A stretch of 64,000 bases of DNA from Chiloscyllium plagiosum (taxonomy: Eukaryota): the NCBI RefSeq assembly GCF_004010195.1, contig NC_057754.1, positions 6,184,583-6,248,582 on the forward strand, written 5' to 3'. Of the stretch, positions 1 to 64,000 are shown piece after piece. Made by a program: the position numbers and the translations under genes. Every line of letters begins with the position of its first letter. Position 1 is the first letter of the stretch. Below the pieces are notes generated by a model. That model saw nothing but the letters and a program-made list of their open reading frames with translations. It ran no database searches and was not told where the DNA came from.

Positions 1-406
1 CCACCCCTCTCGATCCACACACCCCCTGTCTGCCTACCCTCCCTCCCAGTCCCCTAGTTCTGTACTCCCCCACTCCAGGGCAAATATCTTCTCTATTTAC
101 CGTATCCATGCCCAGCCTAATTTTAAAAATCTCTTTAAGGTCACCATTCAGCCTCTGACGCTCCAGGGAAAACAGCCTATCCAACCCTGGCAACATGCTA
201 TAATTCTTTTCTTATCTCTTTAAAATTTAAGAACATCCATCTGATAGGAAGGAGAACAGAATTATATGGAATATTGAGTCAGCAACTTTTGCAATGTCCT
301 GTACAGCCGCAATATGACCTCCCAACCCCAATACTCAATACTCTGACCAATAAAGACCCTGTATCCCTTGCCCACCAGGAAATAGTGTAAGTGTCCTTAC
401 CTCTGG
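1..406 (-). repeat. Inverted paralogous copy of 9796-10200
   Basis: 1-406 is the reverse complement of 9796-10200, including the CR1/unique junction and the GA-rich tract, with several substitutions. Confidence 0.9.
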
Positions 407-906
407 NNNNNNNNNNNNNNNNNNNNNNNNNNNNNNNNNNNNNNNNNNNNNNNNNNNNNNNNNNNNNNNNNNNNNNNNNNNNNNNNNNNNNNNNNNNNNN
501 NNNNNNNNNNNNNNNNNNNNNNNNNNNNNNNNNNNNNNNNNNNNNNNNNNNNNNNNNNNNNNNNNNNNNNNNNNNNNNNNNNNNNNNNNNNNNNNNNNNN
601 NNNNNNNNNNNNNNNNNNNNNNNNNNNNNNNNNNNNNNNNNNNNNNNNNNNNNNNNNNNNNNNNNNNNNNNNNNNNNNNNNNNNNNNNNNNNNNNNNNNN
701 NNNNNNNNNNNNNNNNNNNNNNNNNNNNNNNNNNNNNNNNNNNNNNNNNNNNNNNNNNNNNNNNNNNNNNNNNNNNNNNNNNNNNNNNNNNNNNNNNNNN
801 NNNNNNNNNNNNNNNNNNNNNNNNNNNNNNNNNNNNNNNNNNNNNNNNNNNNNNNNNNNNNNNNNNNNNNNNNNNNNNNNNNNNNNNNNNNNNNNNNNNN
901 NNNNNN
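407..906. other. Assembly gap, 500 N (also 30510-31009 and 47010-47509); sized gaps at 12754-13061, 37643-37848 and 50219-51183
   Basis: N runs. The three identical 500-N lengths indicate placeholder scaffold joins. Confidence 0.98.
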
Positions 907-1619
907 TCCACCCACATGGACATGTTGAAGAGCATGACAGGAGAAAGGATTGAAACCGAGAGTTCAATAGCCACAATGAGAGAGGAAGAAGGAAATAAAC
1001 GGTGATTGTGGATCCCAGGGGATACAGACTCCAGGATTAGTCCTTGTTGGCATTCCCGCAGTAATACGAGACTGCATTCCATGATGAGAGTTAAACCCGG
1101 GTGGCAGGAGAGGGAGCCACTGAACATGAACAGGTTTAGTTCAAACACAGGAGGTTTGTTCAGTCAGTAACAGTGTGTTAGACATGGAGGTGAAGTGAAA
1201 CGTGAGGGGAAATGTTGCCACAAGCTGATGATGGATAACTTTCATTGGAACAGGAGAAGTCCATTCAGCCCCTCGACTTTGCTCTGCCATTCATGATGAT
1301 CAAAGCTGATGTGTGACCTAACGTACAATTTGCAAAACCGTCTAATTTCATCAATAAACTCCTCTGCAACAGACAAGATGAGTATTGAAAAACTAAACAT
1401 CTGCAAATGCTGGGACATCAGAAAAAAAAAAACAGAAATTGCTAGAAAAATTCAGCAGATCTGGCAGCATCTGTGGAGAGTGAACCTTTCAGGACCAGTG
1501 ACCGGTCAGGGGACCAGCTGTAGCTGACCATTCTGCCTGTTCTGGAACACTCTGGAACAGGTTCTCGTGTGAGATTGTCAATAGTAACTGAGAGAAACAG
1601 GAGGACGGGCTCCATCAGA

Positions 1620-2300
1620 ATAAGGAATTCACTTACCCCTCCCTGTGGGACACTCACCGACATAGTAACACTGCGGAGAGGCCGTTCAGATGAACGGCCC
1701 CACATATGGGAAGGGATTTACTCGATCTTACAATTTGCTGAGGCACCAGAGATAGCGCAATGGATTTAGGCCCTTCACCTGCTCCATGTGTGAGAAAGGA
1801 TTCATTCAAATCTCTCACCTGCGGAGTCAGTAGTGCATTCCCAGCGGGGAGAGGCCATTCACCTGCTCAGTGTGTGGGAAAGCATTCACTCAGTCCTCTG
1901 ACCGACTTAAGCACCAGCGAGATCACTCTGGGGAAAGGTCATTCACTTGTTCCCAGTGTGGGGGGAGATTCACTCAAATGCAGCACCTGCGGAATCCCCA
2001 GTGAGCCCACACAGGGGGAGAGGCCATTCAGGAGCTCAGTCTGTGAGAGGGGATTCAGTGATTCATCCTGTCCCATTGAGACCCCAGTGAGCCCACACAG
2101 GGGGAGAGCTCATTCAGATGCTCAATGTGGGAGAAGGAATTCAGAGATTCATCCTGCCTCCGAGACCCCAGCGGGTTCACACTGGGTAGGAGCTGTTCAC
2201 CCTTCTGTGTGACAAGGGATTTGCTGCGTCTTCAACACGATTGAGAGACCAGTGAGTGCTCACAGGGAAGTGGTCATCCCCCTGCTCCGTGTGGACTGCA
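1620..2300 (+). pseudogene. Decayed tandem C2H2 (Kruppel-type) zinc-finger array, about 8 fingers
   Basis: Manual translation: KEFTYPSLWDTHRHSNTAERPFR*...[100 protein letters not shown](frameshift)ERPF. Shows 84-bp periodicity, TGERPF-type linkers, and multiple stops and frameshifts. Confidence 0.9.
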
Positions 2301-4199
2301 GGAGTCTGATTTTGATGTTACTGTCCATCAGAGTCAGGACCTAGTACATGATGACACTGCTGGAGTATTGATGTTGTTGTTGTTAATCACATTAACTGGG
2401 CTGGAGGTGACTGAACTTACATTGCCACTGACTGAACCTCAGGATATCTCTCTGGGCAGTAAGTCTCCACAAACAGCAATGTGACAAGGAGCAGGGATTA
2501 CCTGTTTTGATTTAAATTGTGATTGCAGCACTGCTGCTTCACAGCATCAGGTACAAGGTTGGAGTCCAGCCTTGGCCAATGGCCGGTGTGGAGTTCCCAC
2601 ATTCTCCCCAAGATAGTGTGGGTCCTCTCCAGGTGCTCTGGTTTCCTCCCACAGTCCAAAGATGTGCAGGTCAGGTGGATCAGTCGTGTTAAATTGTCCA
2701 CAGGATCCAGGATTGTGCAGACTAGGTGGATCAGCCATGGGAAATGCAGTTTTACAGTGATAGAGTGCTCTGGGCGTGATGAACTTCGGACGGTCGGTGG
2801 GGTTTGATGGGCCAATGCTCTCCTTCCACACTGTTGGGATTTTATTCTCTGATTGAGGATAAAGGCTACACAGCAGGGTGTTCTTGGAGAAGGAGCATGT
2901 GGTGTGCATCAATGCTCTCGATGCCTTTAGATAGAGGTGGGCACCATAGGGGATATAGTGCTTTATCTCCACCGCTGCCCCCTCCCCACAACTCTACTTT
3001 GATTTTGTCCCTTCTCACTCGGTCACTTGTAATGGTTTGCTTGGCCCGTAATGGGCTTTGTTTGGAAATATTCGATTGATTACACAAATGGTTTACTGCT
3101 GGTGAATATATGTCTAGATTAGAGTGGTGCTGGAAAAGCATAGCAGGTCAGGCAGGATCCGAGGAGCTGGAAAATCAACGTTTTGGCAAAAGCCCTTTTC
3201 CAGCACCCTTCTAATCTAGGCTCTGGTTTCCAGCATCTGCAGTCCTCACTTTTGCAGTGCTGTTGATTAAATGTTAACCAAAAGCAAAATGGCGTAATGA
3301 TGATTTTGATGGTGGGAAGGTTGCTGTGATCACATTTTTGGGTCGGAGAAATGGGGAAAAAGAACGCTTCACAGCTCACAGAACGAGAAATGAAAAGCAG
3401 TTAAATCAAACCAAAGGTTCAGACAGGGAGGGAATATTTCCCTGGAGTTTGAGTAACTGGAAAGTGATGGTGTCCGGGAATAGACAGGATTTTGTTTTAC
3501 AAAGGTTGAAAGTTTTAAAACTGTTATATTCAGACAGTTTACATTATTTTCTTTAATTTTATTTGCGGTGCAAAAAACTTTTACATTTTAAAACCAAAAT
3601 TTACAAACCTTGTGTTAAATATAAATGTTAAATAAAATCCATCAAACCATCCCTCATTGAAAACTGATGTGGAGGTGCAATCTCCTGGAGAATCCCTGCC
3701 CTGCTGACTTCTTCCTACCCGGGCTCCATGACTATATACATACCTGGGAGATAGCAGCAGGAGACCATTCGACCTTTCAATCCTGCTCCACCATTCAATG
3801 GGAAACAGCTGACCATCCAGCTCAGTCTCCTGTTCCTGCTGTGTTCCAATCCCCTTTCATGACTTTACCTCGAAGAACTATATCTAAGCCCTCCTTTGGC
3901 TTCACTGCCTGTTCCAGTGATGTTGTTGTGTTACTGTGTAGGTTTAGGCAGGGGTAATGTGATGGTGCTGCCTCCTGAAGGATGCACACAGCGTCCCTCA
4001 TCATCCTGCAGTAACATCAACTGGGGTTCAGCAACTAGAGATAGAACCCCTTTCCAGGATATGAGCATCACTGGCTCAGCCAGCATTTATTCTCCATCTC
4101 TAGTTACCCTTGAGAAGATGGTAGTGAGCTGGTGTCTTGTACCATTGACAGTCCATTTGGCGCAGAGAGACCGATAATGCTGTGAGGAGAGTGTGCAGG

Positions 4200-4309
4200 A
4201 TTTTGACCGAGTAATTCTCCATATTTGCTTCTTCAAATTCTGGTTAACTTCATCATGATCTGCACGTGATTTTGAGATTTCAGTCTGCAAATCTTCACCA
4301 TCTAGCACC
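4200..4309 (-). pseudogene. 5' part of the same zinc-finger exon family (no fingers retained)
   Basis: Acceptor ...attcatttatacAG|GGTGCTAGATGGTGAAGATTTGCAGACTGAAATCTCAAA resembles the exon start at 8447. Upstream GTAAGT donor at 4423-4418. Confidence 0.4.
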
Positions 4310-4504
4310 CTGTATAAATGAATATGTACAGATTAGAAATTCAGAACAGACAATCCTAGTTTCTCTGGAATATCTTTTTTTCCCATTTTTTCCCCGAAAG
4401 CTGTAACCCTTCAGCCCACTTACTCTCTCCCACCGTTCTGACTCTGCTGCCCCCTAATGTACACTCTCCACATTCTCATGGAGTTGCTGATAAACAGATC
4501 CATG

Positions 4505-4955
4505 CCACCACTTCCCGCCCCTGGTTAGACGCTGCACCCTTTCTGGGTTCACTTCCTTTCCCTTCAGTTGCTGCAATTCAATAATGTAACAGCAGAATGA
4601 AACAAAAGGAAACAGAAAGGGAGGTGGCAGAACCTTGACAGAAGAGGAACCTTCAGTCTGGGAGATTGGGTCAGATCCTTCTTTGTTTCCCATTGGTTGA
4701 TTCCCACCATTACAATGAAATGGGGATAAAGAGTGGTCCTACATGGGTGTAGTGGCACTTTGACCCCCCAACTGATCAATACTATGAGCAGATGCATTCC
4801 TCCTCCAGCCAATCACAGTGTGAAATACTTTCCGCAGAGTATACTTACCCAAAGCACATCTCCAAAACCCGCCCACATTCTATACATGTACAATGCCGGG
4901 TTTCCCCGCTCACGTGTGGTGCCTGCCTCAGAGATTGTGGGAGTTGTAGTCCCCA
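4505..4955. promoter_or_regulatory. Promoter-like motif cluster
   Basis: TTCCCGCC (~4512), AGCCAATC 4807-4814, CCCGCCC 4868-4874, E-box CACGTG 4911-4916. TGGGAGTTGTAGTC at 4938-4951 is the reverse complement of GACTACAACTCCCA, a ZNF143/SBS-type motif. Confidence 0.5.
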
Positions 4956-5169
4956 TGAAGCCACTGCAGCCCTGTCTCTGGAAAGTGAAAGTAAAGTGTG
5001 GACTGGAGGGTGTTGTGTATGGGATCCCCATTCAGACACACAGAACTTACGGACTGTCTCTGGGTTTTACTGAGACATCTGCTTCCACAACCTGATTTTC
5101 TGATGTAAGGAATATAGATTCAACCAACTGGGGTGTGGGGTGGTTAATAGGAGGAGACGATTTTAAGCA

Positions 5170-5500
5170 GAGGTGGCTCAATGGTTAGCATTGCTGACCC
5201 ACAGCGTCAGGGACCTGGATTTGATTCCAACCTTAGGCGACTGTGTGGAGTTTACACGTTCTCCCCGTGTCTGTGTGGGTTTCCTCTGGGTACTCCAGTT
5301 TCATCCCACAGTCCAAAAATGTACAGGTTAAGTGGATTGGCTATGCTAAATTGCCCATTGTATTCATGCAGGTTAAGCCAATAACCATGGGAAATACAGA
5401 GAATGGGTGAGTCTGAATGGGATGCTCATTATAGGGTTGGTGTGTACTCCGTGGACGATTACCCTGTTTCTGCACTGTAGGGACTCTATTCTATTCTAAA
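5170..5500 (+). mobile_element. HE1-type tRNA-derived SINE (other copies ~2520-2850, 9200-9490, 10540-10760, 13898-14160, 18600-18830, 23210-23410, 29225-29380)
   Basis: Pol III A box GGTGGCTCAATGGTTAGC and B-box-like GATTTGATTCC; conserved body GTTTCnTCCCACAGTCCAAA(G)ATGTGCAGGTTAG; CR1-like tail. Confidence 0.8.
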
Positions 5501-5907
5501 TGAATAAGAATGTACTTATCTCAATGTGTTGTGAATTTGTGGAATTCGCTATTCAAAATGGAGTGGATGCCAGAACAATGAGCCAATTTACTGAAGAGAT
5601 ACAGATGTCGATTTTGCAATGAGTTGAAGGGTGAGAGAGAGCAGGCAGGAAAATCCAGCTGAGACCGAGGTGAGCTCAATCATCACTGTATTAAATGGTG
5701 GAGCTGGTTGGAAGGGCTGCATTGCATCTCCTGTGCCCAGTGCTTATCTTCTTACGGTAATAACTGGAAAGCTGAATACAAAACTCAGCACCCTCACCAA
5801 AGGAGATTTTCGGAAACAGCAGGATAGTCAGGTGGATTAGAGTTCCAAACTTAGATAGTGAGGAAGTATGTGGGAGATAATGATTTTGCAATTTTAAAGT
5901 GAGGTGA

Positions 5908-6082
5908 GTTAAAAATCACACAACAACAGGTTATAGTCCAACAGGTTTAATTGGATCATGATGAAGGAGCAACGCTCCGAAATCTAATGTGTTTCCAATT
6001 AAACCTGAAGGACTATAACCTGGTGTTGTGAGATTTTTAACTTTGTGCACCCCAGTCCAACATCGGCATCTCCAAATCATGT
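5908..6082 (+). mobile_element. Short Penelope-type hairpin element with hammerhead-like core at 5958-5986
   Basis: Arms GTTAAAAATCACACAAC...GGTTATAGTCC...AGGTTTAATTGGA / TCCAATTAAACCT...GGACTATAACC...GATTTTTAAC. Core ATGATGA-A-GGAGC(AAC)GCTCC-GAAA. A second partial copy is at ~6775-6895. Confidence 0.6.
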
Positions 6083-7961
6083 AAACTGAGGAGAGACAGT
6101 GATTTCTGGTTTTGGACTGTGTCTACATTCACACCGTCCAGAATACTCTGTTGTGAATATCTATCCTGTACTTTATGACAAAGCCAAGGTCTCTGACAAT
6201 GAAAACCAAAACACCCAGGTAACATCGCCTCACCTCGTAATCTGATAAAAAGACTTGTGATAAATCTGGTTGAATTTAGAATACAGTTGGAAAGCGGGAA
6301 GATTAAATCCAATCCCAAGATCCTGTGCTTAAACAAAGGAGACTACAATAGGATGAGGCAGGAGTTGGTTAATGTAGACTGGAAGCAAAGACTTTAGGGT
6401 GGGACAGTTGAAAGATAGCGGAGGAATATCAAGGAATTTTTCAAACTGCTCAGCAAAAGTATATATCAGTGAAAAGGAAGGACTGTAGGAAAAGGAGTAA
6501 TCTGCCATGGGTGGCTAAGGAAATAAGGGAGTCTATCAAATTGAAATAGAAAGCATACAAATTGGCAAAGCCCAAGGAGAAACTACGAGATTAGAAAAAA
6601 ACTTTAAAGATCAACAGAAAGCGAGATGGGATTGGGGGAGAAAAGTGATGAGCAGCTATCCCCAGGGCCAGAATAGCAGTTTACACGGCTAGAGGGGAAC
6701 CTATTGTTTGGGGAACATATGGCCTCTGTAATTGTTGAAGCACTTCACTGTTACCATAGAGATAATCCTGATCAAGTTAAAAATCACAGCACACTCCAAA
6801 AGCTTGTACTCCCAAATAAACCTGTTGGACTATAACCTGTTGTGTGATTTATAGGTTTGTCCACCCCATCCCAACACCGGCTCCTCCACATCAGAATCCT
6901 GATAAGACAGCCCCACTGAAACTGAAGCGTCTGTCAGATACTTGAGGGAGCCAGAAGGGTGTGGGGCAGGGGTGTATGTTTTAACCACGAAGTGCTAAAC
7001 TGAACTAGACTTTCTAACTGACCGTTGCCATGGAGATAATACTGAGAGATAGTCTATATTCAAAGTCCCAAACCACAAAGGTATGAGAATGGGAGCTTTA
7101 CATCGGACAGGTGGGGCGTTACCTGATGCTGCCCGGAGGTGTTCTGCATGTACACTATCCAGGTAACTGCCATGTTTCATCAATAAAGACTTAAAGAAGA
7201 CCTCAGAGTTCTGTGCCTAGTTATTTCTATCCAGTAGGATTCAGAAATATGAGTACACAGCAGTCAGTCTTCACAGTGGAGGATACGAAGAACATGCCAG
7301 TAATTGATCAGGAGACTGAGGAAGGTGAGGACCTAGAAATAACCATTATCATGAAAGAGTTAGAACTGGGCAAGCTGATGGAGCTAAAGGTAGACAAGTC
7401 TCATTGCCCTGATGGAATACATCCCAGGATACCAACAGAGTTAGTGGGAGAAATAGCAGATGCACTTAGAGTCATAGCATCCTGCAGCAGAGACAGGCCC
7501 TTTGGCCCAAACTGGCCCATGCTGACCAGAATGTCCATCCACACTAACCCCATTTCCCTGCACTTGGCCCATCTGCTCCTGATCCTTTCCTATCCATGTA
7601 TTTGTCCAAATGTCTTTTATCTGTTGTGAGTGTACCCACCTCAACCACTTCCACTGGCAACTCAGTCCATATACATACCACCCTCTGTGTAAAACAGTTG
7701 CCCCTCAGCTTCCCTTTTATTCTTTCCCCTCTAATCTTCAACTGATGCCCTCCAGTCCTGATTTCCTGGGAAAACGACTGAGTGCATTCACCTTACCCAT
7801 GCCCCTCATGGTCTTATACACTTCTAGAAAAGAACCCCCTCAGTTTCCCCTGCTCTAAACAAAAAAATCCTCGCTTGTCCAACCTCTCCCTTTTACGCAG
7901 ACCCCTGAGCCCTGGCAACACCCTTGGAAATTGTTCTGCACTTTTTACAGTTTAATAACTA

Positions 7962-8447
7962 AAACCTACATTACATTCATCACATTTCCAGTATTTCCCC
8001 ACGGTGCTGGAACCGACGTGACAACGCCAATGGATTACAATCCATGATCGAGAATGAACTCTTTTACAACAATCCCGTTTTCATAGTGTTTCCCATGGTG
8101 CAGGTATCCTTGTGGCTTTCTGGTTGCATGGTTAATTAAAGACTTGTCCTTCTACAAAGCAAAGCTGTGGCTTAATTGTTCCGGGAAACGTGCCATGATT
8201 TTTCAGACTTTCAAAAACAAATGAACTCTTTCTCCACAGTCACCATGCCAACATGGACTTGGCTGTACCTCAGTAATTTTTCCAGTCACACTGACATTTG
8301 AAATATTTGCCCATGGACAGAATACACAACTTTCCTTCCACATGAAAAAGCCAATGATATTCAGATCGGCACGGATCAAGTAACTATCAGATCTGAACAT
8401 GAAGTTCAATTTGAATTTCTCATCCACAAATCCACCCTTTCAGTACC
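7962..8447 (-). pseudogene. Decayed terminal exon of a C2H2 zinc-finger gene, truncated by a CR1 fragment
   Basis: AG acceptor before 8447. 8004-7962 reads TVGKYWKCDECNVGF (linker plus CxxC half-finger). Shares GATCTGAATATCATTGGC...TGTGGAAGGA with 22345-22477. Confidence 0.6.
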
Positions 8448-10764
8448 CTACAACTGAGAAAACAACTCACCACGTTAATACAGGATGGATCTTTATAAGA
8501 CAATTATAGTATTAAATTGTAGTTTCTTGTTCCCCAAAGTTTTAACTCTCAGTCTAACAATTTCTTTCTTCTGTGAACTGAAATCCAAACTAATCTCCTC
8601 ACTCCTTTCCTCCACACCCAGTTCTCACAGTCTCTCTCCTCTCTTTGAACTTAGTTTCTTAGCTCTTGTCTGCGGACTAAGAACCAAATCAATGAGTCTG
8701 ACTCTGAGTCCACCAGGGTGGGGGTGGGGGGTGGGGGGAGGGGGGGGGGGATGGTGGTGGTTGTTAGTGAATCCTCTGATGACAACCATCCTGCATACAC
8801 TGCTTCCTGCACACTCTGGCCAAAACCCGTCTTACTAAAATGAACCAAATTAGAATTCTAATTGCAGGCCCGTCCTTGTCGCTTTCCATAAAAACCTTGA
8901 ATCTTCACAATGGAGTTCTGATAACTTTCTGCAAAATGCTGCACCAGTGATACTCTGATCACATGTCAGGGAGCCAGGAAACGGGCCACTCCCCTGGGTC
9001 CTGCTCCCAGAGGGAGGAAGATGCCCATGACAGATTAATTCCTCACAACCACAGCCTCCTTCCCAGGCACTGTGCATACTCCCACAATTGGCTAGCACTG
9101 CGCCCATACACTGGTCTCCTCTCCTACAGCACGTGCTCCCGATAATACAGGAGCCTGGGTGATTGACAGCAGCTGCTGCACAATATATCAAAATCCCTCC
9201 AGTATGGAAACTGCCCCTTCAGCCAAACAAGTCCATAATGACCCTCCATGCAGTAACTTACACAGACCCATTTCCAGACCCTATATTTACCTCTGACTCA
9301 TGTAACTAATACTATGGGCAATTTAAAATGGCCAATTCACCTGTCCTGCCCATCTTTGGATTGGGGGGAGGAAACCGGAGCACCCGGAGGAAACCCGCTC
9401 AGACACAGGGAGAATGCACAAACTCTGGGATTGGCTGGAATCGAAACCGGGTACCTGGTGCTGTGAGGCAGCAGTGCTAACCACTGAGCCGTCTCTATAG
9501 ACGGGAAGGGGCGGGGCTGGAGAACTGGGGTAATGAGATTGTAAACAATGAATGAATGTGGAGGACACTGGGGGATGGACAGGTCAGTGAGGGAAGGATC
9601 AGTGCAGCAGCAGGAGGGGATCCTGGACAAACTGAGCAATGGGAGAGTCTGAGAGGAGAGAAACTACAGGAAGGTTCTGTTTGGAGGCTCAGGCAGGGAC
9701 AGCTGGGAGACAGTATGGCCTGGTGGCCTGGGCAGGTTTACTAATCAGCCTCTTCAAAGATGCTGTCACTCAACTCTGAGCCTGATCCTCCTAGTCCAGA
9801 GGTAAGGACACTTGCACTATTTCCTGGTGGGCAAGGGATACAGGGTCTTTATTGGTCAGAGCATTGAGTATAGGGGTTGGGGGGGGGGGGGGGTCATATT
9901 GTGGCTGTACAGGACATTGCAAAAGTTGCTGAATCAATATTCCATATGATTCTGTTCTCCTTCCTATCAGATGGATGTTCTTAAACTTTAAAGAGATCAG
10001 AAAAGAATTATAGCATGTTGCCAGGGTTGGATAGGCTGTTTTCCCTGGAGCGTCAGAGGCTGAATGGTGACCTGAAAGAGATTTTTAAAATCATGGATAC
10101 GGTAAATAGAGAAGATATTTGCCCTGGAGTGGGGGAGTGCAGAACTAGGGGACAGGGAGGGAGGGTAGGCAGACAGGGGGTGTGTGGATCGAGAGGGGTG
10201 AGACAGAAATGGCTGGGGAAAGAGGGGGGTGACGGACAGGCCGACGTGGGGGGGGACAGGCCGACAGAGGGGGGAATGGACAGAGTGGGGGAGACGGGGG
10301 GTGGGGAGCAGACAGTGCGGGGGGAGACGGGGGGAACAGAGGGGGATGATGGAGAGTTATTTTATACATATAAACTCAACCCTGCTCCTGTTTTCTCCTC
10401 CTCACCTTAATTCCCTCTGAAGGGCTCAGAGCAACTGTATAGTTCTTGGAAAGTAGAGTTTCAGGGAGATCAGGTGCTGAACGTGGCATTTGGGACACTG
10501 ACATTGAAAGGAATGTGCTGATCAATAAATAGACTCTGGTTCGATTCCACTGTCTGTGTGGTGTTTGCACATTCTCCCTGTGTGTTTGCGTGGGCTTCCT
10601 CTGGGTGCTCTTAATTTCCTCCCACAATTCCAAAGACATGCAGGTTCGCTGGATTAGCTTTGGGTAATGGCAGGTTACAGAGTCAGGGTGGAATGCTGTT
10701 CAGATGGTTGGTATGGTCTCATGGGCCGAAAGGCCTGCTTCCACACTGTGGGGATTCTGTCACT

Positions 10765-11320
10765 GAGTTTAGGAGGTCACGTTGTGGCTGAGTAGGGCAT
10801 TGGTGAGGCCAGTTTTAGAATACTGCATTCAATTGTGGTCTCCCTGATTTCAGAAAGATGTTACCAGAATAGGACTCAACCTCTTAATGACAAGTTCCTG
10901 GGAAGTGTTGACAGACAAACAGACCATGCAGTGTGGGTTCATAGTTCCTTGAAAGTGTGATTGTAGGTAGACAGGTCGGTGAAGGTGGTGTTTGGTATGC
11001 TAGCTGTTATTGGGCAGTGCATTGAGTATAGAAGCTGGGAGATCATGTTTCGGTTGTATAGTTTATTGCTTCGGCCACTTTTGGAATCCCCATACTGCAT
11101 TCAATTCCAGTCTACCTGCTATAGAAAAGATGTCGGGAAACTTGCTTTTCCAGGGTATTGCCAGTATTGGAACATTTGAATCATAGGGAGAGGATGAATA
11201 GGCTGAGGCTATTTCCCTGCATCACCGGACACTATAGGTGGCTTTATCGAACTTTATAATATTATGAGGAGCAATGATAGGGTGACTAGTCATGGTTTCT
11301 TTTTTACCAGGGTAGGGGAG
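10765..11320 (+). mobile_element. CR1 RT C-terminal fragments (others at ~6330-6620, 7255-7960, 9830-10150, 11670-11915, 47510-47660, 48170-48950, 55465-55880, 62340-62800)
   Basis: GQCIEYRSWEIMFRLYSLLLRPLLE...YCIQF motif. Confidence 0.7.
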
Positions 11321-11505
11321 ACCAAACAAATTTGAATCTTTTTTCCAAGTTGGAAATGACAAATTCTAGAAGAGAAATTGCAAGTTTAATGGATGTGAAA
11401 ACCGAAACAACTGAAGATGCTGTTAACCAGGAAGAGAAACAGAAGTTTCTGGAAAAGCTCAGCAGGTCTAGCAGCATCTGTGAAAAGAAATTAGAGTTAA
11501 CGTAT

Positions 11506-11538
11506 CTGAGGAAGGGTGACCAGACCCGAAACCTTAAC
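11506..11538 (+). ncRNA. Degenerate minimal hammerhead motif at the centre of a hairpin element (about 11395-11590)
   Basis: CTGAGGA-A-GGGT(GACCAG)ACCC-GAAA-CCTT-AAC, with flanking arms reverse-complementary. A more decayed relative is at ~15160-15195. Confidence 0.5.
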
Positions 11539-11994
11539 TGATTTTTTTTCACAGATGTTGCAGGACCTGCTGAGCATTTCCAACAACATCTGTGCAAGTT
11601 TAAAGGGAGTTTTTTGGAGTATATACCTGACAGTAACTTCATAAAGTGTGAGTCAGACCACATCTGGAGTAATGACGGAAGTTTTGGTCCCTTTATTTAA
11701 GGAAATACATCATTTCATCAGAGGCATTTCACAGAAAATTGACTGGGATGAACCCTGGTTTGCAGGGATTATCTTTTAAGAAAAGGCTGAAGAGGTTGGG
11801 ACTCTCCTCACTGGATTTGGGAAGAATGAGAGGGGATGTCATTGTAACATGTAGGATTCTTAAGGAGTTTGACAGGGTAAATACTGAGAGGATGTTTCCC
11901 ATCATGAGGGAGGCTGGAACCAGATTCTGGGTCAGTCACGGAATCACGGGTTCTGTTTTGGATTCATCAAGTTTAAGGCAACACCGACACAGGT

Positions 11995-12640
11995 AAGGGG
12001 TTTCAGTAGCAATGGAGCTGGGGTGAGGTGGAGACAAGCAACATTTTAAGAGATTGGAATTCCTGGTGTTTGTGATTGTGTAGATGTCTGATCAGAAGGT
12101 CACCTTGGGGTCAGATATGAGAGCAATATTGTGAAGAGTGTGGTTCTGCCTCAGACAGTTCCCAGGGAGGGGGAGGGGCTCTGCAGTAAGGAAAAGTAAT
12201 TTGTAATAGCAACTGAAGGCAATGGGTTCAGCCATTGCAACGTTCCGTTGCAGGAAATTGCAGCCAATCGCGTAGTGGGAGTGTGATGAGCAGATTGATA
12301 ACTGAGTAATGGAGAGGGATGATGGGAGGGAGAGCTGGGCATTGTCAGTGTACATGTGAAACCTAACACGGTGCTTTTGGGCGATGTCACCTCCTGGCAG
12401 TATGTAGGTGAGAAACAGGAGAGACCAAGGATAGATCCTTGAGAGACACCAAATACAAGGAATTCAGAAAGGAAAGGGAGAGTCGGGATGGAGTAGGTTT
12501 TTCCAACAACGGTGGAGTGAAATATTAGTTTGTAGCAGAATGGGAGAGAAGGACATAACCAGAAAAGACAGACAGATAGAACAAGGAACAATATCTGTGA
12601 ATTGGGGAGGGGGAATGATGAGGAGGAGGAGCAGCCCAAC
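11995..12640 (-). mobile_element. L2-clade LINE RT fragment (paralogous copy 24085-25040)
   Basis: GVSQGSILG and YTDNAQL (degenerate GVPQGSVLGP and YADDTQL) in adjacent frames. Confidence 0.65.
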
Positions 12641-14468
12641 TCCAAAAGCACTACTCCTACATTAGTGACATCACCCAACTCCACCCTAGTCTCAGCTCAT
12701 TGACTGAAATACTCGTCCATGCCTGTGTTATCTCCAGACTTCATTATCCAAACNNNNNNNNNNNNNNNNNNNNNNNNNNNNNNNNNNNNNNNNNNNNNNN
12801 NNNNNNNNNNNNNNNNNNNNNNNNNNNNNNNNNNNNNNNNNNNNNNNNNNNNNNNNNNNNNNNNNNNNNNNNNNNNNNNNNNNNNNNNNNNNNNNNNNNN
12901 NNNNNNNNNNNNNNNNNNNNNNNNNNNNNNNNNNNNNNNNNNNNNNNNNNNNNNNNNNNNNNNNNNNNNNNNNNNNNNNNNNNNNNNNNNNNNNNNNNNN
13001 NNNNNNNNNNNNNNNNNNNNNNNNNNNNNNNNNNNNNNNNNNNNNNNNNNNNNNNNNNNNNGTCAAATATTAGTTTGTAGCAGAATGGGAGAGAAGGACA
13101 TAACCAGAAAAGACAGACAGATAGAACAAGGAACAATATCTGTGAATTGGGGAGGGGGAATGATGAGGAGGAGGAGCAGCCCAACTCCAAAAGCACTACT
13201 CCTATATTAGTGACATCAGCCAACTCCACCCTGGTCTCAGCTCATTGACTGAAATACTCGTCCATCCCTGTGTTATCTCCAGACTTCATCACCCAAACAC
13301 ACTCCTGGCCAGCCTCCCACATTCAACTTGCATGTAATCTCAAGAGTATCTAAAACCCTACTGCCCAAGTGCTCAATTGTAACAAAACTTGTTGATTCAT
13401 CAAAAGGCTCCTATTAACAAGCAACAATTTAAAATTCTCACCCTTGACGTAATTCCTGGCTGTGAACATCCCTGTCTCCCTACACCACACAACCTATGAG
13501 ACCCCGACAACTCATTTTCTTTCAGACCCCCAACGATGAGTTTATTCATTGCTTCACCTGTCTAGCTGTTTCTACTGTTGCCAAGGCAACACGGTCTGGA
13601 ATTCCCACCCTAACGTCGTCAGACCTGCTTTCCTCCTTTAAGGTATTCCTGGAAATTCTTTTGATCACCTGACCTAATATCCCCATCTGTGGCCTTATGT
13701 CAGAATTTCTCAATAGTATTTCTGTCGAATTATAAACATGATAAAAAAAACTGTTGTTGATTTGCACATACATTGTCAACTCTTCAATGTTAATGAGTGA
13801 ATAATCTCTAACAGCTCTTACCCAACCACATTGTGGGAGCACCTTCACCACACGAACTGCAGCTGTACAAGGAATTCAAACATCACCATTTTTTTTAGAT
13901 TACATTACATTACATTACAGTGTGGAAACAGGCCCTTCGGACCAACAAGTCCACACCGACCCGCCGAAGCGCAACCCAACCATACCTCAACAACCTACAT
14001 TTACATTTACCCCTTCCCTAACACTTCAGGCAATTTAGTACGGCCAATTCACCTGACCTGCACATCTTTGGACTGTGGGAGGAAACCGGACCACCCGGAG
14101 GAAACCCACGCAGACATGGGGAGAACGTGCAAACTCCACACAGTCAGTCGCTTGAGGCGGGCGACTTCTCCCCAGGCAATGGGGCTTTGGCACTGATCTG
14201 TGGAGGGAGAAACACACAGTTGATATTTCAGGGAGTGCAAAATGCATTATAGGGAGGGAAAATGGTGCAGAATTTGGATTTTGAAATCTGTGTTTTACAA
14301 TGTGCACTAAGTTCTATAAAACCTCTCATCCCATACCATGAAAATTTCCTCCTCTTCCTGGTCAATATGTCTTTCCTTTCCCCTGCCCTTCACCTTCACA
14401 CATTTGCAATGCCTTGGTCACAACAACATTGTGCTGTCAGTGAAGTTTATCATGTGGTTGAGTATTGT

Positions 14469-14578
14469 CCCGCCCCTCATTCACTCCGATTGGTTGAAGG
14501 ACCAACTAGCACCTCTCGCCCCCGTTCCCCCACTCTTATTGGTCTTGCGCTGACATCAATAATCCGAGGCCCATTGTG
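14469..14578. promoter_or_regulatory. GC-box plus double inverted CCAAT module, copy A (copies B 15413-15505, C 22921-23037)
   Basis: CGCCCCTCATTCACTCCGATTGG...ATTGGTC...GCTGACATCAAT...CCCATTGTG skeleton shared by three dispersed copies. Confidence 0.45.
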
Positions 14579-15894
14579 GGCTGGAGCATGCTCAGTGCTT
14601 CCTGCTTTTGCTGTTGTTCATTAGGTATGAGAGAGAGAGGGCTCATCCCTGTTTCTCCTGATGTCAGACAATAACAACAACTACCTGCATTGCATGGAGC
14701 CTTTCACATTGACAAATCTCCTAAAATGCTTCACGAATGATGGAAACGTTGATTAAAGAGAACGATTTTTAGATACATCTTTAAGGCGGACAGAGGAGGT
14801 TCGGGAGGATATTCCAAAGGTTTGTGTCCTCGGCAGCTCCAATCGTGAAGTGATATAGGTGGACAACAGCTTACAATGGAGACATTTAGTGGCTAACCAT
14901 AGGTTAACAACCTCATGTCGTAGCCCCCTACCCCACACACCAGTCCTTGTTCTCACAGCCTGCCATTACACACTACCTATGGTTAGTCACTAACAGTCTC
15001 CATTAACAACTAGTCACCCTCCCCCAGCCAGATCGTTATCCTTTATGCAACTGTTCCTCTCACTCTATCCCCACCTATCCTTTACTCCTTTTATCCTCCC
15101 CCCACCCCACACTATCTTCTGCACATAAACTGACTTTTTTTTTCTGAGTAACATCTGTTCTGTGGAAGGGACACCGGATCTTAAACTTTAACTCTGATTT
15201 CTCTTCACAGATACTGCCAGACCTGCTGAGCTTTTCCAGAACCTCCTGGTTGTTGTTTCTGATTTACAGCATCTGCAGTTCTTTTGGTTCTAATTTACCG
15301 GGAGTTTGTAATTCATGTCCAACCGCCTCTGTCCCAGTCTCTGCTGTCTCTCCCAACCCCAAACAGTGACATTGCACCTGCACAGCTCATGAACAGGTGT
15401 TGTCTTGCTGGCCACACCCCTCATTCAATCCCATTGGCTGCAGGACCACACAGACTCTCCTCCCATTGGTCTGGAGCTGCCGTCAATCAGTCGGGCCCTA
15501 TTGTGATGAGAGTGGAGGGCTAATCTCTCTCTCTGCCCTGAGATGAGCTTCATCATTCACAGTGAATGGGGCAGTATCACAGACCACAGGGCCTGGGGGC
15601 TATTCAGCCCATTGGGGCTGTACTCTCTCTCTCTGGAGATACTGCAAATCTGTCCCAAGTCCCCTTCCATGTGCCCATCGCCCCCCAAATCTTTCCTTAA
15701 AAAGTAAAATTCCAAGTCTGTTTCAGAATCTGTGTTGTTCAGCGTTAACAATTCCTCTCTCTCTCTGCAAATTCAAGACCTTGGAACCAAATCTGCACCA
15801 AATCAAAATCACTGCTTCACCTTCTCAGCTCCAAGGATAATTATCTGTGCTTCAGCTAGCTCTCCACAAAATAGAGGAATGCATCTTAATGTAT

Positions 15895-16510
15895 TAAGAT
15901 CAAAGAAACAGACCTTCGGTCCAATTCGTCCGTGCCAACGAGGAATCCTAAACAAATGGATTCCCATTTACCATCTATTGGCCTGCATCCATCAAAACCC
16001 TTCCAATTCATGCACCCAATTGGAAGCCTTTTAAATGTTGTGATTTTATCAGCCTCCACTACTTCATCTGGTAGCTCCTCCCATACACACACCACACTCA
16101 GCTTGAAAACATTGCCATTGAGATCCCTTTTAAATCTTTGCCCTTTCAACTGAAACCCATGTGCTCTAGTTTTGGATCCACCTAGCCTGAGGAAAAAGGA
16201 CGCCAGCTGCTCAGCTTATCCACGCCCCTCGTGATTTTATAAATCTCCATGAAGTCACCTCTCAGTCTTTGACTCTCCAGAGAAAATAACCACAGCCTAT
16301 TCAGCCTCCCCCTGTAGCCCAAATCCTCCAATCCTAGCAACGTTTTTGTAACTCTTGTCCAAATCTTTTCAAGTTTCACAACATCGTTCCCAGAACAGGG
16401 AAATTCAAACTGAAAACAGAATTCCAGAACTGGCTTAATCAACGTCCTGCCCAGCCACAATATGACATCCCAGCTTCTTTATTCAATGCATTGACCAATA
16501 ACGGAGAGCG
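15895..16510 (-). mobile_element. CR1 LINE 3' fragment (second copy abutting the one above)
   Basis: LFSLESQRLRGDFMEIYKI and WEELPDEVVEA motifs. Confidence 0.8.
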
Positions 16511-18169
16511 TTAATGGAGTCCCATTTGCCAGCAGTTCACCCTTATCCCTCTAAAACCTTCCTCTTCATATACACAATCAAATGCCTTTTAAAAGCTGCA
16601 ATTGTACTAGCCTCCACCCCTTCCTCTGGCAGTTCATTCCATACTTGCAATGCCCTCAACATGAATAAGATGCCACTTAGCTCCCTTTTAAATATTTTCC
16701 CTCTCACCTTAAGCCTGTACCCTTTAGTTCTGGACCCACCGAACGTGGGAAAAAATCCCTGACTGCTCACCTTATCCATGCCCTTCATGATTTTATAAGA
16801 TCACCTCTCAGCCTCCAACTCTCCAGGGAAAATAGTCCCAGCCTATTCAGCCTTTCCCAACAGCTTAAACCGTCCAACCCTGGCAAAATCCTTGCAAATG
16901 TTTTCTGAACCCTTTCAAGTTTCTCAACATTATTCCAAGAACAGGGAGATTGGAACTGAAAACAGAATTCCAGAAGGGGCCTTAATCCGTGCCCTGTCCA
17001 GCCACAATATGACGTTACAGCAGCTGCACTCAATGCATTGACCAATAACGGGGAGTGTACCAAATGCTGCATTCACTCCCCTGCCTACCTGTGACTCTAC
17101 TTTCAAGGAACTATGAACCTGCACTCCAAGGTCTCTTTGTTCAGCAACGTTCCCCAGGTGTATAAGTCCCGCCCTGACTTGCCTTTCCAAAATACAACAG
17201 CTCACATTTATCTAAATTGAACTCCGTCTGCCATTCCTTGCTCCAATGGCCCATCTGATCAAGATCCTGTTTTATTCTGAGCTAAATTTTTTCACTGTCC
17301 ACTACACCTCCAATTTTGGTGTCTTCTATAAACCTACTGACCATAACTCATATATTCACATCCAAGTCATTTATCTAAGGGCCCAATATCCATCCTTGCA
17401 GCACACTGCTGCTCACAGACCTCCAGTCCGCAAAGCAACCTTCCATCATCCTCTGTCTCCTTCCTTCAAGTTTTGTAATGGCTGGCTCTGCCTGCATTCC
17501 ATGTTATCTAACCCTGCTAACCAGTCTGCTTTGTGGAACCTTGTTGAATGTCCATATAAACAACATTCACAGCCTGGCTTAATCAATTTTCTTTGTCACT
17601 TCAAAACACTCACCCAAGTTAGTGAGACATAATTGTGCATGTACAAAGCCACATTGACTCTCCCTGATCATTCCTTACCTTTCCAAATTGATGGATATCC
17701 TGTCCCTCAGAATCCCTTCCAACAACTTGCCTGCCACTGACCTCAGGCTCACTATTCTCTTGTTCCATGGCCTCTCCTTACCACCTTTTTAAAATAATGG
17801 CACCTCACCTGTCGCTATCAACGATACAAATACCTCAGGAGAGGCCCAACAATCACTTCCCTCGATTTCCAGAAAGTTCCAGGGTACACCTGATCAGGTT
17901 CCAGGGCTTTATCCACCTTGATGCGATTTAAGACATTAAGTACAACGTCCTCTGTAACATGGACACTTTTCAAGTTATCACTATTTATTTCTCCAAACTC
18001 TTGAGCTTCCATAGACTTCGCCAGTAATAATGACGTAAAATATTTGCATATCTTTCGCACCTCCTGTGGTTTCATAGACAGCCTTGTTGACCTTTAAGGG
18101 ATCCTATTCTCTGGTGCAGTTAATCTTTTGTCTGTGATATACTTGTTTAATCTCTTTGGATTCTATTTC

Positions 18170-18605
18170 AGGACATCCCAGAAAGGCCTACTTCAAGGAC
18201 CGTAATTTTCCTCTGACTTGATCAACAATGCCCTCCAACACATAGCCTCCACTTCCCGCACCTCCGCCTTTACCCCACCCCTCCAGCCACAATAAAGAAT
18301 ATAACCCTGCGGTCTTCACCTTCCACCCCACGAATCTCCAAATACAGCGCATTCACATCTGTTATTTCTGCTACCTAAAGCCACCACCAGAGACATATTT
18401 CCCTCCGAAACCCTATCTGTGTTCCGCAGAGACCATTCCCTCTGCACCTCCATGTTCGGTTCACACCGTCCCACCAACCCATGCTCCACACCCTTGACCC
18501 TCCCTTGCCGCCACGGGAAATGTAAAACGTGCGGCCACACCTCCCTCTGACCTCTGTCCAAGACCTCAAAAGGATCTTATCGCATCAGGCAGAGATTTGT
18601 CTGCA
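18170..18605 (+). mobile_element. Penelope-like element ORF fragment (region between RT and GIY-YIG)
   Basis: Degenerate VFTFHPTNLQIQRI...TTRDIFP...FRRDHSL...PCRHGKCKTCGHTSL motifs, including the CxxC linker. Related pieces at ~21800-22030, 23500-23940, 32610-32850 and 14780-15150. Confidence 0.65.
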
Positions 18606-18901
18606 CATCCCAAAACCTCATATACTGCATCTGGACACTATGGGAAATTTAACATGGTTCATCCAACTAACCTACACATCTTTGGACTGTGGGAGCAAAC
18701 TGGAACACCCGAAGGAAACCCTCACACACACTGGGGAGAACGTGCCAACTCCAACACAGAGTCGCCAGAGGCTGGAATCAAACCCAGGTCTCTGGTGCTG
18801 AGGAAGCAGCGCTAACCACTAAGCCACAATACTGTGGGATCTTTGGTGCTGATGTGCTGCCCCACTGATACCTCGGTCACTCACCCTGCCTCATTTCCTA
18901 A

Positions 18902-19256
18902 GAGGCAGCGATGACAGAGTGAAATTATCGCTAGACAATTAATCCAGAGACCCAGATAACGTTCTGGGGACCTGGGTTTGAATCCCATCACGGCAGATTT
19001 TGGAACGTGAATTCAATAAATATCTGGAAAAATTAATTTTGTGACGACAATGAATCCATTGTCAATTGTTGGGAAATCCCATCTGGTTCACTCATGATCT
19101 TTAGGAAAGGAAAATCGCATCCTTACCTGGTCTGGTCTGCATGGGACTCCAGACCGATAGCAACGTGGTTGACTCTTAACTGCCCTCTGGGTAAACGCAG
19201 CAATAAATGCTGGCCGAGCTAGTGACAGCCTCATCCTGTGAATGAATAAAGAAAAC
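18902..19256 (+). mobile_element. Second tRNA-derived SINE family (possibly SacSINE1/Deu-type); partial copies ~21400-21680, 25120-25270, 35340-35570, 53790-54130, 54990-55230
   Basis: B box GGTTTGAATCCC, shared core AAAnCCCATCTGGTTCACT...GACTCCAGACC...TGGTTGACTCTTAACTGCCCTC, and an A-rich tail. Confidence 0.6.
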
Positions 19257-22200
19257 AGGTCAGGATTTGTTCCTTCTCTAGTCGGTACATCCTACAAACT
19301 GAATCTGAAATGTTCTCGTACACACTGAACAAATACATTTCCATCCAAGCCCTTAACACTACAGCACTCCGAGGCCATGTTGGTAAAGTTAAAACCCCTT
19401 ATCATTGCATCCATATTATTCTTACAGATAACTGAGGTCTCCTGGTAAAATTGTGTCTCAATTCCCCGCTGACTATTGGGAGAGAGTCGAGAATACAATC
19501 CCAGTAAGATGGTCAACCCTTTCTTATTTCTCAGTACCAACCAAATAAATTGCCTGGATGTACTCCCAGGAACATCCTCGCGAAGCCCAGCCATAATGTT
19601 ATCCCTAATCAAAAACACCTCTCTGTTGGCCCCTTTCTATCCTTGCTATAGCATCTATAAATGGAACATTAAGCTGCTAGTCCGATCCATCCCTGAGTGA
19701 TGCCTCTGTAATTGCTGTAATATCCCAGTGCCATGTTCAAAACCATACCCTGAGCCCACCTTCCTGACCCGTCAGGTCTCTTACACTGAAATAAATGCAG
19801 TGCAACTGGTCCGTCACACCTCATTCTGTGGCTTGCTCTTGCCTGCCTTGACAGTCTGACTGGTGAACACTATCAGCCTCAGGTCCACCTCTTTTCTCAC
19901 TATCTCTTTAGGATTACCCCGACTCCCTCACGGGTTTAATGCCTCCCGAGTGGCACTAGCAAATCTCCCTACTCGTCAGGACCCCATGCTTTCCCCTTCC
20001 TATGCCATTGGTACCAATGTACAATGTCCTCCCACTGGTTATTTTCCCTTTTGAGAAGATTCTTCTCCCTCTGTGAGACATCCTTGACACTGGCACCAGG
20101 GAGACACCACTCCATTCTGATGTCTCACTGTCAGCTGCATAAATGGCAGACTGTGCCCCTGACGAGAGAGTCCCCTATCACCATCGATCGTGTGGAACTG
20201 GATATACCTCACATTATGTTAGAAGCCAGTCTCAGTACCAGTAACTTGGTTGTCAGTGCTACATTCCCCTGAGAGTCTATTACCACCTACATTTTCCAAA
20301 ACAGTATATTTGTCTGAGATGGGGATAGCCGCAGGAGACTCCTGCAGTACCGACCTACCCCTCCTAGCTTTCCTGGAGGTAACCCATCTACCTGACTGTA
20401 CCTGCAGTATCCTGCATTCCTGAGACTGCCACATATCACACCCCCAGGCTCCTGTCAATTCCTCACTGCCTTTAATCACTCCTCCACCAATCCATGCGTT
20501 CCAATAGGATTTGCAATCACACTTGCTGCAGACATAATCATCAGGATCATTGAAACACTCCCTCATCTCCCACATCCGACAGGAACAGCACACCACTCCA
20601 CAACAGGTCATCTCTCCGCCTTAACAATCTACAGACAAAGACAAAGGCAGAGTCTTACTGCTCGAGAATAATTTAATGCTTACGTTTCATATCTTAAACA
20701 TTTAATCAAGAGACCGTAAGACATTAAAAAATAAATCCTCACCTTACTCACTATTGTAGGTTGAATAAAATAAAACCGACTAAGATTGATATTTGAAGAG
20801 ACTGAAACTCACTGAGCTGATCCCCGGCTCGGAGTACTTCCAAGGGTGAGGTCTCTCTGAGGGCAGCTGTGAAATGTCTTTGTTTCTCGTCTCTGCCCAC
20901 TCCATTTCCAGAGAGGTTTTTAATTTTACAGCAAGTCAGCTCAGAGAGGTCGCTGCTTGGTTTTATTCACTGGGGGTTGCCTTTGCTGCCCAGACCAGTA
21001 TTTATTGGCCACCTTTACTTGTCTTGGAGAAAGTGATGGTTAACCGCCTCCCTGAAATGCTGCAGTCCATGAACACCACAATGATGTTTGGACAACAATC
21101 CCCCTCTGGCCATACAACCCTCCCTGTCTCTGTCATCACCCTCCGGCTTCAGAAATTACGTGTCCGTAGCAGAAGACTTTTATTTGGATTTATATTTGTT
21201 TAATAACCCCCAACCCCCCCCCCCCCCCCCCACCCACCCCCCCCACACACACACACACACACAAAAAAGTGAAATATTTCGCCCCCAAACAAATTTCTGT
21301 TGATTGACCTTTTGGAGAGGCTGACTCATGGACGTTGTAGTATTTTATCTAACATTGTACACGTAGAATGATGGAACTTTCTTTTAAACATTGCTAAAAA
21401 GGGAGGCAATTGCCTAATGGTATTCCTGCCAGATGAGTGACATGTGCAATATTCCAAGGATGAGGGTTATAATCCCAACATGGCTGATGGTGGCATCGGA
21501 ATTCAATACAATTCTAGAATGAAAAGGCGAATGATGACCATGAAACTATTGTCGATTGTTAGAAACCCATCTGGTTCACTAATATCCTGTAGGGAAGGAA
21601 ACGGTCATCCTCACATGATCTGGCCAACATGTGACTGCAGACCCTCAGCAATGTGGTTAACTCTCAACTGCCCTCAGGAAAAATACTTTAAAAAATGTTA
21701 ACAAATACTCTGCAGGTATCACTTCAAAACTGGCAGTTCCCATTGGGAGCATGTGAATTTCTGAATGGCCTGGAGTGAAACTGAGTTTCAGCTTCACCTT
21801 CTCCCTGTCTCACATCACTCTGTTTACGCCCAACTCCAAAACACTCTCATTGAGCCAAGCAGCACTCTCAGTGCAGCCCTGTCATTTTCATTGTCTGTTC
21901 ACACCTACACTGCCCTCAGCCTCCTGTACTGTTCCAATGCATCTCAATGGGAGCTCAGGGACAGCACCTCATCTTTCAATTCAGCCCTTTGTAACCCCAG
22001 AGTCAACATGGACCTCAGCAGTTTCTGGATGAACAGTCAGTTGTCAGAATATGGAACATTCCACCTGAAAAGGTATTGGCATTTGAGTCCAAAAGGATTT
22101 CTAATGGGAAGCTTGCAGGTAATTGAAAATATGAAGTTTACAGGTTAACATCATGAAGTGGGTGATTGGGTCTAAATTTGTGAGTTCTTACAAAAAGACG

Positions 22201-22319
22201 AGGTCTAATTTGGATAAATCTGTGCTCCCTCTCAGGGCAATATCTCCTTCCTCAGCTGCAGGGCCCAGAACAGAGCACACACCCAAAGGGTGATCCAACC
22301 ACGAATTTGTACATCTTTC

Positions 22320-22477
22320 TGCTTAACAAAAATATTGGAGATATCTTCCCACAAACAGAACAGACAAACCTTTCTCCTTCCACAGTTAAATGCCAATGAT
22401 ATTCAGATCCCGATGACTCCATTGACTGTAAAAACTTGCTTTTGAGATCCCAGCCTCAATTATTCTGATTTAATATC
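22320..22477 (-). pseudogene. Truncated zinc-finger-gene exon relic
   Basis: Acceptor ...gaattcatttcatAG before 22477. 22374-22345 encodes ERFVCSVCGK. Homologous to 7962-8447. Confidence 0.55.
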
Positions 22478-22619
22478 CTATGAAATGAATTCACAAAACA
22501 AAACTCTCAGTCAGTACAAGAAGAATATAAAGACAAACTTTTTTCTTGGTATGTGCTTGATGTGTAAATGCCTCTCTTCAAGTTGCACGCCTCCCCCCAC
22601 CCATCATAGGAAGGGGACA

Positions 22620-23037
22620 TGTACACGCGCTTCACTGTACCTTATCCCCAATAAAAATGGCGGCCATACCCCAGAACCTTTCACCGCCTGAGGGCCGCAG
22701 CCATTTTCCCATCTGCTGCAAACGCGGGATTAAGAGTTTCTAATTCAGACTTACGAACCGCACAGAGTGTAATTAAAATTTCCCAGTCTCAAGTGACTCA
22801 TCATCTCCCTGTCTCTGAGGCCACTCTCCCCTTCCCTGTTTGCGTCTCCCACATTCACCAACTGCCGAGTCACGTGCCACTGCATCGGCTGAGTTACTGG
22901 TGATGTGTCATCCCACTGGCCACGCCCCTCATTCACTCCCATTGTTTGGATAACCAGCTGGTTCCACTTGGTCCACCAGTCCCACCACCTTTTCCTATTG
23001 GTCCGCAGCTGCCATCAATCAGCTGGTGCCCATTGTG
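22620..23037. promoter_or_regulatory. CpG-enriched promoter-like region
   Basis: YY1-type AAAATGGCGGC 22654-22664 and GCAGCCATTTT 22697-22707; GTCACGTG 22869-22876; GC-box/CCAAT module 22921-23037; minus-strand GTAAGT donor 22754-22749. Confidence 0.5.
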
Positions 23038-25379
23038 AGGTCAGTGATGGGATCCTCCCCCTGTCTGAATCAAACCCAGAAGGTGTATGGATGGTGTCAA
23101 TCAGGAACAACAAGCAGAAGGTGCTGGGAAAGCTCAGCAGGTCTGGCAGCATCTGGGAACAGAAATCTGTCCAGTGGCCATTCCTCAGAACCGATGGGAG
23201 CTGGGAAAATTAGAATCCTGACAGTGTGGAAACAGGCCATTCGGCCCAAACGTTCCCCAGCGTCCCTCCGAAGGGTATCCCACCCAGACCCATTCCCCTA
23301 CCCTATGACTGTATATTTCTCCTGACTAATGCACCTAACCTACACATCCCTGAACATTATGGGAAATTTAGCTTGGCCAATTCAACTAACCTGCAGATCT
23401 TTGTACTGCAGGAGATAGGTGTTAAAGTGTAAATAATAGGCAGGAACAGAACCCAAAGAGAGACCAGAACATTTGGAAAGACAAAGGAGTTGATTACGAT
23501 CTGGCTAAGGGGGTGCATAGCTGTTCATGGAGGGGACAGGAACCTGTGTCTGGCAGCATCTTAGTGGAGGTGGCGGAAATGGCGACTGATGATCTCCGTT
23601 CTGCTGCAAAAACAGACCCCGAGCTTCCAGCTGCCTGCCACTTTAACACACGAGCCTGTTCCCTGGCCAACATCTCTGTCTCATACTTACTGCAGTGTTC
23701 CAGTGACGCCAGAACATACCAAATGGCCAGGTATTTCAAGAACTGCAATTTCCCATCCCATGAGGTCAATACCATCCAATGTATCTCCTCCACTTCCTAC
23801 ACCTCTGCCTTTGAAACCCACACCTACAACTGCACAAGGATAGAACTCCCCCCCCCGCCCCACCAAGTCCTTACCTTCCACCCAGATACAACACATCATC
23901 CTCTGCCATTTACACCATCTACAATCAGACCTCACCACCAGATTCTTAAGGGGTTTGACAGAATAAATACTGATGTGTCGGAGGGTAAATACTGAGAGGG
24001 GAGTCTGAAACCAGATTCTGAGCCATTCACAGAATCAAGGGTTCTGCTTTGGATTCGTGAAGTTTAAGGTAACACCGACACGGGTAAGGGGTTTCAGTAG
24101 CAATGGAGCTGGGGTGAAGAGAAGATAAACAACGGTTTCGAGATTGAAATTCCTGGTGTTTGAGATTGTGTAGATGTCTAATCAGAAGGTCAGCTTCGCG
24201 TCAGATATAACAGCAGTATTATGAAGAGTCCAGTTCTGCTGCATAGTTCCCAGTGAGAGGGAGAGCTCAGCAGTTAGGGAAAGGAATTTGTAAGGCAACG
24301 GGTTTAACCATTACAATGTTTCATTGGATAAAACTGCACTTAATCGAGTAGTGGGAATGTGGTAATCAGTTTGATAACAGAGTAAGAGTAACAGTGGAGT
24401 AATGGAGAGGGATGATGGAGAGGGAGAGCTGGGCATCGTCAGTGTACATGCTAAACCCAACATGGTACTTTTGCACAATGTCACCTCCTGGCAGTATGTA
24501 GGTGAGACACAGGAAGGGCCATGGATAGATCCATGAGGGACACCAAATGCAAGGAATTCAAAAAGGAAAGGGAGAGTGGAGATGGAGTAGGATTTTCCTA
24601 CAACTGTGAGGTCAAATGTCAGTTTTTCACAGAATGGGAGAAAAGGACATAACCAAAAAAGACAGAACAAGGAACAATGTCTGTGAATCGGTGAGGGGGA
24701 CTGATGAGGAGGAGGAGAAAAGAGAGTTGGAAAGTCTATGGTTTAGTGAGCTTAGGGTAAAGGGTCAAGATGAGCTCTGACAAGGCTTACCATGAGATGA
24801 GATTGGAGATGGATGTAGTTTTGGACAAAAACCGGGAACACCACGTGAGGCAGTTTGGCTCAGTGGGCTAGTGGGAGGGTGGGAGGGAGGGAGGGAGGGA
24901 GGGAGGGAGGGAAGCAGCAGATCGGATTATCTCAGTCTTAGTGACAGAGAAACTCCATGTGCTCCAAACTCTTGTTGGTGGAGAGAAGGATGGAGGACAC
25001 AGGATGACGGACAGTGTTTCACAAAGAAACAAAACTTGGGTACGTGATATTTAAAGTGATTGAACAAAACTAATATATTTAAATTTTATCCAACATATTA
25101 AAACAAACGACTGAAGTCCTGGTTCAAATCCCATCTTGGCACCTGGTGGAATCTTAATTCAAGAAAAACTAACTGGAATTAGGAATCTCCTGATCTCCAT
25201 GGAACCATTGCCAATGGCGGAAAATCCCTGTCAACCTGACAGTGGCCCAGCAAGCTACTCACTGTATTAATAACTGCAAAGTCTCAACAAAGGAATAAAC
25301 CTGGATCGACCACTTGGCATCTAAGAAGGCACCAGAAAATACAACCACAGAATGAGCCCTCTCGATGGTGCAATGTCCT

Positions 25380-27135
25380 CCAACTAACATTTGGATTTTC
25401 TTACCAAAATGTGCAGAGCTGTCTCACAGGCCAATCAAGGAACAGCCTGACATAGTCATACTCATGAAAACAGCCCTTACAGACAATGACCAGACACCAC
25501 CATCACCATCCCAAGATATTGAGATTGTGGTGATGGAAAAGCACAACAGGTCAGGCAGCATCCGAGGAGCAGGAGAATCGATGTTTGGAGCCTAAGCCCT
25601 TCATCAGCCTGCCCTGCTATGCTTTTCCAGCACCAGACTCTTGACTCTGATCTCCAGCATCTGCAGTCTTCACTTTCTCCTGAAATCTCTGGATATGTCC
25701 TGTCCCACCGGCAGGACAGACCAGGCAGAGGTGGTGGCACAGTGGTGTACAGACAGGGAGGATATGCCCTGGGAGTACTCAGCATTGGCTCCGGAGACCA
25801 GGATGTCTCATGACTCCTGCTGATTACCACGTACCATCCTCCCTTGGCTGATGGATCACTTCTCCTTCATGTTGAACAACTTTTGGAGGAAGCACGGAGG
25901 CAATAAAATGGTGTCAAACGTACAGGATTTCAATGTCCACAATCGACACTAGCTCTGGAACAGAATTACTGACGAAGCTGGCCAGGTCCTAAAGAAGAAA
26001 GTTGCTCAACTTAGTCTGCAGCGGGTGGTGAGGGAACCAAAAAGAGTGTAAAACATACTTTATCTCATTGTTATGAATTGACCAGCTGCAGATACATCTG
26101 TCCATGACAGTATTGGCAAGAGTGACCGTCACACATTCCTTTTGGAGACAAAGTCTTGCCTTAAAGTTGAGAAAAACCTCCATTGTGTTGAGTGGCACTA
26201 TCACCGTTCTAAATGGGACAGACTTTGAAGAGATGTCGGATCTCAAACTGTGTATCTCTGATCAACAGCAGCAGAACTGTACTCCAGCACAATCTGTAAT
26301 CTCATGTGTTTGTAAATCCCGCTCTCACACATCACAATGGACAGTAAAGGAGGGCATGCCATGAGCAACACCAGGCAGACTTAAAAATGAGGTGCCAACC
26401 TGGTGAAGCTATCAAACAGAACTACCTGCACATCAAACAGCATCAGCAGCAAGCAACAGAGCTCAGTGATCCTACATCCAATGGAACAGACCGGAGCTCT
26501 GCAGTTCTGCCACACCGAGCTGTGAACGGTGATGGACAATTAAACAACTCACTGGAGGAAGCATCACAAATATCCCCACCCTTACTGATGGAGGGGTCTC
26601 ACACATCCATGCACCAGATAAGACAACAACATTTGCAGCAATCTTCAGCCAGAAGTGCAAAGTGGGATGATCCATCTTAGCCTTCTCCGGTGGTTTCTAC
26701 CATCACAGATGTGAGTTTTAAGCCAGTTCGATTCAGTTTGAACAACATCAAGAAATGGTAAAATGCAAAGGCTATGGGCTCTGTCAACATTCTGGCAATA
26801 AAACTGATAGCTTGTGCTTCAGAACATGCCACCCACCAAGCCGAGTACCACTCCAGCACTGGCATCTACCGACAATGTGGAACTTTGCCCAGGGATGTTC
26901 AACACAAAAACACAGGGCAATCCAACCCAGGCAATTTCCCTCTATCAGTCCACACTCGATCAGCAGTAAAGTGATGGAAAATGTCATCTACAGGGCTACC
27001 AAGCAGCAGCTCTCAGCAACAGCCAGCTGAGCGACACTCATTTTAGGCTCCACCAGCGCCACTCAGCTCCCGATTGTGTTACCGCCCTGATTCACAATCT
27101 GGCAACCAGCTGTATCCCAGAGGCGAGGTGAGGGT
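25380..27135 (+). mobile_element. Decayed non-LTR retrotransposon ORF2 (APE-RT), a family distinct from the CR1 copies above
   Basis: KEQPDIVILMKT, GYVLSHRQDRPGRGGGTVVY, DFNVH-like, and PISPHSISSKVME (YRPISL-like). A related minus-strand RT fragment lies at ~36900-37110 and 43190-43395. Confidence 0.7.
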
Positions 27136-28371
27136 GACAGCCCAGTCCCACTCCAAGACCACTAATTCTATCTGATTCCATCCTTGTCTCTGCTCATACA
27201 CTTTCATCCATCTTGTGTTATCTCCAGACTTCATTATCCAAACACACTCCTGGCCAGCTTCCCACATTCAATCTCCCTGTAATCTCAAGAAGAAACTAAA
27301 TCTCTGCTGCCCAAGTACTCCCTCGTACCAAACCTTGTTGATCCATCAAATGGCTGCTATTCATAATCAACAATATAGAGCCACAGAGATGTACAGCATG
27401 GAAACAGACCCTTCAATCCAACCTGTCCATGCTGACCAGATATCCCAACCCAATCTAGTCTCACCTGCCAGCATCCCGCCCACATCCCTCAATTTAAAAT
27501 TCTCACTCTTGATTTAATTCCTGGTTGTGATCATCCCTAGCTCGCTGCATCTCACACCCTTTGAGACCTCGACAAACCATTCTGTTCAAGACTACCAATG
27601 ACCTGTTAATTCATTACTTCACCTGTGTGGCTGCTTTTACAGTTGCCAAAGCAACAAGGTCTGAAATTCGCAGCTAAAACCTCACACGTCTGCTTTCCCC
27701 CTTTAAGACATTCCTCAAAGCCTGCTTATTTGGCAATGGTTTTGGTCACCTGACCTAATATTATCCTTCTCTGGCCTTATGTCTAAAGTTCCAATAATAT
27801 TTTTGTGAAATTATAAGCAGGATAATAAAACTACAAACTATTCTTGATTTGGACATTATCTTCAAATAATCACTGTTGCTGTAATGAATAATCTATAATG
27901 CCACTTACCCAACCACATTGTGGGAGCACCTTCACCACACAAACTGCAGCTGTACAAGAAAGTCAAACATCACCCTCTCCCCAGGCAACAGGGCTTTGGC
28001 ATTAATCACTGGTATCTGTGGAAGGAGAAACACAGTTGATGTTTCAGGGAATTCAAAATGGATTACAGGGAATGAAAATGGTGCAGAAATTGATAGTTAG
28101 AAATGGAAGGAAAATACACTTGCTTATTGGAAAAAAGAATTCTTGACTGTCAAAGATATTCCAGAAAAAAATTAATAAGCAGCACATGGTCAGGGGCTGG
28201 GCGGCAGTGAAAAATTAACTTACAAAAATGTCTGTAAAAGTAATAGTAAAATACTAAACAGACCAAAAATACACCCATTGTTCGATACTGAGGAAGCTAG
28301 ATATTGACAAAGGGGTCATGAGGGAGCCCAGAGATGAAGCAGAGCAGTAGAGGTTGTTATGATCCTGCAGT

Positions 28372-29125
28372 CATAGAGATGTATAGCACTGACACAGACC
28401 CTTCGGTTTAACTCATCCATGCCAACCAAGTATCCAAACCTAATCTATTCCCATTTGCCATCACTTGGCACATATCCCTGTAAATGCTTCCTAATCATAT
28501 CATATGTCTATTTAGATGCCTTTAACATGTTTTAATTGTACTAGCCTCCACCACTTCCTCTGGCAGCTCATTGCACCCACTGCATGAAAGAGTTGTCCTT
28601 TAGGCCCCTTTGAAATTTTTATCCGTTTACCCTGAAGCAATGCCCTCTACTTCTGGACACGCCACTCCAGGGAAAACACCTTGTTCATTTACTCTATTCA
28701 TGCCCCTCATGATTCCAGGGAAAACAGCCCCAGCCTATTCAGCCTCTCCCTGTAGCTCAAGTCCTCTAACCCTGGCAACCTCCTTCTAAGTCTTTTCTGA
28801 ACCCTTTCAAGTTTCACAATATCCTTCCGAGAGGAAGGAGACGAGAATTGCATGCCATATTCCAACAGTGGCCTAACCCATGTCTAGTCCAGCCGCAACA
28901 TGACCTCTCAATTCCGAAACTAAAAACTCTGACCAATAAAGCAAAGCATACTAAACGCTGCCTTCACTATCTTATCCACCTGCCACTCTACTCTCACGGA
29001 GCTACGAACCTGCACTTCGAAGTCTCTTTGTTCAGCAACTCTCCCTCGGAGCTGACCATTAAGTGTATAAGTCCTGCTCAAATTTGCTTTCCAAAAATGC
29101 AGCACCTCGTGTTTATTGAAGTGGA
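28372..29125 (-). mobile_element. CR1 3' fragment
   Basis: LHFWKAN...VAEQRDFEVQV...KAAFSML motifs and the CR1 3' UTR shared with other copies. Confidence 0.8.
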
Positions 29126-29384
29126 ATAGAATTGAAGGTTTTGGGGTGTTTTTGAAACATGCCAGTCACACGTACATGGAAGTGAGTTGCACGTTGGAAT
29201 CTAAACGAGAGGGTTCCGGGTGATTCATAGAATCCCGACAGTGGGGAAACAAGCCCTGCAGCTCAACAAGACCACACTGACCCTCAGAACAATAACCCAT
29301 CCAGACCCATTTCCCCACATTTACCCCTGACTAATGCACCTCACCTACACATCCCTGAACACTGTGGGCAATTTTAACAGGGTT

Positions 29385-30509
29385 TGGATTGGATGGTTAA
29401 TGTACAGAATAACAGATATCCAGGAGTGTGATACAGACTGGAATATAATCAAAGGATTGAGGTGGCTAGTGTGCAGAGCTCCTTAAAATTGGAAGTCAGT
29501 TACAGATTGGAATTTTATCAAGGGGATTCGGGATGATTATGTGTAGAGTAACAGATACCCAGGAGTGAGCAGCAGATTACATTCAAATCGTGGGTATTGG
29601 GTGATTTATAGACAGATCAACGGGATACGAGAGGAGAGAAAGCAGAGGAGAAAGTACCCACCATGGACCAACTCAACAACGAGCTGAGCCAGACAGGATT
29701 CAACTGCTGTATGTGGAGGTTTCCATGTGTTCTGAAAGACGGGAGAGAAACAGGCAGATACCCACACTTTCTATGATGTTGCAGTCAAATGTCTGAAGGA
29801 CAGGGAATCCCTAAGCAGAGACGCAGAGTTAAACTCTGTTTAAACTCTCTCCATCACACACCCACACCCACACACATAGAAACTGAATATAATGTGGAGA
29901 AATGTCCATGTGCAGCACAGATTTCCAAACTGACTCAGTGACAGACGTAAACCCCGTTCTCTGCCCAGTCCCCACTTCCAGACCCAGGGAGGTTTTGTCC
30001 CTGACCCAGGGCAGGTTTCTGACTGGATATTATTACATTGCAACATGAAGGTACTGAGTGTAACAGTTTGCTACATCCCATCATGTCATCTACTTTGCTG
30101 TCAGTGTTTTGTGAATTATATTGAAAACATTGGCAGGTGCAAGAGAATATTCTGGAAGGTGATATGCAATAAGAATGGAAAAAGCTGAAAGTTTCTGTGG
30201 AAAATGATGTGAAATTCTGAAACAGTATTGTTCAGATGCTACAGCTGATCATGTACGTAAACATCAGTAAGTTAACATGATGGTAGTGCCAGCAGATAGG
30301 AGGACCCGTGATACATTGATCATTATTGAGATTAGATTGTGTTGGCAACATGAGCTTAACATGACATGAAGTGGAATCAAATCAATGGGTGGTTAATATA
30401 CAAAATAACAGATAACCCTGAGTGAGTTAAGGCATGGAATCTAATTAAGGGGTTCAGGCTGGTTTATATACAGACTAACAGATAGCCCTGGGTGAGTTAC
30501 AGCTTGGAA
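29385..30509. repeat. Degenerate ~70-bp satellite units (29385-29630 and 30385-30509, running into the gap)
   Basis: Recurrent TACAGAATAACAGATAnCC.GGAGTGAGTTACAG.TGGAAT.TAAT..AGGGG. Confidence 0.6.
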
Positions 30510-31009
30510 NNNNNNNNNNNNNNNNNNNNNNNNNNNNNNNNNNNNNNNNNNNNNNNNNNNNNNNNNNNNNNNNNNNNNNNNNNNNNNNNNNNNNNNNNNN
30601 NNNNNNNNNNNNNNNNNNNNNNNNNNNNNNNNNNNNNNNNNNNNNNNNNNNNNNNNNNNNNNNNNNNNNNNNNNNNNNNNNNNNNNNNNNNNNNNNNNNN
30701 NNNNNNNNNNNNNNNNNNNNNNNNNNNNNNNNNNNNNNNNNNNNNNNNNNNNNNNNNNNNNNNNNNNNNNNNNNNNNNNNNNNNNNNNNNNNNNNNNNNN
30801 NNNNNNNNNNNNNNNNNNNNNNNNNNNNNNNNNNNNNNNNNNNNNNNNNNNNNNNNNNNNNNNNNNNNNNNNNNNNNNNNNNNNNNNNNNNNNNNNNNNN
30901 NNNNNNNNNNNNNNNNNNNNNNNNNNNNNNNNNNNNNNNNNNNNNNNNNNNNNNNNNNNNNNNNNNNNNNNNNNNNNNNNNNNNNNNNNNNNNNNNNNNN
31001 NNNNNNNNN

Positions 31010-32550
31010 CTCATGTGTTGTGATATGGACTGTCCCTACAATATCACCACTAACTTTCCCAAGTTCCCAAGTATTCATGTCTTTCTCCACGGTAATCACA
31101 GAGGAGAAATATTCATTGAGGACCTCACGCTTCTCTTATGGTTCCACACATACGTGTCCACTTTGGCCTTTGAGGGATCCTATTTTAACTCTAGTTATTG
31201 TGTTTCCTTTATTATACTTAAAGTGCGTTTTTGGATTCATCCTAATCATCTCAACCAAAGCTCTTTCATTATCCCTTTTCGCCCTCCTGATTTCCATAGT
31301 CAGTAAACTCCTGTATCCCTTATATACCTCCAGAGATTCCCTTGATCCCAGCTTCCTGCACCTGAACCACGCCTCAACCTTTTTACCTGTCAAAGCTTAA
31401 ATATCTCTTGTCACCCAGGGTCCGCCAATCCTGCCAATCTTGCCCTTTATCCTCACAGGAACAGATAGTCCTTGAACTCTAGCTGTCTCACTTTTAAAGG
31501 CCTCCCATTTGGCAGACGTCCCTTTGCCTGCAAACAGGCTACTCTAATAAACGGTTCCTGAAGAAGGGCTCATGCCAGAAACATCGATTCTCCTGCTCAT
31601 TGGATGCTGCCTGACCTGCAATGCTTTTCCAGCAACACATTTTCTACTCTAATAAACCTCTGCAAGCTCCCATCTAATTAAATCAACATTCACCTTGCCC
31701 CAATCTAGAACTTGAACTTGTGGACCAGTTTTGTCCCTCTCCATAACTATTTGAAAATTAATAGACCGATGGTCACTCGTTCCCAAAGAACTCCCCCACT
31801 GTCACCTCAGTCACTTGTTATGTCCTGTTTCCCAGTAGTTATTCGAGTTTTGCCCCTTCCCGAGTAGGGCCCTCTACATAACTGTTTGAGGAAACTTTCC
31901 TGGTGCACTTACTGCATTCCACGCCATCAAATTCCTTAATGCTCTGGAACTCTCAGTTTGTTACAAAAATTAAAATCCCATATTATGACAACACAATTGC
32001 TCCTGCATGTCTCCCCTCTCGCTGCATATGTGTTACTCTAATTCACGTTGACTATTTTGGGGCCTATAGTACAACCCCTGTAACATCGCCATCCCCTTCT
32101 TACTTCTCATCTCGATCCACAAAGCCTCACTGAACGATCTTTCAGTTATTTTATCTTTGATCACTGCTGTGATACTTACCTGAATCAAAAATGCAACTCC
32201 TCCTCCCCTCCTTCCAACATCCCTGTCCCGCCTAAAACATCTGTACCCTGGTACATTAAGCTGCCAGTCCTGACTCTCCCTCAGCCATTTTTCTGTTATG
32301 GCTATAATATCCCAGTCCCACGTACCAATCCACGCCCTGAGTTTATTTGTATTACCTGTCAGCCACTTTGCATTGAAATAGATGCAATTTAATCTAACAG
32401 GCATTCCTTGCTCCCTATCATGTGCCAGCCTGACCTGTGTCTTCAACTTACTATTTCTGATTGCTGTATCTCCTTCCAGCCTTGCACTTGCCCCCCTGGT
32501 CTTCAGACTACCACTCCCTGCCAATATAGTTTAAACCCTTCCTTGTAGCA
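31010..32550 (-). mobile_element. CR1 ORF2 N-terminal (APE endonuclease) fragment; duplicated at 37930-38835
   Basis: ORF 32033-32524: LNCIYFNAK...WDIIAITEKWL...PGYRCFRRDR...GGGVA...EALWIEM...GLYYRP. Confidence 0.85.
31553..31643 (+). mobile_element. 91-bp insertion of the same hammerhead-bearing family, with 14-bp TSD, inside a CR1
   Basis: CTACTCTAATAAAC at 31539-31552 and 31644-31657; insert begins GGTTCCTGAAGAAGGGCTCATGCCAGAAACATCG. Further family members at ~3114-3255, 25520-25680, 32850-32960, 37849-37930 and 46315-46440. Confidence 0.75.
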
Positions 32551-35500
32551 CTAGCAAAACTTGCCACCAAGATACTGGTCTCCTCCCCAGTGCATGTGGG
32601 GAGGAGACCACACGGTATCAATGTCAACATCACCAGTTTCCTCATCTCCCCTCCCCCACCTTATCCCAGATCCAACTCTCCAACTCGCCACCACCCCCTT
32701 GAACTGTACAACCTGACCATCTTCCTTCCCACGTATCTGATCCACCTTCCGCTCTGACCTATCGCTATCACCACCCACCTTCATCTAACTATCACCTTCT
32801 AAGTATCCTTCCCCCAGCCACACCTCCTCCCATTTATCTCTCAGCCCCCTTGTCTGAAATGTCCCAAACCCTGCTCCTCAGATGCTGCCAGATCGACTGT
32901 GCTTTGCCAGCACCATATTTTTTGACTGTGATCTCCAGCATCTGCAGTCCTCACTTTCTCCTGCAGAAGGATTTGGACAGGTTAGGAGAGTGGATAAAGA
33001 ACTGGGAGACGGAGTACAGTGTCGGAAAATGTGAGGTAATGCACTTTGGTAGGAAGTCGAGAGGCATGGGCTATTTTCAAAATGGGGAGTAAAATTAGAA
33101 ATCTGAAGTGCAAAGAGATTTGGGATTTCTAGTCCAGGAGTTTCTAAAGGTAATCTTGCAGGTTGTCAGTAGTTAGAAAGACAAACACAATGATGGCATT
33201 TATTTCAAGAGGGCTTGAATATAAAAGCAGGGATGTACTTTGGAAGCTGTATAAGGCTCTGGTCAGACTACATTTGGTGTATTGTGCACAGTTTTGGGCC
33301 CCATATCTCAGAAAGGATGTAGTGGCCCTGGAGGATGTTCGGAGGAGATTCACGAGAGTAGTCCCAGAAATGAAAAGCTTAACGTATGAGAAACATTTGA
33401 GAACTCTGAATCAATATTTGATGGAGTTTAGAAGGATGTGGGGGGTATGTAATTGAAGCTTACAGAATATTGAATGACGTGGACAGAGTGGATGTTGAGA
33501 AGATGTTTCTATTAATAGGAGAGACTAGGACCCGAGGGGGCAGCGTAAAGGGAAGATCTTTTAAATCAGAGATAAGGAGAAACTTCTTCAGCCAGGGAAT
33601 GGTGAATCTGTGGAATTCACTGCCAGAGAAGGCTGTAGAGGCCAGGTTATTGAGAATATTTAAGATAGGTAAGTGCTTGATTGTCAAGGGAATCAAGGGT
33701 TATGGGAAGGAAGTGGGAGAATGGGGTTGAGAAGCCTCACAGCCATGATCAAATAGAAGAGCAGACTCAATGGGCTGAATGGCCAAATATCTGTTCCTAT
33801 GTCCTCTGGTCTTTTGGTTAATATTGGTTCTCCTCATTCCTCATTATATATACGTCCTTGAATCTGGCCTTCATATGGTTTCTAAAGAGAAACTTTCCAA
33901 TTCTGATGACTGGGCAATAACATTATCCCTCCCTCCAGTCTCAGGAGTAATTTCCCCCAATTCTCTCTGTTTCTGTCTCCTCCCCAATGTTACAATCACG
34001 CAGTCCAATAAATGGCACTTAATCAGAGTTCATTGCAATCTATAACATCAGCAGCTGACCCCCACTTGCCCTCTCTGATATTCGAATAACAATCTGACTT
34101 GTATTTGTCATGTACAAGTCTCTGTTAACATATACATACAGTTTGTCTGTTATGACCCATATAGTCTTAAGCACATTTTCTCGTCAGATTATGGACTATA
34201 AACGTTCTCTCAACATGAAAATTACTGATCAGTAGTTGCAGGCTGTATGTTTCCATTTATAAACGGATAAATCTATTAATGTTCCAACAATCCTTTGGCA
34301 TCAATCCCATATCCAAGTCTGATTGAATCAATCCACCATCTCCAACATTTCTTCCATCAGTCCCCCCCCCCGAATGTGTACATTTTAAACGTTATTTTGA
34401 ACTTTAATAATATCAGTATTGAATTGAAAGGGGTTAACTGCAATTATTTGGTCAGCAACTGTGATTAATGTCAAACTCCAGTGGAATCTAATTATCCCAC
34501 ACGAGTGTGTTCATCGTTTAATAATAAATGGGCTCCATTTAATATGTTATCCCATAGCATGAGAGGGAGCATCACCGACAGCACTAACAGGGATCAGCAG
34601 CTTCAGAGAGAAGGGAAGGAAAGATCAGATTCTTACAACAATAGACTGGAATGTTCCAGCAATGGATCAGAATCTGAGAACATTAGACGGGAATGTTTCA
34701 GCAATGGACAGGAGTTTATCTGAGGGTCTTGACTGGGTTTCTCAGCCTTGGATATCATTAGCATCGCGATTCCAGGATATCCTTTGGATTATTCAAGATG
34801 GTTACTATCCCAGCCTCGCTACAGTTAGTGTTCCCAGTAAGTCATTGAATTTTTGCTAATGATATGTAAGATTTGGAAAAGTGGAAATCAATGTCTCAGG
34901 TTCCAATCAAAAATTCCTTTCCGTGTAAGTTCTATAAAGCAAATTATTATTTAAAAGTTACTCACTGATATGGGTGGAGGACCCAGACTGTTCTCAAACT
35001 TCATAATCCTTTCTGTCCTGCACAGATTTTCATTTCCATATCCTCCCCACCCACCAATCCTGTCCAGGACCACCATTATGACGTCACAGTCTCCGCCTCC
35101 GCCTCAGTGCAACTGCTGAATAAACCATCGTTTGTGCCTTTGTTAACTCCGGATATAGCTGTTTAATGTCCCTTCTAATCATGTGTCCATTGCAAAATAA
35201 TTGTACTTGGGATGCTTAAATTGATCTCTGCACAGAATCTGTCAGACGGGAAGACAGTGTATGGAGCTCCATTAATTGATTCACAATCTACTGCCATAGA
35301 ATAATAATCCGTTGATATCTCATGAAGGAAATTGATATAATTAAAATGGAACGATTATCATTTGTGAGAAAATTCCACCTGCTTGCCTCATGTCTTTTAG
35401 AGAAGACAATGTGCCATCCTTCCCTGATCAGGTCTCTGTGTGACTGCAAACCCACAGCAATGTTTTTGACTCTTTACTGTCCTGTGGAACAGCTGAACCA

Positions 35501-38500
35501 GTCACTCAGTTCAAGATAGGCATGACATGCTAGCCTGACCAGGGCTGCACACATCCCGTGAGGGAAGAACAAAAGGAAACATAGCTCTCTTCCTCTGCCT
35601 GTTTCCCATATTCCTACAGCGTATTCTATCTATTTGCAGTTATTCACAAGAGTCATATTCATCTCCGTCTATGGTGTTGGCTTTATTGCTGTTGATGTAC
35701 AGACGTAAGGAACTTGTAAAATCCGCATCAGTCGCAGGGCAGAGAAAAGGAATGGCTTTTTACGCAACAGGATAGAAACAGAGACGACTACGAGTGGGAA
35801 AAGAATTATTGTGATCAAGCCTGAGACTGTTGTTGAGGAGGTATTTGGAGTATTGTGGACAGGCTGTCACTCCTTTATAAGGAATCATCTCCTCGCCACA
35901 GAGAGTGTGCAATGGAGTTTCACCAGACTAATTCCTGGGATGGTGGTACCATGAAGAGTGAGTGAAGGTAAATCTGTAGCGCGGTGAGGGAATATGACGT
36001 GATTGCATTGAACCTTGAGGGGTATGGACAATCACTCATTATGTTCTAAACAGACACTAAGAATGAGATAAATTCCATGATTTGTTTTTTTTTACTCGGG
36101 TTACATGATTCTCAATAGTTTAAATGCCTCTGAAAATACTTCCCCCACTTCACCCCCACTCCCCATGTCGATTGAGAGAGTGTTTGAGACTTTTGAATAA
36201 ACTCTCCCCACATTAATATAGTGCATCTGATGGATGATCCTGCACTGAACGTCACGTTATCCACAATCCCGACAGCAGCCAAAATACCTTCATTCTAAAA
36301 GAGTTAACTATTGCCACCAGCTTCTGACCCCTGTGGAGAACATGGGAATGTCTCCTCGGAGATGGAAAATGCCTCCTTGAGACTTGACACAAAACATTTG
36401 TCTTCCCTCCTCACTGCTAGCAAACCACGTTAAAGTGTCACGTGTCCCACAAACAATGGAACCATGATTAACTTCATGGAAACCTTCTATCAGTGCAGTA
36501 TCTGCTTCATTGGTTTGCCATGTTGGAGCATCAATGACATACTCCTGTTCTGTATCAGCCCTTAAGGGGCTGAATGACCTCATCCTGGTCCCATGGAACA
36601 GGTTCAAGTGTCTGATTGGACTCTGCACGTTTCTGTTTAACAATTAGATGCACTGACCAGACTGCTTCTCTTCCTGTGGAAGAGGCAGAAGGATTGAATG
36701 GGCAGTCACTCTTCCTGCTCAGTAATTTCAGTCATGACTTCCACATATCCGTGTGCAACCAGCTTTAGATGCAGAATGAGCTCCTCTTTTCATTGTGGAA
36801 ATGTGCAGTGTCTGGCGGCTCTGTTACATGAATGTTACCGACACTTTAACAGCACAGGCCTGAATGGTGTCCAGGTCTCGCTGCACATGGACACAGACCA
36901 GTTAAGGAGCTGACAGGGGACAACATGTTCTGAACGTTGTGTGATCTTCAGTGACTATCCCAATTTCTGATCTTATGGTGGGGGAAAGACATTGATGAAG
37001 CAGCTGGAGATGTTTGTGACAAGGAAGCTATCCTGAAGATCTCCTGCAGAGATGTCCTAGGACTGAAAGGATTGATGTCCACAAACCACGAATATCTTCC
37101 GTTGTGCTATGGATGACCACAACCACAGGAGATATTGTGGCTGATACATGTTAAATTTAATTTAGTCAGCGTTTGTTGATACCATCCTGATTCAACTCCT
37201 GCCTTGATATCAGGGTCTGTCACTCTTAGCTGGACTCCTGAGTTCACCTCATTTGAACATATCAATAGGTTATTGTGTCTGTGTGGGAAGTGTTTTCTTC
37301 TCACAAACGATAGTGAATGCCAAGAACTATCTGGGCTAGAGAGTTCAGGGAGCTAGATCACCGAATATACTTACAGAGGAGATAGATTGCTTTTTGACCT
37401 CTATCATTGAGTTGAGGTATGTGAAGAATTGGGAATTGAATGGAGTTTATGCCAACAGTGGATCATCCATGATCGTATACAATGGCAAGGCAGGATTGAC
37501 CGGACGAATGATCTCATCCTGTTCCTTATGTTCTCATCTCCTGTAACTGGAAAGTTAATGGATGTAATTTTCTTGAATGTTCTGTCATTGAATGTTGCAA
37601 TCAGAGATAGCAAAGTATTTTGTGTATCATCTCTGAGTGTTGNNNNNNNNNNNNNNNNNNNNNNNNNNNNNNNNNNNNNNNNNNNNNNNNNNNNNNNNNN
37701 NNNNNNNNNNNNNNNNNNNNNNNNNNNNNNNNNNNNNNNNNNNNNNNNNNNNNNNNNNNNNNNNNNNNNNNNNNNNNNNNNNNNNNNNNNNNNNNNNNNN
37801 NNNNNNNNNNNNNNNNNNNNNNNNNNNNNNNNNNNNNNNNNNNNNNNNAGGGCTCATGCCCGAAACATCGATTCTCCTGCTCCTTGGATGCTGCCTGACC
37901 TGCTGCGCTTTTCCAGCAACACATTTTCTTCTCTAATAAACCTCTGCAAGCTCCCATCTAATTAAATCAACATTCACCTTGCCCCAATCTAGAACTTGAA
38001 CTTGTGGACCAGTTTTGTCCCTCTCCATAACTATTTGAAAATTAATAGACCGATGGTCACTCGTTCCCAAAGAACTCCCCCACTGTCACCTCAGTCACTT
38101 GTTATGTCCTGTTTCCCAGTAGTTATTCGAGTTTTGCCCCTTCCCGAGTAGGGCCCTCTACATAACTGTTTGAGGAAACTTTCCTGGTGCACTTACTGCA
38201 TTCCACGCCATCAAATTCCTTAATGCTCTGGAACTCTCAGTTTGTTACAAAAATTAAAATCCCATATTATGACAACACAATTGCTCCTGCATGTCTCCCC
38301 TCTCGCTGCATATGTGTTACTCTAATTCACGTTGACTATTTTGGGGCCTATAGTACAACCCCTGTAACATCGCCATCCCCTTCTTACTTCTCATCTCGAT
38401 CCACAAAGCCTCACTGAACGATCTTTCAGTTATTTTATCTTTGATCACTGCTGTGATACTTACCTGAATCAAAAATGCAACTCCTCCTCCCCTCCTTCCA

Positions 38501-41500
38501 ACATCCCTGTCCCGCCTAAAACATCTGTACCCTGGTACATTAAGCTGCCAGTCCTGACTCTCCCTCAGCCATTTTTCTGTTATGGCTATAATATCCCAGT
38601 CCCACGTACCAATCCACGCCCTGAGTTTATTTGTATTACCTGTCAGCCACTTTGCATTGAAATAGATGCAATTTAATCTAACAGGCATTCCTTGCTCCCT
38701 ATCATGTGCCAGCCTGACCTGTGTCTTCAACTTACTATTTCTGATTGCTGTATCTCCTTCCAGCCTTGCACTTGCCCCCCTGGTCTTCAGACTACCACTC
38801 CCTGCCAATATAGTTTAAACCCTTCCTTGTAGCACTAGCAAAACTTGCCACCAAGATACTGGTCTCCTCCCCAGTGCATGTGGGGAGGAGACCACACGGT
38901 ATCAATGTCAACATCACCAGTTTCCTCATCTCCCCTCCCCCACCTTATCCCAGATCCAACTCTCCAACTCGCCACCACCCCCTTGAACTGTACAACCTGA
39001 CCATCTTCCTTCCCACGTATCTGATCCACCTTCCGCTCTGACCTATCGCTATCACCACCCACCTTCATCTAACTATCACCTTCTAAGTATCCTTCCCCCA
39101 GCCACACCTCCTCCCATTTATCTCTCAGCCCCCTTGTCTGAAATGTCCCAAACCCTGCTCCTCAGATGCTGCCAGATCGACTGTGGTTTGCCAGCACCAT
39201 ATTTTTTGACTGTGATCTCCAGCATCTGCAGTCCTCACTTTCTCCTGCAGAAGGATTTGGACAGGTTAGGAGAGTGGATAAAGAACTGGGAGACGGAGTA
39301 CAGTGTCGGAAAATGTGAGGTAATGCACTTTGGTAGGAAGTCGAGAGGCATGGGCTATTTTCAAAATGGGGAGTAAAATTAGAAATCTGAAGTGCAAAGA
39401 GATTTGGGATTTCTAGTCCAGGAGTTTCTAAAGGTAATCTTGCAGGTTGTCAGTAGTTAGAAAGACAAACACAATGATGGCATTTATTTCAAGAGGGCTT
39501 GAATATAAAAGCAGGGATGTACTTTGGAAGCTGTATAAGGCTCTGGTCAGACTACATTTGGTGTATTGTGCACAGTTTTGGGCCCCATATCTCAGAAAGG
39601 ATGTAGTGGCCCTGGAGGATGTTCGGAGGAGATTCACGAGAGTAGTCCCAGAAATGAAAAGCTTAACGTATGAGAAACATTTGAGAACTCTGAATCAATA
39701 TTTGATGGAGTTTAGAAGGATGTGGGGGGTATGTAATTGAAGCTTACAGAATATTGAATGACGTGGACAGAGTGGATGTTGAGAAGATGTTTCTATTAAT
39801 AGGAGAGACTAGGACCCGAGGGGGCAGCGTAAAGGGAAGATCTTTTAAATCAGAGATAAGGAGAAACTTCTTCAGCCAGGGAATGGTGAATCTGTGGAAT
39901 TCACTGCCAGAGAAGGCTGTAGAGGCCAGGTTATTGAGAATATTTAAGATAGGTAAGTGCTTGATTGTCAAGGGAATCAAGGGTTATGGGAAGGAAGTGG
40001 GAGAATGGGGTTGAGAAGCCTCACAGCCATGATCAAATAGAAGAGCAGACTCAATGGGCTGAATGGCCAAATATCTGTTCCTATGTCCTCTGGTCTTTTG
40101 GTTAATATTGGTTCTCCTCATTCCTCATTATATATACGTCCTTGAATCTGGCCTTCATATGGTTTCTAAAGAGAAACTTTCCAATTCTGATGACTGGGCA
40201 ATAACATTATCCCTCCCTCCAGTCTCAGGAGTAATTTCCCCCAATTCTCTCTGTTTCTGTCTCCTCCCCAATGTTACAATCACGTAGTAATTGAAGTCCA
40301 ATAAATGGCACTTAATCAGAGTTCATTGCAATCTATAACATCAGCAGCTGACCCCCACTTGCCCTCTCTGATATTCGAATAACAATCTGACTTGTATTTG
40401 TCATGTACAAGTCTCTGTTAACATATACATACAGTTTGTCTGTTATGACCCATATAGTCTTAAGCACATTTTCTCGTCAGATTATGGACTATAAACGTTC
40501 TCTCAACATGAAAATTACTGATCAGTAGTTGCAGGCTGTATGTTTCCATTTATAAACGGATAAATCTATTAATGTTCCAACAATCCTTTGGCATCAATCC
40601 CATATCCAAGTCTGATTGAATCAATCCACCATCTCCAACATTTCTTCCATTCAGTCCCCCCCCCGAATGTGTACATTTTAAACGTTATTTTGAACTTTAA
40701 TAATATCAGTATTGAATTGAAAGGGGTTAACTGCAATTATTTGGTCAGCGACTGTGATTAATGTCAAACTCCAGTGGATTCTAATTATCCCACAGGAGTG
40801 TGTTCATCGTTTAATAATAAATGGGCTCCATTTAATATGTTATCCCATAGCATGAGAGGGAGCATCACCGACAGCACTAACAGGGATCAGCAGCTTCAGA
40901 GAGAAGGGAAGGAAAGATCAGATTCTTACAACAATAGACTGGAATGTTCCAGCAATGGATCAGAATCTGAGAACATTAGACGGGAATGTTCCAGCAATGG
41001 ACAGGAGTTTATCTGAGGGTCTTGACTGGCTTTCTCAGCCTTGGATATCATTAGCATCGCGATTCCAGGATATCCTTTGGATTATTCAAGGTGGTTACTC
41101 TCCCAGCCTCGCTACAGTTAGTGTTCCCAGTAAGTCATTGAATTTTTGCTAATGATATGTAAGATTTGGAAAAGTGGAAATCAATGTTTTAGGTTCCAAT
41201 CAAAAATTCCTTTCCTTGTAAGTTCTATAAAGCAAATTATTATTTAAAAGTTATTCACTGATATGGGTGGAGGACCCAGACTGTTCTCAAACTTCATCAT
41301 CCTGCACAGATTTTCATTTCCATATCCTCCCCACCCACTAATCCTGTCCAGGACCACCATTATGACGTCACAGTCTCCGCCTCCGCCTCAGTGCAACTGC
41401 TGAATAAACCATTGTTTGTGCCTTTGTTAATTCCGGATATAGCTGTTTAATGTCCCTTCTAATCATGCGTCCATTGCAAAATAATTGCACTTGGGATGCA

Positions 41501-43925
41501 TAAATTGATCTCTGCACAGAATCTGTCAGATGGGAAGACAGTGTATGGAGCTCCAGTAATTGATTCACAATCTACTGCCATAGAATAATAATCCGTTGAT
41601 ATCTCATGAAGGAAATTGATATAATTAAAATGGAACGATTATCATTTGTGAGACAATTCCACCTGCTTGCCTCATGTCTTTTAGAGAAGACAATGTGCCA
41701 TTCTTCCCTGATCAGGTCTCCGTGTGACTGCAAACCCACAGCAATGTTTTTGACTCTTTACTGTCCTGTGGAACAGCTGAACCAGTCACTCAGTTCAAGA
41801 TAGGCATGACATGCTAGCCTGACCAGGGCTGCACACATCCCGTGAGGGAAGAACAAAAGGAAACATAGCTCTCTTCCTCTGCCTGTTTCCCATATTCCTA
41901 CAGCGTATTCTATCTATTTGCAGTTATTCACAAGAGTCATATTCATCTCCGTCTATGGTGTTGGCTTTATTGCTGTTGATGTACAGACGTAAGGAACTTG
42001 TAAAATCCGCATCAGTCGCAGAGCAGAGAAAAGGAATGTCTTTTTACGCCACAGGACAGAAACAGAGACGACTACGAGTGGGAAAAGAATTATTGTGATC
42101 AAGCCTGAGACTGTTGTCGAGGAGGTATTTGGAGTATTGTGGACAGGCTGTCACTCCTTTATAAGGAATCATCTCCTCGCCACAGAGAGTGTGCAATGGA
42201 GTTTCACCAGACTAATTCCTGGGATGGTGGTACCATGAAGAGTGAGTGAAGGTAAATCTGTAGCGCGGTGAGGGAATATGACGTGATTGCATTGAACCTT
42301 GAGGGGTATGGACAATCACTCATTATGTTCTAAACAGACACTAAGAATGAGATAAATTCCGTGATTTGTTTTTTTTTACTCGGGTTACATGATTCTCAAT
42401 AGTTTAAATGCCTCTGAAAATACTTCCCCCACTTCACCCCCACTCCCCATGTCGATTGAGAGAGTGTTTGAGACTTTTGAATAAACTCTCCCCACATTAA
42501 TATAGTGCATCTGATGGATGATCCTGCACTGAACGTCACGTTATCCACAATCCCGACAGCAGCCAAAATACCATCATTCTAAAAGAGTTAACTATTGCCA
42601 CCAGCTTCTGACCCCTATGGAGAACATGGGAATGTCTCCTCGGAGATGGAAAATGCCTCCTTGAGACTTGACACAAAACATTTGTCTTCCCTCCTCACTG
42701 CTAGCAAACCACGTTAAAGTGTCACGTGTCCCACAAACAATGGAACCATGATTAACTTCATGGATCCTTCTATCAGTGCAGTATCTGCTTCATTGGTTTG
42801 CCATGATGGAGCATCAATGACATACTCCTGTTCTGTATCAGCCCTTAAGGGGCTGAATGACCTCATCCTGGTCCCATGGAACAGGTTCAAGTGTCTGATT
42901 GGACTCTGCACGTTTCTGTTTAACAATTAGATGCACTGACCAGACTGCTTCTCTTCCTGTGGAAGAGGCAGAAGGATTGAATGGGCAGTCACTCTTCCTG
43001 CTCAGTAATTTCAGTCATGACTTCCACATATCCGTGTGCAACCAGCTTTAGATGCAGAATGAGCTCCTCTTTTCATTGTGGAAATGTGCAGTGTCTGGCG
43101 GCTCTGTTACATGAATGTTACCGACACTTTAACAGCACAGGCCTGAATGGTGTCCAGGTCTCGCTGCACATGGACACAGACCAGTTAAGGAGCTGACAGG
43201 GGACAACATGTTCTGAACGTTGTGTGATCTTCAGTGACTATCCCAATTTCTGATCTTATGGTGGGGGAAAGACATTGATGAAGCAGCTGGAGATGTTTGT
43301 GACAAGGAAGCTATCCTGAAGATCTCCTGCAGAGATGTCCTAGGACTGAAAGGATTGATGTCCACAAACCACGAATATCTTCCGTTGTGCTATGGATGAC
43401 CACAACCACAGGAGATATTGTGGCTGATACATGTTAAATTTAATTTAGTCAGCGTTTGTTGATACCATCCTGATTCAACTCCTGCCTTGATATCAGGGTC
43501 TGTCACTCTTAGCTGGACTCCTGAGTTCACCTCATTTGAACATATCAATAGGTTATTGTGTCTGTGTGGGAAGTGTTTTCTTCTCACAAACGGTAGTGAA
43601 TGCCAAGAACGATCTGGGCTAGAGAGTTCAGGGAGCTATATCACTGAATGTACTTACAGAGGAGATAGATTGCTTTTTGACCTCTATCATTGAGTTGAGG
43701 TTTGTGAATAATTGGGAATTGAATGGAGTTGATGCCAACAGTGGATCATCCATGATCGTATACAATGGCAAGGCAGGATTGACCGGACGAATGATCTCAT
43801 CCTGTTCCTTGTGTTCTCATCTCCTGTCACTGGAAAGTTAATGGATGTAATTTTCTTGAATGTTCTGTCTTTGAATGTTGCAATCAGAGATAGCAAAGTA
43901 TTTTGTGTATCATCTCTGAGTGTTG
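31565..43925 (+). repeat. ~6.1 kb direct tandem duplication (31565-37642 vs 37849-43925) across a 206-N gap
   Basis: The same ORF set recurs at an offset of ~6284; copies differ by scattered SNPs and two ~9-bp indels. Confidence 0.95.
32961..33810 (+). mobile_element. CR1 RT C-terminus and 3' end; duplicated at 39245-40095
   Basis: LQKDLDRLGEW, KCEVMHFG, LYKALVRLHLVYCAQFWAP, RRNFFSQGMVNLWNSLP. Confidence 0.85.
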
Positions 43926-43948
43926 TTTGTGGGCTGTATTCACAGTGA

Positions 43949-44163
43949 GTTGAAAAATGTGATGCTGGAAAAACACCGCAAGCCAGGCAGCATCCGAGGA
44001 GCAGGAGAATCGACGTTTCGGGCATAAGCCCTTCTTCCTGAAGAAGGGCTTATGCCCAAAACGTCGATTCTCCTGCTCCTCGGATGCTGCCTGGCTTGCT
44101 GTGTTTTTCCAGCACCACATGTTTCAACTCTGGTTTCCAGCATCTGCAGTCCTCACTTCCTTT
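43949..44163. mobile_element. Penelope-type terminal-repeat insertion forming a ~90-bp-arm hairpin, with 14-bp TSD
   Basis: TGTATTCACAGTGA at 43935-43948 and 44164-44177. Arms 43947-44037 and 44040-44130 are near-perfect inverted repeats. Centre reads CTGAAGAAGGGCTTATGCCC(A)AAACGTCGA. Confidence 0.75.
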
Positions 44164-45428
44164 TGTATTCACAGTGAATCTGGGTTCACAACATGACCAA
44201 CAAATGAACCACAAGTTGCAGAGAGGAAACACTCTGTAAAGAGACCAGAGGCGTCATTGGAACCCAGCTTGGATTTCCTAATAACATTTTCCAACCCACA
44301 CCAAATCATGTGTGGCAACCTGGAGGGACTGAATGATATATTGTGTTACTGTGGACCAGGTATTTGGAGAAAGTGGCCTCCATTTGCTCCTATACAGGGG
44401 CTGAACAGCACATAGGAACATTTGAGTGAGGAGCAGGAGTGGGTCATTAGCAACTTTGTCACTGCTGTACCAGGCATTAAGATCGTAGCTGATCTGGTTG
44501 TGGTCTCAGCAGCACTTTTCTGTATGTGCACCATTTTCCTTCGCTCACTTGAATGTCAAATATTTAACAGACACAACTTTGAATAAATGTAAACATCCAA
44601 GCATCACAAACATCTGGGGAAGGGAATTCCCACTTGTACAGTCCTTTCAATATTTCTCATTCCTCTTCCAACCAATGTTGCAGGGTCAGTGATTCCTTTT
44701 GCAGCCCCACTTCTCCACTGGTTACCACAAATTCCAAAGTTTAGTGATAAGGCCAATGATATAAGTGCCAGGCTGACTTATATTCTAGAAAAAAATATGT
44801 GAGAAAGACACACACATGCACCTGCATACACACACAAAGACACACATTTTAAGGCAAAACAGAAAAATGAAAGCTTTCCAGAGTTTCATAATAGCTGAAC
44901 TCTTAACAAATGGAAAAATGACAGAGTGTCCCAAATGTTACTCTGTCCTCTGAAGTTCTTTCGCTCACACAAGGTGCTGGTAATGCAATATCAACCTGGA
45001 ACAGTTAGATTTGGCTCAATTCCCTTTGAGTCAGATAGTGGAAAGATGCCAATGAATCTTTTTTATCAGGAAATCTCCACGACTGGTAAAGATGACCCAG
45101 GGTTTTTTTGTCTCTTGTCAGGCCGAACAAAATGAGAGAGAGAGAGAGAGAGCGCAATAGGCTGCTGCTTCTGAGGCAGGTGACATTTTCTCCCTCTCTG
45201 TGTTGAAACACGCAATAATGTCAACTGAACACCAAAATGGACCATCTGCGATTTCCTTAAACATTTTTTGGAATGGATGATGATGGACTATATGCATGTG
45301 CATCGTTACTGTTGTACTGTTGTTCATTAGCAAAAAAAAAAGCTTTATAATTTGATGATATGTTCATATGTGTCAGCGTAATTTTTAAAAATCAGTTGAA
45401 GTCTTCATTATATCTGTGTTAAAATCAA

Positions 45429-46162
45429 AGTTACGACATAGGATGAAACCCTTCTGCTAATTTAAACCGGACAGAAAAACTCACCTTGCCTCGTAATCTG
45501 TAAAAAGTATGAATGAGAAAGAACTACCAAATCTCACTATTTACAGAAAACAATAATAGTTTATTAGTTAACTCCAAAAAAAGAGAACATTAAACAACAA
45601 CTTTCTACACTGTAAGCACCCTTGTCTGAACAAGTTATCTACCTCCCAATCTACAGCATTATACTGATCTGATAAAATCACCATCTAATTAAGAGTTACA
45701 AAAAAGGTTTTGAATTTCAAAACCAGCGAGTTACGTCGATTTTCCTGTGCATTTTCCTCTGTAGGTTTTTCAGGGTCTTTTCTTCGGCCTTCTGTTGCAC
45801 AGATTTCATAGAAACAGGTACCATTCAGAGAGTGATTCTGCAGGCAGTCTGCATTTGTTAGTGCTCTTTGCCGCTCTGGATAACTGTTCAAAATGCCCGA
45901 TTTTATAACCCAAAACATTGGATTGCCTCATTTGTTTGATATCATTAAAATTCAAATTCATTTGGATTTTGGTACCTTGGGCCGTAAGTTAAACTGATTG
46001 GCCAAATTTGAAATTGTTGTTTTCCATAGCACTCAGCTCAGCTACTTGTTTCAGCCAAATGTTACTTTTAAAAAATATTTTCGGCACACTCTGTGCTTGT
46101 TAAGTTCTTGCCAGCTTTCACACTGTTTTAAAGATATAGTACACGCCTATGCATTTTTAACA
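45429..46162. mobile_element. Probable solo LTR (734 bp)
   Basis: Termini (A)GTTA...TAACA, i.e. degenerate TGTTA...TAACA, flanked by the 5-bp direct repeat ATCAA (45424-45428 and 46163-46167). A related fragment (CCTCGTAATCTG) is at ~6172-6280. Confidence 0.6.
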
Positions 46163-47669
46163 ATCAACACATCTTATTTTTTAAATTTATTCAGTAGATT
46201 TGAATCGTGTATAGTTCAAAAGGATTTATCATCCCATACCTAAACTGATAATCCTTCGTATCAAAAGGCCTTCGAGGAACGTGTTGACAGAGAGCAGAAT
46301 AGTCATGTCTTGGGCACATTCCTGATGAACGGCTTATGCCAAAAACATTGACTTTCCTGCTCCTCGGATGCTGCCTGACCTGCTGTGCCTTTCCAGTGCC
46401 ACAGTTTTCGACTCTGACCTCCAGCATCTGCAGTCTCCCTGTCCAGATGCAGTAAAACATTCCTACAATTATAACGTGATACCTTTTCCCAGAAACAACA
46501 TCAACCCAAACCACATGCTGAATTTGCAAAATAACTTCATGGGGTAGAGGCTGCAGTTGGCCATTCAGCTGCACCATTCAGAATGCCCATGGCTGATCCG
46601 TCTCCTGTCTGTTCCCAATAAACATTGACTCTCCTGTGCAGCAAAGATCAGTCGATCTCAGCCTTGAATATCTTCAATAACCGAGTCTTCACTGCTCCCT
46701 GAGGATGAGGACATGACAGAGGGCACAACACTAAAGGGAAAGGGACATCCTTCTTTCATTGCAGGACACGTTATTTTAAAACTGTGTTAATCTAACATTA
46801 AATTGCTACCTCTTTTGAAACATAAGGACAGAATAATTCGGCTTAGACATAAATCATTCAGCCCTCTAAACGTGTGCAACATTACCACTGACTGTTTCCA
46901 ATCAAATATGTATTAAACTCTTTCTCTGCTCCTGTCCCAGGAAGAGAATACCAAATAGCACAACACCACACGAGCATTAAAATAAGGAGCAGAATTAGGC
47001 TATTCGGCCNNNNNNNNNNNNNNNNNNNNNNNNNNNNNNNNNNNNNNNNNNNNNNNNNNNNNNNNNNNNNNNNNNNNNNNNNNNNNNNNNNNNNNNNNNN
47101 NNNNNNNNNNNNNNNNNNNNNNNNNNNNNNNNNNNNNNNNNNNNNNNNNNNNNNNNNNNNNNNNNNNNNNNNNNNNNNNNNNNNNNNNNNNNNNNNNNNN
47201 NNNNNNNNNNNNNNNNNNNNNNNNNNNNNNNNNNNNNNNNNNNNNNNNNNNNNNNNNNNNNNNNNNNNNNNNNNNNNNNNNNNNNNNNNNNNNNNNNNNN
47301 NNNNNNNNNNNNNNNNNNNNNNNNNNNNNNNNNNNNNNNNNNNNNNNNNNNNNNNNNNNNNNNNNNNNNNNNNNNNNNNNNNNNNNNNNNNNNNNNNNNN
47401 NNNNNNNNNNNNNNNNNNNNNNNNNNNNNNNNNNNNNNNNNNNNNNNNNNNNNNNNNNNNNNNNNNNNNNNNNNNNNNNNNNNNNNNNNNNNNNNNNNNN
47501 NNNNNNNNNCGACCAGAATTCAATGCAACACTCTGAAGTTTGGCCTAATCAAAGTCTTACACAACTGCAGCATGACATCCTGACTCTTGTACTCAATTCC
47601 CCGAACAGTAAAGGCAAGCGTGCCATATGCCTTTTTTACCACCTTATCTACTTGCATTGCCATGAATTT

Positions 47670-48165
47670 CATAGAATCCCTACTGTGTGGAAACAGGCCA
47701 TTTGGCCCAATTAGTCCACACCGATCCTCCGAAGAGTACCCCACCCAGACCCAGTCCCTTTCCCTATTATTCTACATCTCCCCTAACTAATGCATCTACA
47801 CACCCCGAACACTATGGGACAATTTAGCATGGCCAATTCACCCTAACCTACATATCCCTGGGCACTATGGGACAATTTAGCACGGCCAATCCACCCTAAC
47901 CTGTACATCCCTGGACACTATGGGACAATTTAGCACGGCCAATCCACCCTAACCAGTACATCCCTGAACACTATGGGACAATTTAGCATGGCCAATCCAC
48001 CCTAACCTGCACATCCTTGGACTGTGGAAGGAAACTGGAGCACTTGGAAGAAACCCCACACAGTCACAGGGAGAACGTGCAAACTCCACACAGACAGTCC
48101 CGTGAGAGTGGGATCGAACCCGGGTCCCTGGCGCTGTGAGGCAGCAGTGCTAACCACTGAGCCAC
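47670..48165 (-). mobile_element. HE1-type SINE with four internal 53-bp tandem repeats
   Basis: A and B boxes on the minus strand at 48110-48165; unit CACTATGGGACAATTTAGCAyGGCCAATyCACCCTAAC... starts at 47810, 47863, 47916 and 47969. Confidence 0.8.
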
Positions 48166-49789
48166 TCAGGGAGTGCAGCACAGATACAGGCCCTTTGGCC
48201 CACCATGTCAGTGCTGACCCACAAACGCCAATCCCATTTACACTAATCCCATTTCCCTATCCTTGGTCCATAGCCGAGGCATTTTAAGTGCTCATCTATA
48301 TGCTTCTTCTGAAATGTTGCCTGAAGAACCTGCTATCATTCTCTCAGGGAGCACCTTCCACCTTTCTACCATCCTTTGGGTGAGAAATATTTCCTCAGAT
48401 CCTCTTCGAAACCACCTAGTCCTTCCCTCAAACTTATGCCCTCCGGTCGTAGATATGTCTGCCATGGGGAAATGATTCTCACAACACACTCCAATGTATG
48501 TCTCTCAATTTTACACATGTCAATCACCATCCATGACCAATCCCCTCTGCTCCAGGGAAAACAAGCCCAATCTAATCCAGTCCCTCTCACAACTGAGACT
48601 CTCCAGGGCAGGCAGCGCCTGGTGAACTTTCTCTGCACCCTCTCCATCGCAATCATGTCCCACCAATAATGCAGTGACCGGAACTCCACACAGTATTCCA
48701 CCTGCGGCCTACCTGAGGTTGGACAAAGTTATAAAAGGATGTCCCTGCTCTGACATTCCACAACCCAGTGCCATGTGTGCCATCCTCACTACCCTCTCTA
48801 GCTGCGTTGGCACCTTCAGAGATCTTGTAGACTTGTACACCAAAGTCCCTTCCTCAGTACTGTCTCTCGGGACATACCATCTATAGTGGTCCTGACTGGA
48901 CCTCCCAAAATCCATCATCTCATGTTTATCGGGATTAAATTCCATTGGTCTGCTTGGGCTGGCACCGTCCTCAGTGTGCGCATGGAACCTTGGGGGTCTG
49001 TTGACATTATCATCTCGTTTCAAGTCTCTTTGGCCAAGGTAAATGATTGCAGTCGAAAGTGGTGCAGAGACCTGCAGTGTCCCGACGAGGGGTAGGTCTT
49101 CCTGAGAAAGGTCTGCTGTCTTTCCTTCCCGCGGTAGTGTCCCCTCCTCCTGGGTCTGGAGCCCCAGGTTCAACCAGACATGCAAAGCAGGGGTGGTGGT
49201 AAAGCAGCGGGACTTTGTCACTCCAGGTGCCCAACTCTTTGTCAATCTGCATGCTCTCCTCTGTCCCATTGAGGACATCACCACAGAAGAGATTCCAAGT
49301 GTGGTGTTCGGGAAAGTGAACCCAGCCAATGAATCTACCCAGTGAATCAAGCTACAAATGGCTGCCTCTGTCCCACCCGCAGGGTAGTGTCACCGCTAGC
49401 AATCTATGAGAAACCCTCTGAAACTTGAAATGGCAAGTCCTTTGAAGGCATGCGGAGATGGGTTCTTGAGTTACCGAGTGGCTGAAAGATTACTCAAGGG
49501 TTTCGCGGGAGTGTGGAGTCAAACTTAAAATCAGGGCAGCCGACATCTTAGTTAGTAGATGGGCAGAGTGGTCTACTCATGTTTGTATGTCAGTACAGTG
49601 AGCATGACAACTAACATTGCTCTTGTGAATAAAATATAACCCATCCAATTTACTCACAGCCTTCAGGGATGGGGATATGGCAGCTGTATCCAGGAGCAGG
49701 GGTGAGGGGTGGTGGGATGTGAGGGGAGAGGATCAATGGTGATGCTCATGAGAGAGGTAAGGCATATTTTTCCCATCATTGCCGCCCCC

Positions 49790-51360
49790 TCCCCCCCCCC
49801 ACCACACATACACCTACTCACTCATACACGTTCTCGCACACACACTCAAGACACTCATGAACACATACAAACACTCATATACATACACAACACACAAAAA
49901 CACACACATGCACATTCTCTCATGTGTACCCTCTTACACGCGTACATACACACAGACTCACGCACACCCTCTCAAATGCACACATCTGCTCACACACACT
50001 AACACACACTCACTAACATATACTGACACACACTCAAACATACACAGACTCTCATACATCTCTCACAATCTCTCATAGACAAACACTCGGTCACACTCAC
50101 ACTTTTTCACACACGTGTACACTTTCTCCCACACACACTTCTCACGAACATGCTCACATCCACCCTCCTCCACACTGTCACACCCGCCCACACACGCACC
50201 ATCACACATTAACACATANNNNNNNNNNNNNNNNNNNNNNNNNNNNNNNNNNNNNNNNNNNNNNNNNNNNNNNNNNNNNNNNNNNNNNNNNNNNNNNNNN
50301 NNNNNNNNNNNNNNNNNNNNNNNNNNNNNNNNNNNNNNNNNNNNNNNNNNNNNNNNNNNNNNNNNNNNNNNNNNNNNNNNNNNNNNNNNNNNNNNNNNNN
50401 NNNNNNNNNNNNNNNNNNNNNNNNNNNNNNNNNNNNNNNNNNNNNNNNNNNNNNNNNNNNNNNNNNNNNNNNNNNNNNNNNNNNNNNNNNNNNNNNNNNN
50501 NNNNNNNNNNNNNNNNNNNNNNNNNNNNNNNNNNNNNNNNNNNNNNNNNNNNNNNNNNNNNNNNNNNNNNNNNNNNNNNNNNNNNNNNNNNNNNNNNNNN
50601 NNNNNNNNNNNNNNNNNNNNNNNNNNNNNNNNNNNNNNNNNNNNNNNNNNNNNNNNNNNNNNNNNNNNNNNNNNNNNNNNNNNNNNNNNNNNNNNNNNNN
50701 NNNNNNNNNNNNNNNNNNNNNNNNNNNNNNNNNNNNNNNNNNNNNNNNNNNNNNNNNNNNNNNNNNNNNNNNNNNNNNNNNNNNNNNNNNNNNNNNNNNN
50801 NNNNNNNNNNNNNNNNNNNNNNNNNNNNNNNNNNNNNNNNNNNNNNNNNNNNNNNNNNNNNNNNNNNNNNNNNNNNNNNNNNNNNNNNNNNNNNNNNNNN
50901 NNNNNNNNNNNNNNNNNNNNNNNNNNNNNNNNNNNNNNNNNNNNNNNNNNNNNNNNNNNNNNNNNNNNNNNNNNNNNNNNNNNNNNNNNNNNNNNNNNNN
51001 NNNNNNNNNNNNNNNNNNNNNNNNNNNNNNNNNNNNNNNNNNNNNNNNNNNNNNNNNNNNNNNNNNNNNNNNNNNNNNNNNNNNNNNNNNNNNNNNNNNN
51101 NNNNNNNNNNNNNNNNNNNNNNNNNNNNNNNNNNNNNNNNNNNNNNNNNNNNNNNNNNNNNNNNNNNNNNNNNNNNNNNNNNNAGACCCTCACACACACA
51201 CACTCTCTCTTTCTCTCAGACACACACCCACACACTCTCTCCCTCTCTCTCAGATCCCCCCATACTCACATCCTCTCTCTCTCAGATACCCCCACACTCT
51301 CACCCTCTCTCTGTCTCTGACACCCACACTCTCTCTCAGACCTCCCCCCACACTCCCACA
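49790..51360. repeat. (CA)/(CT)-rich low-complexity tract spanning the 50219-51183 gap
   Basis: Imperfect CACA/CTCT microsatellite on both sides of the N run. Confidence 0.9.
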
Positions 51361-51386
51361 GCCCCGGTGAAGATGTGCTGCCTGAC

Positions 51387-51825
51387 CTGAACGGCCGTCT
51401 CTCTGGAAGTCGACATGGCACCACTCCCCATCGTTGACCTTTTTGTTGGTGGCGCGGATCTTGATGGCCCCCGAGCCCATGTCCAGGAGCAGGAACAGGA
51501 ACCCGTCCAACAGCTCCATGGCAAAGTAATCCACCTTCTGGAGCCGCTCGGCACGCGTCTCCTTCTGGTGTTGCCTCTTGCCGTGGCTGAACAGGAGCAG
51601 ACCATTGGGTTCCGTGGTACAGAAATCAAAGGAGACCGAGCCCGTCTTCTTGGTATTCCACTTGGGGAGGGCGATGTACGCTTCGGGGGCTTCAAAGGTC
51701 ACTGGGTCCAGGGCAGCCACGTTCTCACATCGGAACACCAGGTCCCCGTGCACCTTCATCTTGGAGTCCCCCTCCTTGGCCAGGCGTGACAGCTCCAGCT
51801 TAAAGTCATTGTTCTTGTAAACCAC
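51387..51825 (-). CDS. NRXN2: Alpha-neurexin internal coding exon (end of LNS2 and most of LNS3 laminin-G domain), 439 bp, best match neurexin-2
   Basis: Translates [48 protein letters not shown]...[10 protein letters not shown]...[17 protein letters not shown](G). Acceptor ctaacctgcctctccattcctttcAG precedes 51825 and donor GTCAGG follows 51387. [28 protein letters not shown] and GEWCH are, from recalled human sequences, NRXN2-type rather than NRXN1/3-type. Confidence 0.93.
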
Positions 51826-51857
51826 CTGAAAGGAATGGAGAGGCAGGTTAGCCCATA

Positions 51858-52650
51858 GTGTAGAGGAAGCTTTACTCTGTATCCAACCCTGTGCTGTCCC
51901 TATCCTGGGGAGTGTTTGATGGGGGACAGTGTAGAGAGAGCTTTACTCTGTATCTAACCCCGTGTTGTCCCTGTCCCTGGGAGTGTTTGATTGGGGACAG
52001 TGTAGAGGGAGCTTTACTCTGTCTCTAACCCCATGCTGTCCTTGTAATGAGGAGTGTTTGATGGGTACAGTGTAGAGGAAGCTTTACTCTGTCTCTAACC
52101 CCATGTTGTCTCTATCGTGAGGAGTGTTTGATGGGTACAGTGTAGAGGGAGCTGTACTCTGTATCTAACCCTGTGCTGTCCGTGTCCCCAGGACAGGGCC
52201 AGCACGGGGTTAGATACAGAGTAAAGCTCCCTCTACACTGTCCCCCCATCAAACACTCCCCAGGACTGGGACAGCACGGGGTTAGATACAGAATAAAGCT
52301 CCCTCTACACTGTCCCCCATCAAACACTCCCCAGGACAGGGACAGCACGGGGTTAGATACAGAGTAAAGATCCCTCTACACTAACCCCATCAAACACTCC
52401 CCAGGACAGGGACAGCACGGGGTTAGATACAGAGTAAAGATCCCTCTACACAGCACGGGGTTAGATACAGAGTAAAGATCCCTCTACACTGTACCCATCA
52501 ATCACTCCCCAGGACAGGGACAGCACGGGGTTAGATACAGAGTAAAGCTCCCTCTACACTGTCTCCCATCAAACACTCGCAGGATAGGGACAGCACGGGG
52601 TTAGATACAGAGTAGAGCTTCCTCTACACTATCCCCATCAAACACTCCCA
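51858..52650. repeat. 70-71 bp satellite in two opposed arrays inside the neurexin intron
   Basis: GTGTAGAGGGAGCTTTACTCTGTATCTAACCCCGTGCTGTCC...GAGTGTTTGATGGGGGACA units start at 51858, 51929, 52000, 52070 and 52140; reverse-complement units run from ~52189 to 52650. Confidence 0.95.
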
Positions 52651-52894
52651 GATTTGCGTTGAAATACAGACTAAAGCTCCCTCGATTCTTTCGGGAAGTC
52701 GAAAACAACTGAGCTGAGGTGCTGAATGGACATCAAGTCGAAGGTGAATTCATGCAACGAAACAGAACTGTGCTGAATCAAAGTAACGCCGTCTGGATCG
52801 CCATTATCCGAAGCACTGAACAGCTGCCCCTGCGGTGGGAGCTGAGCGCCCAGGGTCAACAGGAGGTTGCACGTGACGTCTCTGTGATACTCAC

Positions 52895-53056
52895 GTCCTT
52901 CAGGCACCCCATGAAGTTGTTGCTGACGGGTGAACCAGGCAGGTCTGCTGTACTCGGGCTCCCCCCGATGTAGAAGAAGTCATCGGAACCCAACATGGTG
53001 TAGTCCTCCTGCGTGTAACCTGTGGTCGTCAAGATCCCATCCACTGAGATGGTCAC
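52895..53056 (-). CDS. NRXN2: Alpha-neurexin coding exon immediately after splice site 2 (LNS2), 162 bp / 54 aa
   Basis: Translates [54 protein letters not shown]. Acceptor ...cacctgggcAG, donor GTGAGT, phase 0; splices in frame onto the 51825 exon (CLKD|VVYKNN). Confidence 0.95.
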
Positions 53057-54271
53057 CTGCCCAGGTGGGCCGTGGGAGAGGTGGGGTGAGGGGTGTTGGA
53101 AGAAGGGAGGGGGAACGAAACGAAGGAAGAAAAGATGGGAATACAATCCGTTACCGATGGCCTCAGTTACGTCGACAGGTCTGCCTGACAAGGGTGTGGG
53201 TTGGGTGGGGGAAGGGGGGCATTATTGCTGAGGGAAGGGGTTGGGGAGAGGGCTGATGTTTTCCATTTTCATGTCTGATTTACACCCCTCGGTGAGGGGG
53301 ACATTAATGTTTCACCTTGTTTGGAGGGGGGTGGGCATCAACAGAGGAGAGGGAAAGGCGGGAACTGATGGTTTGAAGTCCTTTGGCTATCCCCCACAAT
53401 GTCGGCCATTTTGTTCTCCCAGATGTTTGGGGCGAAACTGGTCAGCTAGGAGGGCCGAGACTCAACAGCCCAGAGGCTGCTGGGACAACCGGCCTATCAA
53501 CCCCCTTCAACATCTTCGACTCCTTCCCTTCCTCGGCAGCAAGGCTGGCTTCATAGTCTGACTGACTGACCTCCTCACGCTACAAGTCACACTAAAAACA
53601 ACACCGACATTTGAGTACCCCGCCCCAAACCATGCCTCACCCTGGTTGCGAAGGGTATTGCGGCTCTGGCCGATCCCGACTGGTTCCCCCTCGCCCTCAG
53701 AACTGGTCAGACTTTGAACACGGTGTGAACCCACTCTGCTTTCTCTCAACCTTCGCCATGCAAGTTGGGGGGGGCGACGTGGAGCAGGTGGTGGAGTAAC
53801 TGAGCTATAGCAGCTCTGACACCGACCCCAACCCCCACAAAGTAATGCCCCAGGAGGACGCAGGTTCAAATCCCACCGTGGCCACGCCTTGGTGTCAGCG
53901 GTAGGCCATTACCGGTTGGTTGCCAAAACCGTGGCTTTTAAGTGAAGGGACCCGGCCGTCCCTCCCTGGTCTGGAGTCCATGTGACTCCAAACCCAGTGC
54001 AACGCGGCCACCACCACTCCCCCCACCTTCTGAGATGGCACAGGCAAGCCCCTCGGGTTCAAGGGACCGGGGCGAACAGACATTGGCTCAGCTGGCGTTG
54101 CCCAGATGTGGCTGGAGCATTGTAAGAGAAAGAACAGATTTTTGCATCACCTCAGAGCGCGTGGCCTGTCCTCATCTGCGTGCCACTCTCCATGATCCTG
54201 CCCCGCACCCCCCACCTCCCTCAATATAACTCCGCAGGTCTCCCCCACCGGTCTAAGACTCCTCCCCGCTG

Positions 54272-54646
54272 CAATGGCTCAGTGGTTAGTCCCGCTGCCT
54301 CACAGCGCCAGGGACCCAAGTTCGATCTCTCCCTCGGGTGACTGTCTGTGTGGAGTTTGCTCCGGTTTCCTCCCACAGTCCAAAAATGTGCAGGTTAGGG
54401 TGGATTGGCTGTGCTAAATTATCCCAAAGTGTCCAGGGATGTGCAGGTTAGGGTGAATTGGCCATGCTAAATTATCCCATAGTGTCCAGGGATGTGCAGG
54501 TTAGGGTGGATTGGCCGTGCTAATGCCCATCGTGTTAGTGCATTAGTCAGGGGTAAATATCGGTGAGGGGAATGGGTCTGGGTGGGTTACTCTTCAGAGG
54601 GTCAGTGTGGACCTGAAGGGCCTGTTTCCACACTGCAGGGATTCTG
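54272..54646 (+). mobile_element. HE1-type SINE with three internal ~53-bp repeats
   Basis: TGGCTCAGTGGTTAG...AGTTCGATC; repeated ATGTGCAGGTTAGGGTGrATTGGC. Confidence 0.8.
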
Positions 54647-55944
54647 TGGATTCACCACCACCTGCTCAGAGAGCCAAAACGTTGTCCCTTACTGCCTCAC
54701 CCCATCCCCATCATCAGCCACTGTCCATGGGTGTCCCTCCAGAGGGTGGACCTCCCAGCAGCTGGGCACTATTGAGTGACGAGGCCTACCCTGGAGTTGT
54801 GTGGAGGTGTGCTTTTTGAGCAAGTTGGCGACGTGAACCAGAGAACCGTGCCAAACAAATGCATCCACAATATCGTGGTGTCACCCATCACAGTTCCTGT
54901 GTTTCAGTTGTTGGCAAGGTCCAGGGTTCTGGGTGGCACCTGTCTTGAGGGCAAGGGCTGGGAAGAGGTGCAGCGATGACCTCACCCGTGTTTCGGATCT
55001 CCCAGGTACACGCTCCTCTGTTCAAATCCCACCCCAGAAACCAACAGCCTGGTCAAGTTCATCATGGGACATAATACCATTGGACTTATTAATGGTGGAC
55101 CCAACACTGTCAAGAGACCCATTGGGTTCATGTGGGTTGTTCTGGGTTGAAGGAGGGGAGCTCATTTTACCCAACCCAGGCCCACACGTGACTCCAAGCC
55201 CCTACAGCCATCAGGTCCGCTCTCAAGCACCCCATACCCCACCAAGATGGTGTTCCAAGGTGAGACTCGATCAAGAAAGGATTCTGCCTGGGGGAGTGGT
55301 GCAGAGGGTCACCTCAAGATGGACTGGGGCTCAGACGCTGGGCAGAAGGTGATGGGGTGAGGGTAGGGGGTTGGAGACTGGCCTCCTCCGATGGGGGTAA
55401 GGATCGGGTAGCATGCAGGGAAGCAGGTCAGCGTTGGGCAACTGCTCAGGGAGCAGTGGGTAAGACTGAAGGCTGAATAGGCTGGGGCTGTTTTCTCTGG
55501 AGTGTCGGAGGTTGAAGAGGTGACCTTATAGAGGTTTATAAAACTGTGAGGTGCATGGATAGGATGAATAGATAAGGTGTTTCCCCTGGGGTGAGGGAAC
55601 CCAGAATGATAGAGGTTATGGAGAGGGAGAAACACTTAAAAGAGACCGAAGGGCAACCTTTTCAAGCAGAGGGTGGTGCGTGTATGGAATGAGCTGCCAG
55701 AGTAAGTGGTGGAGGCTGGTATAATGACAGCATTGAAAAGGCATCTGAATGGGGATGTGTATAGGCAAAGCTTAGAGGGATATGGGCCAAGTGCTGACAA
55801 ATGGGATGAGATTGAGTTGGGATATCTGGTCGATGTGGACGAGTTCGACCGAAGGGTCTGCTTCTGGTGTACATCTCTATGCCCCCACCCTATGAAGACA
55901 GAGGCAGTGATTGGATGGTAGGAGTGTACTGCTGGGGGTTGGTG

Positions 55945-58900
55945 GGTGAATGTCAAGAGGGTGATGGTTAGATTCAATGATGGTAACACCATTGAATGTC
56001 AAGGGGGTGATGGTTAGATTTAGTGCTGGTAACACCATAGAATGTCAAGGGGGTGATGGTTAGATTCAGTGATGGTAACACCATTGAATGTTCGGGGGAG
56101 TGGTTAGATTAAGTGATGGTAACACCATTGAATGTTCAGGGGGAGATGGTTAGATTGAGTGGTGGTAACACCATTGGATTTTAAGGGGCGATGGTTAGAT
56201 CCAGTGATGGAAACACCATTGAATGTCAAAGGATGGTGGATAGGTGCAGTGCTGGTAACACGATAGAATGTCATGGGGGTGATGGTTAGATTCAGTGATG
56301 GTAACACCATAGAGTGTCAAGGGGGTGATGGTTAGATTCAGTGATGGTAACACCATAGAATGTCAAGGAGGTGATGGTTAGATTCAGTGCTGGTAACACC
56401 AGAAAATGTCAAGGGGGTGATGGTTAGATTCAGTGATGGTAGCACTATTAAATGTCAAGGGGGTGATGGTTAGATTTAGTGATGGTAACACCATAGAATG
56501 TCAAGGGGGTGATGGTTAGATTCAGTGATGGTAACACCATTGAATGTTCAGGGGGAGATGGTTAGATTTAGTGACAGTAACGCCATTGGATGTCAAGGGG
56601 GAAATGGTTCGATTGAGTGATGGTAACGCCATTGGATGTTAAGGGGCAATTGTTAGATTCAGTGATGGGAACACCATTGAATGTCAAAGGGCAGTGGATA
56701 GATTCAGTGATGGTAACACCATTAAATGTCAAGGTGATGATGGTTTGATTCAGTGATGGAAACACCATTGAATATAAAGGGGCGATGGTTAGATTCAGTG
56801 ATGGTAACACCATTGAATGCCAAGGGGCGATGGTTAGGTTCAGTGGTGGTAACACCATTGAATGTCAAGAGGGAGATGGTTAGATTCAGTGATGGTAACA
56901 CCATTGAATGTCAAGGGGCGATGGTTAGATTCAGTGGTGGTAACACCATTGAATGTCAAGGTGATGATGGTTTGATTCAGTGATGGGAACACCATTGAAT
57001 ATAAAGGGGCGATGGTTAGATTCAGTGATGGGAACACCATTGAATGTCAAGGGGTGGTGGATAGATTCAATGATGGTAACACCATTGAATGTCAAGGGGC
57101 GATGGTCAGATTCAGTGGTGGTAACACCATTGAATGTCACGGGGGAGATGGTTAGATTCAGTGATGGTTACGCCATTGAATGTCAAGGTGATGATGGTTT
57201 GATTCAGTGATGGTAACACCATTGAATGTCAAGGGGCAATGGTTAGATTCAGTGGTGGTAACACTATTGAATGTCATGGGGGAGATGGTTAGATTCAGTG
57301 ATGGTAACGCCATTGAATATCAAGGTGATGATGGTTTGATTCAGTGATGGTAGCACCATTGAATGTCAAGGGGGAGATAGTTAGATTCAGTGATGGTAAC
57401 ACCAAAGAACGTCAAGGGGGTGATGGTTAGATTCAGTGATGGTAACACCATTGAATGCCAAAGGGGTGATGGTTAGATTCAGTGATGGTAACACCATTGA
57501 ATGCCAAGGTGATGATGGTTTGATTCAGTGATGGTAACGCCATTGAATGTCAAGCTGATGATGGTTTGATTCAGTGATGGTAACACCATTGAATGTCAAG
57601 GGGGAGATAGTTTCAGTGATGATAACACCATTGAATATCAAGGGGGAAATGGTTAGATTCAGTGATGGTAACACCATTGAATGTCAAGGAGCGGTGGTTA
57701 GATTCAGTGATGGTAACTCCATTGAATGTCAAGGGGGTGATGGTTAGATTCAGTGATGGTAACACCATAGAATGTCAAGGGAGTGATGGTTAGATTCAGT
57801 GATGGTAACACCATTGAATGCCAAAGGGGCGATGGTTAGATTCAGTGATGGTAACACCATTGAATGTTCAGGGGGAGATGGTTAGATTTTATGACAGAAA
57901 TGCCATGGGATGTCAAGGGGGAGATGGTTCAATTGAGTGATGGTAACACCATTGGATGTTAAGGGGCGATGGTTAGATTCAGTGATGGGAACACCATTGA
58001 ATGTCAAAGGGCGGTGGATAGATTCAGTGATGGTAACACCATTGAATGTCAAGGTGATGATGGTTTGATTCAGTGATGGGAACACCATTGAATATAAAAG
58101 GGCGATGGTTAGATTCAATGATGGTAACACCACTGAATGTCAACGGGCGGTGGTTCAAATCAGTGATGGTAACTCCATTGAATGTTCTGGGGTGTTGGTT
58201 AGATTCAGTGATGGTAACACCATTGAATATCAAGGGGGTGATGGTTAGATTCAGTGCTGGTAACACCATTGAATGTCAAGGAGCGGTGGATAGATACAGT
58301 GATGGTAACACCATTTAATGTCAGTGGGCGATGGTTAGATTCAGTGGTGGTAACACCATTGTATGTCAAGGGGCGGTGGTTAGATTCAGTGATGGTAACT
58401 CCATTGAATGTTCTGTGGTATTGGTTTGATTCAGTGATGGTAACTCCATTGAATGACAAGGGGGTGATGGTTAGATTCAGTGATGGTAACACAATTGAAT
58501 GCCAAGGGGGTGATGGTTAGATTCAGTGACGGTAACACCATTGAATGTCAAGGGGTGGTGGATAGATTCAGTGATGGTAACACCATTGAATGTCAAGGGG
58601 CGATGGTTAGATTCAATAATGGTAACACCATTGAATGTCACGGGGGAGATGGTTAGATTCAGTGATGGTAACACCATTGAATGCCAAGGGGGTGATGGTT
58701 AGATTCAGTGATGGTAACATCACTGAATGTCAAAGGGCGGTGGATAGATTCAGTGATGGTAACTCCATTGAATGTCAAGGGGTGGTGGATAGATTCAGTG
58801 ATGGTAACTCCATAGGTAGTCAAGGGGCGATGTTTAGATTCAGTGGTGGTAACACCATTGAATGTCAAGGGGGAGATGGTTAGATTCAGTGATGGCAACA

Positions 58901-59145
58901 CCATTGAATATCAAGGGGGAGGTGGTTAGATTCAGTGATTGTAACACCATTGAATGTCAAGGGGCGGTGGTTAGATTCAGTGATGGTAACTCCATTGAAT
59001 GTTCTGGGGTGTTGGTTAGATTCAGTGATGGTAACACCATTGAATGACAAGGGGGTGTTGGTTAGATTTAGTGATGATAACACCATTGAATGTCAAGGGG
59101 GTGATGGTTAGATTTAGTGATGATAACACCATTGAATATCAAAAG
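55945..59145. repeat. 45/46-bp minisatellite, about 70 copies
   Basis: Consensus GATGGTTAGATTCAGTGATGGTAACACCATTGAATGTCAAGGGG(G)T/C. Confidence 0.97.
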
Positions 59146-60399
59146 GGCAGTTGTTTGATGGGGCAATGGTAATTTGTGAATATTCATGATTGGTGGAACG
59201 TGAGCAGAAATGAAGCTCTGATTGGAAAAGTATGTACCCGTGTCTGTGAAACCAGCTCTTAACCACCCTCTGGCATTTACCACTTGGGAGGGTAACATTT
59301 TTATCCTTTCACCACCGGCTGGGACCAGCATTACGTTCTCCGTCCCTAATTGCCTCAGGAAAGCAGCACCCAGCCTGTTTCTGGAGCTGATAGCAGCCTG
59401 TGGGGTTAATGTGTCTTCTTGTTATTCCCCAATTTGGAACTTTGACAATGATGGAACGTTTGGCAAGTTGGAATGGGCCAATCCGCTGGCAGTGTCGTGC
59501 AGTCGGTCACCTTGTTTGGTGTTGGGGGAGTAGGGCAGGGAGGTGGGTTTGGATAAGAGGGGTGAGTTGTGTGGAGGTGTGCTTGGTTTGGAGGGATGGG
59601 TGGGAAACCAGCACGCATAAGCAGTAGTTCTTGGCTCATGGCCATTGGCAGGATTGGATGGAGCACCTGGTCAGCGGAGAGACGATACGTCTACCTTGGC
59701 ACCCCATGACACTCCTGGCCTTGCCCGAACAGGAATCTCAAAAGGAGGGTACTTTTGGATAGGACCTATGCCCCGTTTAGCTCGATGGTACAAGGGAATG
59801 AAAAAGGCGACAAGAAGACATTGGGCTTGGTGTAACCCCGTGACGTTCAAAGGAAGGAAAGCTACTGTTCTGACCCCTTTCCAATCACCGTGCAACCGTG
59901 AGAATTAATCGAGGTCCAATTCTGAAATGTCCAATCAGAACGCGGGCATTGAGGGTCAACAGTAGAGTGGCGCTGCAGTTAAACCTCTCTCTGACCCTGC
60001 GACCTGGGACTTGTCTCGTTTTCACCCCCTCACTGCTGGGTGAGCCAAGCGCTGACTTCTCAAGACGTTGGCGTCTTTCGACGTCTGGTTCCCCTGACAC
60101 CAACTGCCTCAGGTGCCTCAGCTCACCGAGAGGCAAGGTTAACCTTGTCGTATTTGACGGGGAGGTATAAACGACTGTGGGCTGAGCTTAATCAGAGGGT
60201 CATCAGCCATGGGGGCTAGGTTGTGAAGGGCAGAGGTGATGATGGGGGGAACTGTTAAGGTGACCTTGCCTGGAATCGAACCTGGTTAGGGACGAAACAA
60301 AACCCGCAGATGGTCGAATCCAAGGTGGACATGCAGGAAGAGTGTTAGAAGGTGGAGATGTCAATTTATTGCGTGTAACCCCTCCTCAGGTTGGACATC

Positions 60400-60577
60400 T
60401 GGGATGCTTGGGAGTGGAATGCCTCTGAATCTGGGCAAAGGCGGGGGAAATTGGGAGAATGGTGATGGGAGTTTTGCAGGATACTGGGTGGGAGGAGGTG
60501 TGGTCCAGGTAGCTGTGCGAGTTTGTGGGCTCACGGTAAATGTCCGCCTGGAGATGGAAATGGAGAGCTCAAGAACT
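60400..60577 (-). mobile_element. Penelope-like RT C-terminal fragment adjacent to the hammerhead repeat
   Basis: Minus strand reads approximately FLELSISISRRT...KPTNSHSYLDHTSSHPVSCKTPI...RGIPLPS, typical of the Penelope RT thumb region. Confidence 0.6.
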
Positions 60578-60584
60578 GGGAGTG

Positions 60585-60614
60585 CTGAAGAAGGGTCACA
60601 CCCGAAACGTCACC
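60585..60614 (+). ncRNA. Minimal hammerhead ribozyme motif in a Penelope-type terminal repeat (best-preserved copy)
   Basis: CTGAAGA-A-GGGT(CAC)ACCC-GAAA-CGTC-ACC: conserved core boxes, 4-bp stem II, palindromic ACGT helix III, GUC triplet. Stem I pairing is weak in this copy. Confidence 0.6.
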
Positions 60615-61351
60615 TTCTCCACCTCCTGATGCTGCCTCGCCTGCTGTGTTCTTCCGGCCTCCTGCCTGTCCACACCTTGGAATCGAACCTGGGCTGTTGG
60701 CATTGCTCCCTATCGCCGACCAGTCCTTCCCCATGACCACACCAACCAACCTGCCTAGCCAGTGCCCTCCAAAGGCAAGGGAATACATCTCACCCGCCTC
60801 TGAGGACGCAAGGCGGGGATGTGTGGGGTGTGGAACGGCCGTTCTACCCATTCTACCCATCGTCCTTCAGCCCGTCCCACCCACTCCACATCCTTCCCAC
60901 CTCCTGTCCCTGGGTAACTCGCGAACCCTCTCTCTCTCTCTCTCTCTTCTCCTAACACTGCTGTACCATTCCCAAAGGCAACCCTTCCCGTTTACTCATT
61001 CCCGGATAATGGGGGTCCCGGCATCACGTTAAGACGGGACGCCGCAAAAGGATTCCTGCTCCCAGAGAGACTCAACCTCCACCCTTCTCCTGCATTTCTA
61101 AGACCACCCCGCTTTCTCAACCTTTGACCCACCCCCACCAATTCCTCCAAAGCCAACTTGCTTCAAACCATCAGATCCATCCTCCTTCTCACCAACCTGA
61201 TCGGTCAAGAATAATTCCGCGGATTCAAACAAGAACCAGTGCTGCATGATGGGATGGTCATCCCACGGGGAGCCTTTATTGAGCCCGAGTAATCCTGACT
61301 GCCAACTGTCCAATATCTCGGGGTCAGGTGCAATGATCCCCAGTACGCCCG

Positions 61352-61478
61352 AGCCTGAATATCAGGTTCCCAGCAGAAGTTGACATGATGCACCCTAGCC
61401 TGAACATCAGATTCCCAGCAGACGTGACATAGCACACCCTAGTCTGAACATCAGATTCCCAGCAGAAGTTGACATGAC
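61352..61478. repeat. Three copies of a ~45-bp tandem repeat
   Basis: GCCTGAACATCAGATTCCCAGCAGAAGTTGACATG...CACCCTA x3. Confidence 0.8.
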
Positions 61479-64000
61479 ATTGACTGTTCCTCTCTTACTC
61501 CATCTCTCCGACTCTGGAGTTCCTCCAGGCACTTTGCCTCCTCATCGTCCTCCCCAGACCTCACACCCCATTTATCTCCCGGTCAATCACCAGCGGCCCT
61601 TCCAGCTCCTCGATAACAGCCAACGTGGAGCTTGATGAGGGGGTAACACACTAATGGCGCAGTCCTCTCCCTCTCTACTGCCATGCAGTTCCCAAAGGTA
61701 AATGCCAGTCGAGCTGACGCACACTGGTCTCACCCATATGTGGGACAGTATAAGGCTGTGCCCTTCCCCCGCTCCAGAGGTGCGTCACAACATCTCTGAG
61801 CAAGTTGATGAGAAAGTCTACCTTAACAGGTCTGACCTTTGCTGCCCTTTCTGTTTGGCTTGTCCCCATGTTGCATTCTGGGAATCAGTAAGGTGGACAG
61901 TCCCTACCCCGTTCTGTTGGATGTTGGGCCACACTGTTTGGGATAGGAGCTCCTTGGGGCCCTCTCTCTTTCGTTCTTCCCTGTGATCCCACCCGAAAGT
62001 GTCTGAGATCCTCCTTCGCTCTCATCCTGAACGATTCTTCCCTGAGCATTCCTAGTTCCTTCCTGAAGCTCAGGAGCCAACGATCCAGCTCCGAGCTTTG
62101 GCGGACATTATTCTAGTCAACGAAGGTGTGCGCCACCGGTGTCTGTCATCCCCTCCTACCTCAGGAAGGGGACGCTGAAAGGTTTTCTTGGACTGCGTGG
62201 TCGAAGGGATGACGCAGGATCTCCAAGGTTTTGGGGGAACTGGCCAATCCATCTGCTGAGGTGGGCCAGCTGGTGAGAGCCATTGACCAACCAGAGGCCA
62301 GTGTCCCCATTAGCTCAGCGACATCTGGATGAGTTACTTTAAAAAAGGTCTCATTTCATCAGAAGCAGCTCAGGGAAGGGTCACCGGGGTGGTCCCCAGT
62401 GCGGAGGGATTGCCTCACCAGCAAAGGATAAATGAGTTGGGACTCTGTCACCGGAGTTTAGAAGGATATGAGGTGATCTCCCGTTGAGGGGCTTGACAGG
62501 GTCAATGCTGAGAGGGTGTCTCCCCCCTCACAGGAGGGTCTGGGACCAGAGGGGATTGGAATAAAAGGGGGCGCCAATTTCAGATTGAGATGAGGAGGAA
62601 TTTCTTCTCTTGGAGTGTTAGGAGTCTTTGGAACACCTTGCCTCAGAGAACGGGGAGGGTGGGGGGGTTTGGAGGATGGAGGGCAGAGTCCTTGTGAATG
62701 TTTAAGGCCGAGACCATGAGATCGGTCGAGGCCAGAAGGGCGGGAAAGTGAGGAATGGCGGAGCAGCCCTAGAGGGGCCGAATGGCCTACTCCAGCTCCT
62801 TAAGGTCAGCCGGTGAGGTAGAGTTGATGGCACACAGTGGGAAGAGCGTCCAGGATCACAAGAGGACCGACTGACTGGTTTATGCAGGGTGGGGGATGGT
62901 GGAGGGGGAAGGGGGTTTGTCTGTTCTGGGGCCTGCGGGAAGGGAGGGTGGGACAGTCTCATTCCACCAGTCGCTGAGGAAGGCAAACAGCGCATAGCAA
63001 GAGCATTCGAGTGCAGGACCAGGGATGTCTCAGTATAGGGGGGGGAGAGAAATGCAGAAAATAGGGGTGGGGTAGGCCATTCGCCCCCCCCCCCCCATGT
63101 CTGCTCTGCCATCTTGAGACTGAGACAAGGAGGAATTTCTTCTCTCAGAGAGTGCTGTGGGTCAGGTGGGGAGCAAAACCCTTGTGTAGATCGATTCTTG
63201 ATCATCCAACCCTTCCCGTGCTTTCTCCCCCTCAACCCACCCTCTTTGATCCCTCAGACCCCTTCCTGAAGACGTTCAATGTTTTGGCCTCAACAGCTCT
63301 CCGTGGTAGGGGAATCCCAGCAGCTCTCTGGGTGGAGTACGTCAGCTCAGTTCTAACCCCACCATTGTTAGGCTATGACCGCTCCTACCCTCCCATTGTG
63401 GACTCCCCGCCCCCCGAGGGGGTGGGTGGGAGGGAATGGAGAGAGGGCGCGGGGGGGAGCAACCGTCAAGACCCTTTCCCTAGACGAGTCAAGGGGGCGA
63501 CAATTTCCAAGCCAACGTTTCAGCCGGAGCGGTGGAGTTGGCACCAAAAGCCCCAGAGGCGCTCGGATCTGAGCCGAGTGGACACGCAAGGCCATTCTGC
63601 CCTCATCCTGGTAGTGTCGATGCGCACGTACTCCCGGTCACAGCCTCCACGGGCCTCCGGCCCTCCAGGAGCAACTCGGAAAGGGAACCCTTCACAAACA
63701 CGGTGGTCATCCTATGGGCACCGACACCTCCTCCACCCCCCTCGCCCCAAACCCGCATCCTTTGAAAACACTCCCTTGCCCCTCTGAAACAGAATTCCCT
63801 ACCACCCTGGATTGTTCAGGACAATCCTTAACAATTGTTCCACACTAAGGCACGGTCACAGAGCTGAAAGACAAAACAAAGACCATGTTTTCATGTAACA
63901 ACGTTGGCCTGAATGAAGCAAAGGGATTTCTTGTCCTGCAAAGGTGGTCTCAACATCATTTTTTTTTTGCCAGAACTTTTATGTCAATTCCAGGCCAGCA

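Follow-up and report, generated by a model that had tools for sequence, protein, structure and literature searches.

The hammerhead ribozymes closest to those we describe here are the minimal hammerheads (min-HHRs) of Penelope-like retrotransposons (PLEs), for which the supplement of Cervera and de la Pena (2014; PMC4209133) gives a consensus of U-rich sequence, NNN, CUGANGAH, a helix II closed by a G-C pair, GAAAN, a palindrome and NUH. Helix I beside the core is 2–6 bp in the examples published there, and the same paper describes dispersed single min-HHRs that come from truncated PLEs. A canonical endonuclease-positive PLE unit has a pLTR, an adjacent inverted 5′-truncated copy, a 30–40 bp tail that is found on one of the paired arms, and an 8–10 bp target duplication (PMC8557442; PMC3846280), and the role of PLE hammerheads is called unsettled in the first of these papers. 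The Poseidon protein PAc from Anolis carolinensis nicks and extends both target strands on an uncut RNA template, starting at two internal sites which bound the tail (Frangieh et al. 2024, PMC11167929).

We analysed a window of 64,000 nt from the shark Chiloscyllium plagiosum (NC_057754.1, positions 6,184,583 to 6,248,582) in which short min-HHR-bearing insertions recur, and their sequences suggest that these are very probably the dead, 5′-truncated end-pieces of PLEs, probably of Neptune type. The arrangement is most likely one already known in other animals, and what we have here is a shark example rather than a new system. Like the metazoan PLE min-HHRs covered in PMC4209133, the window arms have CUGANGA plus an extra base (H) and GAAA on either side of a helix II whose closing pair is G10.1–C11.1 (perfect at 11506 and 60585), then a palindrome at positions 15.2–16.2, no helix III, and NUH; they too belong to several families within one genome and are mostly dispersed singles and opposite-strand pairs. 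They differ from the min-HHRs given there in their short helix II (4–5 bp) and a helix I of 2–3 bp. The palindrome and following base read ACGU-C at 44038, 44037(−) and 60585, and ACGU-U at 11503(−), with AGCU at 6788. Head-to-head arms, a one-sided tail, junction overlap and target duplications are all shared with canonical PLE units and the Neptune clade, and the C-x4-CxxC linker of that clade is seen in open reading frame (ORF) debris; compared with canonical units, however, those in the window are cut to 90–220 bp, have duplications of up to 14–17 nt, and have 5′ ends which crowd at the upstream edge of the hammerhead. Of the two origins offered in a preliminary description of this DNA, the Penelope termini are favoured by the fit to the min-HHR consensus, the tail, inverted arm and target duplications, the Neptune-like debris and one junction with an endonuclease-like end.

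The insertions are listed in Table 1 together with the other features of the window. There are 13 units (19 arms) in 54,944 unique non-N bases, or one per 4.2 kb. The preliminary description gave roughly one per 5–6 kb and had missed further arms (15160(+), 23188(−), ~1508(−), ~6788(+), 3203(−), 44037(−) and the core-deleted 32854(+)). The eight places listed at that time all carry the sequence described, though 37849 is no separate copy, as it repeats the 31558 insertion within a 6,088-bp duplication (31565–37642 / 37849–43925, 98.8% identical with an N gap between the copies), and the duplicate units inside 37849–43925 were left out of our count.

Table 1. Insertion arms, ORF debris and host features in the window. 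Flanks are those of the whole unit and are given once, with the number of matching positions.
Feature	Position	Strand	Remarks	Flanks
Family C long arm with tail	1384..1508	−	Helix II remnant and GAAA kept; CUGANGA gone	
Family A short arm	3117..3203	−	5′ part of core lost at junction	3097–3113 / 3258–3274, 14/17, duplication-like
Family A long arm (3′ part and tail)	3196..3256	+	Head-to-head with 3117..3203	
Family B short inverted arm, no core	5907..5955	−		5895–5908 / 6082–6095, 12/14
Family B long arm	5956..6080	+	Hammerhead at 5958; C3 and position 15.2 mutated	
Family B unit	6774..6893	+	~13-nt inverted short-arm end, then long arm beginning within helix II	6764–6772 / 6895–6903, 9/9
Family C long arm with tail	11396..11503	−	Begins ~5 nt before predicted cut site	11379–11389 / 11593–11603, 11/11
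Family C short arm	11505..11593	+	Core and helix II perfect at 11506; palindrome broken	
Family C long arm	15152..15292	+	Core decayed at 15160; 3-bp helix I	
Frameshifted Neptune-like PLE ORF piece	18186..18635	+	RT thumb region, C-x4-CxxC linker, endonuclease start	
Family C long arm	23072..23196	−	CUGAGGA at 23188; GAAA half deleted	
Rearranged PLE ORF debris	23588..23890	+	Endonuclease piece (23588–23713) joined to RT-thumb piece	
Family A short arm with core	25519..25607	−	G12 mutated	Target duplication not found in flank comparison
Family A long arm (3′ part and tail)	25607..25682	+	Head-to-head with 25519..25607	
Family A short arm, alone	31555..31650	+		31539–31552 / 31644–31657, 14/14
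Longer 5′-truncated copy	32608..32960	+	PHGIN, ~240 nt of pyrimidine-rich DNA, then family A body and tail; core deleted at 32854	
Second copy of 6.1-kb duplication	37849..43925	+	Carries repeats of the 31555 and 32608 units	
Family A short arm	43947..44037	−	Helix II, GAAA, ACGU and C17 intact; C3-U4 lost at junction	43935–43948 / 44164–44177, 14/14
Family A long arm with tail	44035..44163	+	G12 mutated; overlaps inverted arm by 3 nt	
Family A long arm	46317..46436	+	Core decayed	
Host exon, neurexin-alpha laminin-G region	51382..51828	−	E 1e-92 to neurexin-1-alpha	
Host exon, laminin-G domain piece	52883..53062	−		
Variant D short arm	60585..60661	+	Complete for core, helix II, ACGU and GUC; helix I missing	

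At least four families had been proposed, and there are indeed four helix II types, but these represent three repeat lineages: the downstream body of the GGGC/GCCC family (A) recurs in the GGGT/ACCC family (C) and in the 60585 copy (D), while the GGAGC/GCTCC family (B) is unrelated in sequence. Covariation of helix II is present, with compensated changes at pair 3 (G-C in A, C and D; A-U in B) and pair 4 (C-G in A, U-A in C and D, G-C in B), although it rests on few lineages. Recurrence of the hammerhead pattern in the window is real: a descriptor of CUGANGA, an optional extra base, a helix II of at least four Watson-Crick pairs and GAAA gave two perfect matches (11506 and 60585) and five in all with no more than one core mismatch (adding 5958, 44038 and 19091), compared with means of 0.025 (maximum 1) and 0.65 (maximum 3), respectively, in 40 dinucleotide shuffles. 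The matches at 19091 and 7316 belong to no repeat family and were rejected as chance. A suggested Rfam search found no hammerhead family at E values up to 1, and its miRNA matches reflect palindromes; whole-arm folding energies are ordinary (z from −1.9 to +1.5 for ten arms).

The ribozyme copies in the window are defective. None of the nine registered arms has a complete hammerhead (the core served as the anchor for counting base pairs, the MAFFT core alignment being out of register for B and D, and a tenth, mis-registered row, A3203m, was left out). Only 60585 has the core, helix II, ACGU and UH all intact, and this arm is without helix I, which is also absent at 5958 (the 5′ arm may be truncated in both). 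Helix I is 3 bp in the family C arm at 15160. In the majority sequence of family A it has just 2 bp before a U-U mismatch, so that even the source element may cleave poorly. When public runs were aligned to 44024–44263, 51,739 contigs were found in one species and 65,190 in a second, and the family A majority core is intact, with G12 restored (66–75%). Within CUGANGA, variation of more than 10% was listed for N7 alone, and the remaining core changes are at CpG sites. This copy number looks well above the 4,000–9,000 motifs of coelacanth and Xenopus in PMC4209133, which were measured differently. No shark was met among the entries of that paper's supplement covered here or in a term search. Our findings extend a known motif to a lineage missing from those parts of the 2014 survey, and the motif is very abundant in this lineage; this is annotation rather than new biology. 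The family A DNA pattern had no matches in metagenome contigs and none in viral contigs.

Evidence for the Neptune type comes from ORF debris which, by eye, looks like Neptune sequence. The piece at 18186–18635 has the thumb, CxxC linker and endonuclease start in the order of the Neptune rows in the PMC8557442 supplement and is physically separate from any hammerhead, while the 23588–23890 debris and the PHGIN of the 32608–32960 copy match Neptune1_Ap, the latter at its C-terminus. That copy, in which the hammerhead core is deleted, provides the one direct junction between an endonuclease-like end and a family A body; within the window, no copy of family B or C is joined directly to an ORF. 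Pfam returned no match for any ORF debris, the ESM Atlas no usable match, and scans for related loci (alignment A4) none in metagenomes and one weak 19-residue match in viruses. Protein searches gave only three whale-shark gene-model fragments and no full-length PLE protein, and no complete PLE carrying this hammerhead was recovered; the YEATS2 proteins returned by query P0002 were discarded as P0002 is a chimeric gene model, and P0001 was a low-complexity chance match.

The anatomy of the units also points to PLE integration. Short arms consist of the hammerhead plus ~90 nt and, whatever the family, stop at the same proximal point (about +86 to +94); long arms consist of the hammerhead plus 120–135 nt, with a tail of 30–40 nt. 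Six of the 13 units are two-armed, with the arms head-to-head and both 3′ ends toward the flanks, and in all six the tail is on one arm only. Duplicated flanks of 9–17 nt are found in many units: using unit borders set by eye, direct-repeat scores of at least 8 were obtained for 7/13 units compared with 2.7% of 1,500 random intervals, and scores of at least 11 for 3/13 compared with none of the 1,500 (six of the 13 have no detectable target duplication, and the flank match at 46319 is doubtful). PAc resembles the window elements in its two 3′ end points, which delimit a tail beyond the hammerhead, in the lack of RNA-seq ends at the cut site, in a stem-loop near the start sites and in the use of both target strands and an uncut RNA template that we propose below (PMC11167929), but it is of the Poseidon clade and was tested in vitro. 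In the RNA reads used (poly(A) single-cell, a weak test), no pile-up of ends was listed, and for 43900–46900 no RNA dataset was listed.

Following the PLE literature, the element endonuclease would nick both target strands ~9–17 nt apart and each nicked end would prime reverse transcription on uncut element RNA from one of two internal start sites, the proximal giving the short arm and the distal giving the tail. Both cDNAs would end prematurely, in many cases where the hammerhead begins on its 5′ side, and would be joined through a few bases of microhomology, with gap filling producing the flank duplication. The ribozyme would cut only as a dimer, with ACGU or AGCU pairing two copies, and this may take place in tandem transcripts of full-length elements, with the dispersed copies probably being passengers which decay by CpG mutation. 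Dimer cleavage by hammerheads has reportedly been described by Lunse et al.

The truncated-PLE reading leaves unexplained why 5′ ends gather so closely ahead of CUGA, where 8/10 of the CUGA-holding arms begin within 8 nt upstream, a tighter cluster than truncation at random would give. It is possible, if on balance unlikely, that a non-autonomous, SINE-like element is responsible, in which transcription of a ~130 nt hammerhead-headed RNA would begin independently, immediately 5′ of CUGA, with a PLE protein mobilising it in trans. The clustered starts would suit such an element, as would the low agreement of loose ends before 44035 (0.34–0.45), which implies that most copies have no long common upstream sequence, and the family A majority bases before CUGA, which may resemble an initiator element. 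PLE pLTRs can also move DNA in trans (PMC3846280). However, the loose-end pile-up at 44035 is partly forced because the reference enters the inverted arm there, nine arms have dispersed starts farther downstream, and another reaches 245 nt upstream, into the end of the ORF; nor is there a single start, as the upstream sequence common to copies is 8 nt in family C and 3–4 nt in family A, and no pile-up of RNA starts was listed.

Returning to truncated PLEs, we would suggest, tentatively and with more doubt than conviction, that the template RNA of shark PLEs begins, or firmly blocks reverse transcriptase, right where the uncut hammerhead starts on its upstream side, and that a protein dimer primes both target ends with a fixed asymmetry (a proximal and a distal start, 6/6 pairs), guided by a body–tail stem which unrelated families retain in differing sequence. 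In that case the hammerhead would serve as a template boundary and not as a cutter. Compact two-armed insertions with clear flanks lend themselves to genome-wide study of two-ended priming, two start sites and starts upstream of an uncut ribozyme, and if the template-boundary reading is true, shark insertions numbering in the hundreds of thousands would offer data ready to hand on the PLE integration mechanism.

We consider it unlikely that the inverted arm comes instead from a single cDNA or antisense template that primes itself or folds back. In rotifer PLEs, palindromes found where the arms are inverted led to such a proposal (PMC3846280), and there is a near-palindrome at the 44035–44042 junction of the 43947 unit, whose two arms are 94.6% alike. 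Against this, the fixed proximal end of the short arm, abutting the target duplication, fits a second start site better (PMC11167929), and the short arms at 25519–25607 and 3117–3203 hold sequence 5′ of the long-arm start which simple fold-back cannot supply.

Far less probable is the other origin in the preliminary description, a separate retrozyme-like element, here as monomers of non-LTR retrozymes whose tandem repeats self-cleave, circularise and reinsert. Such retrozymes (Cervera and de la Pena 2020; Li et al., bioRxiv 2026) are non-coding, pLTR-derived and carry a type I hammerhead, as in the window, but are defined by tandem units which cleavage delimits and form arrays with at least two intact ribozymes; they are reported in one chondrichthyan (bioRxiv 10.64898/2026.07.22.740005). 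A few head-to-tail joints (44164 back to 44035) were seen, in one contig of one public run and two of another. The window units, in contrast, are dispersed, inverted and broken, with no tandem unit and no two consecutive intact hammerheads; none of the 19 arms begins within 2 nt of the predicted cut site, and the two fixed end points, head-to-head pairing and target duplications are of the PLE type.

The host exons suggest that the insertions likely sit in neurexin introns, and domesticated intronic hammerheads are described for amniotes in PMC6155905, yet ribozymes that cut or regulate neurexin pre-mRNA are hardly credible here given that 0/9 registered arms are complete, the best (60585) is antisense to the host gene and without helix I, and G12 is off consensus in 25–34% of family A depth, a share at least as large as at other CpG sites. 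Seven of the nine units with CUGANGA are antisense to the host gene, a sample too small for a claim of strand bias. Above the Pfam cut-off, 292 stop-free frames (150 + 142; 86 frames of 55–62 aa, and a few others that overlap the elements, were left out) yielded only laminin G and one LINE-type endonuclease.

The hammerhead-bearing units in this window are real and belong to an already described kind. The hammerhead sequences reported in the preliminary description are present at all eight places cited, and a descriptor of the core (CUGANGA and GAAA around helix II) returned two perfect and five one-mismatch matches, compared with means of 0.025 and 0.65, respectively, in 40 shuffles of the window. 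One of the latter five, at 19091, belongs to no family and was treated as chance. Self-comparison and profile searches identified 13 insertion units made up of 19 arms (each a hammerhead plus downstream body, with a tail in the long arms) in 54,944 unique non-N bases, a duplicated 6,088-bp block having been entered once. At least four covarying families had been proposed, and matched-pair changes do occur at two helix II positions across the four types (A, GGGC/GCCC; B, GGAGC/GCTCC; C, GGGT/ACCC with a long loop; and D, the single copy at 60585), but A, C and D have one downstream body in common to which family B is unrelated. Family B has AGCU as the palindrome 3' of GAAA where the other three types have ACGU, and helix I has two pairs in family A and three in family C; along with the helix II changes, these differences are consistent with covariation, the sample being three or four lineages. 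None of the nine correctly registered arms is a complete ribozyme (the mis-registered A3203m row is excluded from this count), and the arm nearest to complete, at 60585, is missing helix I. Rfam gave no hammerhead family match for the window.

Arm ends favour two points, about +86 to +94 from core position C3 for short arms and about +121 to +135 for long arms with tails (these offsets are approximate, as they were taken from local alignments). Head-to-head pairs account for six of the 13 units, all six combining one short and one long arm. With unit borders set by eye, flanking direct repeats scored at least 8 in seven of the 13 units versus 2.7% of 1,500 control intervals, and at least 11 in three units versus none of the controls; the 14-nt repeats of units 31555 and 43947 are perfect, the flank match of the 46319 unit is doubtful, and no flanking direct repeats were detected in six of the 13. 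Eight of the ten arms holding CUGA start no more than 8 nt upstream of it, with the 60585 start not placeable and the remaining arm reaching ~245 nt upstream, and all 19 arms start more than 2 nt away from the predicted cut. Candidate explanations for this crowding of 5' ends are a transcript start before CUGA or an enzyme stop there. Two additional G bases are present at the 5' junction of the 31555 copy.

A stem of 7–9 bp that pairs body with tail occurs in four of the nine long arms, a level matched by no more than seven of 300 tail shuffles, and is weak in the other five. Family B has such a stem with unrelated letters, seen by combining two copies, and the short-arm end falls inside the stem's loop. 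By analogy with the stem-loop of the Anolis element, as described in PMC11167929, it may be a protein-binding signal.

Coordinates of the body–tail stems and host exons in the window
Feature	Position	Strand	Basis
Body–tail 9-bp stem, families A and C	44081–44089 with 44138–44146
Body–tail stem, family B	6005–6013 region with 6054–6062		same place, across copies
Neurexin-alpha exon, laminin-G	51382–51828	minus	neurexin-1-alpha match, E 1e-92
Neurexin-alpha exon, laminin-G	52883–53062	minus	domain match

The units resemble the minimal type I hammerheads described in 2014 from Penelope-like elements (PLEs), for which PMC4209133 reports dispersed single copies, pairs on opposite strands and, within one genome, several families that covary. 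They are also like canonical PLE insertions in their inverted arm, tail and target-duplication-like flanks, which are standard PLE features in PMC8557442 and PMC3846280. Retrozymes are reported in one chondrichthyan in bioRxiv 10.64898/2026.07.22.740005, whose supplements may name related families. We found no paper on shark PLE hammerheads in the literature searched, which excludes most subscription papers as well as Repbase and Dfam. In vitro, the Anolis element nicks and extends both target strands, initiates at a pair of internal sites on either side of the tail, and uses uncut RNA as template (PMC11167929), and the unit parts read here from sequence fit this cycle. Staggered nicks in the target strands would allow priming from both target ends at the two start sites; the cDNAs would stop early and join by microhomology, such as the 3 nt found at the arm junction at 44035–44037, and gap filling would follow. 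Putative dimer cleavage would take place only in tandem transcripts of source elements.

Four public runs were aligned to 44024–44263 at 80% likeness, and the family A contigs (51,739 in the organism A DNA run and 65,190 in organism C, which are not copy numbers) span only 44035–44158. G predominates at 44058 (75%, 66% and, in RNA, 71%), which restores GAAA, and N7 is the sole CUGANGA position listed as varying by more than 10%. Other core changes are C-to-T or G-to-A at CpG sites (6–29%). Departures from consensus at G12 are at least as frequent as these, a share biased upward by selecting reads for likeness to a reference bearing A there, and this argues for neutral decay. The majority helix I has two pairs followed by U–U. 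Agreement among the loose ends before 44035 is no better than 0.34–0.45, and their position is partly forced by the reference. The family A majority bases just 5' of CUGA (44033–44037) resemble a polymerase II initiator motif. Head-to-tail joints are rare (one or two contigs). In the poly(A) single-cell run, 3,114 of 12,955,460 records aligned, in both directions; almost all of them derive from other copies, and RNA molecule starts or ends do not pile up anywhere, which is a weak test of cleavage. The second RNA run aligned no records.

Neptune-like PLE coding debris is also present. The long copy from 32608 runs from PHGIN, which by eye matches the C-terminus of the PLE Neptune1_Ap (PMC8557442 supplement), through pyrimidine-rich DNA and a core-deleted hammerhead to a family A body and tail. 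This copy appears to be inserted into a LINE-type element, whose endonuclease/exonuclease/phosphatase domain lies at 32036–32530 on the minus strand. Neptune-like debris lacking a hammerhead is found at 18186–18635, where a thumb-like region, C-x4-CxxC linker and endonuclease start were recognised by eye in Neptune order before another short repeat breaks in at ~18635, and at 23588–23890, where the endonuclease and thumb parts are swapped and endonuclease histidine motifs were matched by eye at 23588–23713. None of these Neptune-like pieces was recognised by Pfam or the ESM Atlas. Protein searches with an ORF fragment from the window found as relatives only three gene models of the whale shark, P0002–P0004, in which a PLE endonuclease piece is fused to unrelated sequence (YEATS2 in P0002), and these fusions are probably gene-prediction artefacts.

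The larger of the two laminin-G exons corresponds to neurexin-1-alpha residues 382–530. A search by short motifs gave no further neurexin exons in the 51 kb downstream, and the remainder of the window is therefore likely to be intron. The 6,088-bp block occurs at 31565–37642 and 37849–43925 (98.8% identical, with a 206-base N gap between) and likely reflects two haplotypes duplicated in the assembly. A satellite of ~70 copies of a 46-bp unit occupies 55947–59142, and 70-bp arrays at 51857–52651 switch strand at ~52185. A second abundant short repeat family, presumably a shark SINE, lies at 2527–2745, 5169–5371, 9189–9496, 13916–14161, 18625–18827, 47670–48165 and 54275–54656, with internal 53-bp tandem units at 47809–48022 and 54386–54523.
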